IMG/VR virus record: IMGVR_UViG_2648501299_000003 | Location: 1-19,113 of that record | Strand: one strand, 5' to 3' | Source of the DNA: a virus | Lineage: Duplodnaviria; Heunggongvirae; Uroviricota; Caudoviricetes | Length of the DNA stretch: 19,113 bases | Part shown: piece after piece, positions 1 through 19,113 of the stretch | Numbering within the stretch: the stretch's first letter is position 1 | How the letters are laid out: each line of letters opens with the position of its first letter | Position numbers and translations under genes: made by a program | Notes under the pieces: generated by a model | The model's database searches: none | Told to the model about the DNA's origin: nothing | The model's input: only the letters and a program-made list of their open reading frames with translations

Positions 1-192
1 TCAGGAGCATTTCTGATTAACGCCACCGTTAAGAATCCACCCTTCAACAGCTTCACGAAGGTATGATTTGGGGTGGGTTCTGACTGGCTTCGGAAATCCG
101 TGCCGTTTGGTATAGTTCCAGATTGTCTGACGTGATGAAACACCGAGCTTGTTCATCACTTCTTTCTCAGGAATCAGGCTGGTATCGGTCAT
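1..192 (-). CDS. xis: AlpA/Xis-family excisionase-like DNA-binding protein (63 aa)
   Basis: Complete ORF (ATG 192-190, stop 3-1) with GGAG 7 nt upstream; small basic protein with AlpA-like pattern (GVS..TIW...FPKPV....W) at the integration-proximal end of the leftward operon; int expected beyond the window start. Confidence 0.6.
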   Translation of the reverse strand: MTDTSLIPEKEVMNKLGVSSRQTIWNYTKRHGFPKPVRTHPKSYLREAVEGWILNGGVNQKCS

Positions 193-271
193 CTTAATTC
201 TCCAGGCAAAAATAAACCGCCATACAGCGGCTCTATCAGATATGAACAGGCCTCATCGAGTGTGAGGCGGG

Positions 272-616
272 TTAGTCCTTGCGTAGCTCGCTGATTCTTC
301 TGTAAGTCTCTGGTGCTTTGTTCCCGTACGTCTTCATTTCAGACTTCAACAGAGCAACGAGTGAATCCCATTCGTTGAGGATTCCTTTGAATGCCGGAAC
401 GCGCTTTGCAACCTTGTCGAATGAATCTCTGATTTCTGGAATCTGCTCAACAAGTGCAACGCATCGCCGAAAGTCTGCTGCGTCATGGGGAGCGCCGAAG
501 TGATGACCATAGATATTCTTTTTCAGTCCACATGCGATTGAGGCAAGAGTTGCGCTACTGATGCCGACATCGCCAGTCGATTGCCATTTCAAAACCTTCA
601 TAGCCAAATCTGACAT
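272..616 (-). CDS. hypothetical early-left operon protein (114 aa)
   Basis: ORF with ATG at 616-614 and GGAG 7 nt upstream; no family recognised. Confidence 0.6.
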   Translation of the reverse strand: MSDLAMKVLKWQSTGDVGISSATLASIACGLKKNIYGHHFGAPHDAADFRRCVALVEQIPEIRDSFDKVAKRVPAFKGILNEWDSLVALLKSEMKTYGNKAPETYRRISELRKD

Positions 617-627
617 TTCTTGTCTCC

Positions 628-654
628 ATAAAACAAAACTCGCCGTAGCGAGTT
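628..654 (-). terminator. intrinsic terminator inside the leftward operon
   Basis: Minus-strand hairpin, 7-bp stem 637-643/648-654 (AACUCGC-UACG-GCGAGUU), followed by UUGUUUUAU (636-628), immediately upstream of the RBS of the 272..616 gene. Confidence 0.55.
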
Positions 655-716
655 CAGATAAAAGAAATCCCCGCGAGTGCGATGATTGTTATTCACCTTT
701 GACGGCAAGTTGCAGG

Positions 717-1514
717 TTAGCCACGGTTAACCTCCAGTTGTGGTGCTGCTTCTATAGCAGCCCTGTAACCAGCAGCATGACCGCGAAAGTTAGCAATCTC
801 TGATAGCCACGCTTTAATCATGGCCTGAGTTGGCTCCTTCGGCACCATAACCCAACCATCCGGAGTTACCGGAGAGTTGCCAGCCTGAACAGTAGGCATA
901 TCAGGACCTTTGCGAATCGCCCTGGCAAGATCGATTGGGTCGTCGTACAACCAGTCACCTGTTTGCGGATGATTGGCTTCTGCCAATTGTGCAGCCCACT
1001 CCAGGCCGTCTTTGTGTCCTTGAAGATAGTCCAGCGGCAACTCATCATGTTCACTTACAGGTTCGGCCCCATGAAGCATAGCGGCGCGGCATGCGTTCCA
1101 GCCTTGAGCCTTAGCTATTGCCACAACTGCATCGGTAAAGAACATTCTCGTGGTATCTGGCTCCGGCATTTCATCCGGCACCGCTTGCTGCGTTAACCGT
1201 GGAGCCGTCAGCGACTCCAATTCAGCAATCCGCTTCTCTGCTGCTTCCAGTTCATCAAGTAGCGCCAGCACGGTAGCTGGACTGGCTGCGGCGATGAATT
1301 CAGCATTGGCCTGCTGTTCCATTTGGAAATCTTCATCGAAACCGCTTTCAGGATGCGCTCCTTCAATTCTGCAAATGGGAAGATATCCAACAACTTCACG
1401 ATGAATTAGCGCATCATCACCATCAAATCGGCCCTCTCCATATTCGAGCGACCACTCACCACACGTTGCTTTTTCTGCCGCCTCACGCAGTGCCTGATAG
1501 TCAATCTTGCTCAC
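717..1514 (-). CDS. ead/Ea22-like family protein (265 aa, GTG start)
   Basis: N-terminus [16 protein letters not shown] recalled as typical of Ea22-like prophage proteins; only in-frame start is GTG at 1514-1512, overlapping the upstream stop (GTGA). Confidence 0.6.
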   Translation of the reverse strand: MSKIDYQALREAAEKATCGEWSLEYGEGRFDGDDALIHREVVGYLPICRIEGAHPESGFDEDFQMEQQANAEFIAAASPATVLALLDELEAAEKRIAELESLTAPRLTQQAVPDEMPEPDTTRMFFTDAVVAIAKAQGWNACRAAMLHGAEPVSEHDELPLDYLQGHKDGLEWAAQLAEANHPQTGDWLYDDPIDLARAIRKGPDMPTVQAGNSPVTPDGWVMVPKEPTQAMIKAWLSEIANFRGHAAGYRAAIEAAPQLEVNRG

Positions 1515-1993
1515 TGGTCGCCTCCTTTGCGAAGCTGGTCGGCGAACAAACGTACACTAGACGCTTCACTGCGTAGAAACTTAACGGCATAATCAAAACC
1601 ACCTCGTTCTGCGTCGTCTGCTCCGTTGTCGAGGTTATCTGCGTACATCTCTACCCCCTGCGCCCGTACTTCAGCCAGGAAAGCATCGGTAGATGGGGTG
1701 TTAAGTGAAAAGTCCTGTCGGCCTGATTTCAGATACGCAATGGCGATCTTTGTTGCTGCGCATTCGACAGCGAATTTCTCTTTTTCAGCAGCCATCTTCG
1801 CGCACTTGGCCTCAAGGTTATCAATCGTGATTCCAGCAGAACGACACTCACGCAACGCCGTTTCCAGTTTTGATTCAAGTTCACCGAACTTACGGACAAG
1901 ATATTCAGCGTTTGTTTCGTTAACCTTTAAATCTCGTGGGAAGAATTTACCTTTCAGAAAACCATCCATCTCAATTAGTGACATTTGTTTCAT
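1511..1993 (-). CDS. hypothetical coiled-coil protein (about 160 aa)
   Basis: ORF track 1511..2011; preferred start ATG at 1993-1991 because it overlaps the stop of the upstream ORF (ATGA) and has GGAG about 9 nt upstream. Confidence 0.5.
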
Positions 1994-2187
1994 TTCTTCC
2001 CACTCCGCCACATCGCATTCAGATATTTGTTTTGATTTACTGATGGAAAAGAATTTCTCTTAAGCAATTCCTCTCTCGATGGCATTGGCTTTACGCGTTG
2101 GCGAATAATCATTTCTGCCGGAAGAATGCCGGGATTGTATGCAAGTCCTCTCATGGTAAATTCCTCAGTCATTACTGATAGCGCCAT
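1990..2187 (-). CDS. hypothetical small protein (65 aa, start uncertain)
   Basis: ORF whose TGA stop overlaps the next gene's ATG; alternative start at ATG 2172. Confidence 0.4.
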
Positions 2188-2461
2188 AGCGTGAGCGGTA
2201 ATTACGCAGGCGCTGGTCGATATATTCAGGGAAGTGGGTATATGTGGCCTTGCGGAATGGTCGGATTGATGTTTCGTTTATTCGGTCTTTTTCCTGTTTT
2301 TCTGCGAGTTGTATATCGCGTCGGTACTTCCGTTCTGCTTTTGTTTCTGGTGGCAGAGCAAGAAACGCGCCGAGATTATTCTTGATACTTTCCAGCACCT
2401 CCGATACGGAATTGCCGGAACAGCGGCGCGGGTCATCCGCACCATACAGAGGCGCTGGCAT
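2165..2461 (-). CDS. hypothetical protein (98 aa)
   Basis: ATG 2461-2459 with AAGGA 7 nt upstream; begins 24 nt after the SSB stop. Confidence 0.55.
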
Positions 2462-2484
2462 AATGGAATCCTTATGCTGCTACT

Positions 2485-2868
2485 TTAGAAGGGAATTGAA
2501 TCGTCGTATTCAGGATGATTTTGATGATTGCTACTTTGCTGCTGTTGGCTGTTTCCTGAAGTTGCAAATCCAATCTTTGCATTCAGTAATTCAAGAGTGA
2601 TTGATTGACCATTTTGCCCCTGATAAACATCAACCCTGATGTTTTCTCCGGTAATTTCTACAATGCCACCTTCAACAAGAACACTACGGTAGTAATCCGC
2701 TTGCGCTCCCGGCTTGGCAAATACAACGGCGCTGTAGTTTGTCCATTCTTTCTTTTTTGTCTGGCGATCGTAATACTGAACGCCAGCACGGATGTTGAAT
2801 CCGATATTTTCCCCGGCCTGAAACTCTCTTGCGGGCTTGTTTAGTCTTACAGTAATCGAATGTGCCAT
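2485..2868 (-). CDS. ssb: phage single-stranded DNA-binding protein (SSB-like, about 127 aa)
   Basis: C-terminal tail ...PEYDDSIPF resembles the SSB acidic tail DDDIPF; start taken as ATG 2868-2866 overlapping the erf stop (TAATG) rather than the longer TTG-initiated track ORF. Confidence 0.6.
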   Translation of the reverse strand: MAHSITVRLNKPAREFQAGENIGFNIRAGVQYYDRQTKKKEWTNYSAVVFAKPGAQADYYRSVLVEGGIVEITGENIRVDVYQGQNGQSITLELLNAKIGFATSGNSQQQQSSNHQNHPEYDDSIPF

Positions 2869-3473
2869 TAAGCAGCCGCTCCTTCTAATTCGTCTCGTCT
2901 GATGTTGTAAACGTCCTGCGCTTTTTGCTGCTCCGGTGTGCCTTCGAGCATCTTCCACGCTTTGGCGAACGCCTGTTTAAGCTCTTCCACGGTGTTTTTC
3001 TGCAATGCTGCGTCAGTGAATGCTTTTAGAACCTGTTCAGGTGTATGTGATGGTTTTGATTGCTTTGCTGCTGCGTTCTGCTGATGTTTATGCTCGTCTG
3101 TATCTGCATCTTTCGCATCATCAATGCCGAACAAACCATTGAGGCAATACTTGCGTGCATAAGAGCTTGTAGCGCCCGTAACTTGTGCAGAATCCATTCC
3201 TTTCTTGCTTTCTTCCTCTCGTGCAAGAGCGGTTGCTGTATGACTGTTTTCGCCATCGGTAATAGTTGCCGTGGCTTTCACGTAATACCGATCACCAATC
3301 AACACAACTTCATCGCTGATTGATAAAAACAGACCATTCAGTAACGGCTTAACGCCTTCAAGAATATCTTCGCAGCTTCTGTATTTATATTTACCGAATG
3401 AGTTGTACTGATTTTTTGGCGCGTTCAGATTCTCCTGAATAGCTGCCAGTCTTGCGTAAAATTCTTTGCTCAT
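2868..3473 (-). CDS. erf: Erf-family single-strand annealing recombinase (about 201 aa)
   Basis: MSKEFYARLAAIQENL...YARKYCLNGLFGIDD matches recalled P22 Erf family features; ATG at 3473-3471 (track ORF begins at an upstream TTG). Confidence 0.75.
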   Translation of the reverse strand: MSKEFYARLAAIQENLNAPKNQYNSFGKYKYRSCEDILEGVKPLLNGLFLSISDEVVLIGDRYYVKATATITDGENSHTATALAREEESKKGMDSAQVTGATSSYARKYCLNGLFGIDDAKDADTDEHKHQQNAAAKQSKPSHTPEQVLKAFTDAALQKNTVEELKQAFAKAWKMLEGTPEQQKAQDVYNIRRDELEGAAA

Positions 3474-3483
3474 ATGATTGTTC

Positions 3484-3654
3484 TCAGAATGGACACGGCA
3501 CAAGTAAATAACGCTGATTTAATACTTCAGTCTTTGCCGCATTTAAAAATACGCGAACACCTTCACGATCTCCCTTCTGGCGATACATTAACGCCTGCTG
3601 CGTGTACATGCGTCTCTGTAACTTGCTCTCCTTCACTGTGGTTGCAAGTGACAT
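3484..3654 (-). CDS. small hypothetical protein (56 aa), overlaps the next ORF in another frame
   Basis: ATG 3654-3652 preceded by a perfect AAGGAG 6 nt upstream (3660-3655); protein-like composition throughout; below the 60-aa track cutoff. Confidence 0.45.
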   Translation of the reverse strand: MSLATTVKESKLQRRMYTQQALMYRQKGDREGVRVFLNAAKTEVLNQRYLLVPCPF

Positions 3655-3733
3655 GAATATCTCCTTCGTTACCGATTAATTCTTTCATCTGACGAATGAA
3701 TTCTTCGTCTGACCAGTTATCTGTAAAGATCAT
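3563..3733 (-). CDS. small hypothetical protein (56 aa), 3' part overlaps 3484..3654
   Basis: ATG 3733-3731 overlaps the kil stop (ATGA coupling); N-terminal half looks protein-like, C-terminal half is low complexity. Confidence 0.35.
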   Translation of the reverse strand: MIFTDNWSDEEFIRQMKELIGNEGDIHVTCNHSEGEQVTETHVHAAGVNVSPEGRS

Positions 3734-3882
3734 TTCCTGCGATACAACGGAAGGTTGATAGCTGATTTCATCGCTTTATTTGCTTCAAGCCACATTTTGG
3801 AATCACCAATAAATCTGGCTATTACTGCTTTGTTCTGTGCAGCACGAAGCATCTGGTGATTAATGGCTATTTCATTGCGCAT
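3730..3882 (-). CDS. kil: Kil-like host cell division inhibitor (50 aa)
   Basis: MRNEIAINHQMLRAAQNKAVIARFIGDSKMW resembles recalled lambda Kil core (...IATFIGDEKMF...); GAGG 7 nt upstream of ATG 3882; sits immediately downstream of cIII as in lambda. Confidence 0.55.
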   Translation of the reverse strand: MRNEIAINHQMLRAAQNKAVIARFIGDSKMWLEANKAMKSAINLPLYRRK

Positions 3883-3998
3883 AATAAGACCTCAACTCTT
3901 TTCCATCCGTCACGTAATTTACGGGTGATTCGTTCAAGTAAAGATTCATTTAGTTGGAAGGCACCCATGCGAGCGCCTCCCGCGATTGCGTAAATCAT
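3867..3998 (-). CDS. cIII: CIII-like FtsH inhibitor (43 aa)
   Basis: MIYAIAGG...ESLLERITRKLRDGWKR matches the recalled conserved core of lambda CIII; AAGGA 7 nt upstream of ATG 3998. Confidence 0.75.
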   Translation of the reverse strand: MIYAIAGGARMGAFQLNESLLERITRKLRDGWKRVEVLLCAMK

Positions 3999-4022
3999 GG
4001 GTGGTTCCTTATGTTGGTTTTA

Positions 4023-4991
4023 TTAGTAGGTTATTTTTGTTGCGAATACTTCGCCTTTTACGATGGCTGTTATGATATTTTTAGCAACATCTTCTGATGC
4101 GCCAACCTTGATAAGGTCAGCAAGTATTTTGTTATTTACTTCTTTCCGGTGAGCTTTATCCTTTGCTCTACGCTCTTCTTCGTCCTTGATTCTTTTTTCT
4201 TCTGCTATTCTGGCTTGCTCTTTTGCTTCAGCCTCGCGCCGGATTCGTTCAGCCTCCTCCTGTGCTTTTCGGCGTTCTGCTTCAATTGCCGCCTGCTTTT
4301 CTCTTTCAGCTCGTTCTGCTGCCTCTTTTGCTTCGCGCTGTGCTCGTTGCTCGGCTTCAATGCGTTCACGCTCTGCACGTTCCGCTGCGGCCTTAGCTTC
4401 TGCTTCTCGCCTTGCTGCTGCTTCAATTTCGGCTTTTGCCTTTGCTTCGGCTTCTGCTCTGGCTTTCTCTTCAGCTTCTCTTTTTAAGCGTTCTTCATGC
4501 TCTCGCTTTTCCTGCTCCGCTTTGAGTCTTGCCTCTTCTCTTTGGCGGTCAAATTCGCGATCCATCAAAATCGCTATTTCATGGTCAGACTCAATTTGCT
4601 TTGCGAGAGCTTCAGCTGCGGCCTTAGCTTCTTCTTCGGCTTTAATCCGTGCCTGTTCCTCCTCATAATCAGTAAGAGGCTGGCGCGCCTTGGCTTTCAG
4701 TTCATCAAGGCGATCGCGCACTGTCTTGCGGTTGGCATCAATTAGCTTTGGAATTTCCTTCAGTTCAGCAACAAGGTCTTTGCCAAGACCATCGAGATAT
4801 GTTTTCGTCTGCGCAACTTTATACGCCAGAGAAGCGATCTCCTTTCTGCCCTTTGCCGTTGTGATATCAGGCACAAAGGACATAACTTCTCGTTCAACCT
4901 TTTGGAGAATTTCTTCAATCTGGTCGGCAGACTGAAATACAGTCATTGCATTTGCTTTTTCAATAACAACTAAATCTGTTACTTCACTCAT
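4023..4991 (-). CDS. coiled-coil protein with long E/A/K/R-rich low-complexity repeat region (322 aa)
   Basis: ATG 4991-4989 with GGAGGA 3-4 nt upstream; N-terminal about 100 aa and C-terminal about 45 aa look globular, flanking about 180 aa of EAEAKAKAE/ERAERE-type repeats. Confidence 0.7.
   Translation of the reverse strand: MSEVTDLVVIEKANAMTVFQSADQIEEILQKVEREVMSFVPDITTAKGRKEIASLAYKVAQTKTYLDGLGKDLVAELKEIPKLIDANRKTVRDRLDELKAKARQPLTDYEEEQARIKAEEEAKAAAEALAKQIESDHEIAILMDREFDRQREEARLKAEQEKREHEERLKREAEEKARAEAEAKAKAEIEAAARREAEAKAAAERAERERIEAEQRAQREAKEAAERAEREKQAAIEAERRKAQEEAERIRREAEAKEQARIAEEKRIKDEEERRAKDKAHRKEVNNKILADLIKVGASEDVAKNIITAIVKGEVFATKITY
4180..4560. repeat. degenerate short tandem repeats (gcttc/gcctc/tgctt-type) encoding the E/A/K/R repeat tract
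   Basis: Visible periodic nucleotide repetition; both antisense frames are open here (track ORFs 4149..4487 and 4186..4668), a signature of low-complexity repeats. Confidence 0.6.
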
Positions 4992-5003
4992 ATATCCTCC
5001 ATC

Positions 5004-5032
5004 AAAAAAATTGCCCTCACACTGGAGGGCAA
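5004..5032 (-). terminator. intrinsic terminator inside the leftward operon (tL-like)
   Basis: Minus-strand hairpin, 8-bp stem 5011-5018/5025-5032 (UUGCCCUC-CAGUGU-GAGGGCAA), followed by UUUUUUU (5010-5004), then the RBS of the 4023..4991 gene. Confidence 0.65.
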
Positions 5033-5166
5033 AGAAGATTTCCAATAATCAGAACAAGTCGGCTCCTGTTTAGTTACGAGCGACATTGCTCCGTGTATTC
5101 ACTCGTTGGAATGAATACACAGTGCAGTGTTTATTCTGTTGTTTATGCCAAAAATAAAGGCCACCA

Positions 5167-5418
5167 TCAGGCAGCCTTGTTGTAAATGTTGCAGGTATCA
5201 AGTAAGTAATTAGATGGAGCGCCATAAACTATGAATTCATCGTTTGTCGGGTCCATCTCCATCTCTTGGCCTATTGCCATTCTTGCGTCAGTGTCATCAG
5301 AGGCGAAGCATAAAACAGCCCACGCACCCATTGTTTTAAAAAGAACTGCAATTGGCTGTGGTTTTACTGAATTTGCGTTAGCGCGAAAATCACAAATCGC
5401 ACTTTCATGAAACTCCAT
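5167..5418 (-). CDS. hypothetical protein (83 aa)
   Basis: ATG 5418-5416 with GAGG 6 nt upstream. Confidence 0.55.
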   Translation of the reverse strand: MEFHESAICDFRANANSVKPQPIAVLFKTMGAWAVLCFASDDTDARMAIGQEMEMDPTNDEFIVYGAPSNYLLDTCNIYNKAA

Positions 5419-5480
5419 ATCTCACCTCAAATAAGTGGTTTGCTGCCAAAACAATGAACCATCCGGAAATTCCAGATAGT

Positions 5481-5705
5481 TCATAATTCACCCTTCAATA
5501 CTTCCAACTTACTAATCGCCGATAGATATCCGCGCTGATAGGGCATCATCATTCCTTCGAGCTTGCCACTTCTTAACTCCTCCCTGAGCAATTGTATTGC
5601 TTGATCAATAACCTCTGCCTTAGCGTCCTTTATGGCTTGCTTGCGGGGCTTTGCTTTCTGCTTTGGCAGATTTCTCAAGCATGATGGAATGTATGTCTTA
5701 TTCAT
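5481..5705 (-). CDS. hypothetical protein (74 aa) immediately downstream of N
   Basis: ATG 5705-5703 with GAGG 6 nt upstream, 3 nt after the N stop; track ORF starts one codon earlier at GTG. Confidence 0.55.
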   Translation of the reverse strand: MNKTYIPSCLRNLPKQKAKPRKQAIKDAKAEVIDQAIQLLREELRSGKLEGMMMPYQRGYLSAISKLEVLKGEL

Positions 5706-5708
5706 CAC

Positions 5709-6092
5709 TTACCTCGCCGTCAGTTGTTTGGATTTCCGGTAGCCTGCCGCGTAAAGAGCTACATTTGGAAGACACACACCAGTTTCTGGTTGCTTATGTC
5801 CAAACTCATTCGCGTACACAATGGCCGCTCTCTCCAGATTGCGTCTGTATTCTTTCTGTTGCCAGATCACGTCCTGTGCCATGAACTTAATTGGCTTAGC
5901 GTCTTCTATGCGCTCAGGCGTTTCGTGAGTACCTTTAGCCTGAATCTGCGCTCTGCTTAGAGTAGGGCGGTGTAATACTTCTGAACTTATTGCTTCTTCG
6001 CGGGCCAGTACGCCGTTAGCTAATGCCTTTGCCTTTAAACGCTCACGACGACGAGAACGTGAATTGCCTTTGAACTGAGTTCTGCGTGTCAT
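5709..6092 (-). CDS. N: N-type transcription antitermination protein, P22 gp24-like (127 aa)
   Basis: Arginine-rich motif near N-terminus (GNSRSRRRERLKAKALANG) and C-terminus LPNVALYAAGYRKSKQLTAR resembling recalled P22-type N; ATG 6092-6090 with AGGAGG 5 nt upstream; boxB lies upstream on the same strand. Confidence 0.75.
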   Translation of the reverse strand: MTRRTQFKGNSRSRRRERLKAKALANGVLAREEAISSEVLHRPTLSRAQIQAKGTHETPERIEDAKPIKFMAQDVIWQQKEYRRNLERAAIVYANEFGHKQPETGVCLPNVALYAAGYRKSKQLTAR

Positions 6093-6220
6093 ATAGACCT
6101 CCTGGTGAACTTTGGCGGTGAATACAGCCGGGCGACTAACTCCGGTCGCGTAATCATTGCAAAGCGCCTCCGCCGAGAAGATTAGCTTCTGCATTCACCC
6201 CAAAGTTCACTTTGGTTATT

Positions 6221-6235
6221 GCGCTTTGTCAGCGC
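6221..6235 (-). promoter_or_regulatory. nutL boxB hairpin (P22 type)
   Basis: Minus-strand reads GCGCTGACAAAGCGC, a 5-bp stem with GACAA pentaloop, identical to the recalled P22 boxB; about 60-75 nt downstream of the predicted pL start; no canonical boxA (CGCTCTT) found nearby. Confidence 0.7.
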
Positions 6236-6303
6236 CGTAGATTCATATTCGAATCGTTGTATATTCACCGCCCTGGTGAGTAGTGCGTCCTGCTGATGGC
6301 TAA

Positions 6304-6332
6304 ATAGTACGATGTGTACTTTATTGAGTCAA
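6304..6332 (-). promoter_or_regulatory. pL-like early leftward promoter
   Basis: Minus-strand -35 TTGACT (6332-6327), 17-bp spacer, -10 TACTAT (6309-6304); overlapped by candidate operator dyads. Confidence 0.5.
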
Positions 6333-6378
6333 TACAAAATGTTCTAAATATGATTAGTTTTTTATAACGTTTTGTATT
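6306..6378. promoter_or_regulatory. candidate OL operators (three 15-bp dyads)
   Basis: AGTACgatgtGTACT (6306-6320, perfect dyad), AATACaaaatGTTCT (6331-6345), ATAACgttttGTATT (6364-6378); share half-site ANTAC-N5-GTANT with the OR candidates. Confidence 0.5.
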
Positions 6379-6509
6379 TTATGGAGTTATATTTTGCATG
6401 GTTGTGTGGCTTGGGAGGTGATCGAGAGATCTGAATTGCTATGTTTAGTGAGTTGTATCTATTAATTTTCAAATAAATACAATTGGTTATGTGTTTTTTT
6501 GGGGGGGTT

Positions 6510-6541
6510 AGGCAAAGAAAACCCGGCGCTGAGGCCGGGTT
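6510..6541 (-). terminator. intrinsic terminator ending the cI-cargo (pRM-side) transcription unit
   Basis: Hairpin with 8-bp stem 6520-6527/6534-6541 (AACCCGGC-CUCAGC-GCCGGGUU) followed on the minus strand by UUCUUUGCC. Confidence 0.6.
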
Positions 6542-6550
6542 ATGTAGGCA

Positions 6551-6652
6551 TTATGCGGCTTTTTTGGTGTGTGCTGACGAGCGAGCCAGAATCTCGTTAA
6601 TGAGAGATCTCAGGGTCATTGCATCTTTGTGCAGAGTGGACATGGTTTTCAT
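6551..6652 (-). CDS. small ORF (33 aa) between the cargo gene and the terminator
   Basis: ATG 6652-6650 with GAGG 7 nt upstream; MKTMSTLHKDAMTLRSLINEILARSSAHTKKAA; stop is 9 nt upstream of the terminator hairpin; below track cutoff. Confidence 0.4.
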   Translation of the reverse strand: MKTMSTLHKDAMTLRSLINEILARSSAHTKKAA

Positions 6653-6721
6653 TGCGTTTCCTCGGTTTATTTTATGGTACTAGCCTAGTTCAAATAGACT
6701 ATATGAAATCTTGATTTACTA

Positions 6722-7102
6722 TTAAGGCCATTGGGTTGGTGGAAGATCGTGGGTTTTTATCTGCGTATTTGCTTCCACACATTTATCATAGTCTAATTTC
6801 TCTACAGCAAGCAATAGTGATTCAGCATACATCAATCCTTGTTTGATGTTCATAACATTTATGCTTGCACTTGCGGCATCCATATCCTTTGCTGTCTCTA
6901 CCATGTGCTCAAAGCTTTGAGCAATAGAGTCAACACCGTTTTTCATCCTTGTAAACACTAATTTTAGCTCATCAAGGCTTGGATTCGTTAGATCATACAT
7001 CCCATGCATTCCATGGGCTTCGAATAACTCTGACAACGATCTAAGGGCGAAGTTCACAGAATCAATAACTTGGTCGTACTTTTTCTTATCAAGATCATTC
7101 AT
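6722..7102 (-). CDS. immunity-region cargo protein of unknown function (126 aa), rexAB position
   Basis: ORF directly downstream of cI on the same strand in a visibly AT-rich segment; no recognisable motif or TM segment; weak SD. Confidence 0.6.
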   Translation of the reverse strand: MNDLDKKKYDQVIDSVNFALRSLSELFEAHGMHGMYDLTNPSLDELKLVFTRMKNGVDSIAQSFEHMVETAKDMDAASASINVMNIKQGLMYAESLLLAVEKLDYDKCVEANTQIKTHDLPPTQWP

Positions 7103-7168
7103 TAAAAATATAACCTTTTAACTATTTGATATTGCTGCATTTATATCAATATATGCATTTCACATATA

Positions 7169-7828
7169 TCACCCAAACGTCTCTTCAGGCCATTGACTGG
7201 CGATAACCTTGCCTACAATGTTGCAGTTCTCATTGCATGGGATGATTGGAAACTGCGGATTAAGTGGTTGCAAAAACACTTGCCCACTATCTTTGATCAG
7301 TTTTTTGAATGTGAATTCATCGCCACCAAGTCTAGCGATACAGAAATCACCAGGATCAACAGGTTGTTCAGGGTCAACCAAGATTAACATTCCATCAGGA
7401 AAGCTTGGTTTCGATCCTGCCGGAGCTGTCATTGAGTTGCCTTCAACCTCAAGCCAGAATGCAGAATCACTGGCTTTTTTAGTTGTGCTTACCCATTTCT
7501 CCGCATCACCTTTGGTAAAGGTTCTAAGCTCAGGCGAGAACATCCCGGCCTGAACATGAGAAAAAACAGGGTACTCATATTGTTTTTTAACGGGGGCTGA
7601 TGAGTATTCGCCAACAGGTGAAAATGTACCGTCGTGGTTGAATGAGACGTTATTAATACCAAGGTACTTAAACACCACACCAATCTCGTCAAGAGATGGA
7701 TGACGAGATCCGCGCAACCAGTGGCCAATTCCACCCTGCGTCATACCAAGCTCTTCAGCTAACTTCTCTTGAGTTATGCTGAGTTCTTTCATTCTGGATC
7801 TAGCCAGTTCATACCATTTCATTTTCAT
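7169..7828 (-). CDS. cI: CI-type prophage repressor (HTH N-domain + LexA/S24-like autocleavage domain, about 219 aa)
   Basis: C-terminal about 135 aa ([22 protein letters not shown]...GNSMTAP...FTFKKL...[11 protein letters not shown]) nearly identical to recalled lambda CI; N-terminal HTH domain different; start at ATG 7828 (MKMKW) or 7822, upstream TTG-initiated track extension unlikely. Confidence 0.85.
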
Positions 7829-7837
7829 ACCCTCATT

Positions 7838-7912
7838 ATTACGCTCCGTACTAAAACCATCCATGCACAAGATGTATTTTTTCGATTGCATTCCAAAAGT
7901 ACATATCGTATT
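7838..7912. promoter_or_regulatory. candidate OR operators flanking divergent pRM/pR
   Basis: ATTACgctccGTACT (7838-7852) and AGTACatatcGTATT (7898-7912), plus a weaker middle site TGCACaagatGTATT (7864-7878); same half-site family as OL. Confidence 0.5.
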
Positions 7913-7914
7913 AT
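7886..7914 (+). promoter_or_regulatory. pR-like early rightward promoter
   Basis: -35 TTGCAT (7886-7891), 17-bp spacer, -10 TATTAT (7909-7914); overlapped by the 7898-7912 operator; cro RBS GGAGG at 7933-7937. Confidence 0.5.
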
Positions 7915-7940
7915 TGTTTCATGGTTACTATGGAGGGCAT

Positions 7941-8156
7941 ATGAGCAACCTACGAAAATATCGAGAGTCACTGAAGATCTCTCAAACAACCCTTGCTAAG
8001 GCTGTTGGATGCACACAGGGTGCTATCGGACATTGGGAATCTGGTCGTCGCTTCCCAGACCTTAAAACATGCCGTGCTCTTGTTGCGTGCCTAAACAAGT
8101 TCGGCGCAAAAGTCAGTCTTGATGACGTGTTCCCGCCGGAACACCAATCCGCTTAA
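7941..8156 (+). CDS. cro: Cro-like HTH (XRE-family) regulator (71 aa)
   Basis: ATG 7941 with GGAGG 4 nt upstream, divergent from cI; HTH-like QTTLAKAVGCTQGAIGHWESG; track ORF begins at an upstream alternative start. Confidence 0.8.
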   Translation: MSNLRKYRESLKISQTTLAKAVGCTQGAIGHWESGRRFPDLKTCRALVACLNKFGAKVSLDDVFPPEHQSA

Positions 8157-8167
8157 TAAGCGGATCC

Positions 8168-8212
8168 ACTCTTTTCACAATGGACATTCGTCCTACGTCG
8201 CTGACAAAGCGA
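8168..8212 (+). promoter_or_regulatory. nutR: boxA-like element plus boxB hairpin
   Basis: boxB TCGCTGACAAAGCGA at 8198-8212 (5-bp stem, GACAA loop, same loop as nutL); upstream CACTCTTTTCACAA (8168-8181) resembles boxA but the spacer is longer than in lambda. Confidence 0.55.
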
Positions 8213-8296
8213 GCCCCAAGATATCTGACCAACTAAGGCCATATGCGTTTCAACGCATACCTTTCAACTAACTATTCACTATTGGAAAATTAACAA

Positions 8297-8596
8297 ATGA
8301 CACAAGCAAGTTACAGCAAGCCAACACAGCGAGAAATTGATCGCGCAGAAACAGATTTACTCATCAACCTGTCAACGCTTACCCAGCGCGGTCTGGCAAA
8401 GATGATTGGCTGTCATGAATCGAAGATAAGCAGAACGGACTGGAGATTTATTGCTTCGGTCTTGTGTGCTTTCGGAATGGCATCAGACATCAGTCCGATT
8501 AGCAGGGCTTTTAAGTATGCGCTTGATGAAATCACCAATAAAAAACGCCCGGTGTGCAAGACCGAGCGTTCTGAACAAATCCAGATGGAGTTCTGA
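8297..8596 (+). CDS. cII: CII transcriptional activator (99 aa)
   Basis: C-terminus ...TNKKRPVCKTERSEQIQMEF almost identical to recalled lambda CII; gene begins with GCAA-N6-GCAA (pRE site on the opposite strand). Confidence 0.85.
   Translation: MTQASYSKPTQREIDRAETDLLINLSTLTQRGLAKMIGCHESKISRTDWRFIASVLCAFGMASDISPISRAFKYALDEITNKKRPVCKTERSEQIQMEF
8306..8319 (-). promoter_or_regulatory. pRE-type CII binding site (TTGC-N6-TTGC)
   Basis: Plus strand GCAAgttacaGCAA inside the 5' end of cII, the same arrangement as lambda pRE. Confidence 0.55.
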
Positions 8597-8628
8597 GGTC
8601 ATTACTGGATCAATCCACAGGAGTCATT

Positions 8629-8790
8629 ATGACAAAACGTCGTAAGAAATACCAGGAAAAAGAAGAGATTCGACACCCTGATTCACCTGAGGGATTAGTG
8701 GTAGCCGCAGCAAATAACAGGGCGTTCGCAGAGCGCCTTGTTGGTGTTTACAGACTAGCCAAAGCAGGAGTGAAACATGGGCGTCGTTAA
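8629..8790 (+). CDS. small basic ORF (53 aa) between cII and O
   Basis: ATG 8629 with AGGAG 5 nt upstream; overlaps the O start by 14 nt; below track cutoff. Confidence 0.35.
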   Translation: MTKRRKKYQEKEEIRHPDSPEGLVVAAANNRAFAERLVGVYRLAKAGVKHGRR

Positions 8791-9667
8791 GTTAGCTGAT
8801 TACAGGCATAACCCTGTACAACATCAGGAGGCATCCAGTATGGGGTATGTCTCTATACACCGCCAGTTTATGGACAGCAGGCTCTATAAGGACTCTCAGG
8901 CAGTACATCTTTGGCTTCACTTAATCCTCAAGGCTAATCACGAATCTACTGTCGTCAATACGGATATCGGTCCGATAACTGTTGATCGCGGTCAGATGAT
9001 AACTGGACGCCCGTCGCTGGTCAGAGAAACATTCATCCCCGACAACAAAGTTCGGAGCTTATTGCGGACTTTTGAGTCGAAAGGGATGCTTAATATTTGC
9101 TCGATGGGGAAGAAATTTAGCCTGTTTACAATCGTTAAATATGACGATTTTCAGGCAAAAAATTGTCCAACGGTTGTCCAACGGTTGTCCAACGCAAACA
9201 GCAGTAATGGCGCGGCTCTCAGCGGAGATTGTCCAACGGTTGTCCAACGGTTGTCCATAAACAATAATATAAATAATATCTCTAATACTGACGTATTAGA
9301 GAGTGCCACAGCAGACAAAAAGTCTGACAAGAAAAAACCTTCCGTTAGCTGTCAGGATGTTGTCGATGCTTACCACGAAATCCTTCCTGAAGCGCCAAGA
9401 ATCCGCGCACTGAATGACAAGCGTAAAAACCAGATCCGAACGTTCTGGCGCAAAGCCGGAGTGATAACCCGCCAGCTTGACGGGCATGGGTTCACGATGC
9501 AGGACTGGAGAAATTATTTGAGCTACGTAGGCGAAAATTGCCGATGGATGTTCGAAGAGCGCCCAAACCATCAACGCGGAACCGTCTGGCACAAAAAGGG
9601 ATTTGATTTCCTGCTTAACGACAATACCTACCTGAAAGTTCGTGAGGGTGAACACGATGACCGATAA
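8777..9667 (+). CDS. replication initiator, lambda O-like by position and internal iterons (296 aa)
   Basis: ATG 8777 with AGGAG 6 nt upstream; iteron clusters and an AT-rich tract inside the gene, as in lambda O/ori. Confidence 0.7.
   Translation: MGVVKLADYRHNPVQHQEASSMGYVSIHRQFMDSRLYKDSQAVHLWLHLILKANHESTVVNTDIGPITVDRGQMITGRPSLVRETFIPDNKVRSLLRTFESKGMLNICSMGKKFSLFTIVKYDDFQAKNCPTVVQRLSNANSSNGAALSGDCPTVVQRLSINNNINNISNTDVLESATADKKSDKKKPSVSCQDVVDAYHEILPEAPRIRALNDKRKNQIRTFWRKAGVITRQLDGHGFTMQDWRNYLSYVGENCRWMFEERPNHQRGTVWHKKGFDFLLNDNTYLKVREGEHDDR
9162..9258. repeat. origin iterons: two clusters of 11-bp TTGTCCAACGG repeats
   Basis: Three copies at 9163-9195 and about 2.7 copies at 9229-9258; a 30-bp unit (ATTGTCCAACGGTTGTCCAACGGTTGTCCA) is exactly duplicated 66 bp apart; AT-rich tract follows at 9259-9300. 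Confidence 0.75.
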
Positions 9668-11093
9668 TTTTTATGCGCCGCCCCATAGCATCGAGGCAGA
9701 GCAGGCGGTGATTGGTGGATTGCTTCTGGATGATGACAGCAGTGAGCGCGTCCAGAAAGTTCTGGCGATGCTGAAGCCTGATTCATTTTACAGCCGACCA
9801 CACAAAATCATTTTCGAAGAAATAACCAGAATGCACCGGGAGCAAAAGCCAGTAGATGGCCTGACGCTTTTCGATGAACTGGAGCGTAAATCGTTAACGG
9901 CGTCTGTTGGCGGTTTTGCTTATATCGCTGAGATCGCAAAGAACACGCCAAGCGCCGCAAACATCGTTGCCTATGCAATGCAGGTTCGCGAAACCGCAAT
10001 GGAACGCTACGCCATCAACCGCATGACTGAAGCGACGGAATTGCTATATTCCCGCAACGGAATGACTGCAACGCAGAAGTACGAAGCTATTCAGGCGATT
10101 TTCACGCAACTGACAGACCATGCAAAAACCGGATCGCGTCGCGGCCTTCGCTCATTTGGTGAGGTCATGGAAGACTGGGTTAGCGACCTTGAGAAGCGAT
10201 TTGACCCGTCAGGCGAACAACGAGGAATGAGCACAGGGATCCAATCGCTGGACAGGATGCTGTCACCGAAAGGTCTGGTGAAAGGCTCTCTGTTTGTCAT
10301 TGGCGCTCGCCCTAAGATGGGGAAAACGACGCTATACAGCCAGATGGCAATCAACTGCGCAGTGCATGAGAAAAAGCCCGCTCTGATGTTCAGCCTTGAA
10401 ATGCCAGGTGACCAGATACTGGAAAAACTGGTAGGGCAGAAGTCAGGTATTAACCCAAATATTTTTTACCTTCCGGCGACAAATGACGCTGATGACGGTT
10501 ATCAGGGTGATTACGATGGTGACTTCAACAGGGCGATCGAAACAGCCAATCGCTTGAGTGAAATCGACCTGCTTTACATCGACGACACGCCGGGATTATC
10601 TCTGGCTCAAATCGTCAGCGAAAGCCGTCGAATCAAGCGAGAAAAAGGATGTGTTGGCATGATTCTGGTCGATTACCTGACACTAATGACTGCTGAGAAG
10701 GCCGATCGCAACGACCTTGCTTACGGCATGATCACCAAAGGACTGAAGAACCTTGCCAAAGAGCTTGATTGCGTTGTTGTGCTTCTGACACAGCTTAACC
10801 GCGCACTGGAAAGCCGAACCAATAAACGCCCATTACCAAGTGACTCACGAGATACAGGGCAGATTGAACAGGATTGCGATTATTGGGTGGGGATCCATCG
10901 TGAAGGCGCTTTTGATGACAGTGTTCCACCTGGTGAAACTGAACTAATCCTTCGTCTCAATCGTCATGGCAATACCGGCACGGTGTATTGCATTCAGGCA
11001 AATGGCGCTATTTATGACACAGACCAACAGTCTGCTGAAATGCGCCGCCGTGAACGCGAGGAACCGCAGTCCAAGAAGAAAGGAGGATTCTGA
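9657..11093 (+). CDS. DnaB-family replicative helicase (about 478 aa)
   Basis: DnaB N-domain signature (HSIEAEQAVIGGLLL) and Walker A GARPKMGKTT; ATG 9657 with GAGGG about 8 nt upstream, overlapping the O stop; track start 9642 is GTG. Confidence 0.85.
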   Translation: MTDNFYAPPHSIEAEQAVIGGLLLDDDSSERVQKVLAMLKPDSFYSRPHKIIFEEITRMHREQKPVDGLTLFDELERKSLTASVGGFAYIAEIAKNTPSAANIVAYAMQVRETAMERYAINRMTEATELLYSRNGMTATQKYEAIQAIFTQLTDHAKTGSRRGLRSFGEVMEDWVSDLEKRFDPSGEQRGMSTGIQSLDRMLSPKGLVKGSLFVIGARPKMGKTTLYSQMAINCAVHEKKPALMFSLEMPGDQILEKLVGQKSGINPNIFYLPATNDADDGYQGDYDGDFNRAIETANRLSEIDLLYIDDTPGLSLAQIVSESRRIKREKGCVGMILVDYLTLMTAEKADRNDLAYGMITKGLKNLAKELDCVVVLLTQLNRALESRTNKRPLPSDSRDTGQIEQDCDYWVGIHREGAFDDSVPPGETELILRLNRHGNTGTVYCIQANGAIYDTDQQSAEMRRREREEPQSKKKGGF

Positions 11094-11197
11094 TGACCAT
11101 CTACATCACTGAGCTAATAGCAGGGTTATCGTTACTAATGGTTCTTACTGTATATATTATTAAGTATATTCTTTATGCGAATAAAAAAACTAATTGA
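11093..11197 (+). CDS. small hydrophobic single-TM peptide (34 aa)
   Basis: ATG 11093 overlapping the helicase stop (TGATG) with AGGAGG 6 nt upstream; MTIYITELIAGLSLLMVLTVYIIKYILYANKKTN; overlaps the start of the next gene; below track cutoff. Confidence 0.4.
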   Translation: MTIYITELIAGLSLLMVLTVYIIKYILYANKKTN

Positions 11198-11786
11198 TCA
11201 CGATGAGCTTCTGTCAACATTATCATATGACTCAGAAACAGGAATATTTAAATGGCTAAAAACAAATTCAGTAGTAAGAGTAAAAGGTAGTATTGCTGGA
11301 GGTGTTAGTGGTGGTTATATATGCATTAGCATAAATAATGTTTTGTATTATGCGCATAGACTTGCTTGGTTCTATGTATACAAAAAATGGCCTCCTAAGT
11401 TTATTGATCATGTAAATGGGAACAGACTTGACAATAGGATTTCAAATCTAAGACTGGCAACAGAAGAGCAGAATGCAAGAAACATTGTAGGGAATAGATT
11501 AAACACATCCGGTGCAATTGGAGTGTCTTGGTATAAGCCAACTGGCAGGTGGAAGTCTTATGTTGGTTATAAAAATAAGACAATATCGTTAGGGTATTTC
11601 GATAGCAAAGAAGATGCAGCATTCATAGCAGCACTAGCAAGAAAGAAACTATATGGAACTTATGCGAGTAAAGCACTTAATTGCGAGCATGAGCTTTTAT
11701 CTCAATTTAATAATGATGAGGATAAACTTGCGGAATATCTTAAGGAAAAATCTAAAAGGACTCGAAAGCGTGTTAAAAACAGATAA
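11175..11786 (+). CDS. HNH endonuclease with C-terminal AP2 DNA-binding domain (homing-endonuclease-like, 203 aa)
   Basis: HNH motif FIDHVNGNRLDNRISNLRLAT and AP2-like GVSWYKPTGRWKSYVGYKNKTISLGYFDSKEDAAFIAALARKKLYG; gene lies in a strongly AT-rich segment. Confidence 0.8.
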   Translation: MRIKKLIDHDELLSTLSYDSETGIFKWLKTNSVVRVKGSIAGGVSGGYICISINNVLYYAHRLAWFYVYKKWPPKFIDHVNGNRLDNRISNLRLATEEQNARNIVGNRLNTSGAIGVSWYKPTGRWKSYVGYKNKTISLGYFDSKEDAAFIAALARKKLYGTYASKALNCEHELLSQFNNDEDKLAEYLKEKSKRTRKRVKNR

Positions 11787-11820
11787 AGGCCTGCTGGTAA
11801 TCGCAGGCCTTTTTATTTTG
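11785..11820 (+). terminator. intrinsic terminator after the HNH-AP2 gene
   Basis: Stem GGCCTGC (11788-11794) / GCAGGCC (11803-11809), extended by AAA/TTT, then TTTTTATTTT to 11819; starts at the HNH stop codon. Confidence 0.7.
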
Positions 11821-11846
11821 GGGAGAGTAATTGGAGGCTTTAAGAA

Positions 11847-12074
11847 ATGAGTTCGATGACTGAGCTTGTCCGCGCCGACTTTCAGGAGAACATTGGTCGT
11901 GCAAAGCGGTACTGGTCTGCTTCCAGACTTCCGACTGGCGAGAGACAGAAAAACGCCCCTAAGCCACGTATCTATCCGCGTGACCGCGTTCTTCGCCGGT
12001 TGTTCAGACTCAACAATGAGTTTCAGCGCAACAGAATTATCCAGCAATTAGATTTGATGACTGATGATGAATGA
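11847..12074 (+). CDS. hypothetical nin-region protein (75 aa)
   Basis: ATG 11847 with GGAGG 9 nt upstream; overlaps the NinB start. Confidence 0.5.
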   Translation: MSSMTELVRADFQENIGRAKRYWSASRLPTGERQKNAPKPRIYPRDRVLRRLFRLNNEFQRNRIIQQLDLMTDDE

Positions 12075-12489
12075 TTTCATTCTGCACGAAACCAATAAAT
12101 CACAATTCTGGTTAGTTCTGAAACAAATCCTCTCTACTGGCAAACGCTGGCGAATCAAAATATCTGAGTACCGTGAAAAGCGTACATTGTCACAAAACAA
12201 TCTGCTGTGGATGTGGAATGCAGAAATAGCCGCACAGTTATCTGCTGCTTCTGCTGAAAACTTCACGCCTGAAGAGGTTCATGAGTGGCTGAAAGATATA
12301 TTTTGTCCGGCTAAAAGGGTGACGATTTTTAATATTACACGATGCGTTAAATCAACACGTCAGCTTGATATTGGAGATATGCACAAATATCTGACCGATA
12401 TTGACCAGTGGGCGCATCAGAAGGGATTACGACTAACCATTCCTGATAATTGCGAGTACCGGGATCTAAAGGAGAGGCAAGTAGAGTGA
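12064..12489 (+). CDS. ninB: NinB-like recombination protein (141 aa)
   Basis: RTLSQNNLLWMW resembles the recalled NinB SLDQN..LW motif; position at the start of the nin region. Confidence 0.55.
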   Translation: MMNDFILHETNKSQFWLVLKQILSTGKRWRIKISEYREKRTLSQNNLLWMWNAEIAAQLSAASAENFTPEEVHEWLKDIFCPAKRVTIFNITRCVKSTRQLDIGDMHKYLTDIDQWAHQKGLRLTIPDNCEYRDLKERQVE

Positions 12490-13013
12490 CTATCAAATCA
12501 AATACGCCAGCGTCAGATAGGTATCGGCTTATTGAGGATTATCTGTATTTAGACGGAGATACAGTCAGATACAAAAAGGACTCGCTAAAACACCCCAACC
12601 ACAGCCACCGGGCAGGAGATGAAATTAAAACATCGATAAATGGATCTGGGTATAGACAGGTGTGTTTTGCAGGCATTCAGATGTTTGTTCACGTAGTTGT
12701 TTTTGCGCTGCACAACAAAAGAATGCCATTGAAAAATATTGACCATATTAACGGAAACAGGCTGGACAATTCCCCAAAAAATCTTAGGGAGGCAAGCCGG
12801 ATAGCAAACAGCCGAAATCAGAAAACTAAGTGCAATAGCCGTTCTGGAATAAAAAATGTTTTATGGAACAAGCAAAAAAATAAATGGGCCGTTCAAGTGC
12901 GCACAGATTTTGGCCGGTTGTATTTTGGGCTCTATGAAGATCTTGAACTTGCTTGTTTGGTTGCCAGTGAGGCTATCAACAAATATCACGGACAATATGC
13001 GAAGGTTGTATGA
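12486..13013 (+). CDS. second HNH endonuclease with AP2 domain (about 175 aa, GTG start)
   Basis: HNH motif NIDHINGNRLDNSPKNLR and AP2-like GIKNVLWNKQKNKWAVQVRTDFGRLYFGLYEDLELA; GTG 12486 overlapping the NinB stop (GTGA) with GGAGAGG 8 nt upstream; track start 12450 is TTG. Confidence 0.7.
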   Translation: MTIKSNTPASDRYRLIEDYLYLDGDTVRYKKDSLKHPNHSHRAGDEIKTSINGSGYRQVCFAGIQMFVHVVVFALHNKRMPLKNIDHINGNRLDNSPKNLREASRIANSRNQKTKCNSRSGIKNVLWNKQKNKWAVQVRTDFGRLYFGLYEDLELACLVASEAINKYHGQYAKVV

Positions 13014-13540
13014 TTAAGCATAAATCAGAAACACCAAAAGAAGTTAGAGACTGCTGGCAAACTCCGCTTTGGCTTTTTGATGCACTGGATATTGAGTTTG
13101 GATTCTGGCTGGATTCGGCAGCGAGCGACAAAAATGCTCTGTGCGCTCACTGGCTAACTGAGGCCGACGACGCGCTCAATTCTGAGTGGGTAAGCCACGG
13201 TGCAATCTGGAATAACCCACCGTACAGCAATATCAGGCCGTGGGTGGAAAAAGCCGCTGAGCAGTGCATACAACAGCGACAGACGGTAGTTATGCTTGTG
13301 CCAGAGGATATGTCTGTCGGATGGTTCAGCAAGGCTCTGGAGAGTGTCGACGAAGTTCGCATTATCACTGATGGACGGATTAATTTTATCGAACCATCGA
13401 CAGGGCTGGAGAAGAAGGGAAACAGCAAAGGTTCCATGCTGCTGATTTGGCGACCGTTCATCAGTCCTCGACGGATGTTTACTACCGTATCCAAAGCGGC
13501 ATTGATGACGATCGGGCAGGGCGTCAGGAGGGCGGCATGA
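13010..13540 (+). CDS. phage-type DNA N6-adenine methyltransferase (Dam-like, 176 aa)
   Basis: NPPY catalytic motif (IWNNPPYS) and WQTP N-terminal pattern; ATG overlaps the HNH stop (ATGA). Confidence 0.7.
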
Positions 13541-13719
13541 GGCGACAGCGACGAAGTATCACCGACATCATCTGCGAAAACTGCAAATACCTTCCAACGA
13601 AGCGCTCCAGAAATAAACGCAAGCCAATCCCAAAAGAATCTGACGTAAAAACCTTCAATTACACGGCTCACCTGTGGGATATCCGGTGGCTAAGACATCG
13701 TGCGAGGAATACAAGGTGA
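13537..13719 (+). CDS. ninE: NinE (60 aa)
   Basis: [23 protein letters not shown]... matches recalled lambda NinE; ATG overlaps the Dam stop with GGAGGG upstream; lies inside the longer track ORF 13447..13719. Confidence 0.75.
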
Positions 13720-13886
13720 TTGACCCAAATCGAAGTTACGAACAAGAAAGCGTCGAGCGGGCTTTAACGTGCGCTAACTGCGGTCAAAAGCTGCATTTTC
13801 TGGAAGTTCACGTGTGCTCCGATTGCTGCGCAGAACTGATGAGCGATCCGAATAGCTCAATGTACGAGGAAGAAGACGATGGCTAA
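13716..13886 (+). CDS. ninF: NinF (about 56 aa, GTG start; alternative ATG 13674)
   Basis: [46 protein letters not shown] matches recalled lambda NinF; GTG 13716 overlaps the NinE stop with GAGG upstream. Confidence 0.7.
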
Positions 13887-14490
13887 ACCAGCGCGAAGAC
13901 GATGTAAAAACGATGAATGTCGGGAATGGTTTCACCCTGCATTCGCTAATCAGTGGTGGTGCTCTCCAGAGTGTGGAACAAAGATAGCACTCGAACGACG
14001 AAGTAAAGAACGCGAAAAAGCGGAAAAAGCAGCAGAGAAGAAACTACGACGAGAGGAGCAGAAACAGAAAGATAAACTGAAGATTCGAAAACTCGCCTTA
14101 AAGCCCCGCAGTTACTGGATTAAACAAGCCCAACAAGCCGTAAACGCCTTCATCAGAGAAAGAGACCGCGACTTACCATGTATCTCGTGCGGAACGCTCA
14201 CGTCTGCTCAGTGGGATGCCGGACATTACCGGACAACTGCTGCGGCACCTCAACTCCGATTTGATGAACGCAATATTCACAAGCAATGCGTGGTGTGCAA
14301 CCAGCATAAAAGCGGAAATCTCGTTCCGTATCGCGTCGAACTGATTAACCGAATCGGGCAGGAAGCAGTAGACGAAATCGAATCAAACCATAACCGCCAT
14401 CGCTGGACTGTCGAAGAGTGCAGGGCCATCAAGGCAGAGTACCAACAGAAACTCAAAGACCTGCGAAACAGCAGAAGTGAGGCCGCATGA
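13879..14490 (+). CDS. ninG: NinG (Rap-like recombination protein, 203 aa)
   Basis: Near identity to recalled lambda NinG ([10 protein letters not shown]...WWCSPECG...[30 protein letters not shown]...). Confidence 0.85.
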
Positions 14491-14693
14491 CGTTCTCAGT
14501 AAAAACCATTCCAGACATGCTCGTTGAAGCATACGGAAACCAGACAGAAGTAGCACGCAGACTGAAATGTAGTCGCTGTACGGTCAGAAAATACGTTGAT
14601 GATAAAGACGGGAAAATGCACGCCATCGTCAACGACGTTCTCATGGTTCATCGCGGATGGAGTGAAAGAGATGCGCTATTACGAAAAAATTGA
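14487..14693 (+). CDS. ninH: NinH (68 aa)
   Basis: [30 protein letters not shown]... matches recalled lambda NinH; ATGA overlap with NinG. Confidence 0.8.
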
Positions 14694-15336
14694 TGGCAGC
14701 AAATACCGAAATATTTGGGTAGTTGGCGATCTGCACGGATGCTACACGAACCTGATGAAAAAACTGGAGACGATAGGATTCGACACCAAAAAAGACCTGC
14801 TTATCTCGGTTGGCGATTTGGTCGATCGCGGTACAGAGAACGTCGAATGCCTGGAATTAATCACATTCCCCTGGTTCAGAGCTGTACGTGGAAACCATGA
14901 GCAAATGATGATTGATGGCTTATCAGAGCGTGGAAACGTTAATCACTGGCTGCTTAATGGCGGTGGCTGGTTCTTTAATCTCGATTACGACAAAGAAATT
15001 CTGGCTAAAGCTCTTGCCCATAAAGCAGATGAACTTCCGTTAATCATCGAACTGGTGAGCAAAGATAAAAAATATGTCATCTGCCACGCCGATTATCCTT
15101 GTGACGAATACGAGTTTGGAAAGCCAGTTGATCATCAGCAGGTAATCTGGAACCGCGAACGAATCAGCAACTCACAAGACTGGATCGTGAAAGAAATCAA
15201 AGGCGCGGACACGTTCATCTTTGGTCATACGCCAGCAGTGAAACCACTCAAATTTGCCAACCAGATGTATATCGATACTGGCGCAGTGTTCTGCGGAAAT
15301 CTCACATTGATTCAGGTACAGGGAGACGGCGCATGA
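14671..15336 (+). CDS. ninI: NinI serine/threonine protein phosphatase (lambda PPase-like, 221 aa)
   Basis: [25 protein letters not shown]...GNHE... metallophosphatase motifs; start taken at ATG 14671 (track ORF begins at 14596). Confidence 0.85.
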
Positions 15337-15956
15337 GACTCGAAAGCGTGGCTAAATTTCATTCGCCAAAAAGCCCGATGATGAGCGACTCACCACGGGC
15401 CACGGCTTCTGACTCTCTTTCCGGTACTGATGTGATGGCTGCTATGGGGATGGCGCAATCACAAGCCGGATTCGGTATGGCTGCATTTTGCGGTAAGCAC
15501 GAACTCAGCCAGAACGACAAACAAAAGGCTATCAACTATCTGATGCAGTTTGCACACAAGGTATCGGGGAAATACCGTGGCGTGGCAAAGCTTGAAGGAA
15601 ATACTAAGGCAAAGGTACTGCAAGTGCTCGCAACATTCGCTTATGCGGATTATTGCCGTAGTGCCGCGACGCCGGGGGCAAGATGCAGAGATTGCCACGG
15701 TACAGGCCGTGCGGTTGATATAGCAAAAACAGAGCAGTGGGGGAGAGTTGTTGAGAAAGAGTGCGGAAGATGCAAAGGCGTAGGCTATTCCAGGATGCCA
15801 GCAAGCGCCGCATATCGCGCTGTAACGATGCTAATCCCAAACCTTACCCAACCCACCTGGTCACGCACTGTTAAGCCGCTGTATGACGCTCTGGTGGTGC
15901 AATGCCACAAAGAAGAGTCAATCGCAGACAACATTTTGAATGCGGTCACACGTTAG
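15333..15956 (+). CDS. Q: Q late-gene antiterminator (lambda-type, 207 aa)
   Basis: Essentially identical to recalled lambda Q over its length ([24 protein letters not shown]...[12 protein letters not shown]...). Confidence 0.9.
15620..15633 (-). promoter_or_regulatory. candidate paQ CII site (TTGC-N6-TTGC, antisense within Q)
   Basis: Plus strand GCAAgtgctcGCAA inside Q; lambda carries a CII-dependent antisense promoter within Q. Confidence 0.4.
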
Positions 15957-15998
15957 CGGCATGATTGCCACGGATGGCAACATCTTTACGGCATGATA

Positions 15999-16027
15999 TT
16001 GACTTTTTGAATAAAGTTGGGTAAATT
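15999..16027 (+). promoter_or_regulatory. pR' late promoter (qut region just downstream)
   Basis: -35 TTGACT (15999-16004), 17-bp spacer, -10 TAAATT (16022-16027), directly downstream of Q. Confidence 0.7.
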
Positions 16028-16167
16028 TGACCCAACGATGGGTTAATTCGCTCGTTGTGGTAGTGAGATGAAAAGAGGCGGCGCTTACTACCGATTCCGC
16101 CTAGTTGGTCACTTCGACGTATCGTCTGGAACTCCAACCATCGCAGGCAGAGAGGTCTGCAAAATGC

Positions 16168-16227
16168 AATCCCGAAACAGTTCGCAGGTAATAGTTAGAG
16201 CCTGCATAACGGTTTCGGGATTTTTTA
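16168..16227 (+). terminator. tR'-like terminator ending the short pR' leader (6S RNA equivalent)
   Basis: AATCCCGAAAC (16168-16178) pairs with GTTTCGGGATT (16212-16222) around an inner GCAGG/CCTGC hairpin, then TTTTTT (16221-16226); about 190 nt from the predicted pR' start. Confidence 0.7.
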
Positions 16228-16632
16228 TATCTGCACAACAGGTAAGAGCATTGAGTCGATAATCGTGAAGAGTCGGAGAGCCTGGTTAGCCAGTGCTCTT
16301 TCCGTTGTGCTGAATTAAGCGAATACCGGAAGCAGAACCGGATCACCAAATGCGTACAGGCGTCATCGCCGCCCAGCAACAGCACAACCCAAACTGAGCC
16401 GTAGCCACTGGCTATCCTGAACTCATCAGTGATAGTTACGCTGCGGCCTTCTATACATGACCTTCGTGAAAGCGGGTGGCAAGAGGTTGCGCTAACAACC
16501 TCCTGCCGTTTTGCCCGTGCATATCGGTCACGAACAAATCTGATTACTAAACACAGTAGCCTGGATTTGTTCTATCAGTAATCGACCTTATTCCTAAATA
16601 AATAGAGCAAATCCCCTTATTGGGGGTAAGAC

Positions 16633-16956
16633 ATGAAGATGCCAGAAAAAAATGACCTGTTAGCCGCCATTCTCGCGGCAAAGGAACAAGGCATCGGGGC
16701 AATCCTTGCGTTTGCAATGGCGTACCTTCGCGGCAGATATAATGGCGGTGCGTTTACAAAAACAGTAATCGACGCAACGATGTGCGCCATTATCGCCTGG
16801 TTCATTCGTGACCTTCTCGACTTCGCTGGACTAAGTAGCAATCTCGCTTATATAACGAGCGTGTTCATCGGCTACATCGGTACTGACTCGATTGGTTCGC
16901 TTATCAAACGCTTCGCTGCTAAAAAAGCCGGAGTAGAAGATGGTGGGAATCAATAA
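16633..16956 (+). CDS. S: class I holin S with dual-start motif (S107 antiholin / S105 holin)
   Basis: [39 protein letters not shown]... near-identical to recalled lambda S; ATG at 16633 and 16639 (Met-Lys-Met). Confidence 0.9.
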
Positions 16957-17416
16957 TCAACGTAAGGCGTTCCTCGATATGCTGGCATGGTCAGAGGGAA
17001 CTGATAACGGACGTCAGAAAACCAGAAATCATGGTTATGACGTCATTGTAGGCGGAGAGCTATTCACTGATTACTCAGATCACCCTCGCAAACTTGTCAC
17101 GCTAAACCCCAAACTCAAATCAACAGCCGCCGGACGTTACCAGCTTCTTTCACGTTGGTGGGATGCATACCGTAAGCAGCTTGGCCTGAAAGACTTCTCT
17201 CCGAAAAGCCAGGACGCTGTGGCATTGCAACAGATTAAAGAGCGTGGCGCTTTGCCGATGATTGATCGCGGTGATATCCGTCAGGCAATCGACCGTTGCA
17301 GCAATATCTGGGCTTCGTTGCCCGGGGCTGGTTATGGCCAGTTCGAGCATAAGGCTGACAGCCTGATTGCAAAATTCAAAGAAGCTGGCGGAACAGTCAG
17401 AGAGATTGAGGTATGA
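16940..17416 (+). CDS. R: endolysin R (lytic transglycosylase, 158 aa)
   Basis: Near identity to recalled lambda R ([46 protein letters not shown]...). Confidence 0.9.
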
Positions 17417-17850
17417 GCAGAGTAACCGCGATTATCTCCGCTCTGGTTATCTGCATCATCGTCTGCCTGTCATGGGCTGTTAATCATTACCGGGATAACG
17501 CCATGACCTACAAAGAGCAGCGCGATAAGGCCACATCCACAATCGCTGACATTCAGAAGCGTCAACGTGATGTAGCAGAACTCGATGCCAGATATACAAA
17601 GGAACTTGCTGATGCTAACGCGACTATCGAAAGTCTCCGTGCTGATGTTTCTGCTGGGCGTAAGCGCCTGCAAGTCGCCGCCACCTGTGCAAAGTCAACG
17701 ACCGGAGCCAGCAGCATGGGCGATGGAGAAAGCCCAAGACTTACAGCAGATGCTGAACTCAATTATTACCGTCTCCGAAGTGGAATCGACAGGATAACCG
17801 CGCAGGTTAACTACTTGCAGGAATACATCAGGACGCAATGCCTTCGATGA
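17413..17850 (+). CDS. Rz: Rz i-spanin (145 aa)
   Basis: N-terminal TM segment [23 protein letters not shown], coiled-coil remainder, lambda Rz-like; ATGA overlap with R. Confidence 0.85.
17612..17797 (+). CDS. Rz1: Rz1 o-spanin lipoprotein embedded in the +1 frame of Rz (about 61 aa)
   Basis: Lipobox LLGVSAC followed by proline-rich [13 protein letters not shown]; AAGGA 8 nt upstream of ATG 17612 (alternative ATG 17585). Confidence 0.7.
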
Positions 17851-17990
17851 TAGCGATAATTTTACTCATCATCCTTCACATCTGGCTCTGTAGACAGGGT
17901 GGTGATCACTTCTGGAGTGAATCCAGATTAAACATCTCATTGCTGATGCTTGAAGTTGAGCATCTGGCGCGCGGTAAGGGGCTGCGTTGA
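17847..17990 (+). CDS. small hydrophobic ORF (47 aa) coupled to the Rz stop
   Basis: ATG 17847 overlaps the Rz stop (ATGA); N-terminus [15 protein letters not shown] is TM-like; below track cutoff. Confidence 0.3.
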
Positions 17991-18228
17991 GATAAGAGCC
18001 AGTTCATTACAAAGCCTATCTACGGGTGGGCTTGATAATGAAACCGGAATTTATTCTGGGCAACCAGTTACGGCAGTACAGCGAAACAACCCAAGCCAGT
18101 AAGTGGGGAAATAACACTGGCAGCCACTGAAAGATGAACCTCCTGCCTTATGGCAAAAAAGATTCTTTGTGGTTGCGGACTGATGGAAAGACATCCTAAT
18201 CAAGCAACTACTCTACAGGGTCATAATT

Positions 18229-18600
18229 ATGAACGACCAGCAAATTGAAAAAGAAATCGCAGCCAAGGGTAAGACGGCGGCTCGCGTTACTCCTGAACAC
18301 ATTGCCAGCATAATCGCCAGCGAACATTACTTTACGGCCGCTGATGGTGCTCGCTTTGCTCATGTGCAGAGAAGCGAAACATACAGCGTAAAAATCCCAG
18401 ACCAGCCTGACGAGCTGGAGCTGCTGACATTCTGCGTTCTGGTGCTGAAGAATGGCTTTACGGTCACCGGGGAAAGCGCCTGCGCCAGCCCAGAGAACTT
18501 CGATGAAGAAATCGGGCGCAAGATTGCTCGCCAGAATGCTGTAAACAAAATCTGGATGCTCGAAGGTTACTTGCTGAAGCAGAAGCTAAGCGAACAGTAG
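18229..18600 (+). CDS. hypothetical phage protein (123 aa), possibly Gp49/Sf6 gp66-like
   Basis: ORF between the lysis cassette and the HNH gene; family assignment is a weak recollection only. Confidence 0.5.
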   Translation: MNDQQIEKEIAAKGKTAARVTPEHIASIIASEHYFTAADGARFAHVQRSETYSVKIPDQPDELELLTFCVLVLKNGFTVTGESACASPENFDEEIGRKIARQNAVNKIWMLEGYLLKQKLSEQ

Positions 18601-18762
18601 TTATTACAAAAGCCATTCCCTACAGAGTGGCTTTGATAATGGCTTATACCCTACACGGGATAACTTAACTGATATCCCTTTTAACGGATAAACGGAGCCA
18701 ATAATGGCAGAGAATGTCGGCATTATGGCAGTGAAATTTGGATAAATCGGAGATTAGTACAT

Positions 18763-19113
18763 ATGCCGCCACGAATCCCAAAAGCCTGCCGTGTTCGCGG
18801 TTGCCGCCATACCACCACAGATCCGTCAGGCTATTGTGAAAGCCACAAAAGCGAAGGCTGGAAGCAATACAAGCCAGGACAATCCCGTCATCAGCGCGGT
18901 TATGGTTCGAAGTGGGATGTTATCCGTGAACGTGTGCTGAAGCGTGACAAAGGCCTGTGCCAGTTGTGCCTGCGTGCCGGTGTGGTACGTGAGGCGAAAA
19001 CCGTTGACCACATCATCCCTAAAGCGCATGGCGGCACTGATGCCGACTGTAATCTGCAGAGTCTGTGCTGGCCGTGTCATAAGGCGAAGACGGCCCGTGA
19101 ACGGTTGAAGTGA
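18763..19113 (+). CDS. HNH endonuclease (terminase-associated type, 116 aa)
   Basis: Cys-rich N-terminus (CRVRGCRH...C) and HNH motif DHIIPKAHGG...NLQSLCWPCHKAKT; ATG 18763, stop at the window end; position matches HNH genes that precede terminase in HK97-like packaging modules. Confidence 0.8.
   Translation: MPPRIPKACRVRGCRHTTTDPSGYCESHKSEGWKQYKPGQSRHQRGYGSKWDVIRERVLKRDKGLCQLCLRAGVVREAKTVDHIIPKAHGGTDADCNLQSLCWPCHKAKTARERLK

Follow-up and report, generated by a model that had tools for sequence, protein, structure and literature searches.

The window analysed here, a stretch of 19,113 nucleotides from a Caudoviricetes virus record, raises the question of where its modules come from and whether the junctions between them carry anything new. 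A first-pass annotation had described it as lambda-like modules joined to P22-type N/nut, Erf/SSB and DnaB helicase modules. Megablast of the whole window showed no single described phage with uniform identity throughout: the best phage record, mEp234, covered 61% at 96.8% identity, the best complete Escherichia coli genome, E. coli H1, covered 60%, and no phage record or complete E. coli genome covered ≥80%. Local blastn against lambda, P22, HK97, 933W and mEp234 revealed identity flipping sharply between 95-100% and nothing detectable, with lambda similarity confined to 13544-17661, HK97 blocks at 1799-3884 and at several places in the right arm, and mEp234 blocks at 1-692, 2725-5450, 8166-11124, 13744-16056 and 16462-17843. 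The closest relative differs from one functional unit to the next. Described phages or E. coli prophages match each segment at 92-100%, and the odd segments all recur at 97-100% in further E. coli phages or prophages, where their neighbours differ.

The gene order is canonical lambdoid: xis, ea genes, Abc2/SSB-like/Erf, kil, cIII, N, nutL, pL, cI with OR, cro, nutR, cII, O with ori iterons, P, the nin region, Q, pR'/tR', S, R, Rz/Rz1 and HNH. All ORFs are intact, and their Pfam and PHROG family assignments fit this synteny. From sequence, the window appears to hold the complete early-left, immunity, early-right (replication and nin) and late-control plus lysis region of an E. coli temperate siphovirus, lambdoid and of the HK97/mEp234 (Hendrixvirinae-like) lineage; its source may have been either a prophage or a free phage. 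As the window stops within the phage, our statements cover this region rather than the whole genome. The described phage mEp234 has the named modules in identical order, albeit with a truncated SSB-like gene and a cII of just 83% identity. The best overall explanation, to which we assign a probability of roughly 0.93, is a mosaic lambdoid region produced by module exchange, with HNH genes and a moron added. The annotation's core reading, a lambdoid genome built from modules of different histories, was borne out. The leftward genes, with both nut sites, are as follows.

1-192, minus strand: xis/AlpA-like excisionase (100% aa to mEp234 gp26; phrog_66, excisionase)
272-616, minus strand: orf114 (98% aa to mEp234 gp27; phrog_1229)
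717-1514, minus strand: Ead/Ea22-like protein, 265 aa (Pfam Ead_Ea22, 2e-24)
1511-2011, minus strand: orf166 (phrog_614; 74% aa to HK97 gp37)
1990-2187, minus strand: DUF2737 protein (Pfam DUF2737, 5e-31; 95% aa to HK97)
2165-2461, minus strand: abc2, anti-RecBCD (Pfam Anti-RecBCD_p2, 1.6e-41)
2485-2868, minus strand: SSB-like protein, HK97 gp40 type (94% aa to HK97 gp40; phrog_44, SSB, 1.8e-28)
2868-3473, minus strand: erf, single-strand annealing protein (Pfam ERF, 2.3e-44)
3484-3654, minus strand: small protein encoded upstream of erf, where P22 has arf (phrog_1723; 96% aa to mEp234 gp30)
3730-3882, minus strand: kil (98% aa to HK97 and mEp234 Kil)
3867-3998, minus strand: cIII (100% aa to mEp234, 72% to P22, 69% to lambda)
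4023-4991, minus strand: 322-aa coiled-coil protein, annotated TolA-like or Sf6 gene 33-like (100% aa to mEp234 gp33; phrog_1376)
5011-5032, 5157-5178 and 5454-5484, minus strand: three terminator-like hairpins of the leftward operon (terminator scan)
5167-5418, minus strand: orf83 (98% aa to mEp234 gp34; phrog_2471)
5481-5708, minus strand: orf75 (phrog_5305; 98-99% nt in the E. coli E6 and H1 prophages)
5709-6092, minus strand: N antiterminator, HK97/933W/mEp234 allele (99% aa to all three; Pfam N_peptide, 1e-15)
6221-6235, minus strand: nutL boxB hairpin, GCGCTGACAAAGCGC / GCGCUGACAAAGCGC (15/15 identical to P22 nutL boxB; also identical in HK97, 933W and mEp234)
6304-6345, minus strand: pL, TTGACT-17-TACTAT, with overlapping operator-like 15-mers (promoter scan)
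8198-8212, plus strand: nutR boxB hairpin, TCGCTGACAAAGCGA / UCGCUGACAAAGCGA (identical in HK97, 933W and mEp234)

Two of these genes are cargo relative to mEp234: the Ead/Ea22-like gene of the ea region, which mEp234 lacks and which has patchy 90-95% matches in HK633, HK620 and mEpX1, and orf75, directly downstream of N and absent from both mEp234 and HK97. The Erf and SSB genes are indeed present, as had been proposed, but not as P22 alleles. Erf is 99% identical at the amino acid level to HK97 and mEp234 and 74% to P22, while Abc2 is 68% identical to P22 Abc2 and 70% to HK97 (~93% nt to Sf101 and HK544). The SSB-like protein, which ends in ...YDDSIPF and gave no match in a Pfam search, is of the HK97 gp40 type classed as 'SSB-1b' (PMC12315714). 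That survey has already catalogued Rec modules combining anti-RecBCD, SSB and an annealing protein without Exo.

The leading alternative, in which a P22-like phage donated the N/nut, Erf/SSB and helicase modules to a lambda backbone, we consider very improbable. In its favor, the nutL boxB is identical to that of P22 and both boxB loops read GACAA, as the annotation had correctly noted, the arginine-rich motif and C-terminal 30 aa of N resemble gp24, and Erf, Abc2 and DnaB-type helicase functions were first described in P22. However, the N match to P22 spans 23% of its length, with just the arginine-rich N-terminus and the final ~30 residues in common, identity to P22 is low for Erf, Abc2 and P (31%), for these genes HK97 and mEp234 reach 94-99%, and the Rec module of P22 lacks an SSB (PMC12315714). 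Neither N nor these modules can keep the P22 label. The non-lambda modules are HK97/mEp234/933W-lineage alleles, at 99% for N and Erf, 94% for the gp40-type SSB-like protein and, to mEp234, 99% for both O and P. The lambda backbone fares little better, as cII and the greater part of Rz differ from lambda and the lambda-like right arm is just as similar to mEp234. Preferring the lambdoid mosaic, we turn to the immunity and replication genes.

6520-6541, minus strand: intrinsic terminator ending the cI-orf126-orf33 unit (terminator scan)
6551-6652, minus strand: orf33, a conserved 33-codon ORF (length and position kept in Klebsiella and Pectobacterium)
6722-7102, minus strand: orf126, in the rexAB position downstream of cI (phrog_16322)
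7169-7828, minus strand: cI repressor (Pfam HTH_3 and Peptidase_S24; start codon uncertain, at 7828, 7864 or 7891)
7829-7940, no strand: OR region with operator-like 15-mers, e.g. 7896-7912 (15-mer in common with OL)
7941-8156, plus strand: cro (Pfam HTH_3, 1e-11; ~91.5% nt to phi458 and relatives)
8297-8596, plus strand: cII, HK97/933W type (Pfam Phage_CII, 5e-35; 90% aa to HK97, 40% to lambda)
8542-8572, minus strand: oop terminator, overlapping the cII 3' end (terminator scan)
8629-8790, plus strand: orf53, HK97 gp53 (100% aa to HK97 and mEp234)
8777-9667, plus strand: O-like replication initiator (99% aa to mEp234 O; phrog_345, 1e-84)
9163-9194 and 9229-9257: ori iterons TTGTCCAACGG within the O gene (tandem repeats)
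9657-11093, plus strand: P, DnaB-family replicative helicase (Pfam DnaB, 6e-32; DnaB_C, 9e-61)

The cI gene is itself composite. Its C-terminal S24 part (7169-7579) is 86-87% identical at the nucleotide level to lambda and HK97, while blastn of 7580-7828 against the same two phages gave no match, the S24 domain being lambda/HK97-like and the N-terminal HTH domain belonging to another immunity type. The segment 7560-8170 is found at 100% in E. coli PEC389, and its family in 776 of 5426 genomes; the operator-like 15-mer recurs between OL and OR with 1-2 mismatches. The cII gene had been described as nearly identical to lambda, but only its oop-overlapping 3' end (8532-8636, 94% nt) is lambda-like. 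The helicase claim held in that P has both DnaB N- and C-terminal domains and no similarity to lambda P was found, but it is not the P22 allele, being 31% identical to P22 gp12, 32% to HK97 P and 99% to mEp234.

Downstream of cI lies another piece of junction cargo, the two-gene cassette encoding 126 and 33 aa. The orf126 gene has a GC content of 0.37 and a promoter-like site at 7121-7149; its product is predicted to fold as a four-helix bundle (pLDDT 72), a fold search with this structure gave no informative match, and there was none in Pfam or PADLOC. In E. coli 503440 a 100% identical copy adjoins cI and N genes unlike those of the window, and orf126 appears to be moron-type cargo. Pairwise comparisons of orf33, including Klebsiella and Pectobacterium, yielded 9-11 synonymous-only codons per pair, its PHROG search was without a match, and the hairpin of the intrinsic terminator at 6520-6541 also stands behind the Pectobacterium homologue. 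Further cargo occupies the nin region.

11175-11786, plus strand: free-standing HNH_3 + AP2 homing endonuclease, 203 aa (Pfam HNH_3, 8e-16, and AP2; GC 0.35)
11785-11812, both strands: bidirectional terminator hairpin (terminator scan)
11847-12074, plus strand: DUF7301 protein (Pfam DUF7301, 1.6e-22)
12064-12489, plus strand: divergent NinB/YbcN-like protein (phrog_72, 2.7e-34)
12486-13013, plus strand: second free-standing HNH_3 homing endonuclease, inserted in the dam 5' end (Pfam HNH_3, 5e-11)
13010-13540, plus strand: Dam-type N6-adenine methyltransferase (Pfam Dam, 7e-66; 95-96% aa to HK97 and 933W)
13537-13719, plus strand: ninE (93% aa to lambda)
13716-13886, plus strand: ninF (89% aa to lambda)
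13879-14490, plus strand: ninG (98% aa to lambda; Pfam NinG)
14487-14693, plus strand: ninH (99% aa to lambda)
14671-15336, plus strand: ninI (96% aa to lambda; Pfam Metallophos)

Both HNH insertion sites were resolved to the base, and the two insertions are independent. The first gene lies on a 658-bp insertion (11125-11782), in place of which mEp234, E6, H1 and 933W read 11124|11783; alignment with mEp234 and H1 identified the adjacent hairpin as equivalent to that of the mEp234 ninA region. For the second, D53-1 and H1 read 12511|13049 with 10 bp replacing the gene, whose first 9 codons are in common with their dam. The NinB/YbcN-like protein scored just 18 bits with Pfam NinB, under the 23.8 cut-off, and tblastn against lambda and P22 NinB gave no match. 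It had been suggested that novel cargo would sit at module junctions, and cargo does sit there, but each piece is already present elsewhere at 97-100% in E. coli phages or prophages; none of the junction cargo matched known defence families. From ninE onward the window is largely lambda-like through R, as had been described.

15333-15956, plus strand: Q late antiterminator, lambda type (Pfam Antiterm, 1e-57)
15999-16262, plus strand: pR' (15999-16027) with qut, 6S leader and tR' hairpin (~16170-16226) (promoter scan; lambda alignment)
16068-16262, plus strand: orf64 (100% aa to lambda)
16633-16956, plus strand: S holin (98% aa to lambda, 96-99% to HK97 and mEp234)
16940-17416, plus strand: R transglycosylase (98% aa to lambda, 96-99% to HK97 and mEp234)
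17413-17850, plus strand: Rz (95% aa to HK97, 90-93% to P22, 58-62% to lambda)
~17612-17797, plus strand: Rz1, embedded in Rz
17838-17990, plus strand: orf50, small hydrophobic protein (phrog_11822; 98% nt in the E. coli H1 prophage)
18229-18600, plus strand: N4 gp49/Sf6 gp66 family protein (Pfam Phage_gp49_66, 7e-37; 97.2% nt to mEpX1)
18763-19113, plus strand: HNH endonuclease before the packaging genes, in an HK97 gp74-like position (Pfam HNH, 5e-15)

Q is 100% identical to lambda Q and 98% to P22 gp23, and pR'/qut/6S/tR' is ~98% identical to lambda at the nucleotide level (aligned to lambda 44493-45193, 99% mean column identity). The expected likeness to lambda also held for S and R, but for Rz it extends over residues 1-39 only, the remainder and Rz1 being of HK97/P22 type. 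The terminal HNH gene is 92% identical at the nucleotide level to an E. coli D53-1 gene located before a P27-family small terminase.

A chimeric contig, joined across repeats common to the lambdoid prophages of one genome or metagenome, is the least probable reading, for although E. coli genomes have a median of 3 and a maximum of 14 places matching the window, which makes repeat-induced misjoins possible in short-read assemblies, and although no phage record or complete E. coli genome reproduced the full combination by megablast, every gene is intact and stands in the canonical order, the operons and regulatory sites form a coherent whole, parts that interact match each other (N and both nut sites, the O C-terminus and P, Q and qut), and several types of junction recur independently in complete genomes (P-hnh203-DUF7301 in D53-1, NinB-like-hnh187-dam in E6, orf126-cI in 503440).

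Under the lambdoid mosaic, modules would have been exchanged among co-infecting or resident lambdoid phages, a well-documented process, probably by homologous or homeologous recombination in conserved flanks (the cI C-terminal domain, nutR-cII, ori inside O, ninE and Q) with occasional illegitimate joins; at each junction, we infer the mechanism from the pattern of similarity. Several junctions fall at functional boundaries: the cI domain linker (7579/7580), the end of cro (8166), the ori iterons of O, where similarity to E. coli E6 begins exactly at 9257, and Rz past its transmembrane segment. Cargo would have been added by insertion of free-standing HNH homing-endonuclease genes and by gain of a moron that carried promoter, genes and terminator of its own, the latter suggested for orf126 by its promoter-like site, terminator and low GC. 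Dependent parts would move jointly, namely N with both boxB sites, the O C-terminus with helicase P, Q with pR'/qut/tR', and the Rz C-terminus with Rz1. Nothing in the data of this analysis speaks against the mosaic explanation, and it is already established that lambdoid genomes are mosaic and that interacting genes are transferred together (PMC9836094, PMC2327257, PMC2629481). Overall, the mosaic is real but ordinary; it includes no new kind of system, its modules all circulate in known phages and prophages, and such a patchwork is textbook behaviour for lambda-family phages.

Listing and translating the ORFs of the window gave a lambdoid early region without gaps, and the ORF map and per-gene homology placed the early-left, immunity, early-right, nin, Q, and lysis genes in lambda order from xis to Rz. 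Gene families were assigned from Pfam and PHROGs, while promoter-like and terminator-like sites came from a scan of the sequence. An Rfam scan of the window at E<=0.1 found no family and a tRNA scan found no tRNA genes.

Features of the window, in map order (coordinates, strand, description)
1-192, minus: xis
Between xis and the Ead/Ea22 gene, minus: orf114
717-1514, minus: Ead/Ea22 protein
Between the Ead/Ea22 gene and abc2, minus: orf166, then a DUF2737 protein
2165-2461, minus: abc2
2485-2868, minus: SSB-like gene
2868-3473, minus: erf, with an ERF domain
After erf, minus: a small gene at the arf position, kil, and cIII, in this order
4023-4991, minus: 322-aa coiled-coil protein
Between the coiled-coil gene and N, minus: orf83 and orf75
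5709-6092, minus: N, followed by nutL and pL
6520-6541, minus: terminator
6551-6652, minus: orf33, a 33-codon ORF
6722-7102, minus: orf126
7169-7828, minus: cI, with HTH and S24 domains
7941-8156, plus: cro, with an HTH domain, followed by nutR
8297-8596, plus: cII, followed by orf53
8777-9667, plus: O, the replication initiator gene, with 11-bp iterons (TTGTCCAACGG) at 9163-9257
9657-11093, plus: P, with DnaB N- and C-terminal domains
11175-11786, plus: hnh203 (HNH_3 and AP2), followed by a DUF7301 gene
12064-12489, plus: NinB-like gene
12486-13013, plus: hnh187 (HNH_3), followed by dam and ninE-ninI
15333-15956, plus: Q, followed by pR', tR', and orf64
Between orf64 and the terminal HNH gene, plus: S, R, Rz/Rz1, orf50, and a gp49/66-family gene
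18763-19113, plus: terminal HNH gene

The 322-aa coiled-coil protein is rich in Ala, Glu, and Lys and is placed between cIII and the tL terminators. It resembles Sf6 gene 33, is 100% conserved in phage mEp234, and is annotated as 'TolA' in some records.

The window was compared by blastn with lambda, P22, HK97, 933W, and mEp234, in 250-bp bins over nine references, and in a per-segment table. All of these block comparisons agreed, as blocks of 95-100% identity stop abruptly at sequence without detectable similarity. Similarity to lambda is essentially confined to 13544-17661 (95.7%), apart from the C-terminal domain of cI (86% nt) and the oop region. The segments shared with HK97 are 1799-3884, N/nutL, nutR-cII-orf53, dam-ninF, Q, and the lysis genes, and those shared with mEp234 are 1-692, 2725-5450, 8166-11124, 13744-16056, and 16462-17843. 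This sharp pattern bears out the first-pass annotation, which had described the window as a mosaic. Among the 50,697 INPHARED records, the best phage match was mEp234 (61% coverage at 96.8% identity, in 12 pieces), and no record covers at least 80% of the window. Similarly, 0 of 5,426 complete E. coli genomes reach this coverage (best 60%), and the IMG/VR and GTDB loci carrying an exact 49-nt tag from the cro region included no uniform match, with the best locus extending 3.6 kb at at least 98% identity. No record covers at least 80% of the window, and therefore no single described phage is uniformly identical to it in the collections available. An assembly chimera was also considered as the source of the pattern, but is unlikely because the operons are coherent and the junctions were observed independently. 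It should be noted that one contig carrying an exact 49-nt match to the cro region, JAEZIN010000021.1, is binned as 'MAG: Bacillota bacterium' and is probably a mis-binned enterobacterial prophage fragment.

The closest phage overall is mEp234 (Wanchaivirus, Hendrixvirinae; NC_019715). It has in common with the window xis, orf114, Erf, kil, cIII, the 322-aa coiled-coil protein, N with both nut sites, orf53, O, the DnaB-type P (99% aa), ninE, ninG-ninI, Q, S, R, and Rz/Rz1. In fact, all modules named in the first-pass annotation are found there in unchanged order, although the mEp234 version of the SSB-like gene is truncated and that of cII has 83% identity. The window differs from mEp234 by ~2 kb of extra sequence in the ea/rec region (Ead/Ea22, orf166, DUF2737, abc2, and a full SSB-like gene), by the presence of orf75, and by its immunity region, which has another cI N-terminus, OR, and cro, as well as orf126/orf33 where mEp234 has HicAB. 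It also differs in the nin-left block, with two HNH genes, DUF7301, the NinB-like gene, and dam, and in having the lambda orf64 region, orf50, the gp49/66 gene, and a different terminal HNH gene. HK97 (NC_002167) has the same boxB sites and high amino acid identity in many genes (N 99%, Erf 99%, the SSB-like gp40 94%, kil 98%, cII 90%, and orf53 100%; dam 95%, ninE/F 95-96%, Q 99%, S 96%, R 99%, and Rz 95%). However, identity to the window falls to 23% for O and 32% for P, roi, rusA, and other nin genes replace ninG-ninI, and the immunity module, the genes downstream of cI, and the ea genes all differ.

For lambda (NC_001416), the 13544-17661 block comprises ninE-ninI, Q, pR'/qut/tR', orf64, S, R, and Rz residues 1-39, whereas nothing in the window resembles lambda exo, bet, gam, N, rexAB, cro, O, P, ren, or ninB-D. 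Classically, a lambdoid phage is one that recombines with lambda to yield viable hybrids, and this 4.1-kb block at 95.7% identity would supply homology for such recombination. P22 (NC_002371) shares kinds of function with the window, namely Erf, Abc2, a DnaB-type helicase, and a lambda-type Q (98%). Its nutL boxB is identical, its N is similar in the arginine-rich motif and C-terminus, and its Rz/Rz1 are 90-96% identical, but its other alleles are distant (Erf 74%, Abc2 68%, helicase 31%, and an unrelated N centre) and its immunity, O, and R genes differ. Stx phage 933W (NC_000924) encodes a 99% identical N with the same nut sites, along with cII (86%), dam (96%), and ninG (94%), and differs in its Exo/Bet/Gam, lambda-type O and P, other Q and lysis cassette, and stx genes. 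On these per-gene identities, a P22-derived origin of the modules was rejected. The modules first labeled as P22 are instead HK97/mEp234 alleles, and cII and Rz are not lambda-like. For cII, said to be nearly identical to lambda, the amino acid identity is just 40%, compared with 90% for HK97.

The junctions between blocks fall at functional boundaries. One lies within cI, between the DNA-binding and S24 domains (7579/7580), and a likewise domain-wise pattern has been described for phage epsilon34 (PMC2629481). Others lie directly after the cro stop codon (8166), at the beginning of O, with HK97 similarity ending at 8807, within O at the last ori iteron (9257), at the start of ninE (13544), and behind the transmembrane segment of Rz. 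Parts that interact were kept together: both nut sites go with N, P goes with the C-terminus of O, pR'/qut/tR' with Q, and Rz1 with the C-terminus of Rz. This matches the co-transfer of functionally interdependent genes among lambdoid phages (PMC9836094). The overall pattern also fits mosaicism driven by recombination (PMC2327257).

The N protein has a Pfam N_peptide domain and the window contains two boxB hairpins, both initially regarded as P22-type together with N. This holds for the hairpins, as the nutL boxB (GCGCTGACAAAGCGC) is identical to the P22 nutL boxB at 15/15 positions and the nutR boxB carries the same GACAA pentaloop. The N protein itself is another matter. Its arginine-rich motif (FKGNSRSRRRER) resembles that of P22 gp24 (FAGNAKTRRHER), but whole-length homology to gp24 was not found by either BLASTP, which aligned only the last 30 residues (70% identity), or MAFFT, which gave 44% identity overall with an unrelated centre. 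N is instead 99% identical to the N proteins of HK97, 933W, and mEp234, and all three phages have the same two boxB sequences, so the N/nut module is the HK97/933W allele rather than a P22 import. No obvious CGCTCTT-type boxA was found upstream of the nutL boxB (6236-6300, minus strand). At nutR (8166-8197, plus strand), a boxA-like element reads ACTCTTTT in the window versus GCTCTTTT in HK97 and mEp234, and this element lies directly at the junction of cro and nutR (8166). Reduced dependence on boxA and Nus has reportedly been seen in the related N system of H-19B. Overall, the sequence predicts antitermination through both N/nut and Q/qut, as well as a genetic switch of cI and Cro with OL and OR.

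The segment comprising the cI N-terminus, OR, and cro has ~91.5% identity to phi458 and its relatives. A copy with 100% identity occurs in E. coli PEC389, next to another replication module and other genes downstream of cI. Operator-like 15-mers are common to OL and OR. A novel immunity specificity was considered and rejected, given the identical PEC389 copy and the occurrence of this immunity family in 776 of 5,426 E. coli genomes.

Recombination had been attributed to Erf plus SSB of P22 type, and here Erf and an SSB-like gene are indeed present, while the P22 label does not hold. Erf has a Pfam ERF match of 2.3e-44 (cut-off 25 bits) and Abc2 in its neighborhood, but is 99% identical to HK97 versus 74% to P22. 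Between erf and abc2, the SSB-like gene matches the phrog_44 family 'single strand DNA binding protein' (1.8e-28), and its product has no Pfam match at E<=0.01. The protein ends in ...PEYDDSIPF, an SSB-type acidic tip. In E. coli SSB, the acidic C-terminal tip is DDDIPF. The protein is of the HK97 gp40 type (94% identical), which is classed as SSB-1b from its predicted fold, and the P22 Rec module has no SSB gene (PMC12315714). A combination of anti-RecBCD, SSB, and annealing protein without Exo is one catalogued Rec module type (PMC12315714). A search of the window found no Chi sites, consistent with the Rec module class lacking Exo. In mEp234, the SSB-like gene is cut down to its C-terminal third.

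The helicase gene P occupies the position of lambda P and encodes DnaB (6e-32) and DnaB_C (9e-61) Pfam domains with the motif GARPKMGKT. No window protein gave a tblastn match to lambda P, nor did the window P match lambda. Thus, the original call of a DnaB-type helicase rather than a lambda P-type loader holds, except for the P22-type label, as identity reaches 99% with mEp234 but only 31% with P22 gp12. Approximately 5-6 copies of the 11-bp iteron form two clusters within O and encode the repeated peptide CPTVVQRLS. Similarity to the E. coli E6 prophage begins exactly at the last iteron (9257), which indicates that the two halves of O were joined by recombination at the origin.

Downstream of P, two HNH_3 endonuclease genes interrupt the nin-left region, and both match phrog_99. 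The first, hnh203 (HNH_3 8e-16 plus AP2), lies within a 658-bp insertion (11125-11782) where GC falls to 0.35. The insertion falls exactly within the left arm of the hairpin terminator that follows P (CAGG^CCTG), and the hairpin is rebuilt. The corresponding empty site (11124|11783) is found in mEp234, E. coli H1, E6, and 933W. Stx phages such as PA28 carry the block 11100-12042 at 99% identity. The second, hnh187 (HNH_3 5e-11), lies within a 537-bp insertion (12512-13048) at the 5' end of dam, and it reuses the dam start codon and first nine codons (VTIKSNTPA), with a new dam start and N-terminus following. In E. coli D53-1 and H1, 10 bp take the place of this insertion (12511|13049), and the window's arrangement is 99.9% identical in E6. 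Both genes show precise presence/absence polymorphism in prophages that are otherwise 98-99% identical, and in domain content and distribution they have the properties expected of free-standing HNH homing endonucleases. The nearby NinB/YbcN-like protein scored 18 bits against Pfam NinB (cut-off 23.8) and matched phrog_72 (3e-34), with no tblastn match to lambda or P22 NinB. It represents a divergent NinB lineage that travels with DUF7301. In contrast, ninE-ninI are lambda-like as first described, with NinE, F, G, H, and I being 93, 89, 98, 99, and 96% identical to lambda in amino acid sequence.

The lambda-like assignment of the late control and lysis functions was equally well founded. Q and orf64 are 100% and S and R 98% identical to lambda (aa), and the pR'/qut/6S/tR' region aligns at 98-99% identity (99% mean column) with an identical tR' hairpin. 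Rz, also considered nearly identical to lambda, is so for its first 39 residues, but the remainder and the embedded Rz1 are HK97/P22-type. Elsewhere in the window, counterparts of orf75, orf50, and the gp49/66 gene occur at 97-99% identity in the E6 and H1 prophages and mEpX1. The terminal HNH gene is complete at the end of the window. It is 42% identical to HK97 gp74 over 41% of its length and 92% identical to a D53-1 gene directly preceding a P27-family small terminase, an arrangement also seen with HK97 gp74. The position of the D53-1 homolog implies that an HK97-style HNH-assisted packaging module would lie just beyond the window.

Module junctions had been proposed to carry novel cargo. 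Cargo is indeed present, but all of it occurs in public genomes and none is new sequence. A PADLOC search with ten cargo proteins found no match, save a chance-level value of 0.0016 for orf166. At the position of lambda rexAB, downstream of cI, is a cassette (6520-7149, minus strand) of orf126 (126 aa), orf33 (33 aa; MKTMSTLHKDAMTLRSLINEILARSSAHTKKAA), and a terminator. Its GC content is low (0.37), and it comes with a promoter-like site of its own (7121-7149) and an intrinsic terminator (6520-6541). The cassette is absent from mEp234, HK97, and PEC389. E. coli 503440 has an identical copy next to another cI, Cro, and N, and the record of this strain does not annotate orf33. By these properties, orf126-orf33 would qualify as a moron-type unit. 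Homologs of orf126 at 66-86% identity are limited to Enterobacterales, and an exhaustive profile search of 1.8 billion representatives returned 19 matches, all single-domain proteins of ~125 aa or shorter fragments. No match to orf126 was found in Pfam, PADLOC, or PDB sequence profiles. Its AlphaFold prediction is a four-helix bundle (pLDDT 72), for which Foldseek found nothing at E<=0.001 in PDB and BFVD, only generic helical bundles and designed proteins. The small orf33 is of equal length and position in Klebsiella and Pectobacterium, and in each pairwise comparison 9-11 codons carry synonymous changes only, whereas the intergenic DNA cannot be aligned. Because of this, orf33 is very probably translated. 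In Pectobacterium, the orf126-orf33 pair adjoins mnt/arc/ant (immI) of a P22-like prophage, and in Klebsiella it occupies a chromosomal site adjoining umuDC-like genes and a resolvase. Thus, the cassette appears to move as a unit among lambdoid immunity, Pectobacterium immI, and Klebsiella umuDC-like settings. It may, as something of a long shot, be an uncharacterized prophage-expressed system, such as one for superinfection exclusion or defense, or have another lysogen function. An exclusion or defense role expressed from the lysogen is a guess from its position.

The mosaicism of lambdoid phages stands as the founding example of modular evolution in phages. The mosaic finding is correct but unsurprising, and matters little beyond annotation. 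The orf126-orf33 cassette occurs widely in Enterobacterales prophages and is a candidate for an exclusion or defense gene pair. The window provides a clean, fully resolved example of lambdoid modular evolution, with junctions at gene or domain boundaries, interacting parts inherited together, and two putative homing endonuclease insertions mapped to the base.

Follow-up and report, generated by a model that had tools for sequence, protein, structure and literature searches.

What does the leader of the N gene do in this phage DNA, in which a boxB stands without a recognisable boxA and one arm of a small hairpin recurs beside the N ribosome-binding site? N, the first gene to be expressed from PL, determines how fast the lytic cascade proceeds, and many Shiga-toxin phages, whose lytic cascade leads to toxin production, carry the same N and leader. 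The analysis was made on a window of 19,113 nucleotides, by which is meant the whole stretch of DNA, and its features are collected in Table 1. The reading that we favour, with a probability of about 0.6, is that the region is the PL leader of a lambdoid prophage of the H-19B/933W family and is laid out like the lambda N leader, with nutL followed by a long RNase III-type hairpin and then the N ribosome-binding site.

Table 1. Features of the PL leader and of the immunity region in the window. SD = Shine-Dalgarno sequence; MFE = present in the minimum free energy fold; P = equilibrium pair probability; a, a′ and a2 = the three strands discussed in the text.
Feature	Positions	Strand	Sequence or content	Remarks
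PL promoter	6304..6332	minus	-35 TTGACT 6332-6327; 17-nt spacer; -10 TACTAT 6309-6304	
Degenerate ‘boxA’	6279..6287	minus	CGCACUACU	+11 to +19; 4/9 mismatches to CGCUCUUUA
Hairpin in nutL	6265..6279	minus	UCACC-AGGGC-GGUGA	directly 3′ of the boxA-like sequence; MFE
Spacer-dyad hairpin	6240..6255	minus	GAUUC-GAAUAU-GAAUC, then UACG 6239-6236	MFE
nutL boxB	6221..6235	minus	GCGCTGACAAAGCGC / GCGCUGACAAAGCGC	exact match; predicted site for the N arginine-rich motif
Local (small) hairpin	6200..6215	minus	arm a CCAAAG 6215-6210; loop UGAA; arm a′ CUUUGG 6205-6200	
Long helix, 5′ strand	6189..6210	minus	GUGAACUUUGG-GGUGAAUGCAG	place of boxC in lambda nutL; MFE, P > 0.97, covariation
Interior domain	6128..6188	minus	H-19B/ST104 type	61 nt closed by the helix; contains the candidate upstream ORF start
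Candidate upstream ORF	SD 6171-6167; AUG 6157	minus	SD GGAGG; 22 codons	SD 9 nt upstream; UGA overlaps the N AUG (AUGA)
Long helix, 3′ strand	6105..6127	minus	CUGUAUUCACC-G-CCAAAGUUCAC	bulged G6116; holds a2 CCAAAG 6115-6110 and the 11-mer 6115-6105
N ribosome-binding site	6090..6103	minus	SD AGGAGG 6103-6098; spacer UCUAU; AUG 6092-6090	read from the sequence
N antiterminator gene	5709..6092	minus	127 aa + stop	Pfam PF25694 N_peptide, E = 9.8e-16
cI	7169-7891	minus	HTH and Peptidase_S24 domains	
cro	7941-8156	plus		cII-like ORF next, also plus strand
nutR, same design as nutL	8167..8212	plus	boxA-like CACUCUUUU 8167-8175; spacer hairpin 8182-8193; UACG; boxB UCGCUGACAAAGCGA 8198-8212	

The immunity region in the window is lambdoid. 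PL is the only sigma-70-like site within positions 5650-6700, and transcription from it probably starts at A6297 because AUCAGCAGG is common to lambda and to the annotated first pL nucleotide of mEp234. The N gene has 97.6% nucleotide identity to H-19B N and the leader 98.1% identity to the H-19B leader, and the same module of N and leader is found in 933W, HK97, BP-4795 and many Stx1 and Stx2 phages. The arginine-rich motif RSRRRER, residues 12-18 of the window N, is identical to that of H-19B N and, in the longer form GNSRSRRRER, resembles GNAKTRRHER of P22. H-19B and the window also share the boxB, the position of the degenerate boxA and the spacer-dyad hairpin with its UACG. The likeness is not complete, however, since PL/OL, cI and cro of the window reach only some 88% identity to the nearest phage records, C6105 gives a G-C pair where H-19B has G-U, the interior of the leader has AAUC instead of AACC and H-19B has one extra nucleotide before the AUG.

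An exact P22-type boxB had been read on the minus strand at 6235-6221, with no canonical boxA upstream of it, and both observations were borne out. The 15-mer is identical to the nutL boxB of P22. At up to two mismatches only 0.06 matches would be expected by chance and the sole other match is the boxB-like site of nutR at 8198-8212 (plus strand). By its P22-type 15-mer and the P22-like N motif the boxB would be of the cognate-N type, and binding of N to it is predicted. The boxA consensus, CGCUCUU(U)A, is the NusB/NusE site and lies a few nucleotides 5′ of boxB (PMC2724277). A canonical boxA was absent between +1 (6297) and the nutL boxB, where the best 9-mer against CGCTCTTTA was CGCACTACT (6287-6279) with 4/9 mismatches and the best 8-mer against the lambda boxA CGCTCTTA had 3/8 mismatches. 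Judged as a canonical nut site, the locus thus possesses the boxB and lacks the boxA. The search for a degenerate boxA did find CGCACUACU at 6287-6279. In mEp234 (EF120460) its homologue carries a putative nutL boxA annotation, and in 27deltatox (GQ499363) it forms the 5′ end of the nutL annotated there; GenBank records from two laboratories set the nutL ‘boxA’ at the homologous CGCAYUACU. A (C/G)GCUCUUUA boxA does occur in P22-type, 2G7a, HK620, Erwinia49 and 1717-type relatives. All of the features of an H-19B-type nut site are present here, namely a degenerate boxA, a spacer-dyad hairpin, a P22-like boxB and an H-19B-type N. As the leader and N are ~98% identical to those of H-19B, whose nut sites are known from experiment (Neely & Friedman 1998, 2000; later work of the Sen laboratory) and have a degenerate boxA, a boxB without a boxA is real but was already known, and the missing boxA is a trait of the family.

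BOXA, NusB and S10 are reportedly dispensable for antitermination by H-19B N, a result said to be that of Neely and Friedman in 2000. Antitermination by H-19B N has been observed in vitro with NusA and NusG, and the RSRRRER motif of this N was tested by mutagenesis. A reduced host-factor requirement of H-19B N is also stated in the title of the relevant paper (Neely & Friedman 2000). Two stems within nutL are retained among relatives. The UCACC/GGUGA hairpin keeps its stem while the loop differs (AGGGC, AGGAC, AGGAU, AUGGC), and the GAUUC/GAAUC stem of the spacer dyad, a structure not mentioned previously, is invariant with six different loop sequences. In nutR the counterpart of the spacer dyad is GGAC-AUUC-GUCC with UACG (8182-8197). 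Oligo RS663 of the Sen laboratory targets the nutR spacer of H-19B, and the window has the identical spacer; at the boxA position that laboratory's boxA oligo has CGCUAUUUU where the window has CACUCUUUU. The H-19B nutR is described as having two hairpins.

Downstream of boxB the elements that had been pointed out were also present, as parts of a larger structure. The 6-bp hairpin at 6200-6215 does exist, and its predicted energy is -4.8 kcal/mol. The 11-mer GTGAACTTTGG at 6105-6115 (plus strand) is the exact reverse complement of 6200-6210 and is one of five inverted repeats of at least 11 nt within 150 nt in the whole 19-kb window. In the RNA the order is CCAAAGUUCAC (6115-6105), C6104, AGGAGG (6103-6098) and the AUG at 6092, so that the repeat, placed 1-2 nt 5′ of the Shine-Dalgarno in the sequence-only reading, is separated from it by the single nucleotide C6104. 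What had been missed is that the pairing resumes past a bulged G6116 for 11 bp more (6199-6189 with 6127-6117), giving a helix of 22 bp (11 bp, the bulge and 11 bp) with a duplex energy of -36.5 kcal/mol. Folding of 6295-6080 gave a minimum free energy of -75.6 kcal/mol (z = -4.1) and every pair of the long helix had P > 0.97 at equilibrium. Both the boxB and the Shine-Dalgarno lie at the same helix end, at distances of 14 nt and 1 nt from it, respectively.

Conservation of the helix was examined in leaders gathered from 111 loci; widening to one genome per species gave 6 loci, 3 of them useful. Pairing was scored on an ungapped alignment of both strands in 18 distinct lineages, which are related to one another, and 90.8% of the cells were paired, versus 71.7% in shuffled alignments (0/500 shuffles as high) and 35-42% with slid partners. 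Both sides change in 14 of the 20 helix pairs, much of the covariation in the upper helix being due to whole-module swaps and not point changes. The lower helix, outside the swapped modules, also covaries, GUGAAC/GUUCAC of the window being replaced by GAGAUGG/CCAUUUC in the P22 type, GUUGGC/GUCAAU in HK620 and AUAAGC/GUUUAU in the 1717 type, and the helix is present in the Stx2-1717 N leader. G-U pairs are frequent and would be A-C mismatches on the other strand, indicating that this RNA strand is the one under constraint. The columns that never vary form the UUUG(G)/C.AAG core. Between the two strands lies a swappable interior, 59 to 217 nt long and perhaps a cassette that is exchanged freely; it is replaced by at least eight unrelated modules, each with its own complementary ends. 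These include H-19B/ST104, 933W/HK97, sal5/g341c, Enterobacter MII_001, P22, lambda and SfI/mEp332 types and a 217-nt type common to some H-19B-like phages and Sf6/HK544, and further interiors are found in HK620, Erwinia49, Tbat2_3 and two other loci (L107 and L108).

The same order of nutL, an irregular helix of about two turns and the N ribosome-binding site is found in lambda, the leader of which reads boxB-CAGCAUU-CAAAGC-AGAAG-GCUUUGGGGUGUGUG...CACACACC-A-CCAAAGC-UAACUGAC-AGGAG, with the AUG mapped at +223. The window and lambda have in common the core CUUUGG(GGUG)/(CACC)-N-CCAAAG, a bulged purine and a small hairpin directly 5′ of the long helix, with which its 3′ arm is shared. The lambda RNase III cuts, which we take to be at +88 and +197, map to CUUUGG^GG and CC^AAAG, one on each strand of the CUUUGG/CCAAAG duplex, and so leave a 2-nt 3′ overhang. 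Such an overhang is typical of RNase III and a 22-bp helix of two turns is of the classic size for its substrates. The primary sources for the lambda hairpin are Steege 1987, Kameyama 1991 and Wilson 1997/2002, and the lambda stem is known from experiment as an RNA processing site. The columns of the cut-site core are invariant across the 18 lineages, and the duplex matching the lambda cut site is the most conserved part of the whole leader. By homology, cleavage of the window leader by RNase III is predicted between 6200/6199 and 6114/6113.

Some differences from lambda were observed. The interior sequences are unrelated, the helix ends at about -17 from the AUG in lambda and at -13 in the window, lambda has the canonical boxA that the window nutL lacks and the lambda minimum free energy fold pairs the region after boxB with the AUG region, which is not seen in the window. 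Cleavage and autoregulation were demonstrated for lambda only and are carried over to the window leader by homology. P22 (nutL and the gene 24 leader) has the identical boxB 15-mer and the same architecture of a, a′, a2 and long helix, but it has a canonical boxA, CGCUCUUUA, 12 nt ahead of boxB, a CCAAAC/GUUUGG hairpin and a different interior, and the C-terminal part of its N (gp24) is unrelated. The rrn leader, with boxB-boxA-boxC and the 16S RNase III stem, is a more distant parallel in which a nut-like element is likewise followed by a boxC strand that pairs with a distant complement to make an RNase III site, and there the tethered antitermination complex is thought to deliver boxC to its partner. 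That partner is about 1,700 nt off across the 16S rRNA, as against 60-230 nt here, and the rrn leader involves neither an N protein nor translation control. On these comparative grounds the predicted leader structure is real, conserved and homologous to that of lambda. The resemblance to the lambda N leader first noted thus goes beyond mere analogy, to a shared core and order of parts, and the 11-mer belongs to a known kind of processing stem.

In lambda, N acts together with Nus factors at NutL to repress its own translation, and the RNA in between is highly structured (PMC5725501). A corresponding course of events can be proposed for the window leader. Given the near-identity to H-19B, N would bind the nutL boxB through RSRRRER and, with NusA and NusG, make RNA polymerase resistant to termination. 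Once 6127-6105 has been transcribed, strand exchange is predicted to give the 22-bp helix with its one bulged base, closing the interior module, and the covariation is consistent with this step. If the leader behaves as in lambda, N translation would then be low while the helix is intact (autorepression), since the ribosome-binding site lies against a stable helix and next to the complex of N, Nus factors and polymerase at nutL. Cleavage by RNase III at CUUUGG^G and CC^AAAG, suggested by the homology of the cut-site core, would part nutL from the N message, which would then start AAAGUUCACCAGGAGG, and repression would be relieved.

Cleavage is predicted to make the ribosome-binding site easier to open. 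The energy needed to open -20..+15 falls from 16.9 kcal/mol in the uncut leader to 10.8 kcal/mol after the lambda-equivalent cut, about 6 less. Lambda shows a drop of the same size, from 11.8 to 5.1 kcal/mol, and P22 one of only 1.5 (11.1 to 9.6 kcal/mol). The Shine-Dalgarno is not paired with the leader and has a mean probability of 0.54 of being unpaired; a model with a sequestered Shine-Dalgarno was dropped for this reason, and occlusion of the ribosome-binding site would be steric. We hold the whole of this lambda-like mechanism to be rather probable for the window leader. If the leader does work like that of lambda, then N synthesis in Stx phages would be coupled to RNase III activity, and hence to the growth state of the host, and to autoregulation by N.

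The helix might instead act passively, modulating N translation or mRNA stability beside the ribosome-binding site with neither RNase III cleavage nor N-dependent autorepression. Its end at -13 from the AUG and the roughly 6 kcal/mol that it adds to the predicted opening energy would suit such a role, as would the H-19B N itself: if its host-factor requirement is below that of lambda N, as the title cited above has it, an autorepression complex of the lambda kind may form differently. A passive role would not account for the fact that the most conserved part of the leader is the very duplex at which lambda is cut, nor for the substrate-like size of two turns, and it leaves the conservation of arm a unexplained. 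We therefore consider it unlikely, though it is the best of the alternatives.

Slightly less likely again is that ribosomes translating the 22-codon upstream ORF run through the 3′ strand of the helix, melt it and reinitiate at N. With about 25% divergence and a different N gene, L037, Oslo, ST104 and SEN22 nevertheless have the ORF, its Shine-Dalgarno and the AUGA overlap. However, the interiors of the 342, sal5/g341c, Enterobacter, P22 and lambda types lack the ORF and have the same helix, and the ORF stops earlier in MG40 and is joined in frame to N by a 1-nt insertion in H-19B. By eye, the substitutions that separate the window from ST104 are not biased towards synonymous changes, and an AUGA arises from any N that starts with Met-Thr. 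Since an ORF with a good Shine-Dalgarno is confined to the H-19B/ST104-type interior, and H-19B breaks the frame, such coupling was rejected as a general mechanism.

The small hairpin requires separate consideration. The sequence-only reading saw it and the 11-mer pairing as balanced alternatives that would open and close the N ribosome-binding site. The long-range pairing does form beside that site, the two pairings are mutually exclusive in that both use 6205-6200, and both are conserved. They are not in balance, however, being 30 kcal/mol apart (-4.8 versus -36.5 kcal/mol), and the small hairpin has P of about 0, so that there is no competition between them at equilibrium. Furthermore, the 11-mer is only half of the 22-bp helix and the Shine-Dalgarno itself is paired in neither state. 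An equilibrium switch thus seems very improbable.

Nevertheless, each of the 19 tabulated lineages has the small hairpin, as does the 1717 type, with a stem of 5-8 bp and a loop of 3-9 nt. Arm a tracks changes in a′, giving CCAAAC/GUUUGG in the P22 group, CCACA/UGUGG in the 1717 type and CCGAAACA/UGUUUUGG in Tbat2_3. In the P22 and 1717 groups a and a′ have changed jointly and a2 stays CCAAAG, putting a G.G or G.A mismatch in the long helix and leaving the hairpin perfect, and Erwinia49 has a U.U mismatch in the long helix only. Because the hairpin stays perfect where the long helix takes a mismatch, the comparisons indicate that it is under selection in its own right, even though it is no competitor at equilibrium, and a kinetic or post-cleavage role for the alternative pairing is still plausible.

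The small hairpin was predicted in all nascent prefixes until the 3′ end reached about 6112, and was predicted anew at the 3′ end of the upstream product (6297-6200) after the lambda-equivalent cut. In terms of the lambda-like mechanism, a:a′, five nucleotides past boxB, would form as the RNA emerges and hold CUUUGG until its partner is made about 95 nt later. After cleavage the released nutL RNA would end exactly at a′, allowing a:a′ to re-form as a 3′-terminal stem-loop, and this would explain the strict conservation of so little a hairpin. It is tempting to extend the scheme to lambdoid N leaders in common, as a three-strand exchange in which a and the distant a2 both pair with a′, a:a′ forming first and being displaced by a′:a2, which RNase III cuts at the 3′ edge of a′ so that the hairpin snaps back at the 3′ terminus of the released NUT RNA, where it would protect the RNA of the antitermination complex or guide boxB folding. 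We advance this generalisation tentatively and regard it as doubtful. No description of such a role for the small hairpin was found for lambda or any other phage, and no paper was found on the N-leader stem of H-19B or the Stx phages or on its processing. The nut site is known and the stem is a putative further member of the lambda N-leader kind; the strict conservation of the three strands is the only part that might be new.

The notion that the complementary ends are a by-product at the DNA level, as terminal inverted repeats of inserted modules or recombination ‘boundary sequences’ with no RNA function, would fit the position of the conserved CUUUGGGGUG and CACC-N-CCAAAG at the crossover points that separate types of nutL, of interior and of N, and the ‘boundary sequence’ annotated nearby in a CUS-3 record, but is hardly credible in view of the frequent G-U pairs, the covariation of the lower helix outside the swapped modules and the processing of the homologous lambda stem known from experiment.

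A second 11-nt complement to the same 3′ strand, missed earlier, lies inside nutL (6272-6262 with 6124-6114). Its energy is -22.3 kcal/mol here and in H-19B and decays to -8.6 kcal/mol in relatives, and it was rejected as not conserved. No tRNA-like content was detected in the interiors by ARAGORN, and Rfam gave no match at the gathering threshold in the whole window and chance-level matches only in 6050-6320 (E = 2.1 and 5.5). The consensus fold of the interior module was weak, with an energy of -7.8 kcal/mol and 1 compensatory pair, on an alignment that is partial and has offset locus coordinates. The comparative set supplies natural helix variants and module swaps for experiments. One version of the interior is also present inside a long helix in lytic Kuravirus phages.

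Comparison of the nutL sites and N 5' ends in the collected loci (L003-L013, L103, L107-L108) indicates that the boxB type is swapped jointly with the N arginine-rich motif, the two forming one mosaic unit. Three pairs were distinguished from these sequences. The boxB GCGCUGACAAAGCGC is found with the N motif ...GNSRSRRRERLK, the boxB GCUCCGUCAACGAGC with ...GTSRARRRERLK (Oslo, sal5) and the boxB CGGCUGAAAAGCCG or AGGCUGAAAAGCCU with ...GSAAGRRRERRA (MG40, g341c, Enterobacter). Across all of these types the leader hairpin and the helix base are unchanged.

The interior of the leader, the RNA between the two strands of the long helix, is also exchanged. The contig IMGVR_UViG_2671180283_000002 (L072) matches the window in PL and immunity type but has a 933W-type interior in its N leader, showing that the interior has been exchanged between otherwise near-identical prophages. 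A stretch of ∼45–67 nt of the H-19B/ST104-type interior (UCGGCAAUGAGUACGCGGUCAGGRUUAG) shares ∼80% identity with an intergenic segment found in lytic Kuravirus coliphages, among them SU10, 172-1, WFI101126 and PGN6866. The Kuravirus segment is likewise predicted to be part of a long irregular helix, ∼26 bp in length (fold z = -2.9). In the leader interior of an Enterobacteriaceae prophage (L108, about 530-575) a tRNA T-arm-like sequence, GUGGUUCGACUCCAC, was seen; ARAGORN found no tRNA at this site.

The leader in the window also contains a candidate upstream ORF, whose UGA stop shares bases with the N AUG (AUGA). The same layout is present in L037 (another of the compared loci), Oslo, ST104 and SEN22, yet their N gene differs from that of the window. 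In H-19B the upstream ORF is joined to N in frame. It was not present in the remaining interior modules compared.

A second perfect 11-nt complement within the leader has a calculated energy of -22.3 kcal/mol in the window and in H-19B, and its long-helix partner includes the bulged G6116. No conservation of this complement was observed among the relatives compared.

Features of the window and of a Kuravirus phage
Feature	Position	Strand	Remarks
Second 11-nt complement	6262-6272 with 6114-6124	minus	GGCGGUGAAUA in nutL versus UAUUCACCGCC on long-helix 3' strand
Candidate upstream ORF	6089-6171	minus	GGAGG 6171-6167, AUG 6157, 22 codons (MITRPELVARLYSPPKFTRRSI)
Kuravirus interior-like segment	1501-1567 of phage SU10 (NC_027395, L102)		matches window 6128-6175 (minus)
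ORF, 126 aa	6722-7102	minus	lies, with the next two entries, where lambda has rex (6520-7102, between cI and PL)
ORF, ∼33 codons	about 6550-6651	minus	between cI and PL
Strong terminator-like hairpin	6541-6520	minus	between cI and PL
ORF, 340 aa	4023-5045	minus	long repeat region of high charge, rich in Glu, Ala, Lys and Arg (...AEAKAKAEIEAAARREAEAKAAAERAERERIEAEQRAQ...)

For the immunity region of the window (6300-8300; cI, cro and operators), the closest phage records are ev207, ev017, PhiR57_1 and 2G7b, at an identity of only ∼88%, and its cI is CP-933H-like. The immunity type as such was not found in the phage collection.

In several public records, the lambda RefSeq (L014), MG40 (L005) and Stx2-1717 (L103), the N CDS is begun at an upstream in-frame ATG within the structured leader. 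The lambda RefSeq CDS is thereby 133 aa long; the accepted length of lambda N is 107 aa. Likewise, an in-frame ATG at 6194 of the window would yield a 161-aa ORF.

The public records behind three of the collected loci (L106, L109, L111) and one similarity-search match (H107) are probably contaminated or mislabelled. The N encoded on a 394-bp 'Xanthomonas pisi' contig is 100% identical to that of the window. Enterobacterial N genes and leaders were seen on two 'Segatella copri' MAG contigs, and across the N leader 'Campylobacter phage CJLB-4' (MW057783) matches lambda at 100% identity.

Follow-up and report, generated by a model that had tools for sequence, protein, structure and literature searches.

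Related immunity regions and their operators

In the GenBank records of the Stx phage VT2-Sakai (Sp5; AP000422) and of the Morioka V526 Stx1-converting phage (AP005153), six 17-mers, three in each of OR and OL, are labeled "putative operator", and the promoters pL, pR and pRM are annotated as well. The putative operators of VT2-Sakai are OL1 TAGTACGATATGTACTT, OL2 CAATACAATTTGTTCTA and OL3 TACAACGCTTTGTATTT on the left and OR3 TATTACGCTCTGTACTG, OR2 ATGCACAATGTGTATTT and OR1 AAGTACATATTGTATTT on the right. The same strings are tabulated as predicted Sakai-type operators in PMC4587872 (Table S5); a full-text literature search with the exact VT2-Sakai strings found no paper. The only EMSA on VT2-Sa sites found in the literature searched was carried out with lambda CI, which bound them weakly, with an apparent Kd of 3.7-6.4 uM as against 0.2-3.1 uM on lambda's own sites (PMC10742460). 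As far as the work of Fattah et al., 2000 is represented in that same paper (PMC10742460), it found high C-terminal and low N-terminal similarity between the cI proteins of VT2-Sa and lambda, three OL sites in Sakai, and, at second hand, cross-immunity of VT2-Sa with lambda. Though these are the operators of one of the commonest Stx-phage immunity types, no binding experiments with the cognate repressor or Cro, whether of VT2-Sakai or of the phage described here, were found in the literature searched; repressor type is meanwhile being linked to levels of Stx2 production (bioRxiv 10.1101/2024.03.06.583675).

Among Stx phages, the literature searched names only the operators of 933W, with three OR and two OL sites, and of H-19B, with four OR sites, as experimentally characterized (PMC8065619). 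Both are lambdoid switches of the same kind as the one discussed below, controlling the early promoters (PMC8065619), though with different repressors, operator sequences and numbers of sites, and theirs have been binding-assayed. For the Salmonella phage epsilon34, which belongs to another, P22-like group, a putative operator consensus WTACRAWWTGTAT has been given as a prediction only; the N-terminal domain of its repressor shares about 50% identity with the VT2-Sa domain, and the authors of that work expected a different binding specificity (PMC2629481).

Layout of the immunity region and phage backbone

The whole stretch of viral DNA analyzed here, 19,113 bp long, is called the window. A lambdoid immunity region occupies positions 5709-8596, with the following genes and signals besides the promoters and operators listed further below:

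5709 to 6092, minus strand: N antiterminator (Pfam N_peptide), first gene of the pL operon, its start at 6092 lying behind AGGAGG
6221 to 6235: boxB-like hairpin
6520 to 6541: lambda-like t_imm terminator
7169 to 7828, minus strand: cI repressor, 219 aa; Pfam HTH_3 N-terminal and Peptidase_S24 C-terminal (E = 5e-28)
7941 to 8156, plus strand: Cro, 71 aa; Pfam HTH_3, recognition helix TQGAIGHWESG
8297 to 8596: cII (Phage_CII)

The gene order is that of VT2-Sakai/Sp5 (AP000422), Morioka V526 (AP005153), Nil2, 1717, 2851 and YYZ-2008, and the t_imm segment downstream of OL is like that of lambda. Two ORFs of 33 and 126 aa between t_imm and cI have no family match; the cargo between cI and OL is the 126-aa ORF in the window, whereas VT2-Sakai carries a 173-aa ORF (H0093) there. 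Nucleotide divergence from VT2-Sakai is about 10%, with substitutions in operator spacers and flanks.

Unlike VT2-Sakai, this is not an Stx phage. Its backbone is mEp234/HK106/Sf6-like, about half of it matching mEp234, HK106, IME10 and Sf6 at 95-97%, while the immunity module matches the versions found in Stx phages and E. coli prophages at 88-96%; IMG/VR contigs with a 100% identical cI N-terminal domain also exist. By these matches the mix of backbone and immunity looks like the usual lambdoid mosaicism, another instance of immunity modules moving between lambdoid phages, and the value of the assignment made below lies mainly in the correct annotation of a VT2-Sakai/Sp5-like immunity on a non-Stx backbone.

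The cI repressor and Cro

The C-terminal domain of cI shares 125 of 136 residues (92%) with lambda cI, and in an alignment to PDB 3bdn its Ala94-Gly95, Ser132 and Lys175 fall on A111-G112, S149 and K192 of lambda. The lambda-like cleavage domain that had been seen in this repressor in an earlier, sequence-only reading of the window is thus borne out, with the cleavage site and the Ser/Lys pair in place. The N-terminal domain is another matter: between residues 11 and 75 only 15 of 65 positions (23%) are identical to lambda, including 9 of 24 in the helix-turn-helix. The earlier description of this domain as "non-lambda" is right as to its divergence, but a foreign, non-lambda fold was rejected in view of the Pfam HTH_3 assignment, the 9/24 helix-turn-helix identities and the retention of the 17-bp operator frame; on these comparisons the domain is a diverged homologue of lambda's.

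Against VT2-Sakai (Sp5) the picture is quite different. BLASTP gives 200 of 217 cI residues identical (92%), with 17 amino-acid differences, and residues 17-45, which include the whole helix-turn-helix, are unchanged. In its N-terminal domain, cI shows 95% identity to the repressors of VT2-Sakai (Sp5), the Morioka V526 Stx1-converting phage, Nil2, 1717, 2851, YYZ-2008 and the PA-series phages, and 56-57% identity to epsilon34 and SPN9CC-like repressors. Cro matches its VT2-Sakai counterpart at 67 of 71 positions (94%), again with an identical helix-turn-helix. It is a homologue of PDB 28tn and an all-helical HTH_3 protein, unlike lambda Cro. The recognition helices of cI and Cro, TQGGIGHW and TQGAIGHW (Cro helix GCTQGAIGHWESG), are nearly identical, as would be expected if the two proteins compete for the same sites.

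Promoters and candidate operators

Three promoters are predicted in the two control regions:

6304 to 6332, minus strand: pL, with -35 TTGACT at 6332-6327, a 17-bp spacer and -10 TACTAT at 6309-6304; from the promoter scan, 9/12 matches
7886 to 7914, plus strand: pR, with -35 TTGCAT at 7886-7891, a 17-bp spacer and -10 TATTAT at 7909-7914; read from the sequence
7835 to 7863, minus strand: pRM, with -35 TGGATG at 7863-7858 and -10 TAATAAT at 7841-7835; from homology to the annotated VT2-Sakai maintenance promoter

A consensus promoter scan requiring at least 4/6 matches in the -35 hexamer detected pL but neither pR nor pRM, because their -35 hexamers match TTGACA at fewer than 4/6 positions; the positions of these two have been set by homology to the VT2-Sakai annotation. 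The placement of pL is that of the annotated major leftward promoter of VT2-Sakai (TTGACC-N17-TACTAT), and that of pR corresponds to its major rightward promoter (TTGTAT-N17-TATTTT). The predicted start of pRM would lie at or beside the cI ATG, so that the cI mRNA would be leaderless, as in lambda.

The sequence-only reading had proposed five to six 15-bp dyads of the form ANTAC-N5-GTANT at OL and OR. All six are present at the positions it gave, and each is listed here as a 17-bp site, which is the 15-mer with one more base on either side:

6305 to 6321 (17 bp): OL1, TAGTACGATGTGTACTT; 15-mer at 6306-6320, AGTACGATGTGTACT; a perfect dyad and an exact match to ANTAC-N5-GTANT
6330 to 6346: OL2, CAATACAAAATGTTCTA; 15-mer at 6331-6345, AATACAAAATGTTCT; 1 mismatch
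6363 to 6379: OL3, TATAACGTTTTGTATTT; 15-mer at 6364-6378, ATAACGTTTTGTATT; 1 mismatch
7837 to 7853: OR3, TATTACGCTCCGTACTA; 15-mer at 7838-7852, ATTACGCTCCGTACT; exact match
7863 to 7879: OR2, ATGCACAAGATGTATTT; 15-mer at 7864-7878, TGCACAAGATGTATT; 2 mismatches to the 15-mer, 1 to the core TACR-N3-YGTA
7897 to 7913: OR1, AAGTACATATCGTATTA; 15-mer at 7898-7912, AGTACATATCGTATT; exact match

Three of the dyads thus match the 15-mer exactly, two with one mismatch and one with two. The bases flanking the core are constrained as well, with a purine after TAC and a pyrimidine before GTA, and the core TACR-N3-YGTA takes in all six when one mismatch is allowed. Spacings between sites are regular, at 25-26 and 33-34 bp.

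The six sites align one-to-one with the "putative operator" features of AP000422 and AP005153, and all 12 half-sites are either the same as those of VT2-Sakai or different only at degenerate positions. The six dyads are very probably the operators OL1-3 and OR1-3 of a lambdoid immunity of the VT2-Sakai (Sp5) type, where repressor and Cro would act in the lysis-lysogeny decision of this prophage. To judge by the matches of the cI helix-turn-helix, Cro and the six operators, the immunity of the window belongs to that type, and the alignments identify its sites as already known VT2-Sakai-type operators, annotated and published as predictions. Since the same six sites stand annotated in VT2-Sakai, the finding is correct but ordinary. 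The distinct immunity specificity suggested earlier would probably hold with respect to lambda, from which both half-sites and N-terminal domain differ by sequence, although the weak lambda CI binding and the cross-immunity reported for VT2-Sa (PMC10742460) qualify it; it is in any case not a new one.

The genes cI and cro diverge from a 112-bp intergenic region whose three dyads overlap pR and pRM, and the second set of three related sites lies at pL, upstream of N. OL1 spans the -10 and spacer of pL, OL2 shares 2 bp with the pL -35, OR1 spans the -10 and spacer of pR, and OR3 those of pRM; OR2 adjoins the pRM -35, and OL3, like most of OR2, is not covered by any promoter hexamer. The overlap with the -10/-35 elements of pL and pR that had been described for the dyads in general is therefore found for OL1, OL2 and OR1, with OR3 lying on pRM instead; it does not extend to OL3, nor to OR2 with respect to the pR -35. 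OR2 is the weakest match of the six, its left half being CAC. That it is a weak match, and one without overlap with the pR -35, counts against the reading of all six as operators.

As in lambda, OL and OR each contain three 17-bp dyads. In the 17-bp frame the half-site of the window, W-A-R-T-A-C-R-N, shares A2, A5 and C6 with T-A-T-C-A-C-C-G of lambda and differs from it at positions 3, 4 and 7. Features of the lambda-type tripartite switch are present, namely the OR triad, the OL triad and the signature of a LexA-like self-cleaving domain, though imm-lambda proper is not matched, either in the lambda half-site TATCACCG or in the lambda N-terminal domain (15/65). Measured from the cI ATG, the centers of OR3, OR2 and OR1 lie at 17, 43 and 77 bp, as compared with 19, 42 and 66 bp in lambda. 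The center of OR2 is thus at a position where bound repressor could touch polymerase at pRM. OR1 lies one helical turn farther out, its spacing from OR2 being 34 bp as against 24 bp in lambda, and with this 10-bp difference a lambda-style cooperativity between OR1 and OR2 is an assumption.

Frequency of the motif by chance

Exact ANTAC-N5-GTANT occurs three times in the 19,113 bp, always in OL or OR, as against 0.13 expected, and none of 200 shuffles reached three; the search across the window that had been proposed as a check on the motif thus confines its exact form to the two control regions. At one mismatch or fewer there are nine matches where 4.1 are expected, a weak excess, five in the control regions and four elsewhere. 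Those four, at 5085, 5114, 6476 and 17810, have not been taken as operators, their number being just that expected by chance. The match at 6476-6490 sits in DNA that is also present in lambda, downstream of its OL.

The concern had been that the motif might be equally frequent elsewhere in the window. This is not so for the exact form, which is absent outside OL and OR. The looser core TACR-N3-YGTA with up to one mismatch is found 16 times in the whole window, where chance gives 15.3, so that the signal lies in location (and in the conservation described below) rather than in total count. The two control regions (212 bp) hold six core matches as against 0.17 expected (Poisson P ~3e-8). Their GC content is 23-37%; local shuffles of these AT-rich regions gave a mean of 0.33 core matches and a maximum of four, and 0 of 20,000 reached six. 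When every perfect dyad with arms of 3 or 4 bp and a spacer of 0-13 was counted, with no motif chosen beforehand, TAC-N5-GTA was the only one present in at least three copies, common to both regions and found nowhere else in the window. An inverted-repeat search with a seed of 6 returned nothing in OL or OR; as the arms of the dyads are only 5 bp long, this is uninformative and not negative evidence.

Conservation of the sites and alternative explanations

Annotated phages, E. coli and GTDB genomes and IMG/VR supplied homologous regions for a footprint alignment of 37 distinct OR and 55 distinct OL sequences. Variable columns make up 10 of 60 in the half-sites, 17 of 30 in the spacers and 61 of 117 in the DNA between sites (Fisher P of 1e-6 when half-sites are set against all other columns and of 2e-4 when they are set against the spacers, though the loci are closely related and the columns are therefore not independent samples). 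Close relationship notwithstanding, the pattern of columns reads as that of a dyad recognized at its arms. Among the 55 variants, the OL1 half-sites change at one position only, in a single variant; OL2 varies mostly in its spacer; and OL3 has spacer changes in 18, 7 and 2 variants with an invariant right half-site. The variable columns of OR3 are confined to the spacer, and OR2 varies in its spacer but never in its GCAC and GTA columns. The most divergent member, with an N-terminal domain 82% identical, keeps all six OR half-sites, with changes in spacers and flanks. Overlapping promoter hexamers could account for part of this conservation, a point that tells against the operator reading.

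Farther afield, the comparison took in 77 loci of Providencia, Proteus, Moellerella, Ignatzschineria and many Pseudomonas, whose repressors have N-terminal domains only 38-60% identical to that of the window. In 76 of the 77, the 170 bp upstream of that gene contain TAC-N5-GTA; its density is 6.6 per kb there and 0.2 per kb elsewhere in the loci. A Pseudomonas homologue of the repressor has the helix SQGGIGHW, and one from Providencia has VSKGAVGHWM, together with two TATAC-N5-GTATA sites. The TACR-N3-YGTA core is likewise that of the epsilon34 consensus WTACRAWWTGTAT (PMC2629481). The dyads are thus more than chance would give, keep their half-sites while their spacers change, lie on promoters, and co-occur with the DNA-binding domain in distant relatives.

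It could be argued that only the exact dyads OL1, OR1 and OR3 are true operators, and that OL2, OL3 and OR2, with their one or two mismatches, are chance look-alikes in AT-rich DNA, which would leave fewer than three sites per operator; the 933W switch does have only two OL sites (PMC8065619), and with one mismatch allowed the number of core copies over the window as a whole, like that of 15-mer copies outside the control regions, is no more than chance would give. We consider this unlikely, since the half-sites of these three are conserved while their spacers vary, six matches were never reached in local shuffles of the same AT-rich regions, the sites follow one another at regular distances of 25-26 and 33-34 bp, and the VT2-Sakai annotation has all three as operators; weak auxiliary sites are in any case normal in lambda, for instance OR3 and OL3.

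A functionally new immunity, heteroimmune to VT2-Sakai, is very improbable. The immunity region reaches only 88-92% identity with its Stx-phage relatives, with the 17 amino-acid differences in cI and altered spacer bases in several operators, and a divergence of about 10% in nucleotides might be imagined to have shifted the specificity; but cI residues 17-45 and the helix-turn-helix of Cro match VT2-Sakai exactly, and none of the 12 half-sites differs except at degenerate positions.

Very improbable too is the notion that the dyads serve as parts of promoters or as cis elements of another kind (-10/-35 hexamers, UP-like AT tracts, sites for host factors), with some other motif as the real operator, for though four of the six overlap promoter hexamers and the control regions have only 23-37% GC, the same dyad is kept in OL3 and most of OR2 outside the hexamers, dyad symmetry with a fixed N5 spacing is not a promoter feature, no other dyad is common to OL and OR, and distant genera whose promoters are unrelated pair this DNA-binding domain with this dyad.

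Proposed mode of action

With the six dyads taken as OL1-3 and OR1-3 of a VT2-Sakai-type switch, a mode of action can be suggested, in which binding, the order of affinities, cooperativity and activation of pRM are all presumed from the layout and by comparison with the established mechanism of lambda. Dimers of the 219-aa cI would place their recognition helices (TQGGIGHW) into successive major grooves of the 17-bp site W-A-R-T-A-C-R-N3-Y-G-T-A-Y-T-W. Repressor on OR1 and on OL1/OL2 would shut RNA polymerase out of pR and pL, while repressor on OR2, beside the pRM -35, could activate pRM, and occupation of OR3, over the pRM -10 and spacer, may provide negative autoregulation. Through its lambda-like C-terminal domain the repressor would dimerize, show pairwise cooperativity and, on induction, undergo RecA-stimulated self-cleavage, with Ala94-Gly95 as the cleavage site. 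Acting in the lytic direction, Cro (TQGAIGHW) would occupy these sites too.

A bolder suggestion, which we regard as doubtful, starts from the combination of a lambda-identical oligomerization and cooperativity domain with a VT2-Sakai-type DNA-binding domain. Given that the 17-bp operator frame is also that of lambda, the repressor could assemble with lambda-type repressors into mixed oligomers or DNA loops in polylysogens; if so, partial cross-immunity or cross-induction might arise between phages with formally different operators, and mixed oligomers could explain the VT2-Sa/lambda cross-immunity reported second-hand. A separate part of the same doubtful suggestion is that xQGxIGHW together with TAC-N5-GTA constitutes a transferable recognition code reaching as far as chromosomal repressors of Pseudomonas. 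A Pseudomonas homologue of the repressor has the helix SQGGIGHW, and one from Providencia has VSKGAVGHWM, together with two TATAC-N5-GTATA sites.

Operator spacing and relatives of the repressor

The predicted operators at both OL and OR are spaced differently from those of lambda. Measured centre to centre, OR1-OR2 and OR2-OR3, between cI and cro, are 34 and 26 bp apart, and OL1-OL2 and OL2-OL3, at pL, 25 and 33 bp, while the corresponding lambda distances are 24, 23, 24 and 20 bp; the OR1-OR2 spacing exceeds that of lambda by exactly one helical turn. Of these sites, OR1 and OR2 occupy 7897-7913 and 7863-7879, and OL2 and OL3 occupy 6330-6346 and 6363-6379.

Related dyads accompany distant relatives of the cI N-terminal domain. 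In prophages of Providencia, Moellerella, Proteus and Ignatzschineria (loci L011-L015), the cI homologues show 46-49% identity over this domain and carry the helix VSKGAVGHWM together with a lambda-like C-terminal domain; their cI-cro intergenic region contains, at about 3419-3497, two TATAC-N5-GTATA dyads, a putative sister variant of the operator predicted here. A LexA-family repressor with a recognition helix almost identical to that of our cI is widespread in fluorescens-group Pseudomonas (loci L016-L086), with a TAC-N5-GTA dyad lying about 85 bp upstream of its gene. One example is:

L017, 3426-4142: LexA-family repressor gene in a Pseudomonas genome

This gene adjoins a biotin-carboxylase-like gene, and the repressor may therefore be chromosomal rather than prophage-borne.

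Immunity module boundary and the cI-t_imm interval

The roughly 145 bp downstream of OL3 (6400-6545), including the t_imm hairpin, are nearly identical to lambda 35,660-35,825, whereas the adjoining OL operators are of an immunity type other than lambda's; this segment marks a boundary at which the immunity module has recombined. In lambda, the slot between cI and t_imm is filled by rexA and rexB; here the t_imm terminator (6520-6541) is lambda-like, and the slot that separates it from cI holds:

6722-7102, minus strand: 126-aa ORF
6551-6652, minus strand: 33-aa ORF
7149-7121: promoter-like TTGATA-N17-AATAGT, a short way upstream of these ORFs

The 126-aa ORF has no Pfam match, and its E. coli prophage version, WP_021539111.1, is annotated as hypothetical; it may be a cargo or exclusion gene that is expressed in the lysogen.

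Cro and hairpins

Cro (7941-8156) aligns over all 71 residues with PDB 28tn, an 82-aa "lambda repressor-like protein" (E = 1.5e-17), so the structure of a close homologue of Cro has been solved. Further hairpins are:

8147-8165: ATCCGCTTAATAAGCGGAT, perfect 8-bp stem, overlapping the cro stop codon
6221-6235, minus strand: boxB-like GCGCTGACAAAGCGC, between pL and N
8198-8212, plus strand: boxB-like TCGCTGACAAAGCGA, between cro and cII

The first is terminator-like by score. The two boxB-like hairpins match each other, and their positions are as expected for nutL (pL-N) and nutR (cro-cII).

Follow-up and report, generated by a model that had tools for sequence, protein, structure and literature searches.

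What occupies the segment between the repressor gene cI and the terminator Timm in this phage, and what could it do there? This segment is transcribed in every lambdoid lysogen and has been the source of model exclusion systems, including RexAB. In the window (the whole stretch of 19,113 nucleotides analysed here) it holds two small genes, which the first-pass annotation had described as a cargo module in the rexAB position. This description holds: the cassette is bounded by the 3' end of cI and by Timm, and other phages carry other genes in the same slot (a 301-aa ORF in CL707; a 283-aa and a 163-aa ORF in PhiR11_1). The occupant is compact and strictly paired, it has no known relatives of established function, and its second gene was missed by standard annotation. 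A defence or toxin-antitoxin-like function, expressed in the lysogen, may reasonably be proposed for the cassette, which is a well-defined candidate rather than a demonstrated function.

Gene order and boundaries of the cassette

The order of elements on the minus strand is cI (7169..7891), an ORF of 126 aa (6722..7102), an ORF of 33 aa (6551..6652), a terminator, and then oL/pL, nutL and N. Both small ORFs lie exactly where the first-pass annotation had placed them, on the strand of cI. The coordinates of cI refer to the longest ORF (Pfam HTH_3, 2.3e-09; Peptidase_S24, 6.4e-28); translation may in fact begin at an ATG preceded by GAGG, at 7828 or 7822, or without a leader at 7891. On the other side of cI lie Cro (7941..8156) and cII (8297..8596). 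The antiterminator N (5709..6092, minus strand; Pfam N_peptide, 4.4e-16) is accompanied by a nutL-like element at 6222-6240 and probably starts at Met35 of a 161-aa ORF (5709..6194). The oL/pL region (6303..6339, minus strand), which lies outside the cassette, contains the sequence TTGACT-17-TACTAT at 6332..6304 and is homologous to annotated lambdoid pL/oL. It forms an oL/oR-like inverted pair with 7879-7915, and this pair, as well as a nutL/nutR-like pair (6222-6240 and 8193-8211), flanks the region; the position of oL/pL places the cassette inside the immunity region.

The right boundary is an intrinsic terminator (6510..6541, minus strand), whose hairpin (6541..6520) comprises 8 bp, including 6 G-C pairs, and is followed by a T-run, TTCTTTGCCT. 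Its folding energy is -15.9 kcal/mol (z = -1.7 relative to shuffled sequences). The stretch 6301..6543 is similar to lambdoid phages, in which the portion corresponding to 6377..6541 is annotated as "immunity region" and "terminator"; in phage CL707 the matching feature bears the name Timm and is the site where the pRM, pRE and pLit transcripts stop. The terminator reported behind the ORFs at the first pass is accordingly identified here as a homologue of lambda Timm, an element common to lambdoid phages with different cargo. The left boundary is a conserved linker at the 3' end of cI, ...GGCCTGAAGAGACGTTTGGGTGA (7169..7199, minus strand). Similarity to prophages that have the cassette but a different cI allele begins at 7196-7199, and the linker motif is duplicated in two loci (L051 and L052) and found behind an unrelated cI in a third (L054). 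The exchange boundaries, at about 7199 and 6541, are sharp and illustrate the way in which one cargo replaces another at this location.

Between cI and the 126-aa gene lies an AT-rich spacer of 66 nt (7103..7168, minus strand), which contains no terminator-like site on the minus strand and whose predicted fold is indistinguishable from that of shuffled sequences (z = -0.63). It includes a promoter-like match at 7149..7121 (TTGATA-17-AATAGT), which we do not count as evidence of a promoter because such sites occur at the rate expected by chance (5 found, 4.8 expected). From the strand shared with cI, the 66-nt gap, the lack of an intervening terminator and the stop at Timm we infer that the cassette is transcribed in the lysogen together with cI, from pRM/pRE, and that this transcript ends at Timm, like that of rexAB in lambda.

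The segment had been called visibly AT-rich. Its GC content is indeed below that of its flanks (0.408 over 6510..7102 and 0.375 over 6545..7168; by comparison, cI has 0.44, N 0.50 and the window as a whole 0.464), but the wording proved too strong: among windows of the same length the cassette segment stands at the 8th percentile, a modest enrichment, and the AT-richest stretch of the window lies elsewhere, near 11151 (GC 0.336).

The 126-aa protein

The product of 6722..7102 is a soluble, acidic protein (pI 4.8, net charge -8). It founds a small family that is as yet uncharacterised (PHROG 16322); across the homologues compared, pI ranges from 4.5 to 5.4 and net charge from -2 to -11. Residues G34, P41, N85 and L96 are invariant, and G31, Q88, G89, D104 and C108 are among those that are nearly so. 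AlphaFold predicts with confidence an up-down four-helix bundle of a generic type (pLDDT 89, pTM 0.81); these scores refer to the second model, built on a deeper alignment. The maximal Kyte-Doolittle hydrophobicity over 19 aa is 0.81, and both products of the cassette are soluble and devoid of a hydrophobic segment. Both are small, helical and non-enzymatic in appearance, and neither carries a catalytic motif. A possible HEPN nuclease was considered for the 126-aa family: there is no match to HEPN in Pfam and no conserved Rx4-6H or R...H motif. The Shine-Dalgarno sequence of the large gene is weak or badly spaced in most copies.

The first-pass annotation recognised no motif in either protein and recommended remote homology searches, and these searches bore it out, as neither protein has a family match in Pfam, NCBIfam, PADLOC, PDB or BFVD. 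Searches of Pfam, NCBIfam and PADLOC (PADLOC-DB v2.0.0) gave no significant match for either window protein; the sub-threshold matches to DUF7373_C, ATG17 and LmuB, the last a weak PADLOC match of the Aeromonas homologue, were rejected as noise. The sole PHROGs assignment is phrog_16322, where the function is given as unknown. The PDB profile search returned nothing below E = 0.026, and Foldseek searches of PDB and BFVD with the predicted structure returned generic helical bundles, none at E <= 0.001; the best PDB match, the peptide-binding chaperone FliS, is non-significant (E = 0.67, TM 0.39-0.43). No part of the window matched an Rfam family at gathering thresholds. In the literature, neither the RefSeq accession nor the phage name PhiR11_1 was found in any paper, and the papers found on prophage defence treat other proteins. 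Speaking against a reading in terms of defence or toxin-antitoxin (TA) systems, no toxin, antitoxin or defence homologue was found in Pfam, NCBIfam or PADLOC.

The 33-aa peptide and its pairing with the large gene

The second gene (6551..6652, minus strand), which has no annotation in RefSeq, encodes the basic amphipathic peptide MKTMSTLHKDAMTLRSLINEILARSSAHTKKAA, predicted to form a single amphipathic helix and lacking any family match. Members of the peptide family have pI values of 8.3-10.6 and GRAVY values of -0.19 to -0.70, i.e. they are amphipathic and not hydrophobic, and the 33-aa peptide does not have the character of a small hydrophobic, membrane-inserting type I toxin. A strong Shine-Dalgarno sequence, GAGGA, precedes the gene, and it is strong in most copies.

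The coding character of this short ORF is indicated by several features. Differences between copies of the peptide gene are distributed over the codon positions as 273/158/414, dN/dS is 0.08-0.33 (for pairs with estimable dS), and the frame and the Shine-Dalgarno sequence are retained even in peptides too diverged for a good alignment. The C-terminal Lys-Ala-Ala is constant while its codons vary (GCC/GCA/GCT for the first alanine, GCA/GCG/GCC/GCT for the second). We take both ORFs to be real genes, conserved as a pair and under purifying selection. As to the C-terminus, ClpX reads several classes of C-terminal degrons, e.g. the ssrA tag (C-motif-1) and MuA (C-motif-2) (PMC12723719). The KAA terminus differs from every validated ClpX degron. 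According to Flynn et al. in 2003, the two degrons named above reportedly end in ...LAA (ssrA) and ...RRKKAI (MuA).

In one scan of 37 loci, the small ORF was found 3' of the large gene in 36. The exception, L035, was rejected as a true lack of the small ORF: it shows an apparent 1-nt indel in an A-run and is probably a homopolymer frameshift. The small ORF also follows the large gene in all further loci examined, including relatives only 28-40% identical to the window protein, and among 13 distinct gene pairs the peptide stands behind each intact homologue of the large gene that was examined. Conversely, a profile search with the peptide retrieved solely such peptides, each of which, where the context was examined, adjoins a partner of 124-127 aa. 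The pairwise identities of the two proteins are correlated (Spearman 0.86, 78 pairs). Apparent 73-aa "pseudogenes" (P0023) turned out to be alternative gene calls on the intact gene and consequently provide no evidence for decay of either partner. As far as these comparisons reach, the product of the 33-aa ORF always accompanies the 126-aa protein and co-evolves with it as an obligate partner, a point absent from the first-pass annotation.

The two genes are separated by 69 nt (6653..6721, minus strand), which contain a weak hairpin; a promoter-like match on this side (6725..6698) is not significant. In most enterobacterial relatives the intergenic hairpin is G+C-rich and stable, in some with a T-run after it, and a terminator-like hairpin precedes the small gene in about half of the relatives. 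We considered this hairpin as a conserved attenuator and rejected the idea: it is found in many relatives, but in the window its fold has z = 0.0. The location of the small gene downstream, often behind a hairpin, is not what one would readily expect of an antitoxin made in excess.

Distribution and mobility

Of 5426 complete E. coli genomes, 32 carry the same cassette (at least 99.5% identical over 6508..7199), and in them it stands behind several different cI alleles; E. coli 503440 (NZ_CP025881) is an example of a natural lysogen. Among phage records it occurs in 1 of 50,697, and scans of genome contigs and of metagenome contigs gave one locus apiece. The cassette is present in prophages of Escherichia, Klebsiella, Pectobacterium, Pantoea, Morganella and Aeromonas, and homologous proteins are also reported from Citrobacter, Cronobacter and Xenorhabdus. 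Relatives follow cI in Citrobacter-type and Morganella prophages; others are located in a P22-like immI region, in a nin region, at prophage ends and in Aeromonas phage AsXd-1. Further sites are the interval from int-dinI to the tail fibre and, once, the position immediately behind head genes. One relative resides on a Rep3/MobC plasmid-like contig. The presence of the cassette at so many other prophage positions indicates a role that is not specific to cI; this mobility, too, had escaped the first-pass annotation. Several loci have SOS-linked neighbours (cI, umuDC, a dinI-like gene), possibly by coincidence. A search of 72,556 plasmids (PLSDB) gave no match to the cassette, so plasmid addiction is not a typical role for it.

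A clear GC-stem intrinsic terminator stands at the end of all cassette copies except one (L040). Autonomous copies also share a conserved upstream element, AAAGTTTGTW-N5-TTTGCCGNTTTTA. A by-eye reading of this element as a sigma-70 promoter was abandoned, as no convincing common -35/-10 register emerged. The element is absent from the window, the only promoter-like match there being at chance level, and the window copy, lacking the upstream element of its autonomous relatives, probably depends on the cI transcript. Judged from these sequence comparisons, the cassette is a self-contained, horizontally mobile two-gene unit (a moron) inserted between cI and Timm.

Possible function

The reading that we tentatively prefer, with a probability of roughly 0.3, is that the two proteins form a proteolysis-gated complex that acts as a defence or TA-like module. 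It draws on the placement of the cassette at positions typical of morons, defence genes or TA systems on mobile elements, and on the complementary chemistry of an acidic large protein and a basic peptide. Both products would bind each other, with the peptide helix packed onto the bundle. The Lys-Ala-Ala-COOH of the peptide would serve as a ClpX-type C-terminal degron, making the peptide short-lived and dependent on continuous synthesis. If its supply or stability were disturbed, for instance by an infecting phage, the partner would be released and could act on a host or phage target, and the outcome would be protection of the lysogen population or stabilisation of the element. We speculate further, and with considerable doubt, that the cassette represents a new two-component prophage immunity or addiction system, in which a micropeptide of 33-40 residues with a KAA degron continuously masks a bundle effector or is masked by it. 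Infection would in that case be sensed as a shift in peptide synthesis or proteolysis, and the pair would be a minimal switch gated by proteolysis, with no relation to catalogued defence or TA families.

It is about equally probable that the cassette is a factor of lysogenic conversion or host modulation, involved neither in defence nor in killing, and that the complex or one of the partners tunes a host protein to the benefit of host physiology or of prophage maintenance and induction. In one version, the peptide would occupy an AAA+ protease as a decoy or inhibit it by competition, similar to CIII of lambda, which inhibits FtsH, and the bundle would be the chaperone of the peptide. Small, soluble, helical proteins without a catalytic motif, and an amphipathic peptide with a degron-like end, are what one would expect of such a factor, and the SOS-linked neighbours, unless coincidental, point in the same direction. 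However, there is no identifiable target and the genomic contexts are alike only as moron sites, while the top PDB match, to the peptide chaperone FliS, is suggestive in kind but without significance.

A less probable role is that of an accessory of the phage life cycle, which would serve lytic growth or the lysis-lysogeny decision rather than the lysogen, e.g. as a modulator of the repressor, of an anti-repressor or of recombination, or as an assembly chaperone. Locations in regulatory regions (after cI, in immI, in nin) and the single location right after head genes agree with it. Nevertheless, the cassette is missing from nearly all related phages, as the counts in E. coli genomes and phage records show, its position varies freely, its autonomous copies possess their own conserved upstream element and terminator, and one copy is found on a plasmid-like contig; this rarity, free position, autonomy and plasmid-like copy fit a core phage function poorly.

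We consider it improbable that the pair is an accessory set of anti-defence (counter-immunity) genes neutralising a host defence system. The large protein is small, acidic, patchily distributed on phages and without homologues, like many anti-defence proteins, but at about -8 it is much less charged than DNA mimics of the Ocr type; a site on a transcript of the lysogen, and at prophage ends with an upstream element of its own, suits genes expressed from the prophage better than early lytic genes, and the obligate degron-like peptide would be left unexplained. Finally, the notion that one of the ORFs, or each of them, is an artefact, and that what is conserved behind the 126-aa gene is a small RNA or just the 5' flank of the terminator, could appeal to the missing RefSeq annotation of the 33-aa ORF and to its place directly upstream of the terminator, but is effectively refuted by the coding evidence (the codon-position pattern, the low dN/dS wherever it could be measured, KAA kept through synonymous codon changes, frame and Shine-Dalgarno sequence preserved in highly diverged peptides) and finds no match in Rfam.

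Should the preferred reading of a defence or addiction module be correct, the cassette would provide a tiny system that is easy to engineer, and would exemplify a functional micropeptide whose degron is conserved. Even as a host-modulating factor it would found a new protein family.

Comparison with known systems

With rexA-rexB of lambda the cassette shares the slot, the strand and the terminator (after cI and before Timm and oL/pL), as well as the character of a two-gene accessory unit that is presumably expressed in the lysogen. Its proteins are, however, unrelated to RexA and RexB in sequence and structure, with no Rex match in Pfam, PADLOC or NCBIfam. RexA has 279 aa and RexB, a polytopic membrane protein, 144 aa; they are much larger than the soluble cassette products of 126 and 33 aa.

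Type II TA systems and abortive-infection pairs of prophages resemble the cassette in that a pair of small neighbouring genes, both in the same orientation, is carried by a mobile element; in the cassette, too, the partners are strictly co-evolving and one of them is tiny, with a degron-like terminus. In contrast to type II TA systems, the cassette shows no homology to TA families, is absent from PLSDB and has no DNA-binding antitoxin domain, and the lack of such a domain in the 33-aa peptide implies that classical type II autoregulation is absent. Type II antitoxins are also typically larger than 33 aa.

BstA of Salmonella phage BTP1 is likewise cargo beside the repressor gene of a lambdoid/P22-like prophage, bstA being located directly downstream of cI, and the prophage literature on BstA reportedly regards the repressor-adjacent position as a place for defence genes. 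BstA differs in being a single large protein, and the cassette is set against it here only through the absence of a defence-family match in PADLOC and Pfam. Two analogies concern the putative mode of action: CIII of lambda is a short amphipathic helix engaging an AAA+ protease, without sequence similarity to the peptide, and FliS, itself a bundle of four helices, binds a helical peptide, the fold match of the cassette protein to it being non-significant.

With respect to the morons of lambdoid and HK97-like phages (the concept of Hendrix and Juhala), the window copy differs in having lost the upstream element of autonomous copies. Like them, the cassette is an extra unit present in only some of the related genomes, with its own terminator, a G+C content lower than that of the flanks, sharp mosaic boundaries and a location at classical moron sites.

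Anatomy of the immunity region

The window is a lambdoid prophage, in which cI (7169..7891, minus strand; Pfam domains HTH_3 and Peptidase_S24) is followed on the same strand by a 66-nt spacer containing no terminator, a 126-aa ORF (6722..7102), a 69-nt spacer, a 33-aa ORF (6551..6652) and an intrinsic terminator (stem 6541..6520, T-rich tail to ~6510). Further along the minus strand lie a pL-like promoter, TTGACT-17-TACTAT (6332..6304), and beyond it N (Pfam N_peptide); Cro (7941..8156) and cII (8297..8596) are located beyond cI on the plus strand. One inverted pair of sequences (6303-6339 and 7879-7915) frames the region in the manner of oL/oR and another (6222-6240 and 8193-8211) in the manner of nutL/nutR. 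In a megablast search of 50,697 phage records only 6301..6543 of the window found matches; within that stretch, 6377..6541 is annotated in phage records as 'immunity region' and 'terminator', and the annotation of phage CL707 names the terminator Timm and has it end the pRM/pRE/pLit transcripts. Since ORF positions, Pfam matches, the hairpin and the homology to Timm all agree, the coordinates, strand, gene order and terminator reported in the first-pass annotation are correct, and so is its description of a cargo module in the rexAB position downstream of cI. The module is bounded by the cI 3' end and Timm. In another part of the window, a 340-aa ORF (4023-5045, minus strand) includes a very long charged region of helical repeats rich in Glu, Ala, Lys and Arg, and has no Pfam match.

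The AT-richness ascribed to the module is real but modest: the window as a whole has a GC content of 0.464, 6510..7102 one of 0.408 and the cassette proper one of 0.375, which places the segment at the 8th percentile among same-length windows, and the AT-richest part lies around 11151 (GC 0.336). The latter coincides with a homing-endonuclease-like ORF with HNH_3 and AP2 domains (11175-11786, plus strand), directly after a DnaB-type helicase gene (9642..11093).

A conserved gene pair

Relatives of the 126-aa protein form 23 clusters among 5.8 billion proteins, all from Enterobacterales and all 'hypothetical'; in a set of 1.8 billion proteins, clustering at 50% identity leaves 18 representatives. 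The single relative among isolated phages (46% identity) is found in Aeromonas phage AsXd-1 (locus L002 in our numbering of the loci with cassette homologues), where the gene is followed by an annotated 36-aa ORF resembling the 33-aa ORF of the window. Of 37 loci scanned, 36 have a small ORF with a ...KAA end directly downstream of the large gene (the exception, L035, has an apparent 1-nt indel in an A-run), and the pairing is kept even where the large protein has diverged to 28-40% identity with that of the window. A peptide profile search yielded 18 peptide clusters, and every one whose genomic context was examined directly follows a 124-127-aa partner. Several features indicate that the peptide is translated: the dN/dS of its gene is 0.08-0.33 (nine pairs with estimable dS; dS is saturated in the others), changes at codon positions 1/2/3 number 273/158/414, with the third position dominant, and the terminal K-A-A is invariant in 13/13 distinct pairs while its codons vary. 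Pairwise identity in the large protein tracks that in the small one (Spearman 0.86, 78 pairs), which indicates co-inheritance of the two genes without partner swapping. In RefSeq only the large gene is annotated. Taken together, these comparisons of sequences show that both ORFs are genes forming an obligate, co-evolving pair, and that the 33-aa ORF is an unannotated, obligate and conserved partner gene with a degron-like end; spurious ORFs are a less likely explanation. In L023, an IMG/VR copy of the E. coli cassette (5001-5285), the large gene carries a premature stop (94 aa) and the small gene is intact, a single case that could be a sequencing error.

The large protein is soluble and acidic (pI 4.8, net charge -8; family pI 4.5-5.4). 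AlphaFold2, run on a 26-sequence alignment including distant members, predicted a confident up-down four-helix bundle (pLDDT 89.4, pTM 0.81) with helices at 3-36, 43-71, 74-101 and 105-117. Conserved features comprise a G-M-x-G-M...N-P-S loop joining helices 1 and 2, an N-I-K-Q-G-L motif in helix 3, Asp104, Cys108 and a C-terminal Trp; no recognisable catalytic or metal-binding motif is present among them. The peptide, basic at pI 8.3-10.6, is amphipathic and on the whole hydrophilic; it is not a membrane toxin. Searches of Pfam, NCBIfam and PADLOC gave nothing above threshold for either protein, PHROGs gave only phrog_16322 ('unknown function'), a PDB profile search nothing below E = 0.026, and Foldseek against PDB and BFVD nothing at E <= 0.001 (best matches: de novo helical bundles, and FliS at E = 0.67). 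HEPN was considered because of the four-helix fold, but the protein has neither an Rx4-6H motif nor a Pfam match. The earlier observation that neither protein has a recognised motif agrees with these results.

Mobility of the cassette

The cassette occurs in 32/5426 complete E. coli genomes, one copy each, at >=99.5% identity. Loci from IMG/VR and RefSeq often begin to match the window only at 7196-7199 (the last cI codons) or 7580, so that the same cassette stands behind at least three cI alleles. Among cassette-bearing prophages with differing cI alleles, homology begins exactly at a conserved linker at the cI 3' end, GGCCTGA(A/T)GAGACGTTTGGGTGA (last ~25 bp of cI; window 7169-7199), which forms the left boundary; the right boundary is Timm. 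L051/L052 (about 3300-3450) carry a duplicate of the linker ahead of the cassette, and L054 (about 3390-3420) has it even after an unrelated cI; other lambdoid phages carry unrelated genes between the same linkers. The last ~25 bp of cI behave as a recombination linker. At its 3' end the 126-aa gene (CAATGGCCTTAATAG, ...QWP*; 6719-6733) resembles the 3' end of cI (CAATGGCCTGAAGAG, ...QWPEE; 7181-7195), and other members of the large-protein family end in ...QW*, without Pro; the likeness may be chance or a recombination scar.

Relatives of the cassette follow cI in Citrobacter-type (L051-L054) and Morganella (L046-L048) prophages. One adjoins mnt/arc/ant in a P22-like prophage of Pectobacterium (L004), and others occupy the ends of prophages or islands next to yejM or prfC, with umuDC or tail-fibre genes alongside (L005-L007, L033-L035, L049). 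Further sites are a nin region (L036), a prophage remnant in Pantoea (L008), the stretch from int-dinI to the tail fibre of AsXd-1, a position after head genes (L040) and a 5.5-kb plasmid-like contig (L042; 5480 bp, SRR15275263; Rep3/MobC/relaxase). The distant copy on that contig (128 aa + 39 aa) has two neighbours, a secreted protein of 197 aa and a 281-aa protein without known function; no related sequence turned up in PLSDB. This distribution shows a mobile cassette with defined linkers, which uses the cI-Timm slot as one of several sites. The gene immediately before the cassette in AsXd-1 (3330-3650) belongs to the DinI family and has a LexA-box-like sequence, TACTGTATATTCAAACAGT, ahead of it, and umuDC lies opposite the cassette in Klebsiella loci; these recurring SOS-linked neighbours may be a coincidence.

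Transcription signals

An element common to several autonomous copies, AAAGTTTGTW-N5-TTTGCCGNTTTTA, lies upstream of the large gene; it is exact in L003 (606-633), the Aeromonas loci including AsXd-1 (3794-3821) and L026-L031, and looser in L008, L036, L033 and L004. It precedes the start codon by about 45-60 nt in enterobacterial copies and ~170 nt in Aeromonas copies, yielded no convincing -35/-10 register, and is possibly a promoter or operator. The element is absent from the window, whose cassette has lost it. With its own element lost and a position 66 nt behind cI without a terminator, co-transcription with cI is the simplest reading, and in this prophage the cassette is probably expressed as part of the cI transcript.

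The terminators that close nearly all copies, even ones remote from any cI, have an ACCCGG/CCGGGT core, as in lambdoid Timm (ACCCGG...CCGGGT stem compared in window 6520-6541, L002-L008, L024, L033, L036 and L049); the terminator could have descended together with the cassette or could serve as a recombination site. G+C-rich hairpins of unrelated sequence separate the large and small genes in L024/L051, L008, L005, L003, L004, L033 and L036, several followed by a T-run and having the look of internal terminators or attenuators. The corresponding hairpin of the window (about 6683-6703) is weak, no better than shuffled sequence.

Possible function

The pair is predicted to encode an acidic helical bundle together with a basic amphipathic helix. 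Because of their complementary charge, the amphipathicity of the peptide and the obligate linkage, we propose that the two proteins may form a complex. The ssrA tag, a ClpX C-motif-1 degron, ends in ...LAA and MuA, of the C-motif-2 class, in ...RRKKAI; the KAA end of the peptide resembles both and is a putative degron. We speculate that KAA-COOH would act as a ClpX-type C-terminal degron, the classes of which include C-motif-1 (the ssrA tag) and C-motif-2 (MuA) (PMC12723719). A short-lived peptide bound to a stable partner would follow the switch logic of toxin-antitoxin or abortive-infection systems, which the mobile-element distribution fits. The Shine-Dalgarno sequence is strong ahead of the small gene in most copies, and weak or poorly spaced ahead of the large gene in most, which would fit high peptide synthesis. 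We estimate the probability of a defence or TA-like module at roughly 0.3. Against it stand the lack of homology to any TA or defence family, a peptide without a DNA-binding domain, the downstream position of the small gene (behind a terminator-like hairpin in about half of the relatives) and the absence of the cassette from plasmid collections (PLSDB, 72,556 plasmids). A non-lethal role, in which the pair modulates the host or acts as a protease decoy, is about equally likely. The cassette sits at positions typical of lysogen-expressed accessory genes and moves among temperate phages. A core life-cycle role is less likely, as is an anti-defence role.

Comparison with known systems

The finding is real and well delimited, and the structural interpretation in the first-pass annotation is right; new here are the unannotated partner gene, the mobile cassette with defined linkers, the fold model and the exclusion of known families. 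Uncharacterised prophage morons are common; the cassette is a good, cheap experimental candidate. It matches none of the PADLOC systems. Its layout is like that of type II TA systems, but it shows neither homology to them nor a DNA-binding domain. It is not a member of the Rex family because both homology and the membrane topology are lacking, but by position it is an analogue of lambda rexAB. As to a promoter of its own, a further mark of morons, the window copy lacks the upstream element of the autonomous copies and has one promoter-like match, at chance level. In presence/absence, terminator and composition, the cassette is a moron.

Follow-up and report, generated by a model that had tools for sequence, protein, structure and literature searches.

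The free-standing homing endonuclease genes (HEGs) mobA, mobC, mobE, segC, and segF of phage T4 have no discernible ribosome-binding site (RBS), and their start codons overlap the upstream ORF by 11–24 bp (23 bp for mobA, equal to the overlap of our gene; Edgell, Gibb & Belfort 2010, PMC2988022). Like the gene that we describe here, the T4 HEGs are intergenic and promoter-less, lie between conserved genes with intrinsic terminators nearby, and are sporadic among relatives (PMC2988022). They differ in belonging to virulent T-even phages and in being of zinc-finger (Mob, HNH) or GIY-YIG (Seg) type, whereas our gene carries an AP2 domain; moreover, cleavage and homing have been demonstrated for several of them, while our gene is known from sequence and model. 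In addition, the ORF upstream of our gene is a chimera that arose through the insertion. The HNH plus AP2 combination is a recognized HEG family (Magnani et al. 2004, as cited in PMC10448857), and AP2 domains favor GC-rich DNA (PMC10448857). The “IPA-HNH” genes of phage ICP1 likewise join an N-terminal HNH to a C-terminal AP2 domain in a phage gene, although their domains are too divergent for Pfam HNH_3, of which our protein is a clear member. The best structural match to residues ~1–110 of our protein is I-HmuI of Bacillus phage SPO1, a strand-specific nickase that, in contrast, is intron-encoded and has a helix-turn-helix C-terminal domain rather than AP2. The element itself is already annotated in public records, as HK022 genes 56 and 57 (AF069308 32354–33047; “putative endonuclease”, NP_597900), and the same genes occur in the Stx phages PA28 (annotated “homing endonuclease”), SH2026Stx1, 1717, and WGPS4/6, with inserts 98.8–99.4% identical to ours. 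The HK022 and Stx-phage copies have the mini-ORF and junctions described below, and only the surrounding mosaic differs; HK022 has the same left flank (gene P) but a different right flank, ours being a DUF7301 gene. We therefore present a textbook case, not a new kind of system.

The window analyzed here, a 19,113-nt stretch of tailed-phage DNA, has all the features discussed on its + strand. A DnaB-like replicative helicase gene of the HK022 P type (9642–11093; Pfam DnaB_C 9.5e-61, DnaB 6.3e-32; 98.9% identity to HK022 P) forms the left flank, outside the mobile element. The HNH gene follows in the early-right operon, between the replication helicase and ninB/dam; it sits inside the 25-codon ninA ORF, which separates the helicase gene from the nin genes. 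GC content is 0.504 in the helicase gene (9642–11092), 0.337 in 11125–11789, and 0.496 in the next gene (11847–12074). This fall from ~0.50 to 0.34 across 11125–11789 agrees with the AT-rich island that a first-pass annotation had noted from the letters alone. The drop that it had placed right after the helicase stop codon is real but begins ~32 nt 3′ of that stop, at about 11125 and not at 11093.

The 32 nt 5′ and ~40 nt 3′ of the insert match, at 96–100% identity, the lambda ninA/tR2 unit (lambda 40567–40642), a small terminator unit between replication and nin genes that consists of a 25–26-codon ORF, with the tR2 hairpin inside it, that begins where the last replication gene stops. The unit overlaps P as TGATG in the window and ren as ATGA in lambda. 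Its left half (11093–11124), identified by sequence identity, is the head of the resident ninA, the ATG plus 10 codons. This head adjoins the tR2 hairpin in VT2-Sakai, where it is identical but for a base at position −5 relative to the insert, and in lambda, with one difference beyond the −5 base; it is also found in HK97, there next to a different hairpin. It is annotated “ninA” in Lahn1 (AJ413275), where the unit is annotated ninA/tR2. Nothing separates head and hairpin in lambda, P22, VT2-Sakai, or hundreds of further phages, and 382 of 421 phage records have the unit without interruption. In empty alleles, the right half (11790–11827) completes the ninA ORF at its 3′ end. The terminator-like hairpin (stem-loop 11785–11812, with a T-run up to 11819 that supplies the U-tract) is the resident lambda tR2 intrinsic terminator (11785–11819), 96–100% identical to tR2 of lambda, Sakai, and Lahn1, and the HNH stop codon TAA (11784–11786) abuts or overlaps its stem. 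In lambda the ORF crosses the hairpin and its end overlaps ninB as ATGA, whereas in the window the ORF is diverted into the insert and tR2 stands directly 3′ of the stop codon of a 203-codon ORF. Identity with other phages stops at ~11827–11830, where the right-flank modules diverge. The U-tract of tR2 in the window has a private G-to-T change at 11819.

These matches revise the island as it was first drawn. Because the terminator half belongs to the resident ninA/tR2 unit, the hairpin being present in empty alleles, the island lacks the terminator of its own that the first-pass annotation had given it. Its proposed limits also fall, in that the Shine-Dalgarno (SD) sequence, the start codon of the mini-ORF, and its opening 32 nt on one side and the terminator (11790–11827) on the other are halves of the resident unit. 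Similarly, the mini-ORF that had been counted as part of the island is a chimera, ninA′, with 11 resident ninA codons followed by 23 insert-encoded hydrophobic codons.

Alignment of filled and empty alleles, a comparison with relatives lacking the island that the first-pass annotation had suggested, fixes the mobile insert at 11125–11789 (665 bp, 33.7% GC). The limits are ambiguous by a 3-nt AGG repeat; placement at 11122–11786, ending exactly on the HNH stop codon, is equally valid. Insertion is after ninA codon 11, at the 5′ foot of the tR2 stem, and splits by 665 bp a sequence, AATAACAGG followed directly by CCTGCTGG, that is intact in HEG-less genomes. All 21 filled alleles that we examined share one junction; they comprise the window, 4 loci from phages or metagenomes, and 16 of the 17 IMG/VR loci. 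On the left they have at least six flanks with no relation to each other (HK022-type P, ren, HK97-type DnaB, Sakai orf28, a Toprim primase-helicase, and one other), and on the right at least five different ones. The insert is 100% identical to HK022 32386–33050 and 98.2–100% identical in all other copies. It is present in 19 of ~421 phage records, in 126 of the 1,777 E. coli genomes carrying the site, and at 138 of 2,558 ninA/tR2 sites of E. coli genomes, amounting to ~5% of sites overall. We have seen it in E. coli phages only, with empty alleles in Salmonella, P22-like, and lambda-like phages. Our search beyond E. coli, a survey with one genome per species, yielded no filled junction, and an internal 32-mer of the insert retrieved from the same survey a single E. 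coli contig, which starts inside the same junction. Relatives with and without the insert at one site thus bear out the earlier proposal of a mobile insertion between replication and nin genes, and the insert, rather than occurring with identical flanks in all relatives, is sporadic and has many different flanks.

A single-nucleotide polymorphism (SNP) near the junction is linked to the insert. The −5 base (11119) is G in all 21 filled alleles and A in 121 of 122 empty alleles, and turns ninA codon 10 from Thr to Ala; the exceptional empty allele, L088, has the insert-linked G. In one isogenic pair of loci (L140/L106) the insert and the −5 SNP are the sole differences over 2,500 nt to the left and 338 nt to the right, with no co-conversion tract visible in this pair beyond the −5 base. 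Decayed copies are also found: insertion of one A into the A7 homopolymer at 11183–11189, in the ninA′/HNH overlap, gives an A8 frameshift that inactivates locus L136, phage 1717 has an ISEc8 insertion, and there are split or truncated genes in E. coli. The spread appears recent, because the copies are 98.2–100% identical, whereas the next-closest protein relatives do not exceed 50% identity.

The HNH-AP2 gene (11175–11786) encodes a 203-aa protein that matches Pfam HNH_3 above the cut-off (8.2e-16; residues 58–102, nt 11346–11480), PHROG 99 “HNH endonuclease” (6.7e-72), and Pfam AP2 below it (1.6e-6, 28.7 bits against a cut-off of 33.3 bits). The domains are an I-HmuI-like N-terminal sheet with the HNH beta-beta-alpha core, AP2, and a basic helical tail. 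Since the PDB sequence search is weak by itself (E 0.003–0.35), we base the domain calls on the AlphaFold model (pLDDT 89.7) and Foldseek. Residues ~1–110 of the model match I-HmuI (PDB 1U3E) with a Foldseek probability of 1.00 over 109 columns; identity is 19% and the sequence match over the HNH motif is weak, but equivalents of the catalytic His and Asn are present. Residues ~114–163 (nt 11514–11663) superpose on the AP2 domains of TEM1 (7et5; rmsd 1.0 Å, 48 columns, probability 1.00) and AtERF1 (1gcc; 1.3 Å, 51 columns, probability 1.00), and phmmer gave AP2-side matches to WRI1 (0.0033) and, more weakly, TEM1 (0.17). The AP2 call stands despite its sub-threshold Pfam score because the model superposes on plant AP2 domains at 1.0–1.3 Å. 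The identification of an HNH-AP2 homing-endonuclease-like gene in the first-pass annotation is thus upheld by HNH_3, PHROG 99, and the structural matches to I-HmuI and AP2.

Residues H61, D78, H79, N87, N91, and N103 are invariant in 42 homologues. Among the copies the HNH core shows 8 synonymous changes and one amino acid change; 8 of 17 substitutions are synonymous compared to 21.5% expected (P ~0.017), a modest indication of purifying selection on the core. The collections searched contain no true orthologue at intermediate distance; outside the E. coli phage cluster, the family members found are no closer than ~50% identity. One protein that we considered as a divergent orthologue for judging conservation of the mini-ORF (P0004, 62% identical) was set aside, as it proved to come from a chimeric locus, L009, which matches the window base for base in its 5′ part and consists of another HNH gene in its 3′ half. 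In the literature covered, which does not include the HK022/HK97 genome paper (PMID 10860721), there is no paper on cleavage or homing by this gene or on its ninA/tR2 site. The insert is in frame with host protein for no more than 11 codons, and Rfam returned no family and no intron for the whole window. The gene therefore has the marks of a free-standing HEG, namely a recognized nuclease class with intact catalytic residues, presence or absence at a fixed site, a location in neither an intron nor an intein, and interruption of the empty-site sequence.

The mini-ORF ninA′ (11093–11197), annotated HK022_56 in HK022, encodes a 34-aa peptide, MTIYITELIAGLSLLMVLTVYIIKYILYANKKTN. The start codon of the mini-ORF and the helicase TGA have one base in common (TGATG), and the SD sequence AGGAGG lies 6 nt upstream of this ATG, in the 3′ end of the helicase gene (11081–11086); all six of the unrelated genes found directly to the left of the unit end with a GGAG-type motif 6–10 nt 5′ of the ATG. 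Its own TGA (11195–11197) overlaps the HNH start (ATG at 11175) by 23 nt, the mini-ORF being in −1 register to the HNH ORF (which occupies the +1 frame), and no GGAG-like motif lies 5′ of the HNH ATG. The first-pass annotation had recorded this arrangement correctly: a 34-aa hydrophobic ORF with AGGAGG that is coupled to the helicase stop and overlaps the HNH start, and an HNH gene with no SD of its own. The peptide sequence is unchanged in 19 of the 21 filled copies examined, and the copies, with 17 substitutions in all, offer no informative variation for a selection test of the mini-ORF.

As to transcription, a consensus scan of 10800–13200 detected no sigma-70-like promoter on the + strand; the three sites it returned are all on the − strand and are fewer than in shuffles. 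An unfolding model of coupling, in which RNA structure sequesters the HNH start, found no support, the region being less structured than shuffles (z = +1.35). The layout, so similar to that of the T4 genes, favors by analogy a translational coupling of HNH to the mini-ORF, although backward re-initiation over 23 nt would be expected to be inefficient.

We consider it probable that the element is a free-standing HNH-AP2 HEG that targets ninA/tR2 and borrows the ninA translation start. From the layout we infer a promoter-less gene that would be transcribed within the early-right (pR) operon upstream of tR2. Ribosomes would start at the resident ninA ATG, using the SD in the 3′ end of whichever gene lies upstream, read the insert-encoded continuation across the HNH ATG, and stop 20 nt beyond it. 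Some of them might then re-initiate at the HNH ATG, or else ribosome passage and the unstructured AU-rich leader might permit weak direct initiation; nuclease levels would be low by either route. An empty ninA/tR2 allele in the same cell, whether in a co-infecting phage or a resident prophage, would be nicked or cut at or near the junction of AATAACAGG and CCTGCTGG, the putative recognition site, of which 11093–11124 is probably the left half; the tR2 stem is the sole GC-rich constant sequence adjoining the insert. Repair by recombination from the HEG+ genome would copy in the 665 bp along with the −5 base. Insertion would destroy the target, while regeneration of the AGG stem foot would allow tR2 to survive. 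For many free-standing phage HEGs the cut lies away from where they are inserted, and the target here might likewise be elsewhere.

Mosaicism is notorious among lambdoid phages, and the cassette might have spread passively, by ordinary homologous recombination in the ninA head and tR2 tail linkers, with its nuclease either inactive or employed otherwise (for attack on competitor phage DNA, recombination stimulation, or exclusion). The flanking 32-nt and ~40-nt sequences are conserved in hundreds of lambdoid phages and could move the insert among them in this way, and an active nuclease is therefore not strictly needed to explain its distribution; the boundaries of the modules coincide exactly with 11093 and ~11827, and the long co-conversion tract is absent in L140/L106. 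HEG-like HNH nucleases can moreover be domesticated, as discussed for HK97 gp74 (PMC10448857). Yet stretches of 32 and 40 nt are very short homologies for efficient break-free recombination, and passive exchange accounts poorly for the exact association of insert and unit in every copy and for the linkage of the −5 base in 21 of 21. The sporadic ~5% frequency, near-identity across unrelated backgrounds, and broken copies are more in keeping with a selfish element than with a useful gene, and the gene adjoins neither a terminase nor a Rec module; we also rejected a packaging-associated HNH of the HK97 gp74 type on the grounds that the gene is not beside terminase genes and a cos site. On balance we regard passive spread as unlikely. 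We give even less credence to an ancestral island from which “empty” alleles arose by precise deletion between AGG repeats. The 3-nt repeat flanking the insert (within a wider imperfect ATA.(C)AGG similarity) could mediate such deletion, and the L088 allele with its −5 G may be the footprint of a loss. However, empty alleles outnumber filled ones ~20:1 and extend to Salmonella, P22-like, and lambda-like phages while the insert is confined to E. coli phages, the empty allele is an intact, conserved ORF-plus-terminator, and the foreign composition and near-zero divergence of the insert are incompatible with antiquity, which makes the deletion reading highly improbable.

Another reading concerns the 34-aa ORF, which could be a functional small membrane protein, a NinA variant, whose overlap with the nuclease start is incidental. 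We know of no function for NinA itself. The best 19-residue Kyte-Doolittle window of the peptide scores 2.19, near the 2.04 of resident NinA, and every left-flank gene supplies an SD for its ATG. Across the 5′ end of the insert the ninA frame alone stays open, an open-and-hydrophobic outcome with P ~0.035 in local shuffles and 0.0045 for whole-insert composition. Furthermore, the ninA start was handled as active in a lambda tR2 reporter study, being silenced there by RBS and AUG mutations (PMC4824070). Against this, the hydrophobicity is largely a product of T-rich DNA and exceeds local T-rich composition only marginally; over its C-terminal two-thirds the peptide has no sequence relationship with either resident NinA or the HK97 variant, and the ORF has no Pfam match and PHROGs matches over the resident 12 residues only. 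In phage 1717 the ORF is also interrupted by ISEc8, and L136 and L141 have altered versions of it. We therefore doubt the membrane-protein reading, somewhat more than we do passive spread. Least credible of all is a classical moron, an autonomous cassette that brings its own promoter and terminator and works to the advantage of the lysogen: the segment is AT-rich and a terminator lies directly downstream, but that terminator is the resident lambda tR2, the consensus scan found no sigma-70-like promoter on the + strand of 10800–13200, and the gene has no RBS. We have set it aside, together with the “own terminator” reading, on the strength of the resident tR2 and the lack of a promoter-like site on the + strand.

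Homing into ninA/tR2, the reading that we prefer, makes the apparent target lambda tR2, which is among the most studied terminators of molecular biology. The natural isogenic filled and empty alleles, together with the tractable phages HK022 and lambda, make homing, AP2 target recognition, and coupled translation of an RBS-less gene directly testable. For annotation, gp56-type mini-ORFs listed as “hypothetical protein” should be corrected to ninA chimeras, and the terminator to a resident rather than an imported feature. A second HNH gene similarly borrows a start codon, being fused to the first 9 codons of dam. On the same tentative footing as the rewiring of tR2 proposed below, start-codon borrowing by both HNH genes might reflect a general rule for RBS-less nuclease genes that colonize tightly coupled lambdoid operons.

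The insertion also changes the setting of tR2, which lies ~30 nt into the ninA ORF in empty alleles and at the stop codon of a 203-codon ORF in filled alleles. According to Li et al. (2016, PMC4824070), a terminator ~30 nt into a short ORF can work efficiently, whereas for a hairpin beginning at the stop codon translation of the ORF lowers tR2 efficiency from ~90% to <10%. By analogy, and only as a tentative suggestion that we hold to be rather unlikely, insertion might rewire tR2 toward translation-dependent read-through in HEG-bearing phages. If so, read-through of tR2 would lead to nin and Q expression that is partly independent of the antiterminator, and a selfish element would have gained a phenotype visible to selection.

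The DnaB-like helicase gene ends at 11093 (+ strand), and its TGA shares one base (TGATG) with the ATG of a 34-codon mini-ORF (11093–11197, +), 6 nt 5' of which lies an AGGAGG Shine–Dalgarno (SD) sequence (11081–11086, +). The mini-ORF in turn overlaps the 203-codon HNH ORF (11175–11786, +), whose ATG lies 23 nt within it and lacks an SD-like sequence; a hairpin (11785–11812, +) followed by a T-run constitutes the tR2 terminator. The coupling of the mini-ORF to the helicase stop and its overlap with the SD-less HNH start are thus as the first-pass annotation had described them, and the drop and recovery in GC that it noted are borne out in 200-nt windows, from ∼0.50 (10700–11099) to 0.31–0.39 (11100–11799) and then 0.53 (11800–11999). 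By segment, GC is 0.504 in the helicase gene, 0.337 at 11125–11789 and 0.496 in the next gene. Elsewhere in the window, an O-like replication initiator (ORF 8777–9667) contains a tandem amino-acid repeat, CPTVVQRLS twice (∼9170–9290), which probably reflects ori iterons within the gene, as in lambda O.

The region is not one unit, according to megablast against phage genomes. The HK022 match is unbroken from the helicase gene as far as 11830. In several Stx phages the match does not start until exactly 11093, and quite different genes precede it; VT2-Sakai has the same helicase gene as the window yet matches in pieces only. At the base level, the first 32 nt of the mini-ORF directly adjoin the hairpin in VT2-Sakai (ATGACCATCTACATCACTGAGCTAATAaCAGG/CCTGCTGGTAATCGCAGGCCTTTTTATTTGGGGGAGAGGGAAGTGA, slash at the junction), giving an unbroken 25-codon ORF (MTIYITELITGLLVIAGLFIWGRGK) with the terminator within it. 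The same unit of 76–78 nt occurs in lambda between ren and ninB (40567–40642), and phage Lahn1 annotates it as 'ninA' and 'tR2 terminator', ninA being the accepted gene name in lambda and P22 (PMC8022706; PMC4824070). From this comparison, the mini-ORF's SD, ATG and opening 11 codons form one half of a resident unit and the hairpin the other, parted by a 665-bp insert that contributes the remaining 23 codons of a chimeric mini-ORF. The insert may be read as 11125–11789 or equally as 11122–11786, since AGG is present at both ends; on the latter reading its 3' end is exactly the HNH stop codon. It restores the AGG at the base of the tR2 stem and so leaves the terminator intact. The comparison with relatives lacking the island that the first-pass annotation had suggested therefore yields exact boundaries (from VT2-Sakai and lambda) and narrows its claim: the AT-rich mobile piece stands, as 11125–11789, but neither the start at 11093 nor the terminator belongs to it. 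The hairpin taken for the island's own is found in empty alleles, and the mini-ORF is not autonomous.

Two variants of the unit may be mentioned here. Window position 11819 is T, as compared to G in 18 of 18 other complete copies, which extends the tR2 U-tract from TTTTTATTT to TTTTTATTTT. HK97 gp56 (L007 1501–1599) also opens with this 32-nt ninA head, but at the very same position (ACAGG/G) the head gives way to a different terminator hairpin, GGGCTATTTACACAGTAGCCC with a T-run. Exchange has thus recurred at this junction, and the HK97 form might be a nuclease-resistant allele.

Empty alleles predominate. The unit occurs in 421 phage records, uninterrupted in 382; the insert occurs in 19, all of them Escherichia or Stx phages (98.8–100% identity), with the HK022 copy identical to ours at 665/665 positions. 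Among 5,426 complete E. coli genomes, unit or insert was found at 2,558 places in 1,777 genomes, and the insert at 138 places in 126 genomes (98.2–100% identity), a few copies being truncated or split. IMG/VR holds at least 120 matches with an empty junction and 17 contigs with a filled one. When one genome per bacterial species was searched, the gene appeared in a single E. coli contig, which starts within the same junction. The junction is identical in all 21 filled alleles examined, with at least six unrelated left neighbours (HK022-type P, lambda ren, HK97-type DnaB, Sakai orf28, a Toprim primase–helicase and one other gene) and at least five different right neighbours. An isogenic pair, L140 (filled) and L106 (empty), agrees at every position but one, 5 nt from the junction, in 2,500 nt of left flank, and at all positions in 338 nt on the right. 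All 21 filled alleles carry G at that −5 position (window 11119), and 121 of 122 empty ones carry A; this linked change may represent co-conversion over a minimal tract, or else a mutation conferring immunity. The sole empty allele with G (IMG/VR contig L088) also has a stem mutation (GCAGGCA), and its left flank is of the Toprim primase–helicase type that bears the insert in other loci; the insert may have been precisely lost from this allele, leaving a footprint, or the allele may be the original recipient or a resistant variant. Some E. coli genomes carry two or three insert copies (up to three places per genome), which could reflect spread between prophages in the same cell or polylysogeny by related phages.

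The HNH ORF matches Pfam HNH_3 (8.2e-16), PHROGs family 99 'HNH endonuclease' (6.7e-72) and Pfam AP2 (1.6e-6, though its 28.7 bits fall under the 33.3-bit gathering score). An AlphaFold2 model made from 42 homologues is confident (pLDDT 89.7), and Foldseek matches its C-terminal domain to plant AP2 domains (7et5, 1.0 Å over 48 columns; 1gcc, 1.3 Å over 51 columns) and its first 110 residues to the homing endonuclease I-HmuI (1u3e), each with probability 1.00. Residues H61, D78, H79, N87, N91 and N103 are invariant in the 42 homologues. Among copies, 8 of 17 substitutions in the ORF are synonymous, as compared to 21.5% expected by chance (P about 0.017), and the catalytic core (codons 52–114) has eight synonymous changes and one amino-acid change; the protein has therefore recently been under purifying selection. 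Decay is nonetheless evident in some copies: an additional A in the A7 run (11183–11189) truncates the ORF in L136, with a stop after seven codons, ISEc8 lies in the mini-ORF of phage 1717 (L005 59–2500) at about window 11124–11134, and some E. coli prophages (matches H140–H142) have split or 5'-truncated genes. This combination of rarity, near-identical copies, one fixed site, foreign composition and occasional decay is what homing endonuclease genes typically show. The nearest proteins outside the tight cluster of copies are at most 50% identical. An apparent 62% relative was rejected as a true intermediate because the gene is a chimera (L009 3919–4516, a contig from Logan SRR10380363): its mini-ORF and HNH 5' part are base-identical to the window, and its 3' half is a different, higher-GC HNH gene overlapping rusA, without tR2. 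It looks like the product of recombination between two endonuclease genes.

We found no promoter-like site on the + strand in or near the insert, so transcription must come from upstream, presumably from the early-right operon. RNA around the HNH ATG shows less structure than do shuffled controls (z = +1.35), and across the 5' end of the insert only the frame continuing from the ninA ATG stays open. We compared the 40 nt 5' of that ATG in the window, L002, L004, L009, L135 and L145: all six unrelated upstream genes end with a GGAG-type motif 6–10 nt before it and with stops that overlap or abut it, which suggests that ninA translation is maintained across the mosaic. In a lambda tR2 reporter study, the NinA start was treated as an active initiation site and silenced through RBS and AUG mutations (PMC4824070). 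Given the missing SD, the open ninA frame, the GGAG motifs and the active NinA start, the likeliest route to HNH translation is that ribosomes starting at ninA would pass the HNH start, stop 20 nt past it and now and then re-initiate. Alternatively, initiation may occur directly but weakly on the AU-rich leader, or ribosomes may slip by +1 at the A7 run, which falls within the overlap, HNH being in the +1 frame. Free-standing endonuclease genes of T4 share the arrangement: half lack an RBS and overlap the upstream ORF by 11–24 bp, mobA by 23 bp, as at the HNH start here (PMC2988022).

Between ninB and dam is a second HNH_3 gene (12486–13013; insert about 12512–13048), which shares 33% identity with the first across 129 aa, AP2-like part included, and whose GTG overlaps the ninB TGA. 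The first nine codons of the resident dam (GTGACTATCAAATCAAATACGCCAGC, compare PA28 dam) are joined in frame to it, and it therefore borrows a resident start codon, like the first HNH gene; dam itself begins again at 13010, where its 5' end is different and there is an ATGA overlap. This insert had no DNA match in the phage collection and was present in 34 of 5,426 E. coli genomes. In phage epsilon34, an HNH gene is likewise fused in frame, N-terminally, to eaE (PMC2629481).

Judged from its sequence, the element is an ordinary, very clean homing-endonuclease insertion with putative nuclease activity and homing; filled and empty alleles, a fixed junction and varied flanks agree with the first-pass proposal of a mobile insertion with a gene of this type. 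The ninA/tR2 unit is the predicted target, because it is the only sequence constantly adjoining the insert, is split by it, and has a GC-rich stem that suits AP2 domains, which reportedly prefer GC-rich DNA (PMC10448857). The main rival, passive cassette transfer by recombination in short conserved linkers with the nuclease idle or otherwise employed, we consider unlikely. That the island is ancestral and was deleted elsewhere conflicts with the 20:1 allele ratio, host distribution, composition and lack of divergence, and a moron bearing its own promoter and terminator conflicts with the resident origin of tR2 and the missing + strand promoter-like site. The mini-ORF could encode a functional membrane peptide, but support is weak: its hydrophobicity exceeds local-composition expectation only marginally (P about 0.035), the insert-encoded part is unrelated to resident NinA, and the ORF is disrupted in some copies. 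It is also conceivable, though improbable, that the insert alters read-through into the nin and Q genes, since the HNH stop abuts tR2 and termination at tR2 fell from about 90% to <10% when a translated ORF stopped about 5 bp before it (PMC4824070).

The element and its kind are already known and annotated in public records. HK022 carries this very element as its genes 56 and 57, deposited with the HK022 genome and called 'putative endonuclease' in later records, and phage PA28 annotates it as 'homing endonuclease'; by architecture it belongs to the HNH-AP2 homing endonucleases, and by lifestyle to the free-standing homing endonuclease genes best known from T4. Among the papers that our search covered, none maps the insertion to ninA/tR2 or assays its activity. 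What our analysis adds is the exact anatomy of the insertion: which parts are resident and which imported, the empty allele, and an isogenic pair.

Follow-up and report, generated by a model that had tools for sequence, protein, structure and literature searches.

A probable homing-endonuclease-type HNH-AP2 gene lodged in the first codons of a lambdoid prophage dam gene

Free-standing homing endonuclease genes (HEGs) of phage T4 (seg and mob; marker exclusion) are intron-less, lie between or within genes, and target the neighboring allele that lacks the HEG. Markers that flank T4 HEGs are co-converted, and immunity is conferred by differences in the target sequence. The related phage enzyme I-HmuI nicks DNA in a strand-specific manner. 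In lambdoid phages, general recombination exchanges modules at gene boundaries, and this process could spread a cassette like the one described here without nuclease action. The combination of HNH and AP2 domains constitutes a described homing-endonuclease family, according to PMC10448857, which cites Magnani 2004. Insertion of HNH genes into coding sequences has also been reported. Gene 31 of phage epsilon34 joins the N terminus of eaE, in frame, to an HNH homing endonuclease (PMC2629481), and the "hidden HNH" of ShiLan is inserted in an actinophage DNA methylase gene, where its authors found a patchy distribution and no fixed functional link between HNH and methylase (PMC11855218). The orphan methyltransferase of prophage VT2-Sakai has been named M.EcoVT2Dam and is reported to be GATC-specific (PMC6602927).

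Here, we examined an HNH gene that precedes a dam gene in a 19,113-nt stretch of Caudoviricetes DNA (the window). Comparison with related prophages and phages indicates that the open reading frame (ORF) at 12486-13013 is probably a free-standing homing-endonuclease-type gene with HNH and AP2 domains that has settled within the opening codons of dam in a lambdoid prophage. The features of the locus are listed in Table 1.

Table 1. Features of the ninB-HNH-dam locus, in window coordinates
Feature	Position	Strand	Basis or remark
ninB/Orf-family recombination mediator gene, YbcN-type allele	12064..12489	+	Upstream neighbor; TGA overlaps HNH start
HNH-AP2 endonuclease ORF, 175 aa, free-standing, probable homing-endonuclease type	12486..13013	+	HNH_3, phrog_99, AlphaFold
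Captured original dam start: GTG and first ~9 dam codons (V/M-TIKSNTPA)	12486..12511	+	Now HNH N terminus
CTATCAA direct repeat, left copy	12490..12496	+	Used for HNH deletion in E. coli E2
Inserted DNA relative to empty standard dam allele: HNH body and replacement dam 5' end	12512..13048	+	Dewey alignment
HNH_3 nuclease motif, aa 67-110, predicted beta-beta-alpha-metal core	12684..12815	+	Pfam, profile, model
Predicted AP2-like DNA-binding domain, aa ~122-171	12849..12998	+	Model, Foldseek, family profile
CTATCAA direct repeat, right copy	12973..12979	+	Used for HNH deletion in E. coli E2
Replacement ("alt") dam 5' end carried by cassette, 13 residues, 28% GC	13010..13048	+	Differs from standard
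Dam-family (PF05869) N6-adenine methyltransferase gene, 5' end chimeric	13010..13540	+	Pfam, VT2-Sakai identity, PADLOC
ninE	13537..13719	+	Next in coupled chain; Pfam NinE E 6.2e-43

The HNH gene is part of a chain of overlapping genes. The ORF upstream of it (12064-12489) matches the phrog_72 NinB/Orf family (E 2.7e-34) and, weakly, Pfam NinB (E 0.0026). Its stop codon, TGA at 12487-12489, overlaps the GTG start of the HNH gene at 12486 as GTGA, and the HNH stop codon, TGA at 13011-13013, overlaps the ATG of dam at 13010 as ATGA; dam ends at 13540. A first-pass annotation of this DNA had pointed out that these two overlaps chain ninB, HNH, and dam, and both the overlaps and the coordinates were correct. 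The chaining is not special to the three genes, because stop-start overlaps occur operon-wide: dam and ninE also share an ATGA (13537-13540), and the DUF7301/ninB and ninF/ninG pairs overlap too. The further suggestion that HNH and dam replace NinC/NinD holds by position only. In E. coli E308, the gene order is ninB-dam-PAPS-reductase-family gene-ninD-ninE, and dam and ninD can therefore coexist.

The two HNH genes of the window had been described as sitting in different GC contexts, which is roughly right. The body of the gene studied here has 41% GC (GC3, 34%), compared with 34.5% (GC3, 24.5%) for the other gene, HNH#1, at 11175-11786. The ninB allele of the window has 41.5% GC, dam has 51%, and DnaB has 50%. 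A packaging role as a terminase-associated HNH was considered and rejected on position, as the gene lies in the nin region at the ninB-dam junction; in L006, a related prophage, a distance of >6 kb separates it from the terminase, which lies downstream. HNH and dam are separate ORFs with stop-start overlaps, outside any intron or intein: an Rfam search of 11000-14000 found no group I or group II intron or other RNA, only two sub-threshold chance matches. No record in the phage collection covers at least 80% of 11800-14500.

The HNH protein matches Pfam HNH_3 across residues 67-110 (42.6 bits, with a cutoff of 24.8; E 4.6e-11) and phrog_99 (E 1.4e-43). In the AlphaFold model (pLDDT 92.4), the HNH core consists of strands 84-87 and 100-103 and helix 105-110, and residues H69, D86, H87, N99, N108, and N111, which are invariant in 49 homologs, are all retained. 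Three strands (125-150) and a helix (153-171) form the C-terminal part of the model. Foldseek placed this sheet and helix on the AP2 domain of TEM1 (rmsd 1.5-1.8 Å, probability 1.00) and also matched WRI1, with E values against PDB that are weak (0.03-0.3) because each match is limited to one domain. The fold search against PDB did not recover I-HmuI, which came up by sequence profile only: the profile of the HNH family matched I-HmuI (1u3e, E 3.4e-7), the AP2 domain of WRI1 (7wq5, E 2.7e-7), and TEM1 (4.7e-5). Pfam AP2 is matched by 17 of 49 family members, and a direct search with the protein encoded at 12486-13013 gave no Pfam AP2 match, even at E ≤ 10. Aligned with the product of HNH#1, the protein shows 33% identity over 129 aa (E 5e-18), and the alignment takes in the AP2 region of that product. 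The earlier label "HNH-AP2" is thus directly supported in its HNH_3 half; the AP2 half fails by Pfam and is recovered through the family profile, the predicted fold, and the alignment with the HNH#1 product.

Long-term purifying selection on the gene is indicated by a dN/dS of 0.11 between the window copy and its ortholog in an unrelated phage (L012, described below). Within E. coli, two HNH haplotypes differ at 3 synonymous and 5 to 7 nonsynonymous positions (omega of ~0.5), and recent constraint on these copies is unproven because this omega is based on few sites.

Comparison with phage Dewey revealed the anatomy of the locus. In Dewey, a ninB that is 99.5% identical to that of the window (424/426 nt) is joined directly to dam, forming an empty site whose flanks are 98 to 99.5% identical to those of the window. 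The 26 nt that start dam in Dewey, GTGACTATCAAATCAAATACGCCAGC, start the HNH ORF in the window; the same 26 nt open dam in phage 86, VT2-Sakai, and L017, which, like Dewey, lack this HNH. Homology between the window and these dam genes stops after ...ACGCCAGC. The alignments show 12512-13048 to be an insertion after dam codon 9 relative to the empty alleles, with 537 nt in place of the 10 nt ACACGACAAG. The insertion splits ...CGCCAGC/ACACGAC..., and the dam start downstream of it is recoded: the alternative 5' end departs sharply from the standard one, while the remainder of dam is 98% identical to that of Dewey. The first 13 residues of the window Dam are thus replaced, their standard counterpart being MTIKSNTPAHDK. 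Judged by these alignments, the HNH gene is not between genes but within the first dam codons, and HNH and Dam therefore both have chimeric N termini. Because the HNH frame is fused to the start codon and ribosome-binding region of dam, it inherits the coupling of dam to ninB, and because the ATG of the substitute dam start overlaps the HNH stop codon, dam is still translated by coupling. An HNH gene that took the dam start codon and supplied a replacement is what would be expected of an ordinary mobile element rather than of a nuclease-methylase partnership.

The junction is identical in 10/10 occupied loci that were fetched (window, L003-L006, L014, and L018-L021). Its left side is found beside at least three unrelated ninB alleles: one in the window, L006, and L018; one in L003, L004, L005, and L019; and one in L020 and L021. 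Otherwise near-identical dam alleles thus differ by presence or absence of the HNH gene at one fixed site, and occupied and empty alleles have different sequences where the target presumably lies, as predicted for self-immunity. The same start-capture signature is present elsewhere, in ninB of phage 86, in ninF of L003 and L006, and in a small ORF split by HNH#1.

The gene is rare. Among 5426 complete E. coli genomes, the HNH body was found at 41 places in 34 genomes, and the dam body was found at 2191 places in 1566 genomes, with up to 5 dam-bearing prophages per genome. This HNH is therefore present at ~2% of E. coli dam places and absent from ~98%, and with carriers in only 34 genomes, it is not sweeping if it is a gene drive. 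No record in the phage collection has this HNH above 60% amino acid identity, and a contig scan with the HNH protein returned one distant Enterobacter match only, which was uninformative. In the Stx2 phage 86, the same ninB-dam junction is filled by an unrelated, I-HmuI-like HNH gene.

Several copies have decayed or been lost. In E. coli E2 (L009), the HNH gene was lost by deletion between the two CTATCAA repeats, such that the locus reads ATGACTATCAA joined to CAAATATCACGG..., and 3' remnants of the gene persist in L007 (23 nt) and L008 (~4 nt). L010 is a clean loss with no trace. All four loci keep the alternative dam start. The clean alternative allele of L010 could also be ancestral rather than a former HNH site. 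In addition, the copy in L005 is broken by an IS100 insertion, that in L014 is frameshifted, and three protein clusters (P0004-P0006) consist of truncated HNH proteins.

An ortholog with 76% identity (P0003) is found in L012, an unrelated phage, directly upstream of a different Dam gene, which it overlaps by 4 nt, and it has a start codon of its own. Between the window and L012, the HNH genes are 74% identical at the nucleotide level and the first 48 nt of dam are 79% identical (81% over the 16 encoded residues), compared with 56% nucleotide and 43% amino acid identity for the rest of dam. The contrast between 81% at the dam start and 43% in the dam body indicates that the HNH gene and the dam start moved together. 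This co-divergence, aligned across the two phages, shows that HNH and the substitute dam start share one history that is distinct from that of the dam body. Evidence of recent transfer comes from strain Z1323CEC0001, in which two co-resident prophages share 843 nt of perfect identity centered on the HNH gene, flanked by DNA with 1.8 to 2.9% divergence; we interpret this block as recent movement of the HNH gene. Any co-conversion tract must be short, since single-nucleotide polymorphisms (SNPs) in the dam body are mosaic across loci and SNP comparison revealed no HNH-linked haplotype beyond the first ~40 nt. More distant relatives of the HNH (39 to 51% identity) have a methylase in 0/5 contexts and instead adjoin thioredoxin, tail-fiber, or holin/lysozyme genes; outside the close copies, linkage to a methylase was seen only for the 76% ortholog.

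An alternative to homing is that the gene entered dam once by illegitimate recombination and then spread only through homologous recombination of nin regions, the nuclease being inactive or irrelevant. The mosaic dam-body SNPs without an HNH-linked haplotype are consistent with such a history, as are the highly mosaic nin regions with their many alternative modules, the rarity of the element, its several broken copies, and the omega of ~0.5 in E. coli. However, an irrelevant nuclease would not be expected to show a long-term dN/dS of 0.11 and to retain all of the family-invariant catalytic residues. Further, the same HNH lineage is found at the 5' end of a 43%-identical dam in an unrelated phage, which argues for site-specific targeting over a single accident; the 843-nt identity block in co-resident prophages is centered exactly on the HNH gene; and two other nearby HNH genes bear the same insertion signature. 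We therefore consider this alternative unlikely, and we favor a homing-type mobile element.

How would such an element move? The nin operon would be transcribed once a prophage is induced, or during mixed infection, and the nuclease would then nick or cut the standard dam 5' region, at approximately ...AATACGCCAGC^ACACGACAAGGACTGCTGG..., in lambdoid genomes free of the HNH. We infer the target site and the choice between nicking and cutting from the insertion point alone; by analogy to I-HmuI, which nicks one strand, nicking is plausible. Recombinational repair from an HNH-bearing genome would then copy in the HNH gene together with the adjacent recoded dam start, and the occupied allele would be immune, its target having been split and recoded by the insertion. 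Whether the element is an induction-triggered gene drive between co-resident lambdoid prophages, and its start-capture layout a general rule of HNH colonization, is a speculative extension that we hold to be possible but doubtful. If the gene-drive reading is correct, expression of the nin operon should lead the nuclease to cut and convert standard dam starts in sister prophages. If the layout is a rule, HNH genes would be able to colonize translationally coupled phage operons without breaking them. A variant of the gene-drive reading in which cleavage is gated by Dam methylation of a nearby GATC is less likely.

The HNH-AP2 protein might instead have been domesticated, either to exclude or degrade rival lambdoid phages or as an AP2-type DNA-binding regulator. 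Long-term purifying selection on the gene would fit such a role, HEG domains have been co-opted in phage conflicts (PMC10448857), and the other dam-bearing prophages of a genome, of which there can be up to 5, are potential targets. We judge domestication very improbable, since a patchy, low-frequency distribution with repeated decay and loss is the opposite of what a beneficial fixed function would produce.

The methylase itself appears to be ordinary. The protein encoded at 13010-13540 matches Pfam Dam (PF05869) with 221.5 bits (cutoff 28.1; E 7.3e-66) and shares 97% amino acid identity with the dam ORF of VT2-Sakai across residues 5-176. By this likeness, it is probably an ordinary phage orphan methylase with GATC specificity. 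With that specificity, the phage Dam would give no self/non-self mark in E. coli because host Dam already methylates GATC. PADLOC calls the methylase an orphan methyltransferase and the nuclease a homing endonuclease, and its defense-system models returned nothing beyond these two calls. Among E. coli dam genes, 204 records at 80 to 90% identity pointed to a third class of 5' allele. This class was rejected: L017, the only example fetched, has the standard allele with an over-extended blastn alignment.

The first-pass annotation had offered, among other readings, a restriction-modification-like or methylation-aware pair. In such a pair, the HNH would cut according to Dam methylation state, the methylase would protect phage DNA or license cutting, and the two genes would form a single functional module. 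The two genes are indeed adjacent and translationally coupled, a Dam-family gene directly follows the HNH in each of the two closest lineages (99% and 76% identity), and a GATC lies 20 to 45 nt upstream of the insertion point in both sequenced ninB 3' ends, but we regard such a pair as the least probable reading and barely credible, given that dam occurs without this HNH at ~98% of its E. coli places, that relatives at ≤51% identity are never beside a methylase (0/5), that dam was left intact after HNH loss in at least 4 loci, that an unrelated HNH occupies the same junction of phage 86, that Dam is nearly identical to the dam product of the prophage encoding the GATC-specific orphan M.EcoVT2Dam, and that PADLOC scores the genes as an orphan methyltransferase and a homing endonuclease. 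Another proposal of the annotation, that of an orphan methylase with an intron-less homing endonuclease next to it, is supported by the empty-site alleles, the rarity of the HNH, the PADLOC calls, and the lack of intron RNA. The link of Dam to the HNH is that of a landing site rather than a nuclease partner, and a putative anti-restriction role of the phage Dam does not hinge on the HNH.

These results correct a tempting misreading, as a nuclease gene beside a methylase gene is not always a restriction system. They also provide a base-pair-resolution record of how a selfish nuclease gene can occupy a coupled operon without inactivating the host gene, by taking its start and returning a recoded one. 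Lambdoid prophage nin regions can be added to the places where homing-type nucleases shape mosaicism, and their medical relevance comes from their position just upstream of Q and the stx genes in Shiga-toxin phages. Homing between prophages could be measured with a simple, testable allele pair, the standard and alternative dam starts. In other respects, the biology is as expected for phage HNH genes.

Among known systems, phage and cyanobacterial HNH-AP2 HEGs (Magnani et al. 2004, cited in PMC10448857; ICP1 IPA-HNH) share with the window HNH an N-terminal HNH and a C-terminal AP2 domain. They are also alike in being ~170 aa long, AT-rich, patchily distributed, and located next to or within conserved phage genes. 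The window HNH matches canonical Pfam HNH_3, whereas the IPA-HNH proteins of vibriophage ICP1 do not, and unlike those HEGs, it is carried by temperate lambdoid prophages, and its reading frame continues from the first 9 codons of the gene that it invaded. The HNH_3 core of the window HNH is homologous to those of I-HmuI and other HNH_3 phage homing endonucleases, as the profile match to 1u3e indicates; I-HmuI, however, is intron-encoded and binds DNA through NUMOD and helix-turn-helix modules, whereas the window HNH is free-standing with an AP2 module. T4 HEGs belong to the GIY-YIG family or to other HNH families and are found in lytic phages, while the prophage location of the window HNH would limit its expression to induction. 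Gene 31 of epsilon34 is similar in that it lies in a P22-like/lambdoid genome and continues the reading frame of the N-terminal codons of the gene it entered, but it is in the early-left operon, derives from another HNH lineage, and has no described replacement N terminus for the host gene. The ShiLan HNH is likewise a mobile HNH gene that landed in a phage gene encoding a DNA methylase. It is contained within the methylase ORF, out of frame, and translation passes through it as an in-frame loop, whereas in the window the HNH separates the first 9 codons from the methylase, which begins anew with a donated N terminus; the methylase families and hosts also differ. Finally, compared with M.EcoVT2Dam and the phage T1-type Dam proteins (PF05869), the window Dam is distinguished by the replacement of its first 13 residues, ahead of a body that is otherwise that of the VT2-Sakai enzyme at 97% identity.

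The window belongs to a lambdoid prophage and covers its early-right/nin region, the features of which are listed below. The four-base overlaps by which the first-pass annotation chained ninB, the second HNH gene (HNH#2) and dam are exact at the sequence level. The overlap of dam with ninE is likewise ATGA, and further nin genes are joined by the same device; coupling is therefore operon-wide and not peculiar to this trio. RefSeq/PGAP starts dam in HNH-containing E. coli loci (L003, 2999-3526; L006, 8499-9026; and others) at an ATT one codon downstream, corresponding to window position 13013. Of the two, the ATG at 13010, which overlaps the HNH#2 stop, seems more plausible as the start. In E. 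coli E308 (L008, 1513-3110), the order is ninB, dam, a PAPS-reductase-family gene that is probably of the ninC type, ninD and ninE. Since dam occurs there together with ninD and the probable ninC-type gene, the NinC/NinD replacement proposed in the first-pass annotation is not strictly allelic.

Features of the nin region and the HNH#2 insertion, in window positions
Feature	Position	Remark
DnaB-type helicase	9642-11093	
HNH#1 insertion	11125-11782	relative to fECg99.1 and Dewey
HNH#1	11175-11786	HNH_3+AP2 gene
DUF7301	11847-12074	
ninB	12064-12489	NinB/Orf family
GATC in ninB 3' end	12463-12466	
HNH#2	12486-13013	second HNH_3 gene
ninB/HNH#2 overlap	12486-12489	GTGA
CTATCAA repeats	12490-12496, 12973-12979	
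Insertion within dam	12512-13048	relative to Dewey
dam	13010-13540	PF05869 methylase
HNH#2/dam overlap	13010-13013	ATGA
dam/ninE overlap	13537-13540	ATGA
ninE, ninF, ninG		downstream of dam

Comparison with phage Dewey revealed how HNH#2 is seated. In Dewey, a ninB of the same allele (424/426 nucleotides identical) runs directly into dam, with no HNH gene between them, and the dam start reads GTGACTATCAAATCAAATACGCCAGC-ACACGACAAG-GACTGCTGG. The 26 nucleotides that open Dewey dam also open the HNH#2 ORF; homology is then lost and resumes only from GACTGCTGG at 13049, which identifies the intervening segment as an insertion within the first codons of dam. HNH#2 has thereby taken over the ribosome-binding region, start codon and first nine codons (V/M-TIKSNTPA) of dam. 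The 3' end of the insertion supplies a new dam N terminus (ATGATTAAGCATAAATCAGAAACACCAAAAGAAGTTAGA, 28% GC), the ATG of which overlaps the HNH#2 stop. Past this replaced 5' end, dam is 98% identical to that of Dewey, and Dam residues 5-176 are 97% identical to the product of the dam ORF of phage VT2-Sakai. PMC6602927 gives the name M.EcoVT2Dam to the orphan methylase of the VT2-Sakai prophage and reports GATC as its target. The left junction is identical beside three unrelated ninB alleles: YbcN-type (window, L006/L018), "...ARWGDRAA" type (L003/L004/L005/L019) and "...QRKGRAA" type (L020/L021).

A metagenomic contig (L012) encodes a 76%-identical ortholog, P0003, which has its own start codon (MTDKSEQKYRLIEDF...) and overlaps by 4 nucleotides the Dam-family gene immediately downstream. 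The L012 Dam is just 43% identical to the window Dam overall, yet it opens with MIKHKSQTPIESRDCW. Nucleotide identity between window and contig is 74% in the HNH body and 79% in the first 48 nucleotides of dam versus 56% in the remaining dam, indicating a common history for HNH and the first ~13 dam codons that differs from that of the dam body. Co-conversion of the flanks during transfer into another dam allele would be expected to leave such a pattern. The dN/dS of 0.11 between HNH#2 and P0003 shows purifying selection on the HNH lineage over this distance. L012 also carries a C5 DNA methylase (PF00145) between ninE and ninF (3447-4553), giving its nin region two methylases.

HNH_3 is the sole Pfam domain of HNH#2 (E 4.6e-11); Pfam AP2 gave no match to it even at E<=10. 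The "HNH-AP2" label is nevertheless right, though the evidence for it is indirect. HNH#2 aligns with HNH#1 at 33% identity across 129 residues (E 5e-18), including the AP2 segment of HNH#1. Its family profile matches the solved AP2 domains of WRI1 (7wq5, E 2.7e-7) and TEM1 (7et4, E 4.7e-5), and the AlphaFold model (pLDDT 92.4) ends in a three-stranded sheet and helix that superpose at 1.5-1.8 A on the AP2 domain of TEM1. Pfam AP2 is matched by 17 of the 49 sequences in the family alignment, in which H69, D86, H87, N99, N108 and N111 are invariant; all six are kept in HNH#2. The profile also matches the HNH homing endonuclease I-HmuI (1u3e, E 3.4e-7).

The first-pass annotation had offered a restriction-modification-like or methylation-aware pair, an anti-restriction module, or an intron-less homing endonuclease beside an orphan methylase. 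Of these, the last is the right one, so the annotation is supported in part. A nuclease-methylase partnership is not supported: about 98% of dam places in E. coli lack HNH; dam is left intact where HNH was lost (L007-L010); in Stx2 phage 86 an unrelated NUMOD4/I-HmuI-like HNH (L002, 1674-2276) fills the same ninB/dam junction; and HNH#2 relatives at 39-51% identity adjoin thioredoxin, small phage ORFs, tail-fibre or holin/lysozyme genes, with a methylase nearby in none of the five contexts checked. PADLOC labels HNH#2 "homing endonuclease" and Dam "orphan methyltransferase", in line with the third reading, and no intron RNA was found around HNH#2. The best reading of the HNH-dam association is thus that HNH prefers dam as a landing site, and not that the two are partners. 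The sole sequence hint of a methylation link is a GATC lying 20-45 nucleotides upstream of the insertion point in the unrelated ninB 3' ends of the window and L003 (in the latter, ~20 nucleotides upstream of the dam/HNH start), probably a chance coincidence of roughly 4%.

The distribution of HNH#2 is patchy. Of 5426 complete E. coli genomes, 1566 contain the dam body, at 2191 places, and 34 contain the HNH#2 body, at 41 places that are all chromosomal and 98.4-100% identical. No deposited phage has a homolog above 60% protein identity. About 6-8 E. coli genomes carry the alternative dam start without HNH. Strain E2 (L009) has lost HNH by a deletion from one CTATCAA repeat to the other, with a mini-ORF remaining; FDAARGOS_944 (L007) retains 23 nucleotides from the 3' end of HNH, which are fused to ninB; E308 keeps about 4; and TW10590 (L010), the last of the four examined, keeps none. 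Elsewhere, IS100 splits the gene (L005), a frameshift interrupts its AP2 part (L014), and clusters P0004-P0006 comprise truncated proteins. E. coli Z1323CEC0001 harbors two HNH-containing prophages with different downstream modules (L020, L021), which share 843 perfectly identical nucleotides (L020, 2727-3569) with HNH at the center and 1.8-2.9% divergence on both sides. By simple arithmetic, such a run has a chance of about 4e-8 at 2% divergence; the block could reflect recent conversion between the prophages within one cell.

Beyond the established insertion anatomy, start capture with donated N terminus, HNH/dam-start co-inheritance, patchy distribution, decay and recent identity block, we infer nuclease-driven copying of the cassette into HNH-free dam alleles. 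Upon prophage induction or mixed infection, the nuclease would nick or cut the standard dam 5' region of HNH-free lambdoid genomes, and an HNH-containing genome would serve as the repair template from which the cassette is copied, possibly helped by phage recombination functions encoded nearby. Occupied and formerly occupied alleles would be immune because their target is split or recoded. This proposal is tempered by the dam body, in which no extended co-conversion haplotype was seen, and by lambdoid mosaic recombination, which could move the cassette passively.

Other HNH genes have entered nin regions. The last nine residues of the phage 86 HNH, KARWGDRAA, match the C terminus of lambda-type NinB; this HNH has thus captured the 3' codons of ninB, a mirror image of HNH#2, which captured the dam start. 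HNH#1 (34.5% GC) is likewise a clean insertion, of ~658 bp, that E. coli fECg99.1 (L018) and Dewey (L001) lack; between DnaB and DUF7301 it splits a small ORF of 30 codons and a terminator-like hairpin (CAGGCCTGCTGGTAATCGCAGGCCTTTTTATTT). A third HNH gene lies within or after ninF (L003, 4061-4776; L006, 9557-10211) and a duplicate NinF fragment is annotated beyond it, which suggests that a pattern of inserting and duplicating the host-gene end recurs through nin regions.

The HNH#2 locus belongs to a known homing-endonuclease kind and is not a new system. It shares the architecture of the HNH+AP2 homing endonucleases, which PMC10448857, citing Magnani 2004, treats as an established family of phages, cyanobacteria and protists. 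Like the HNH homing endonuclease of phage epsilon34, fused in frame to the N terminus of the gene it invaded (PMC2629481), HNH#2 is in frame with N-terminal codons of its invaded gene, here dam. Its landing site is also a phage methylase gene, as for an actinophage HNH element whose functional link to the methylase is unproven (PMC11855218). What sets the HNH#2 locus apart is an especially legible insertion scar.
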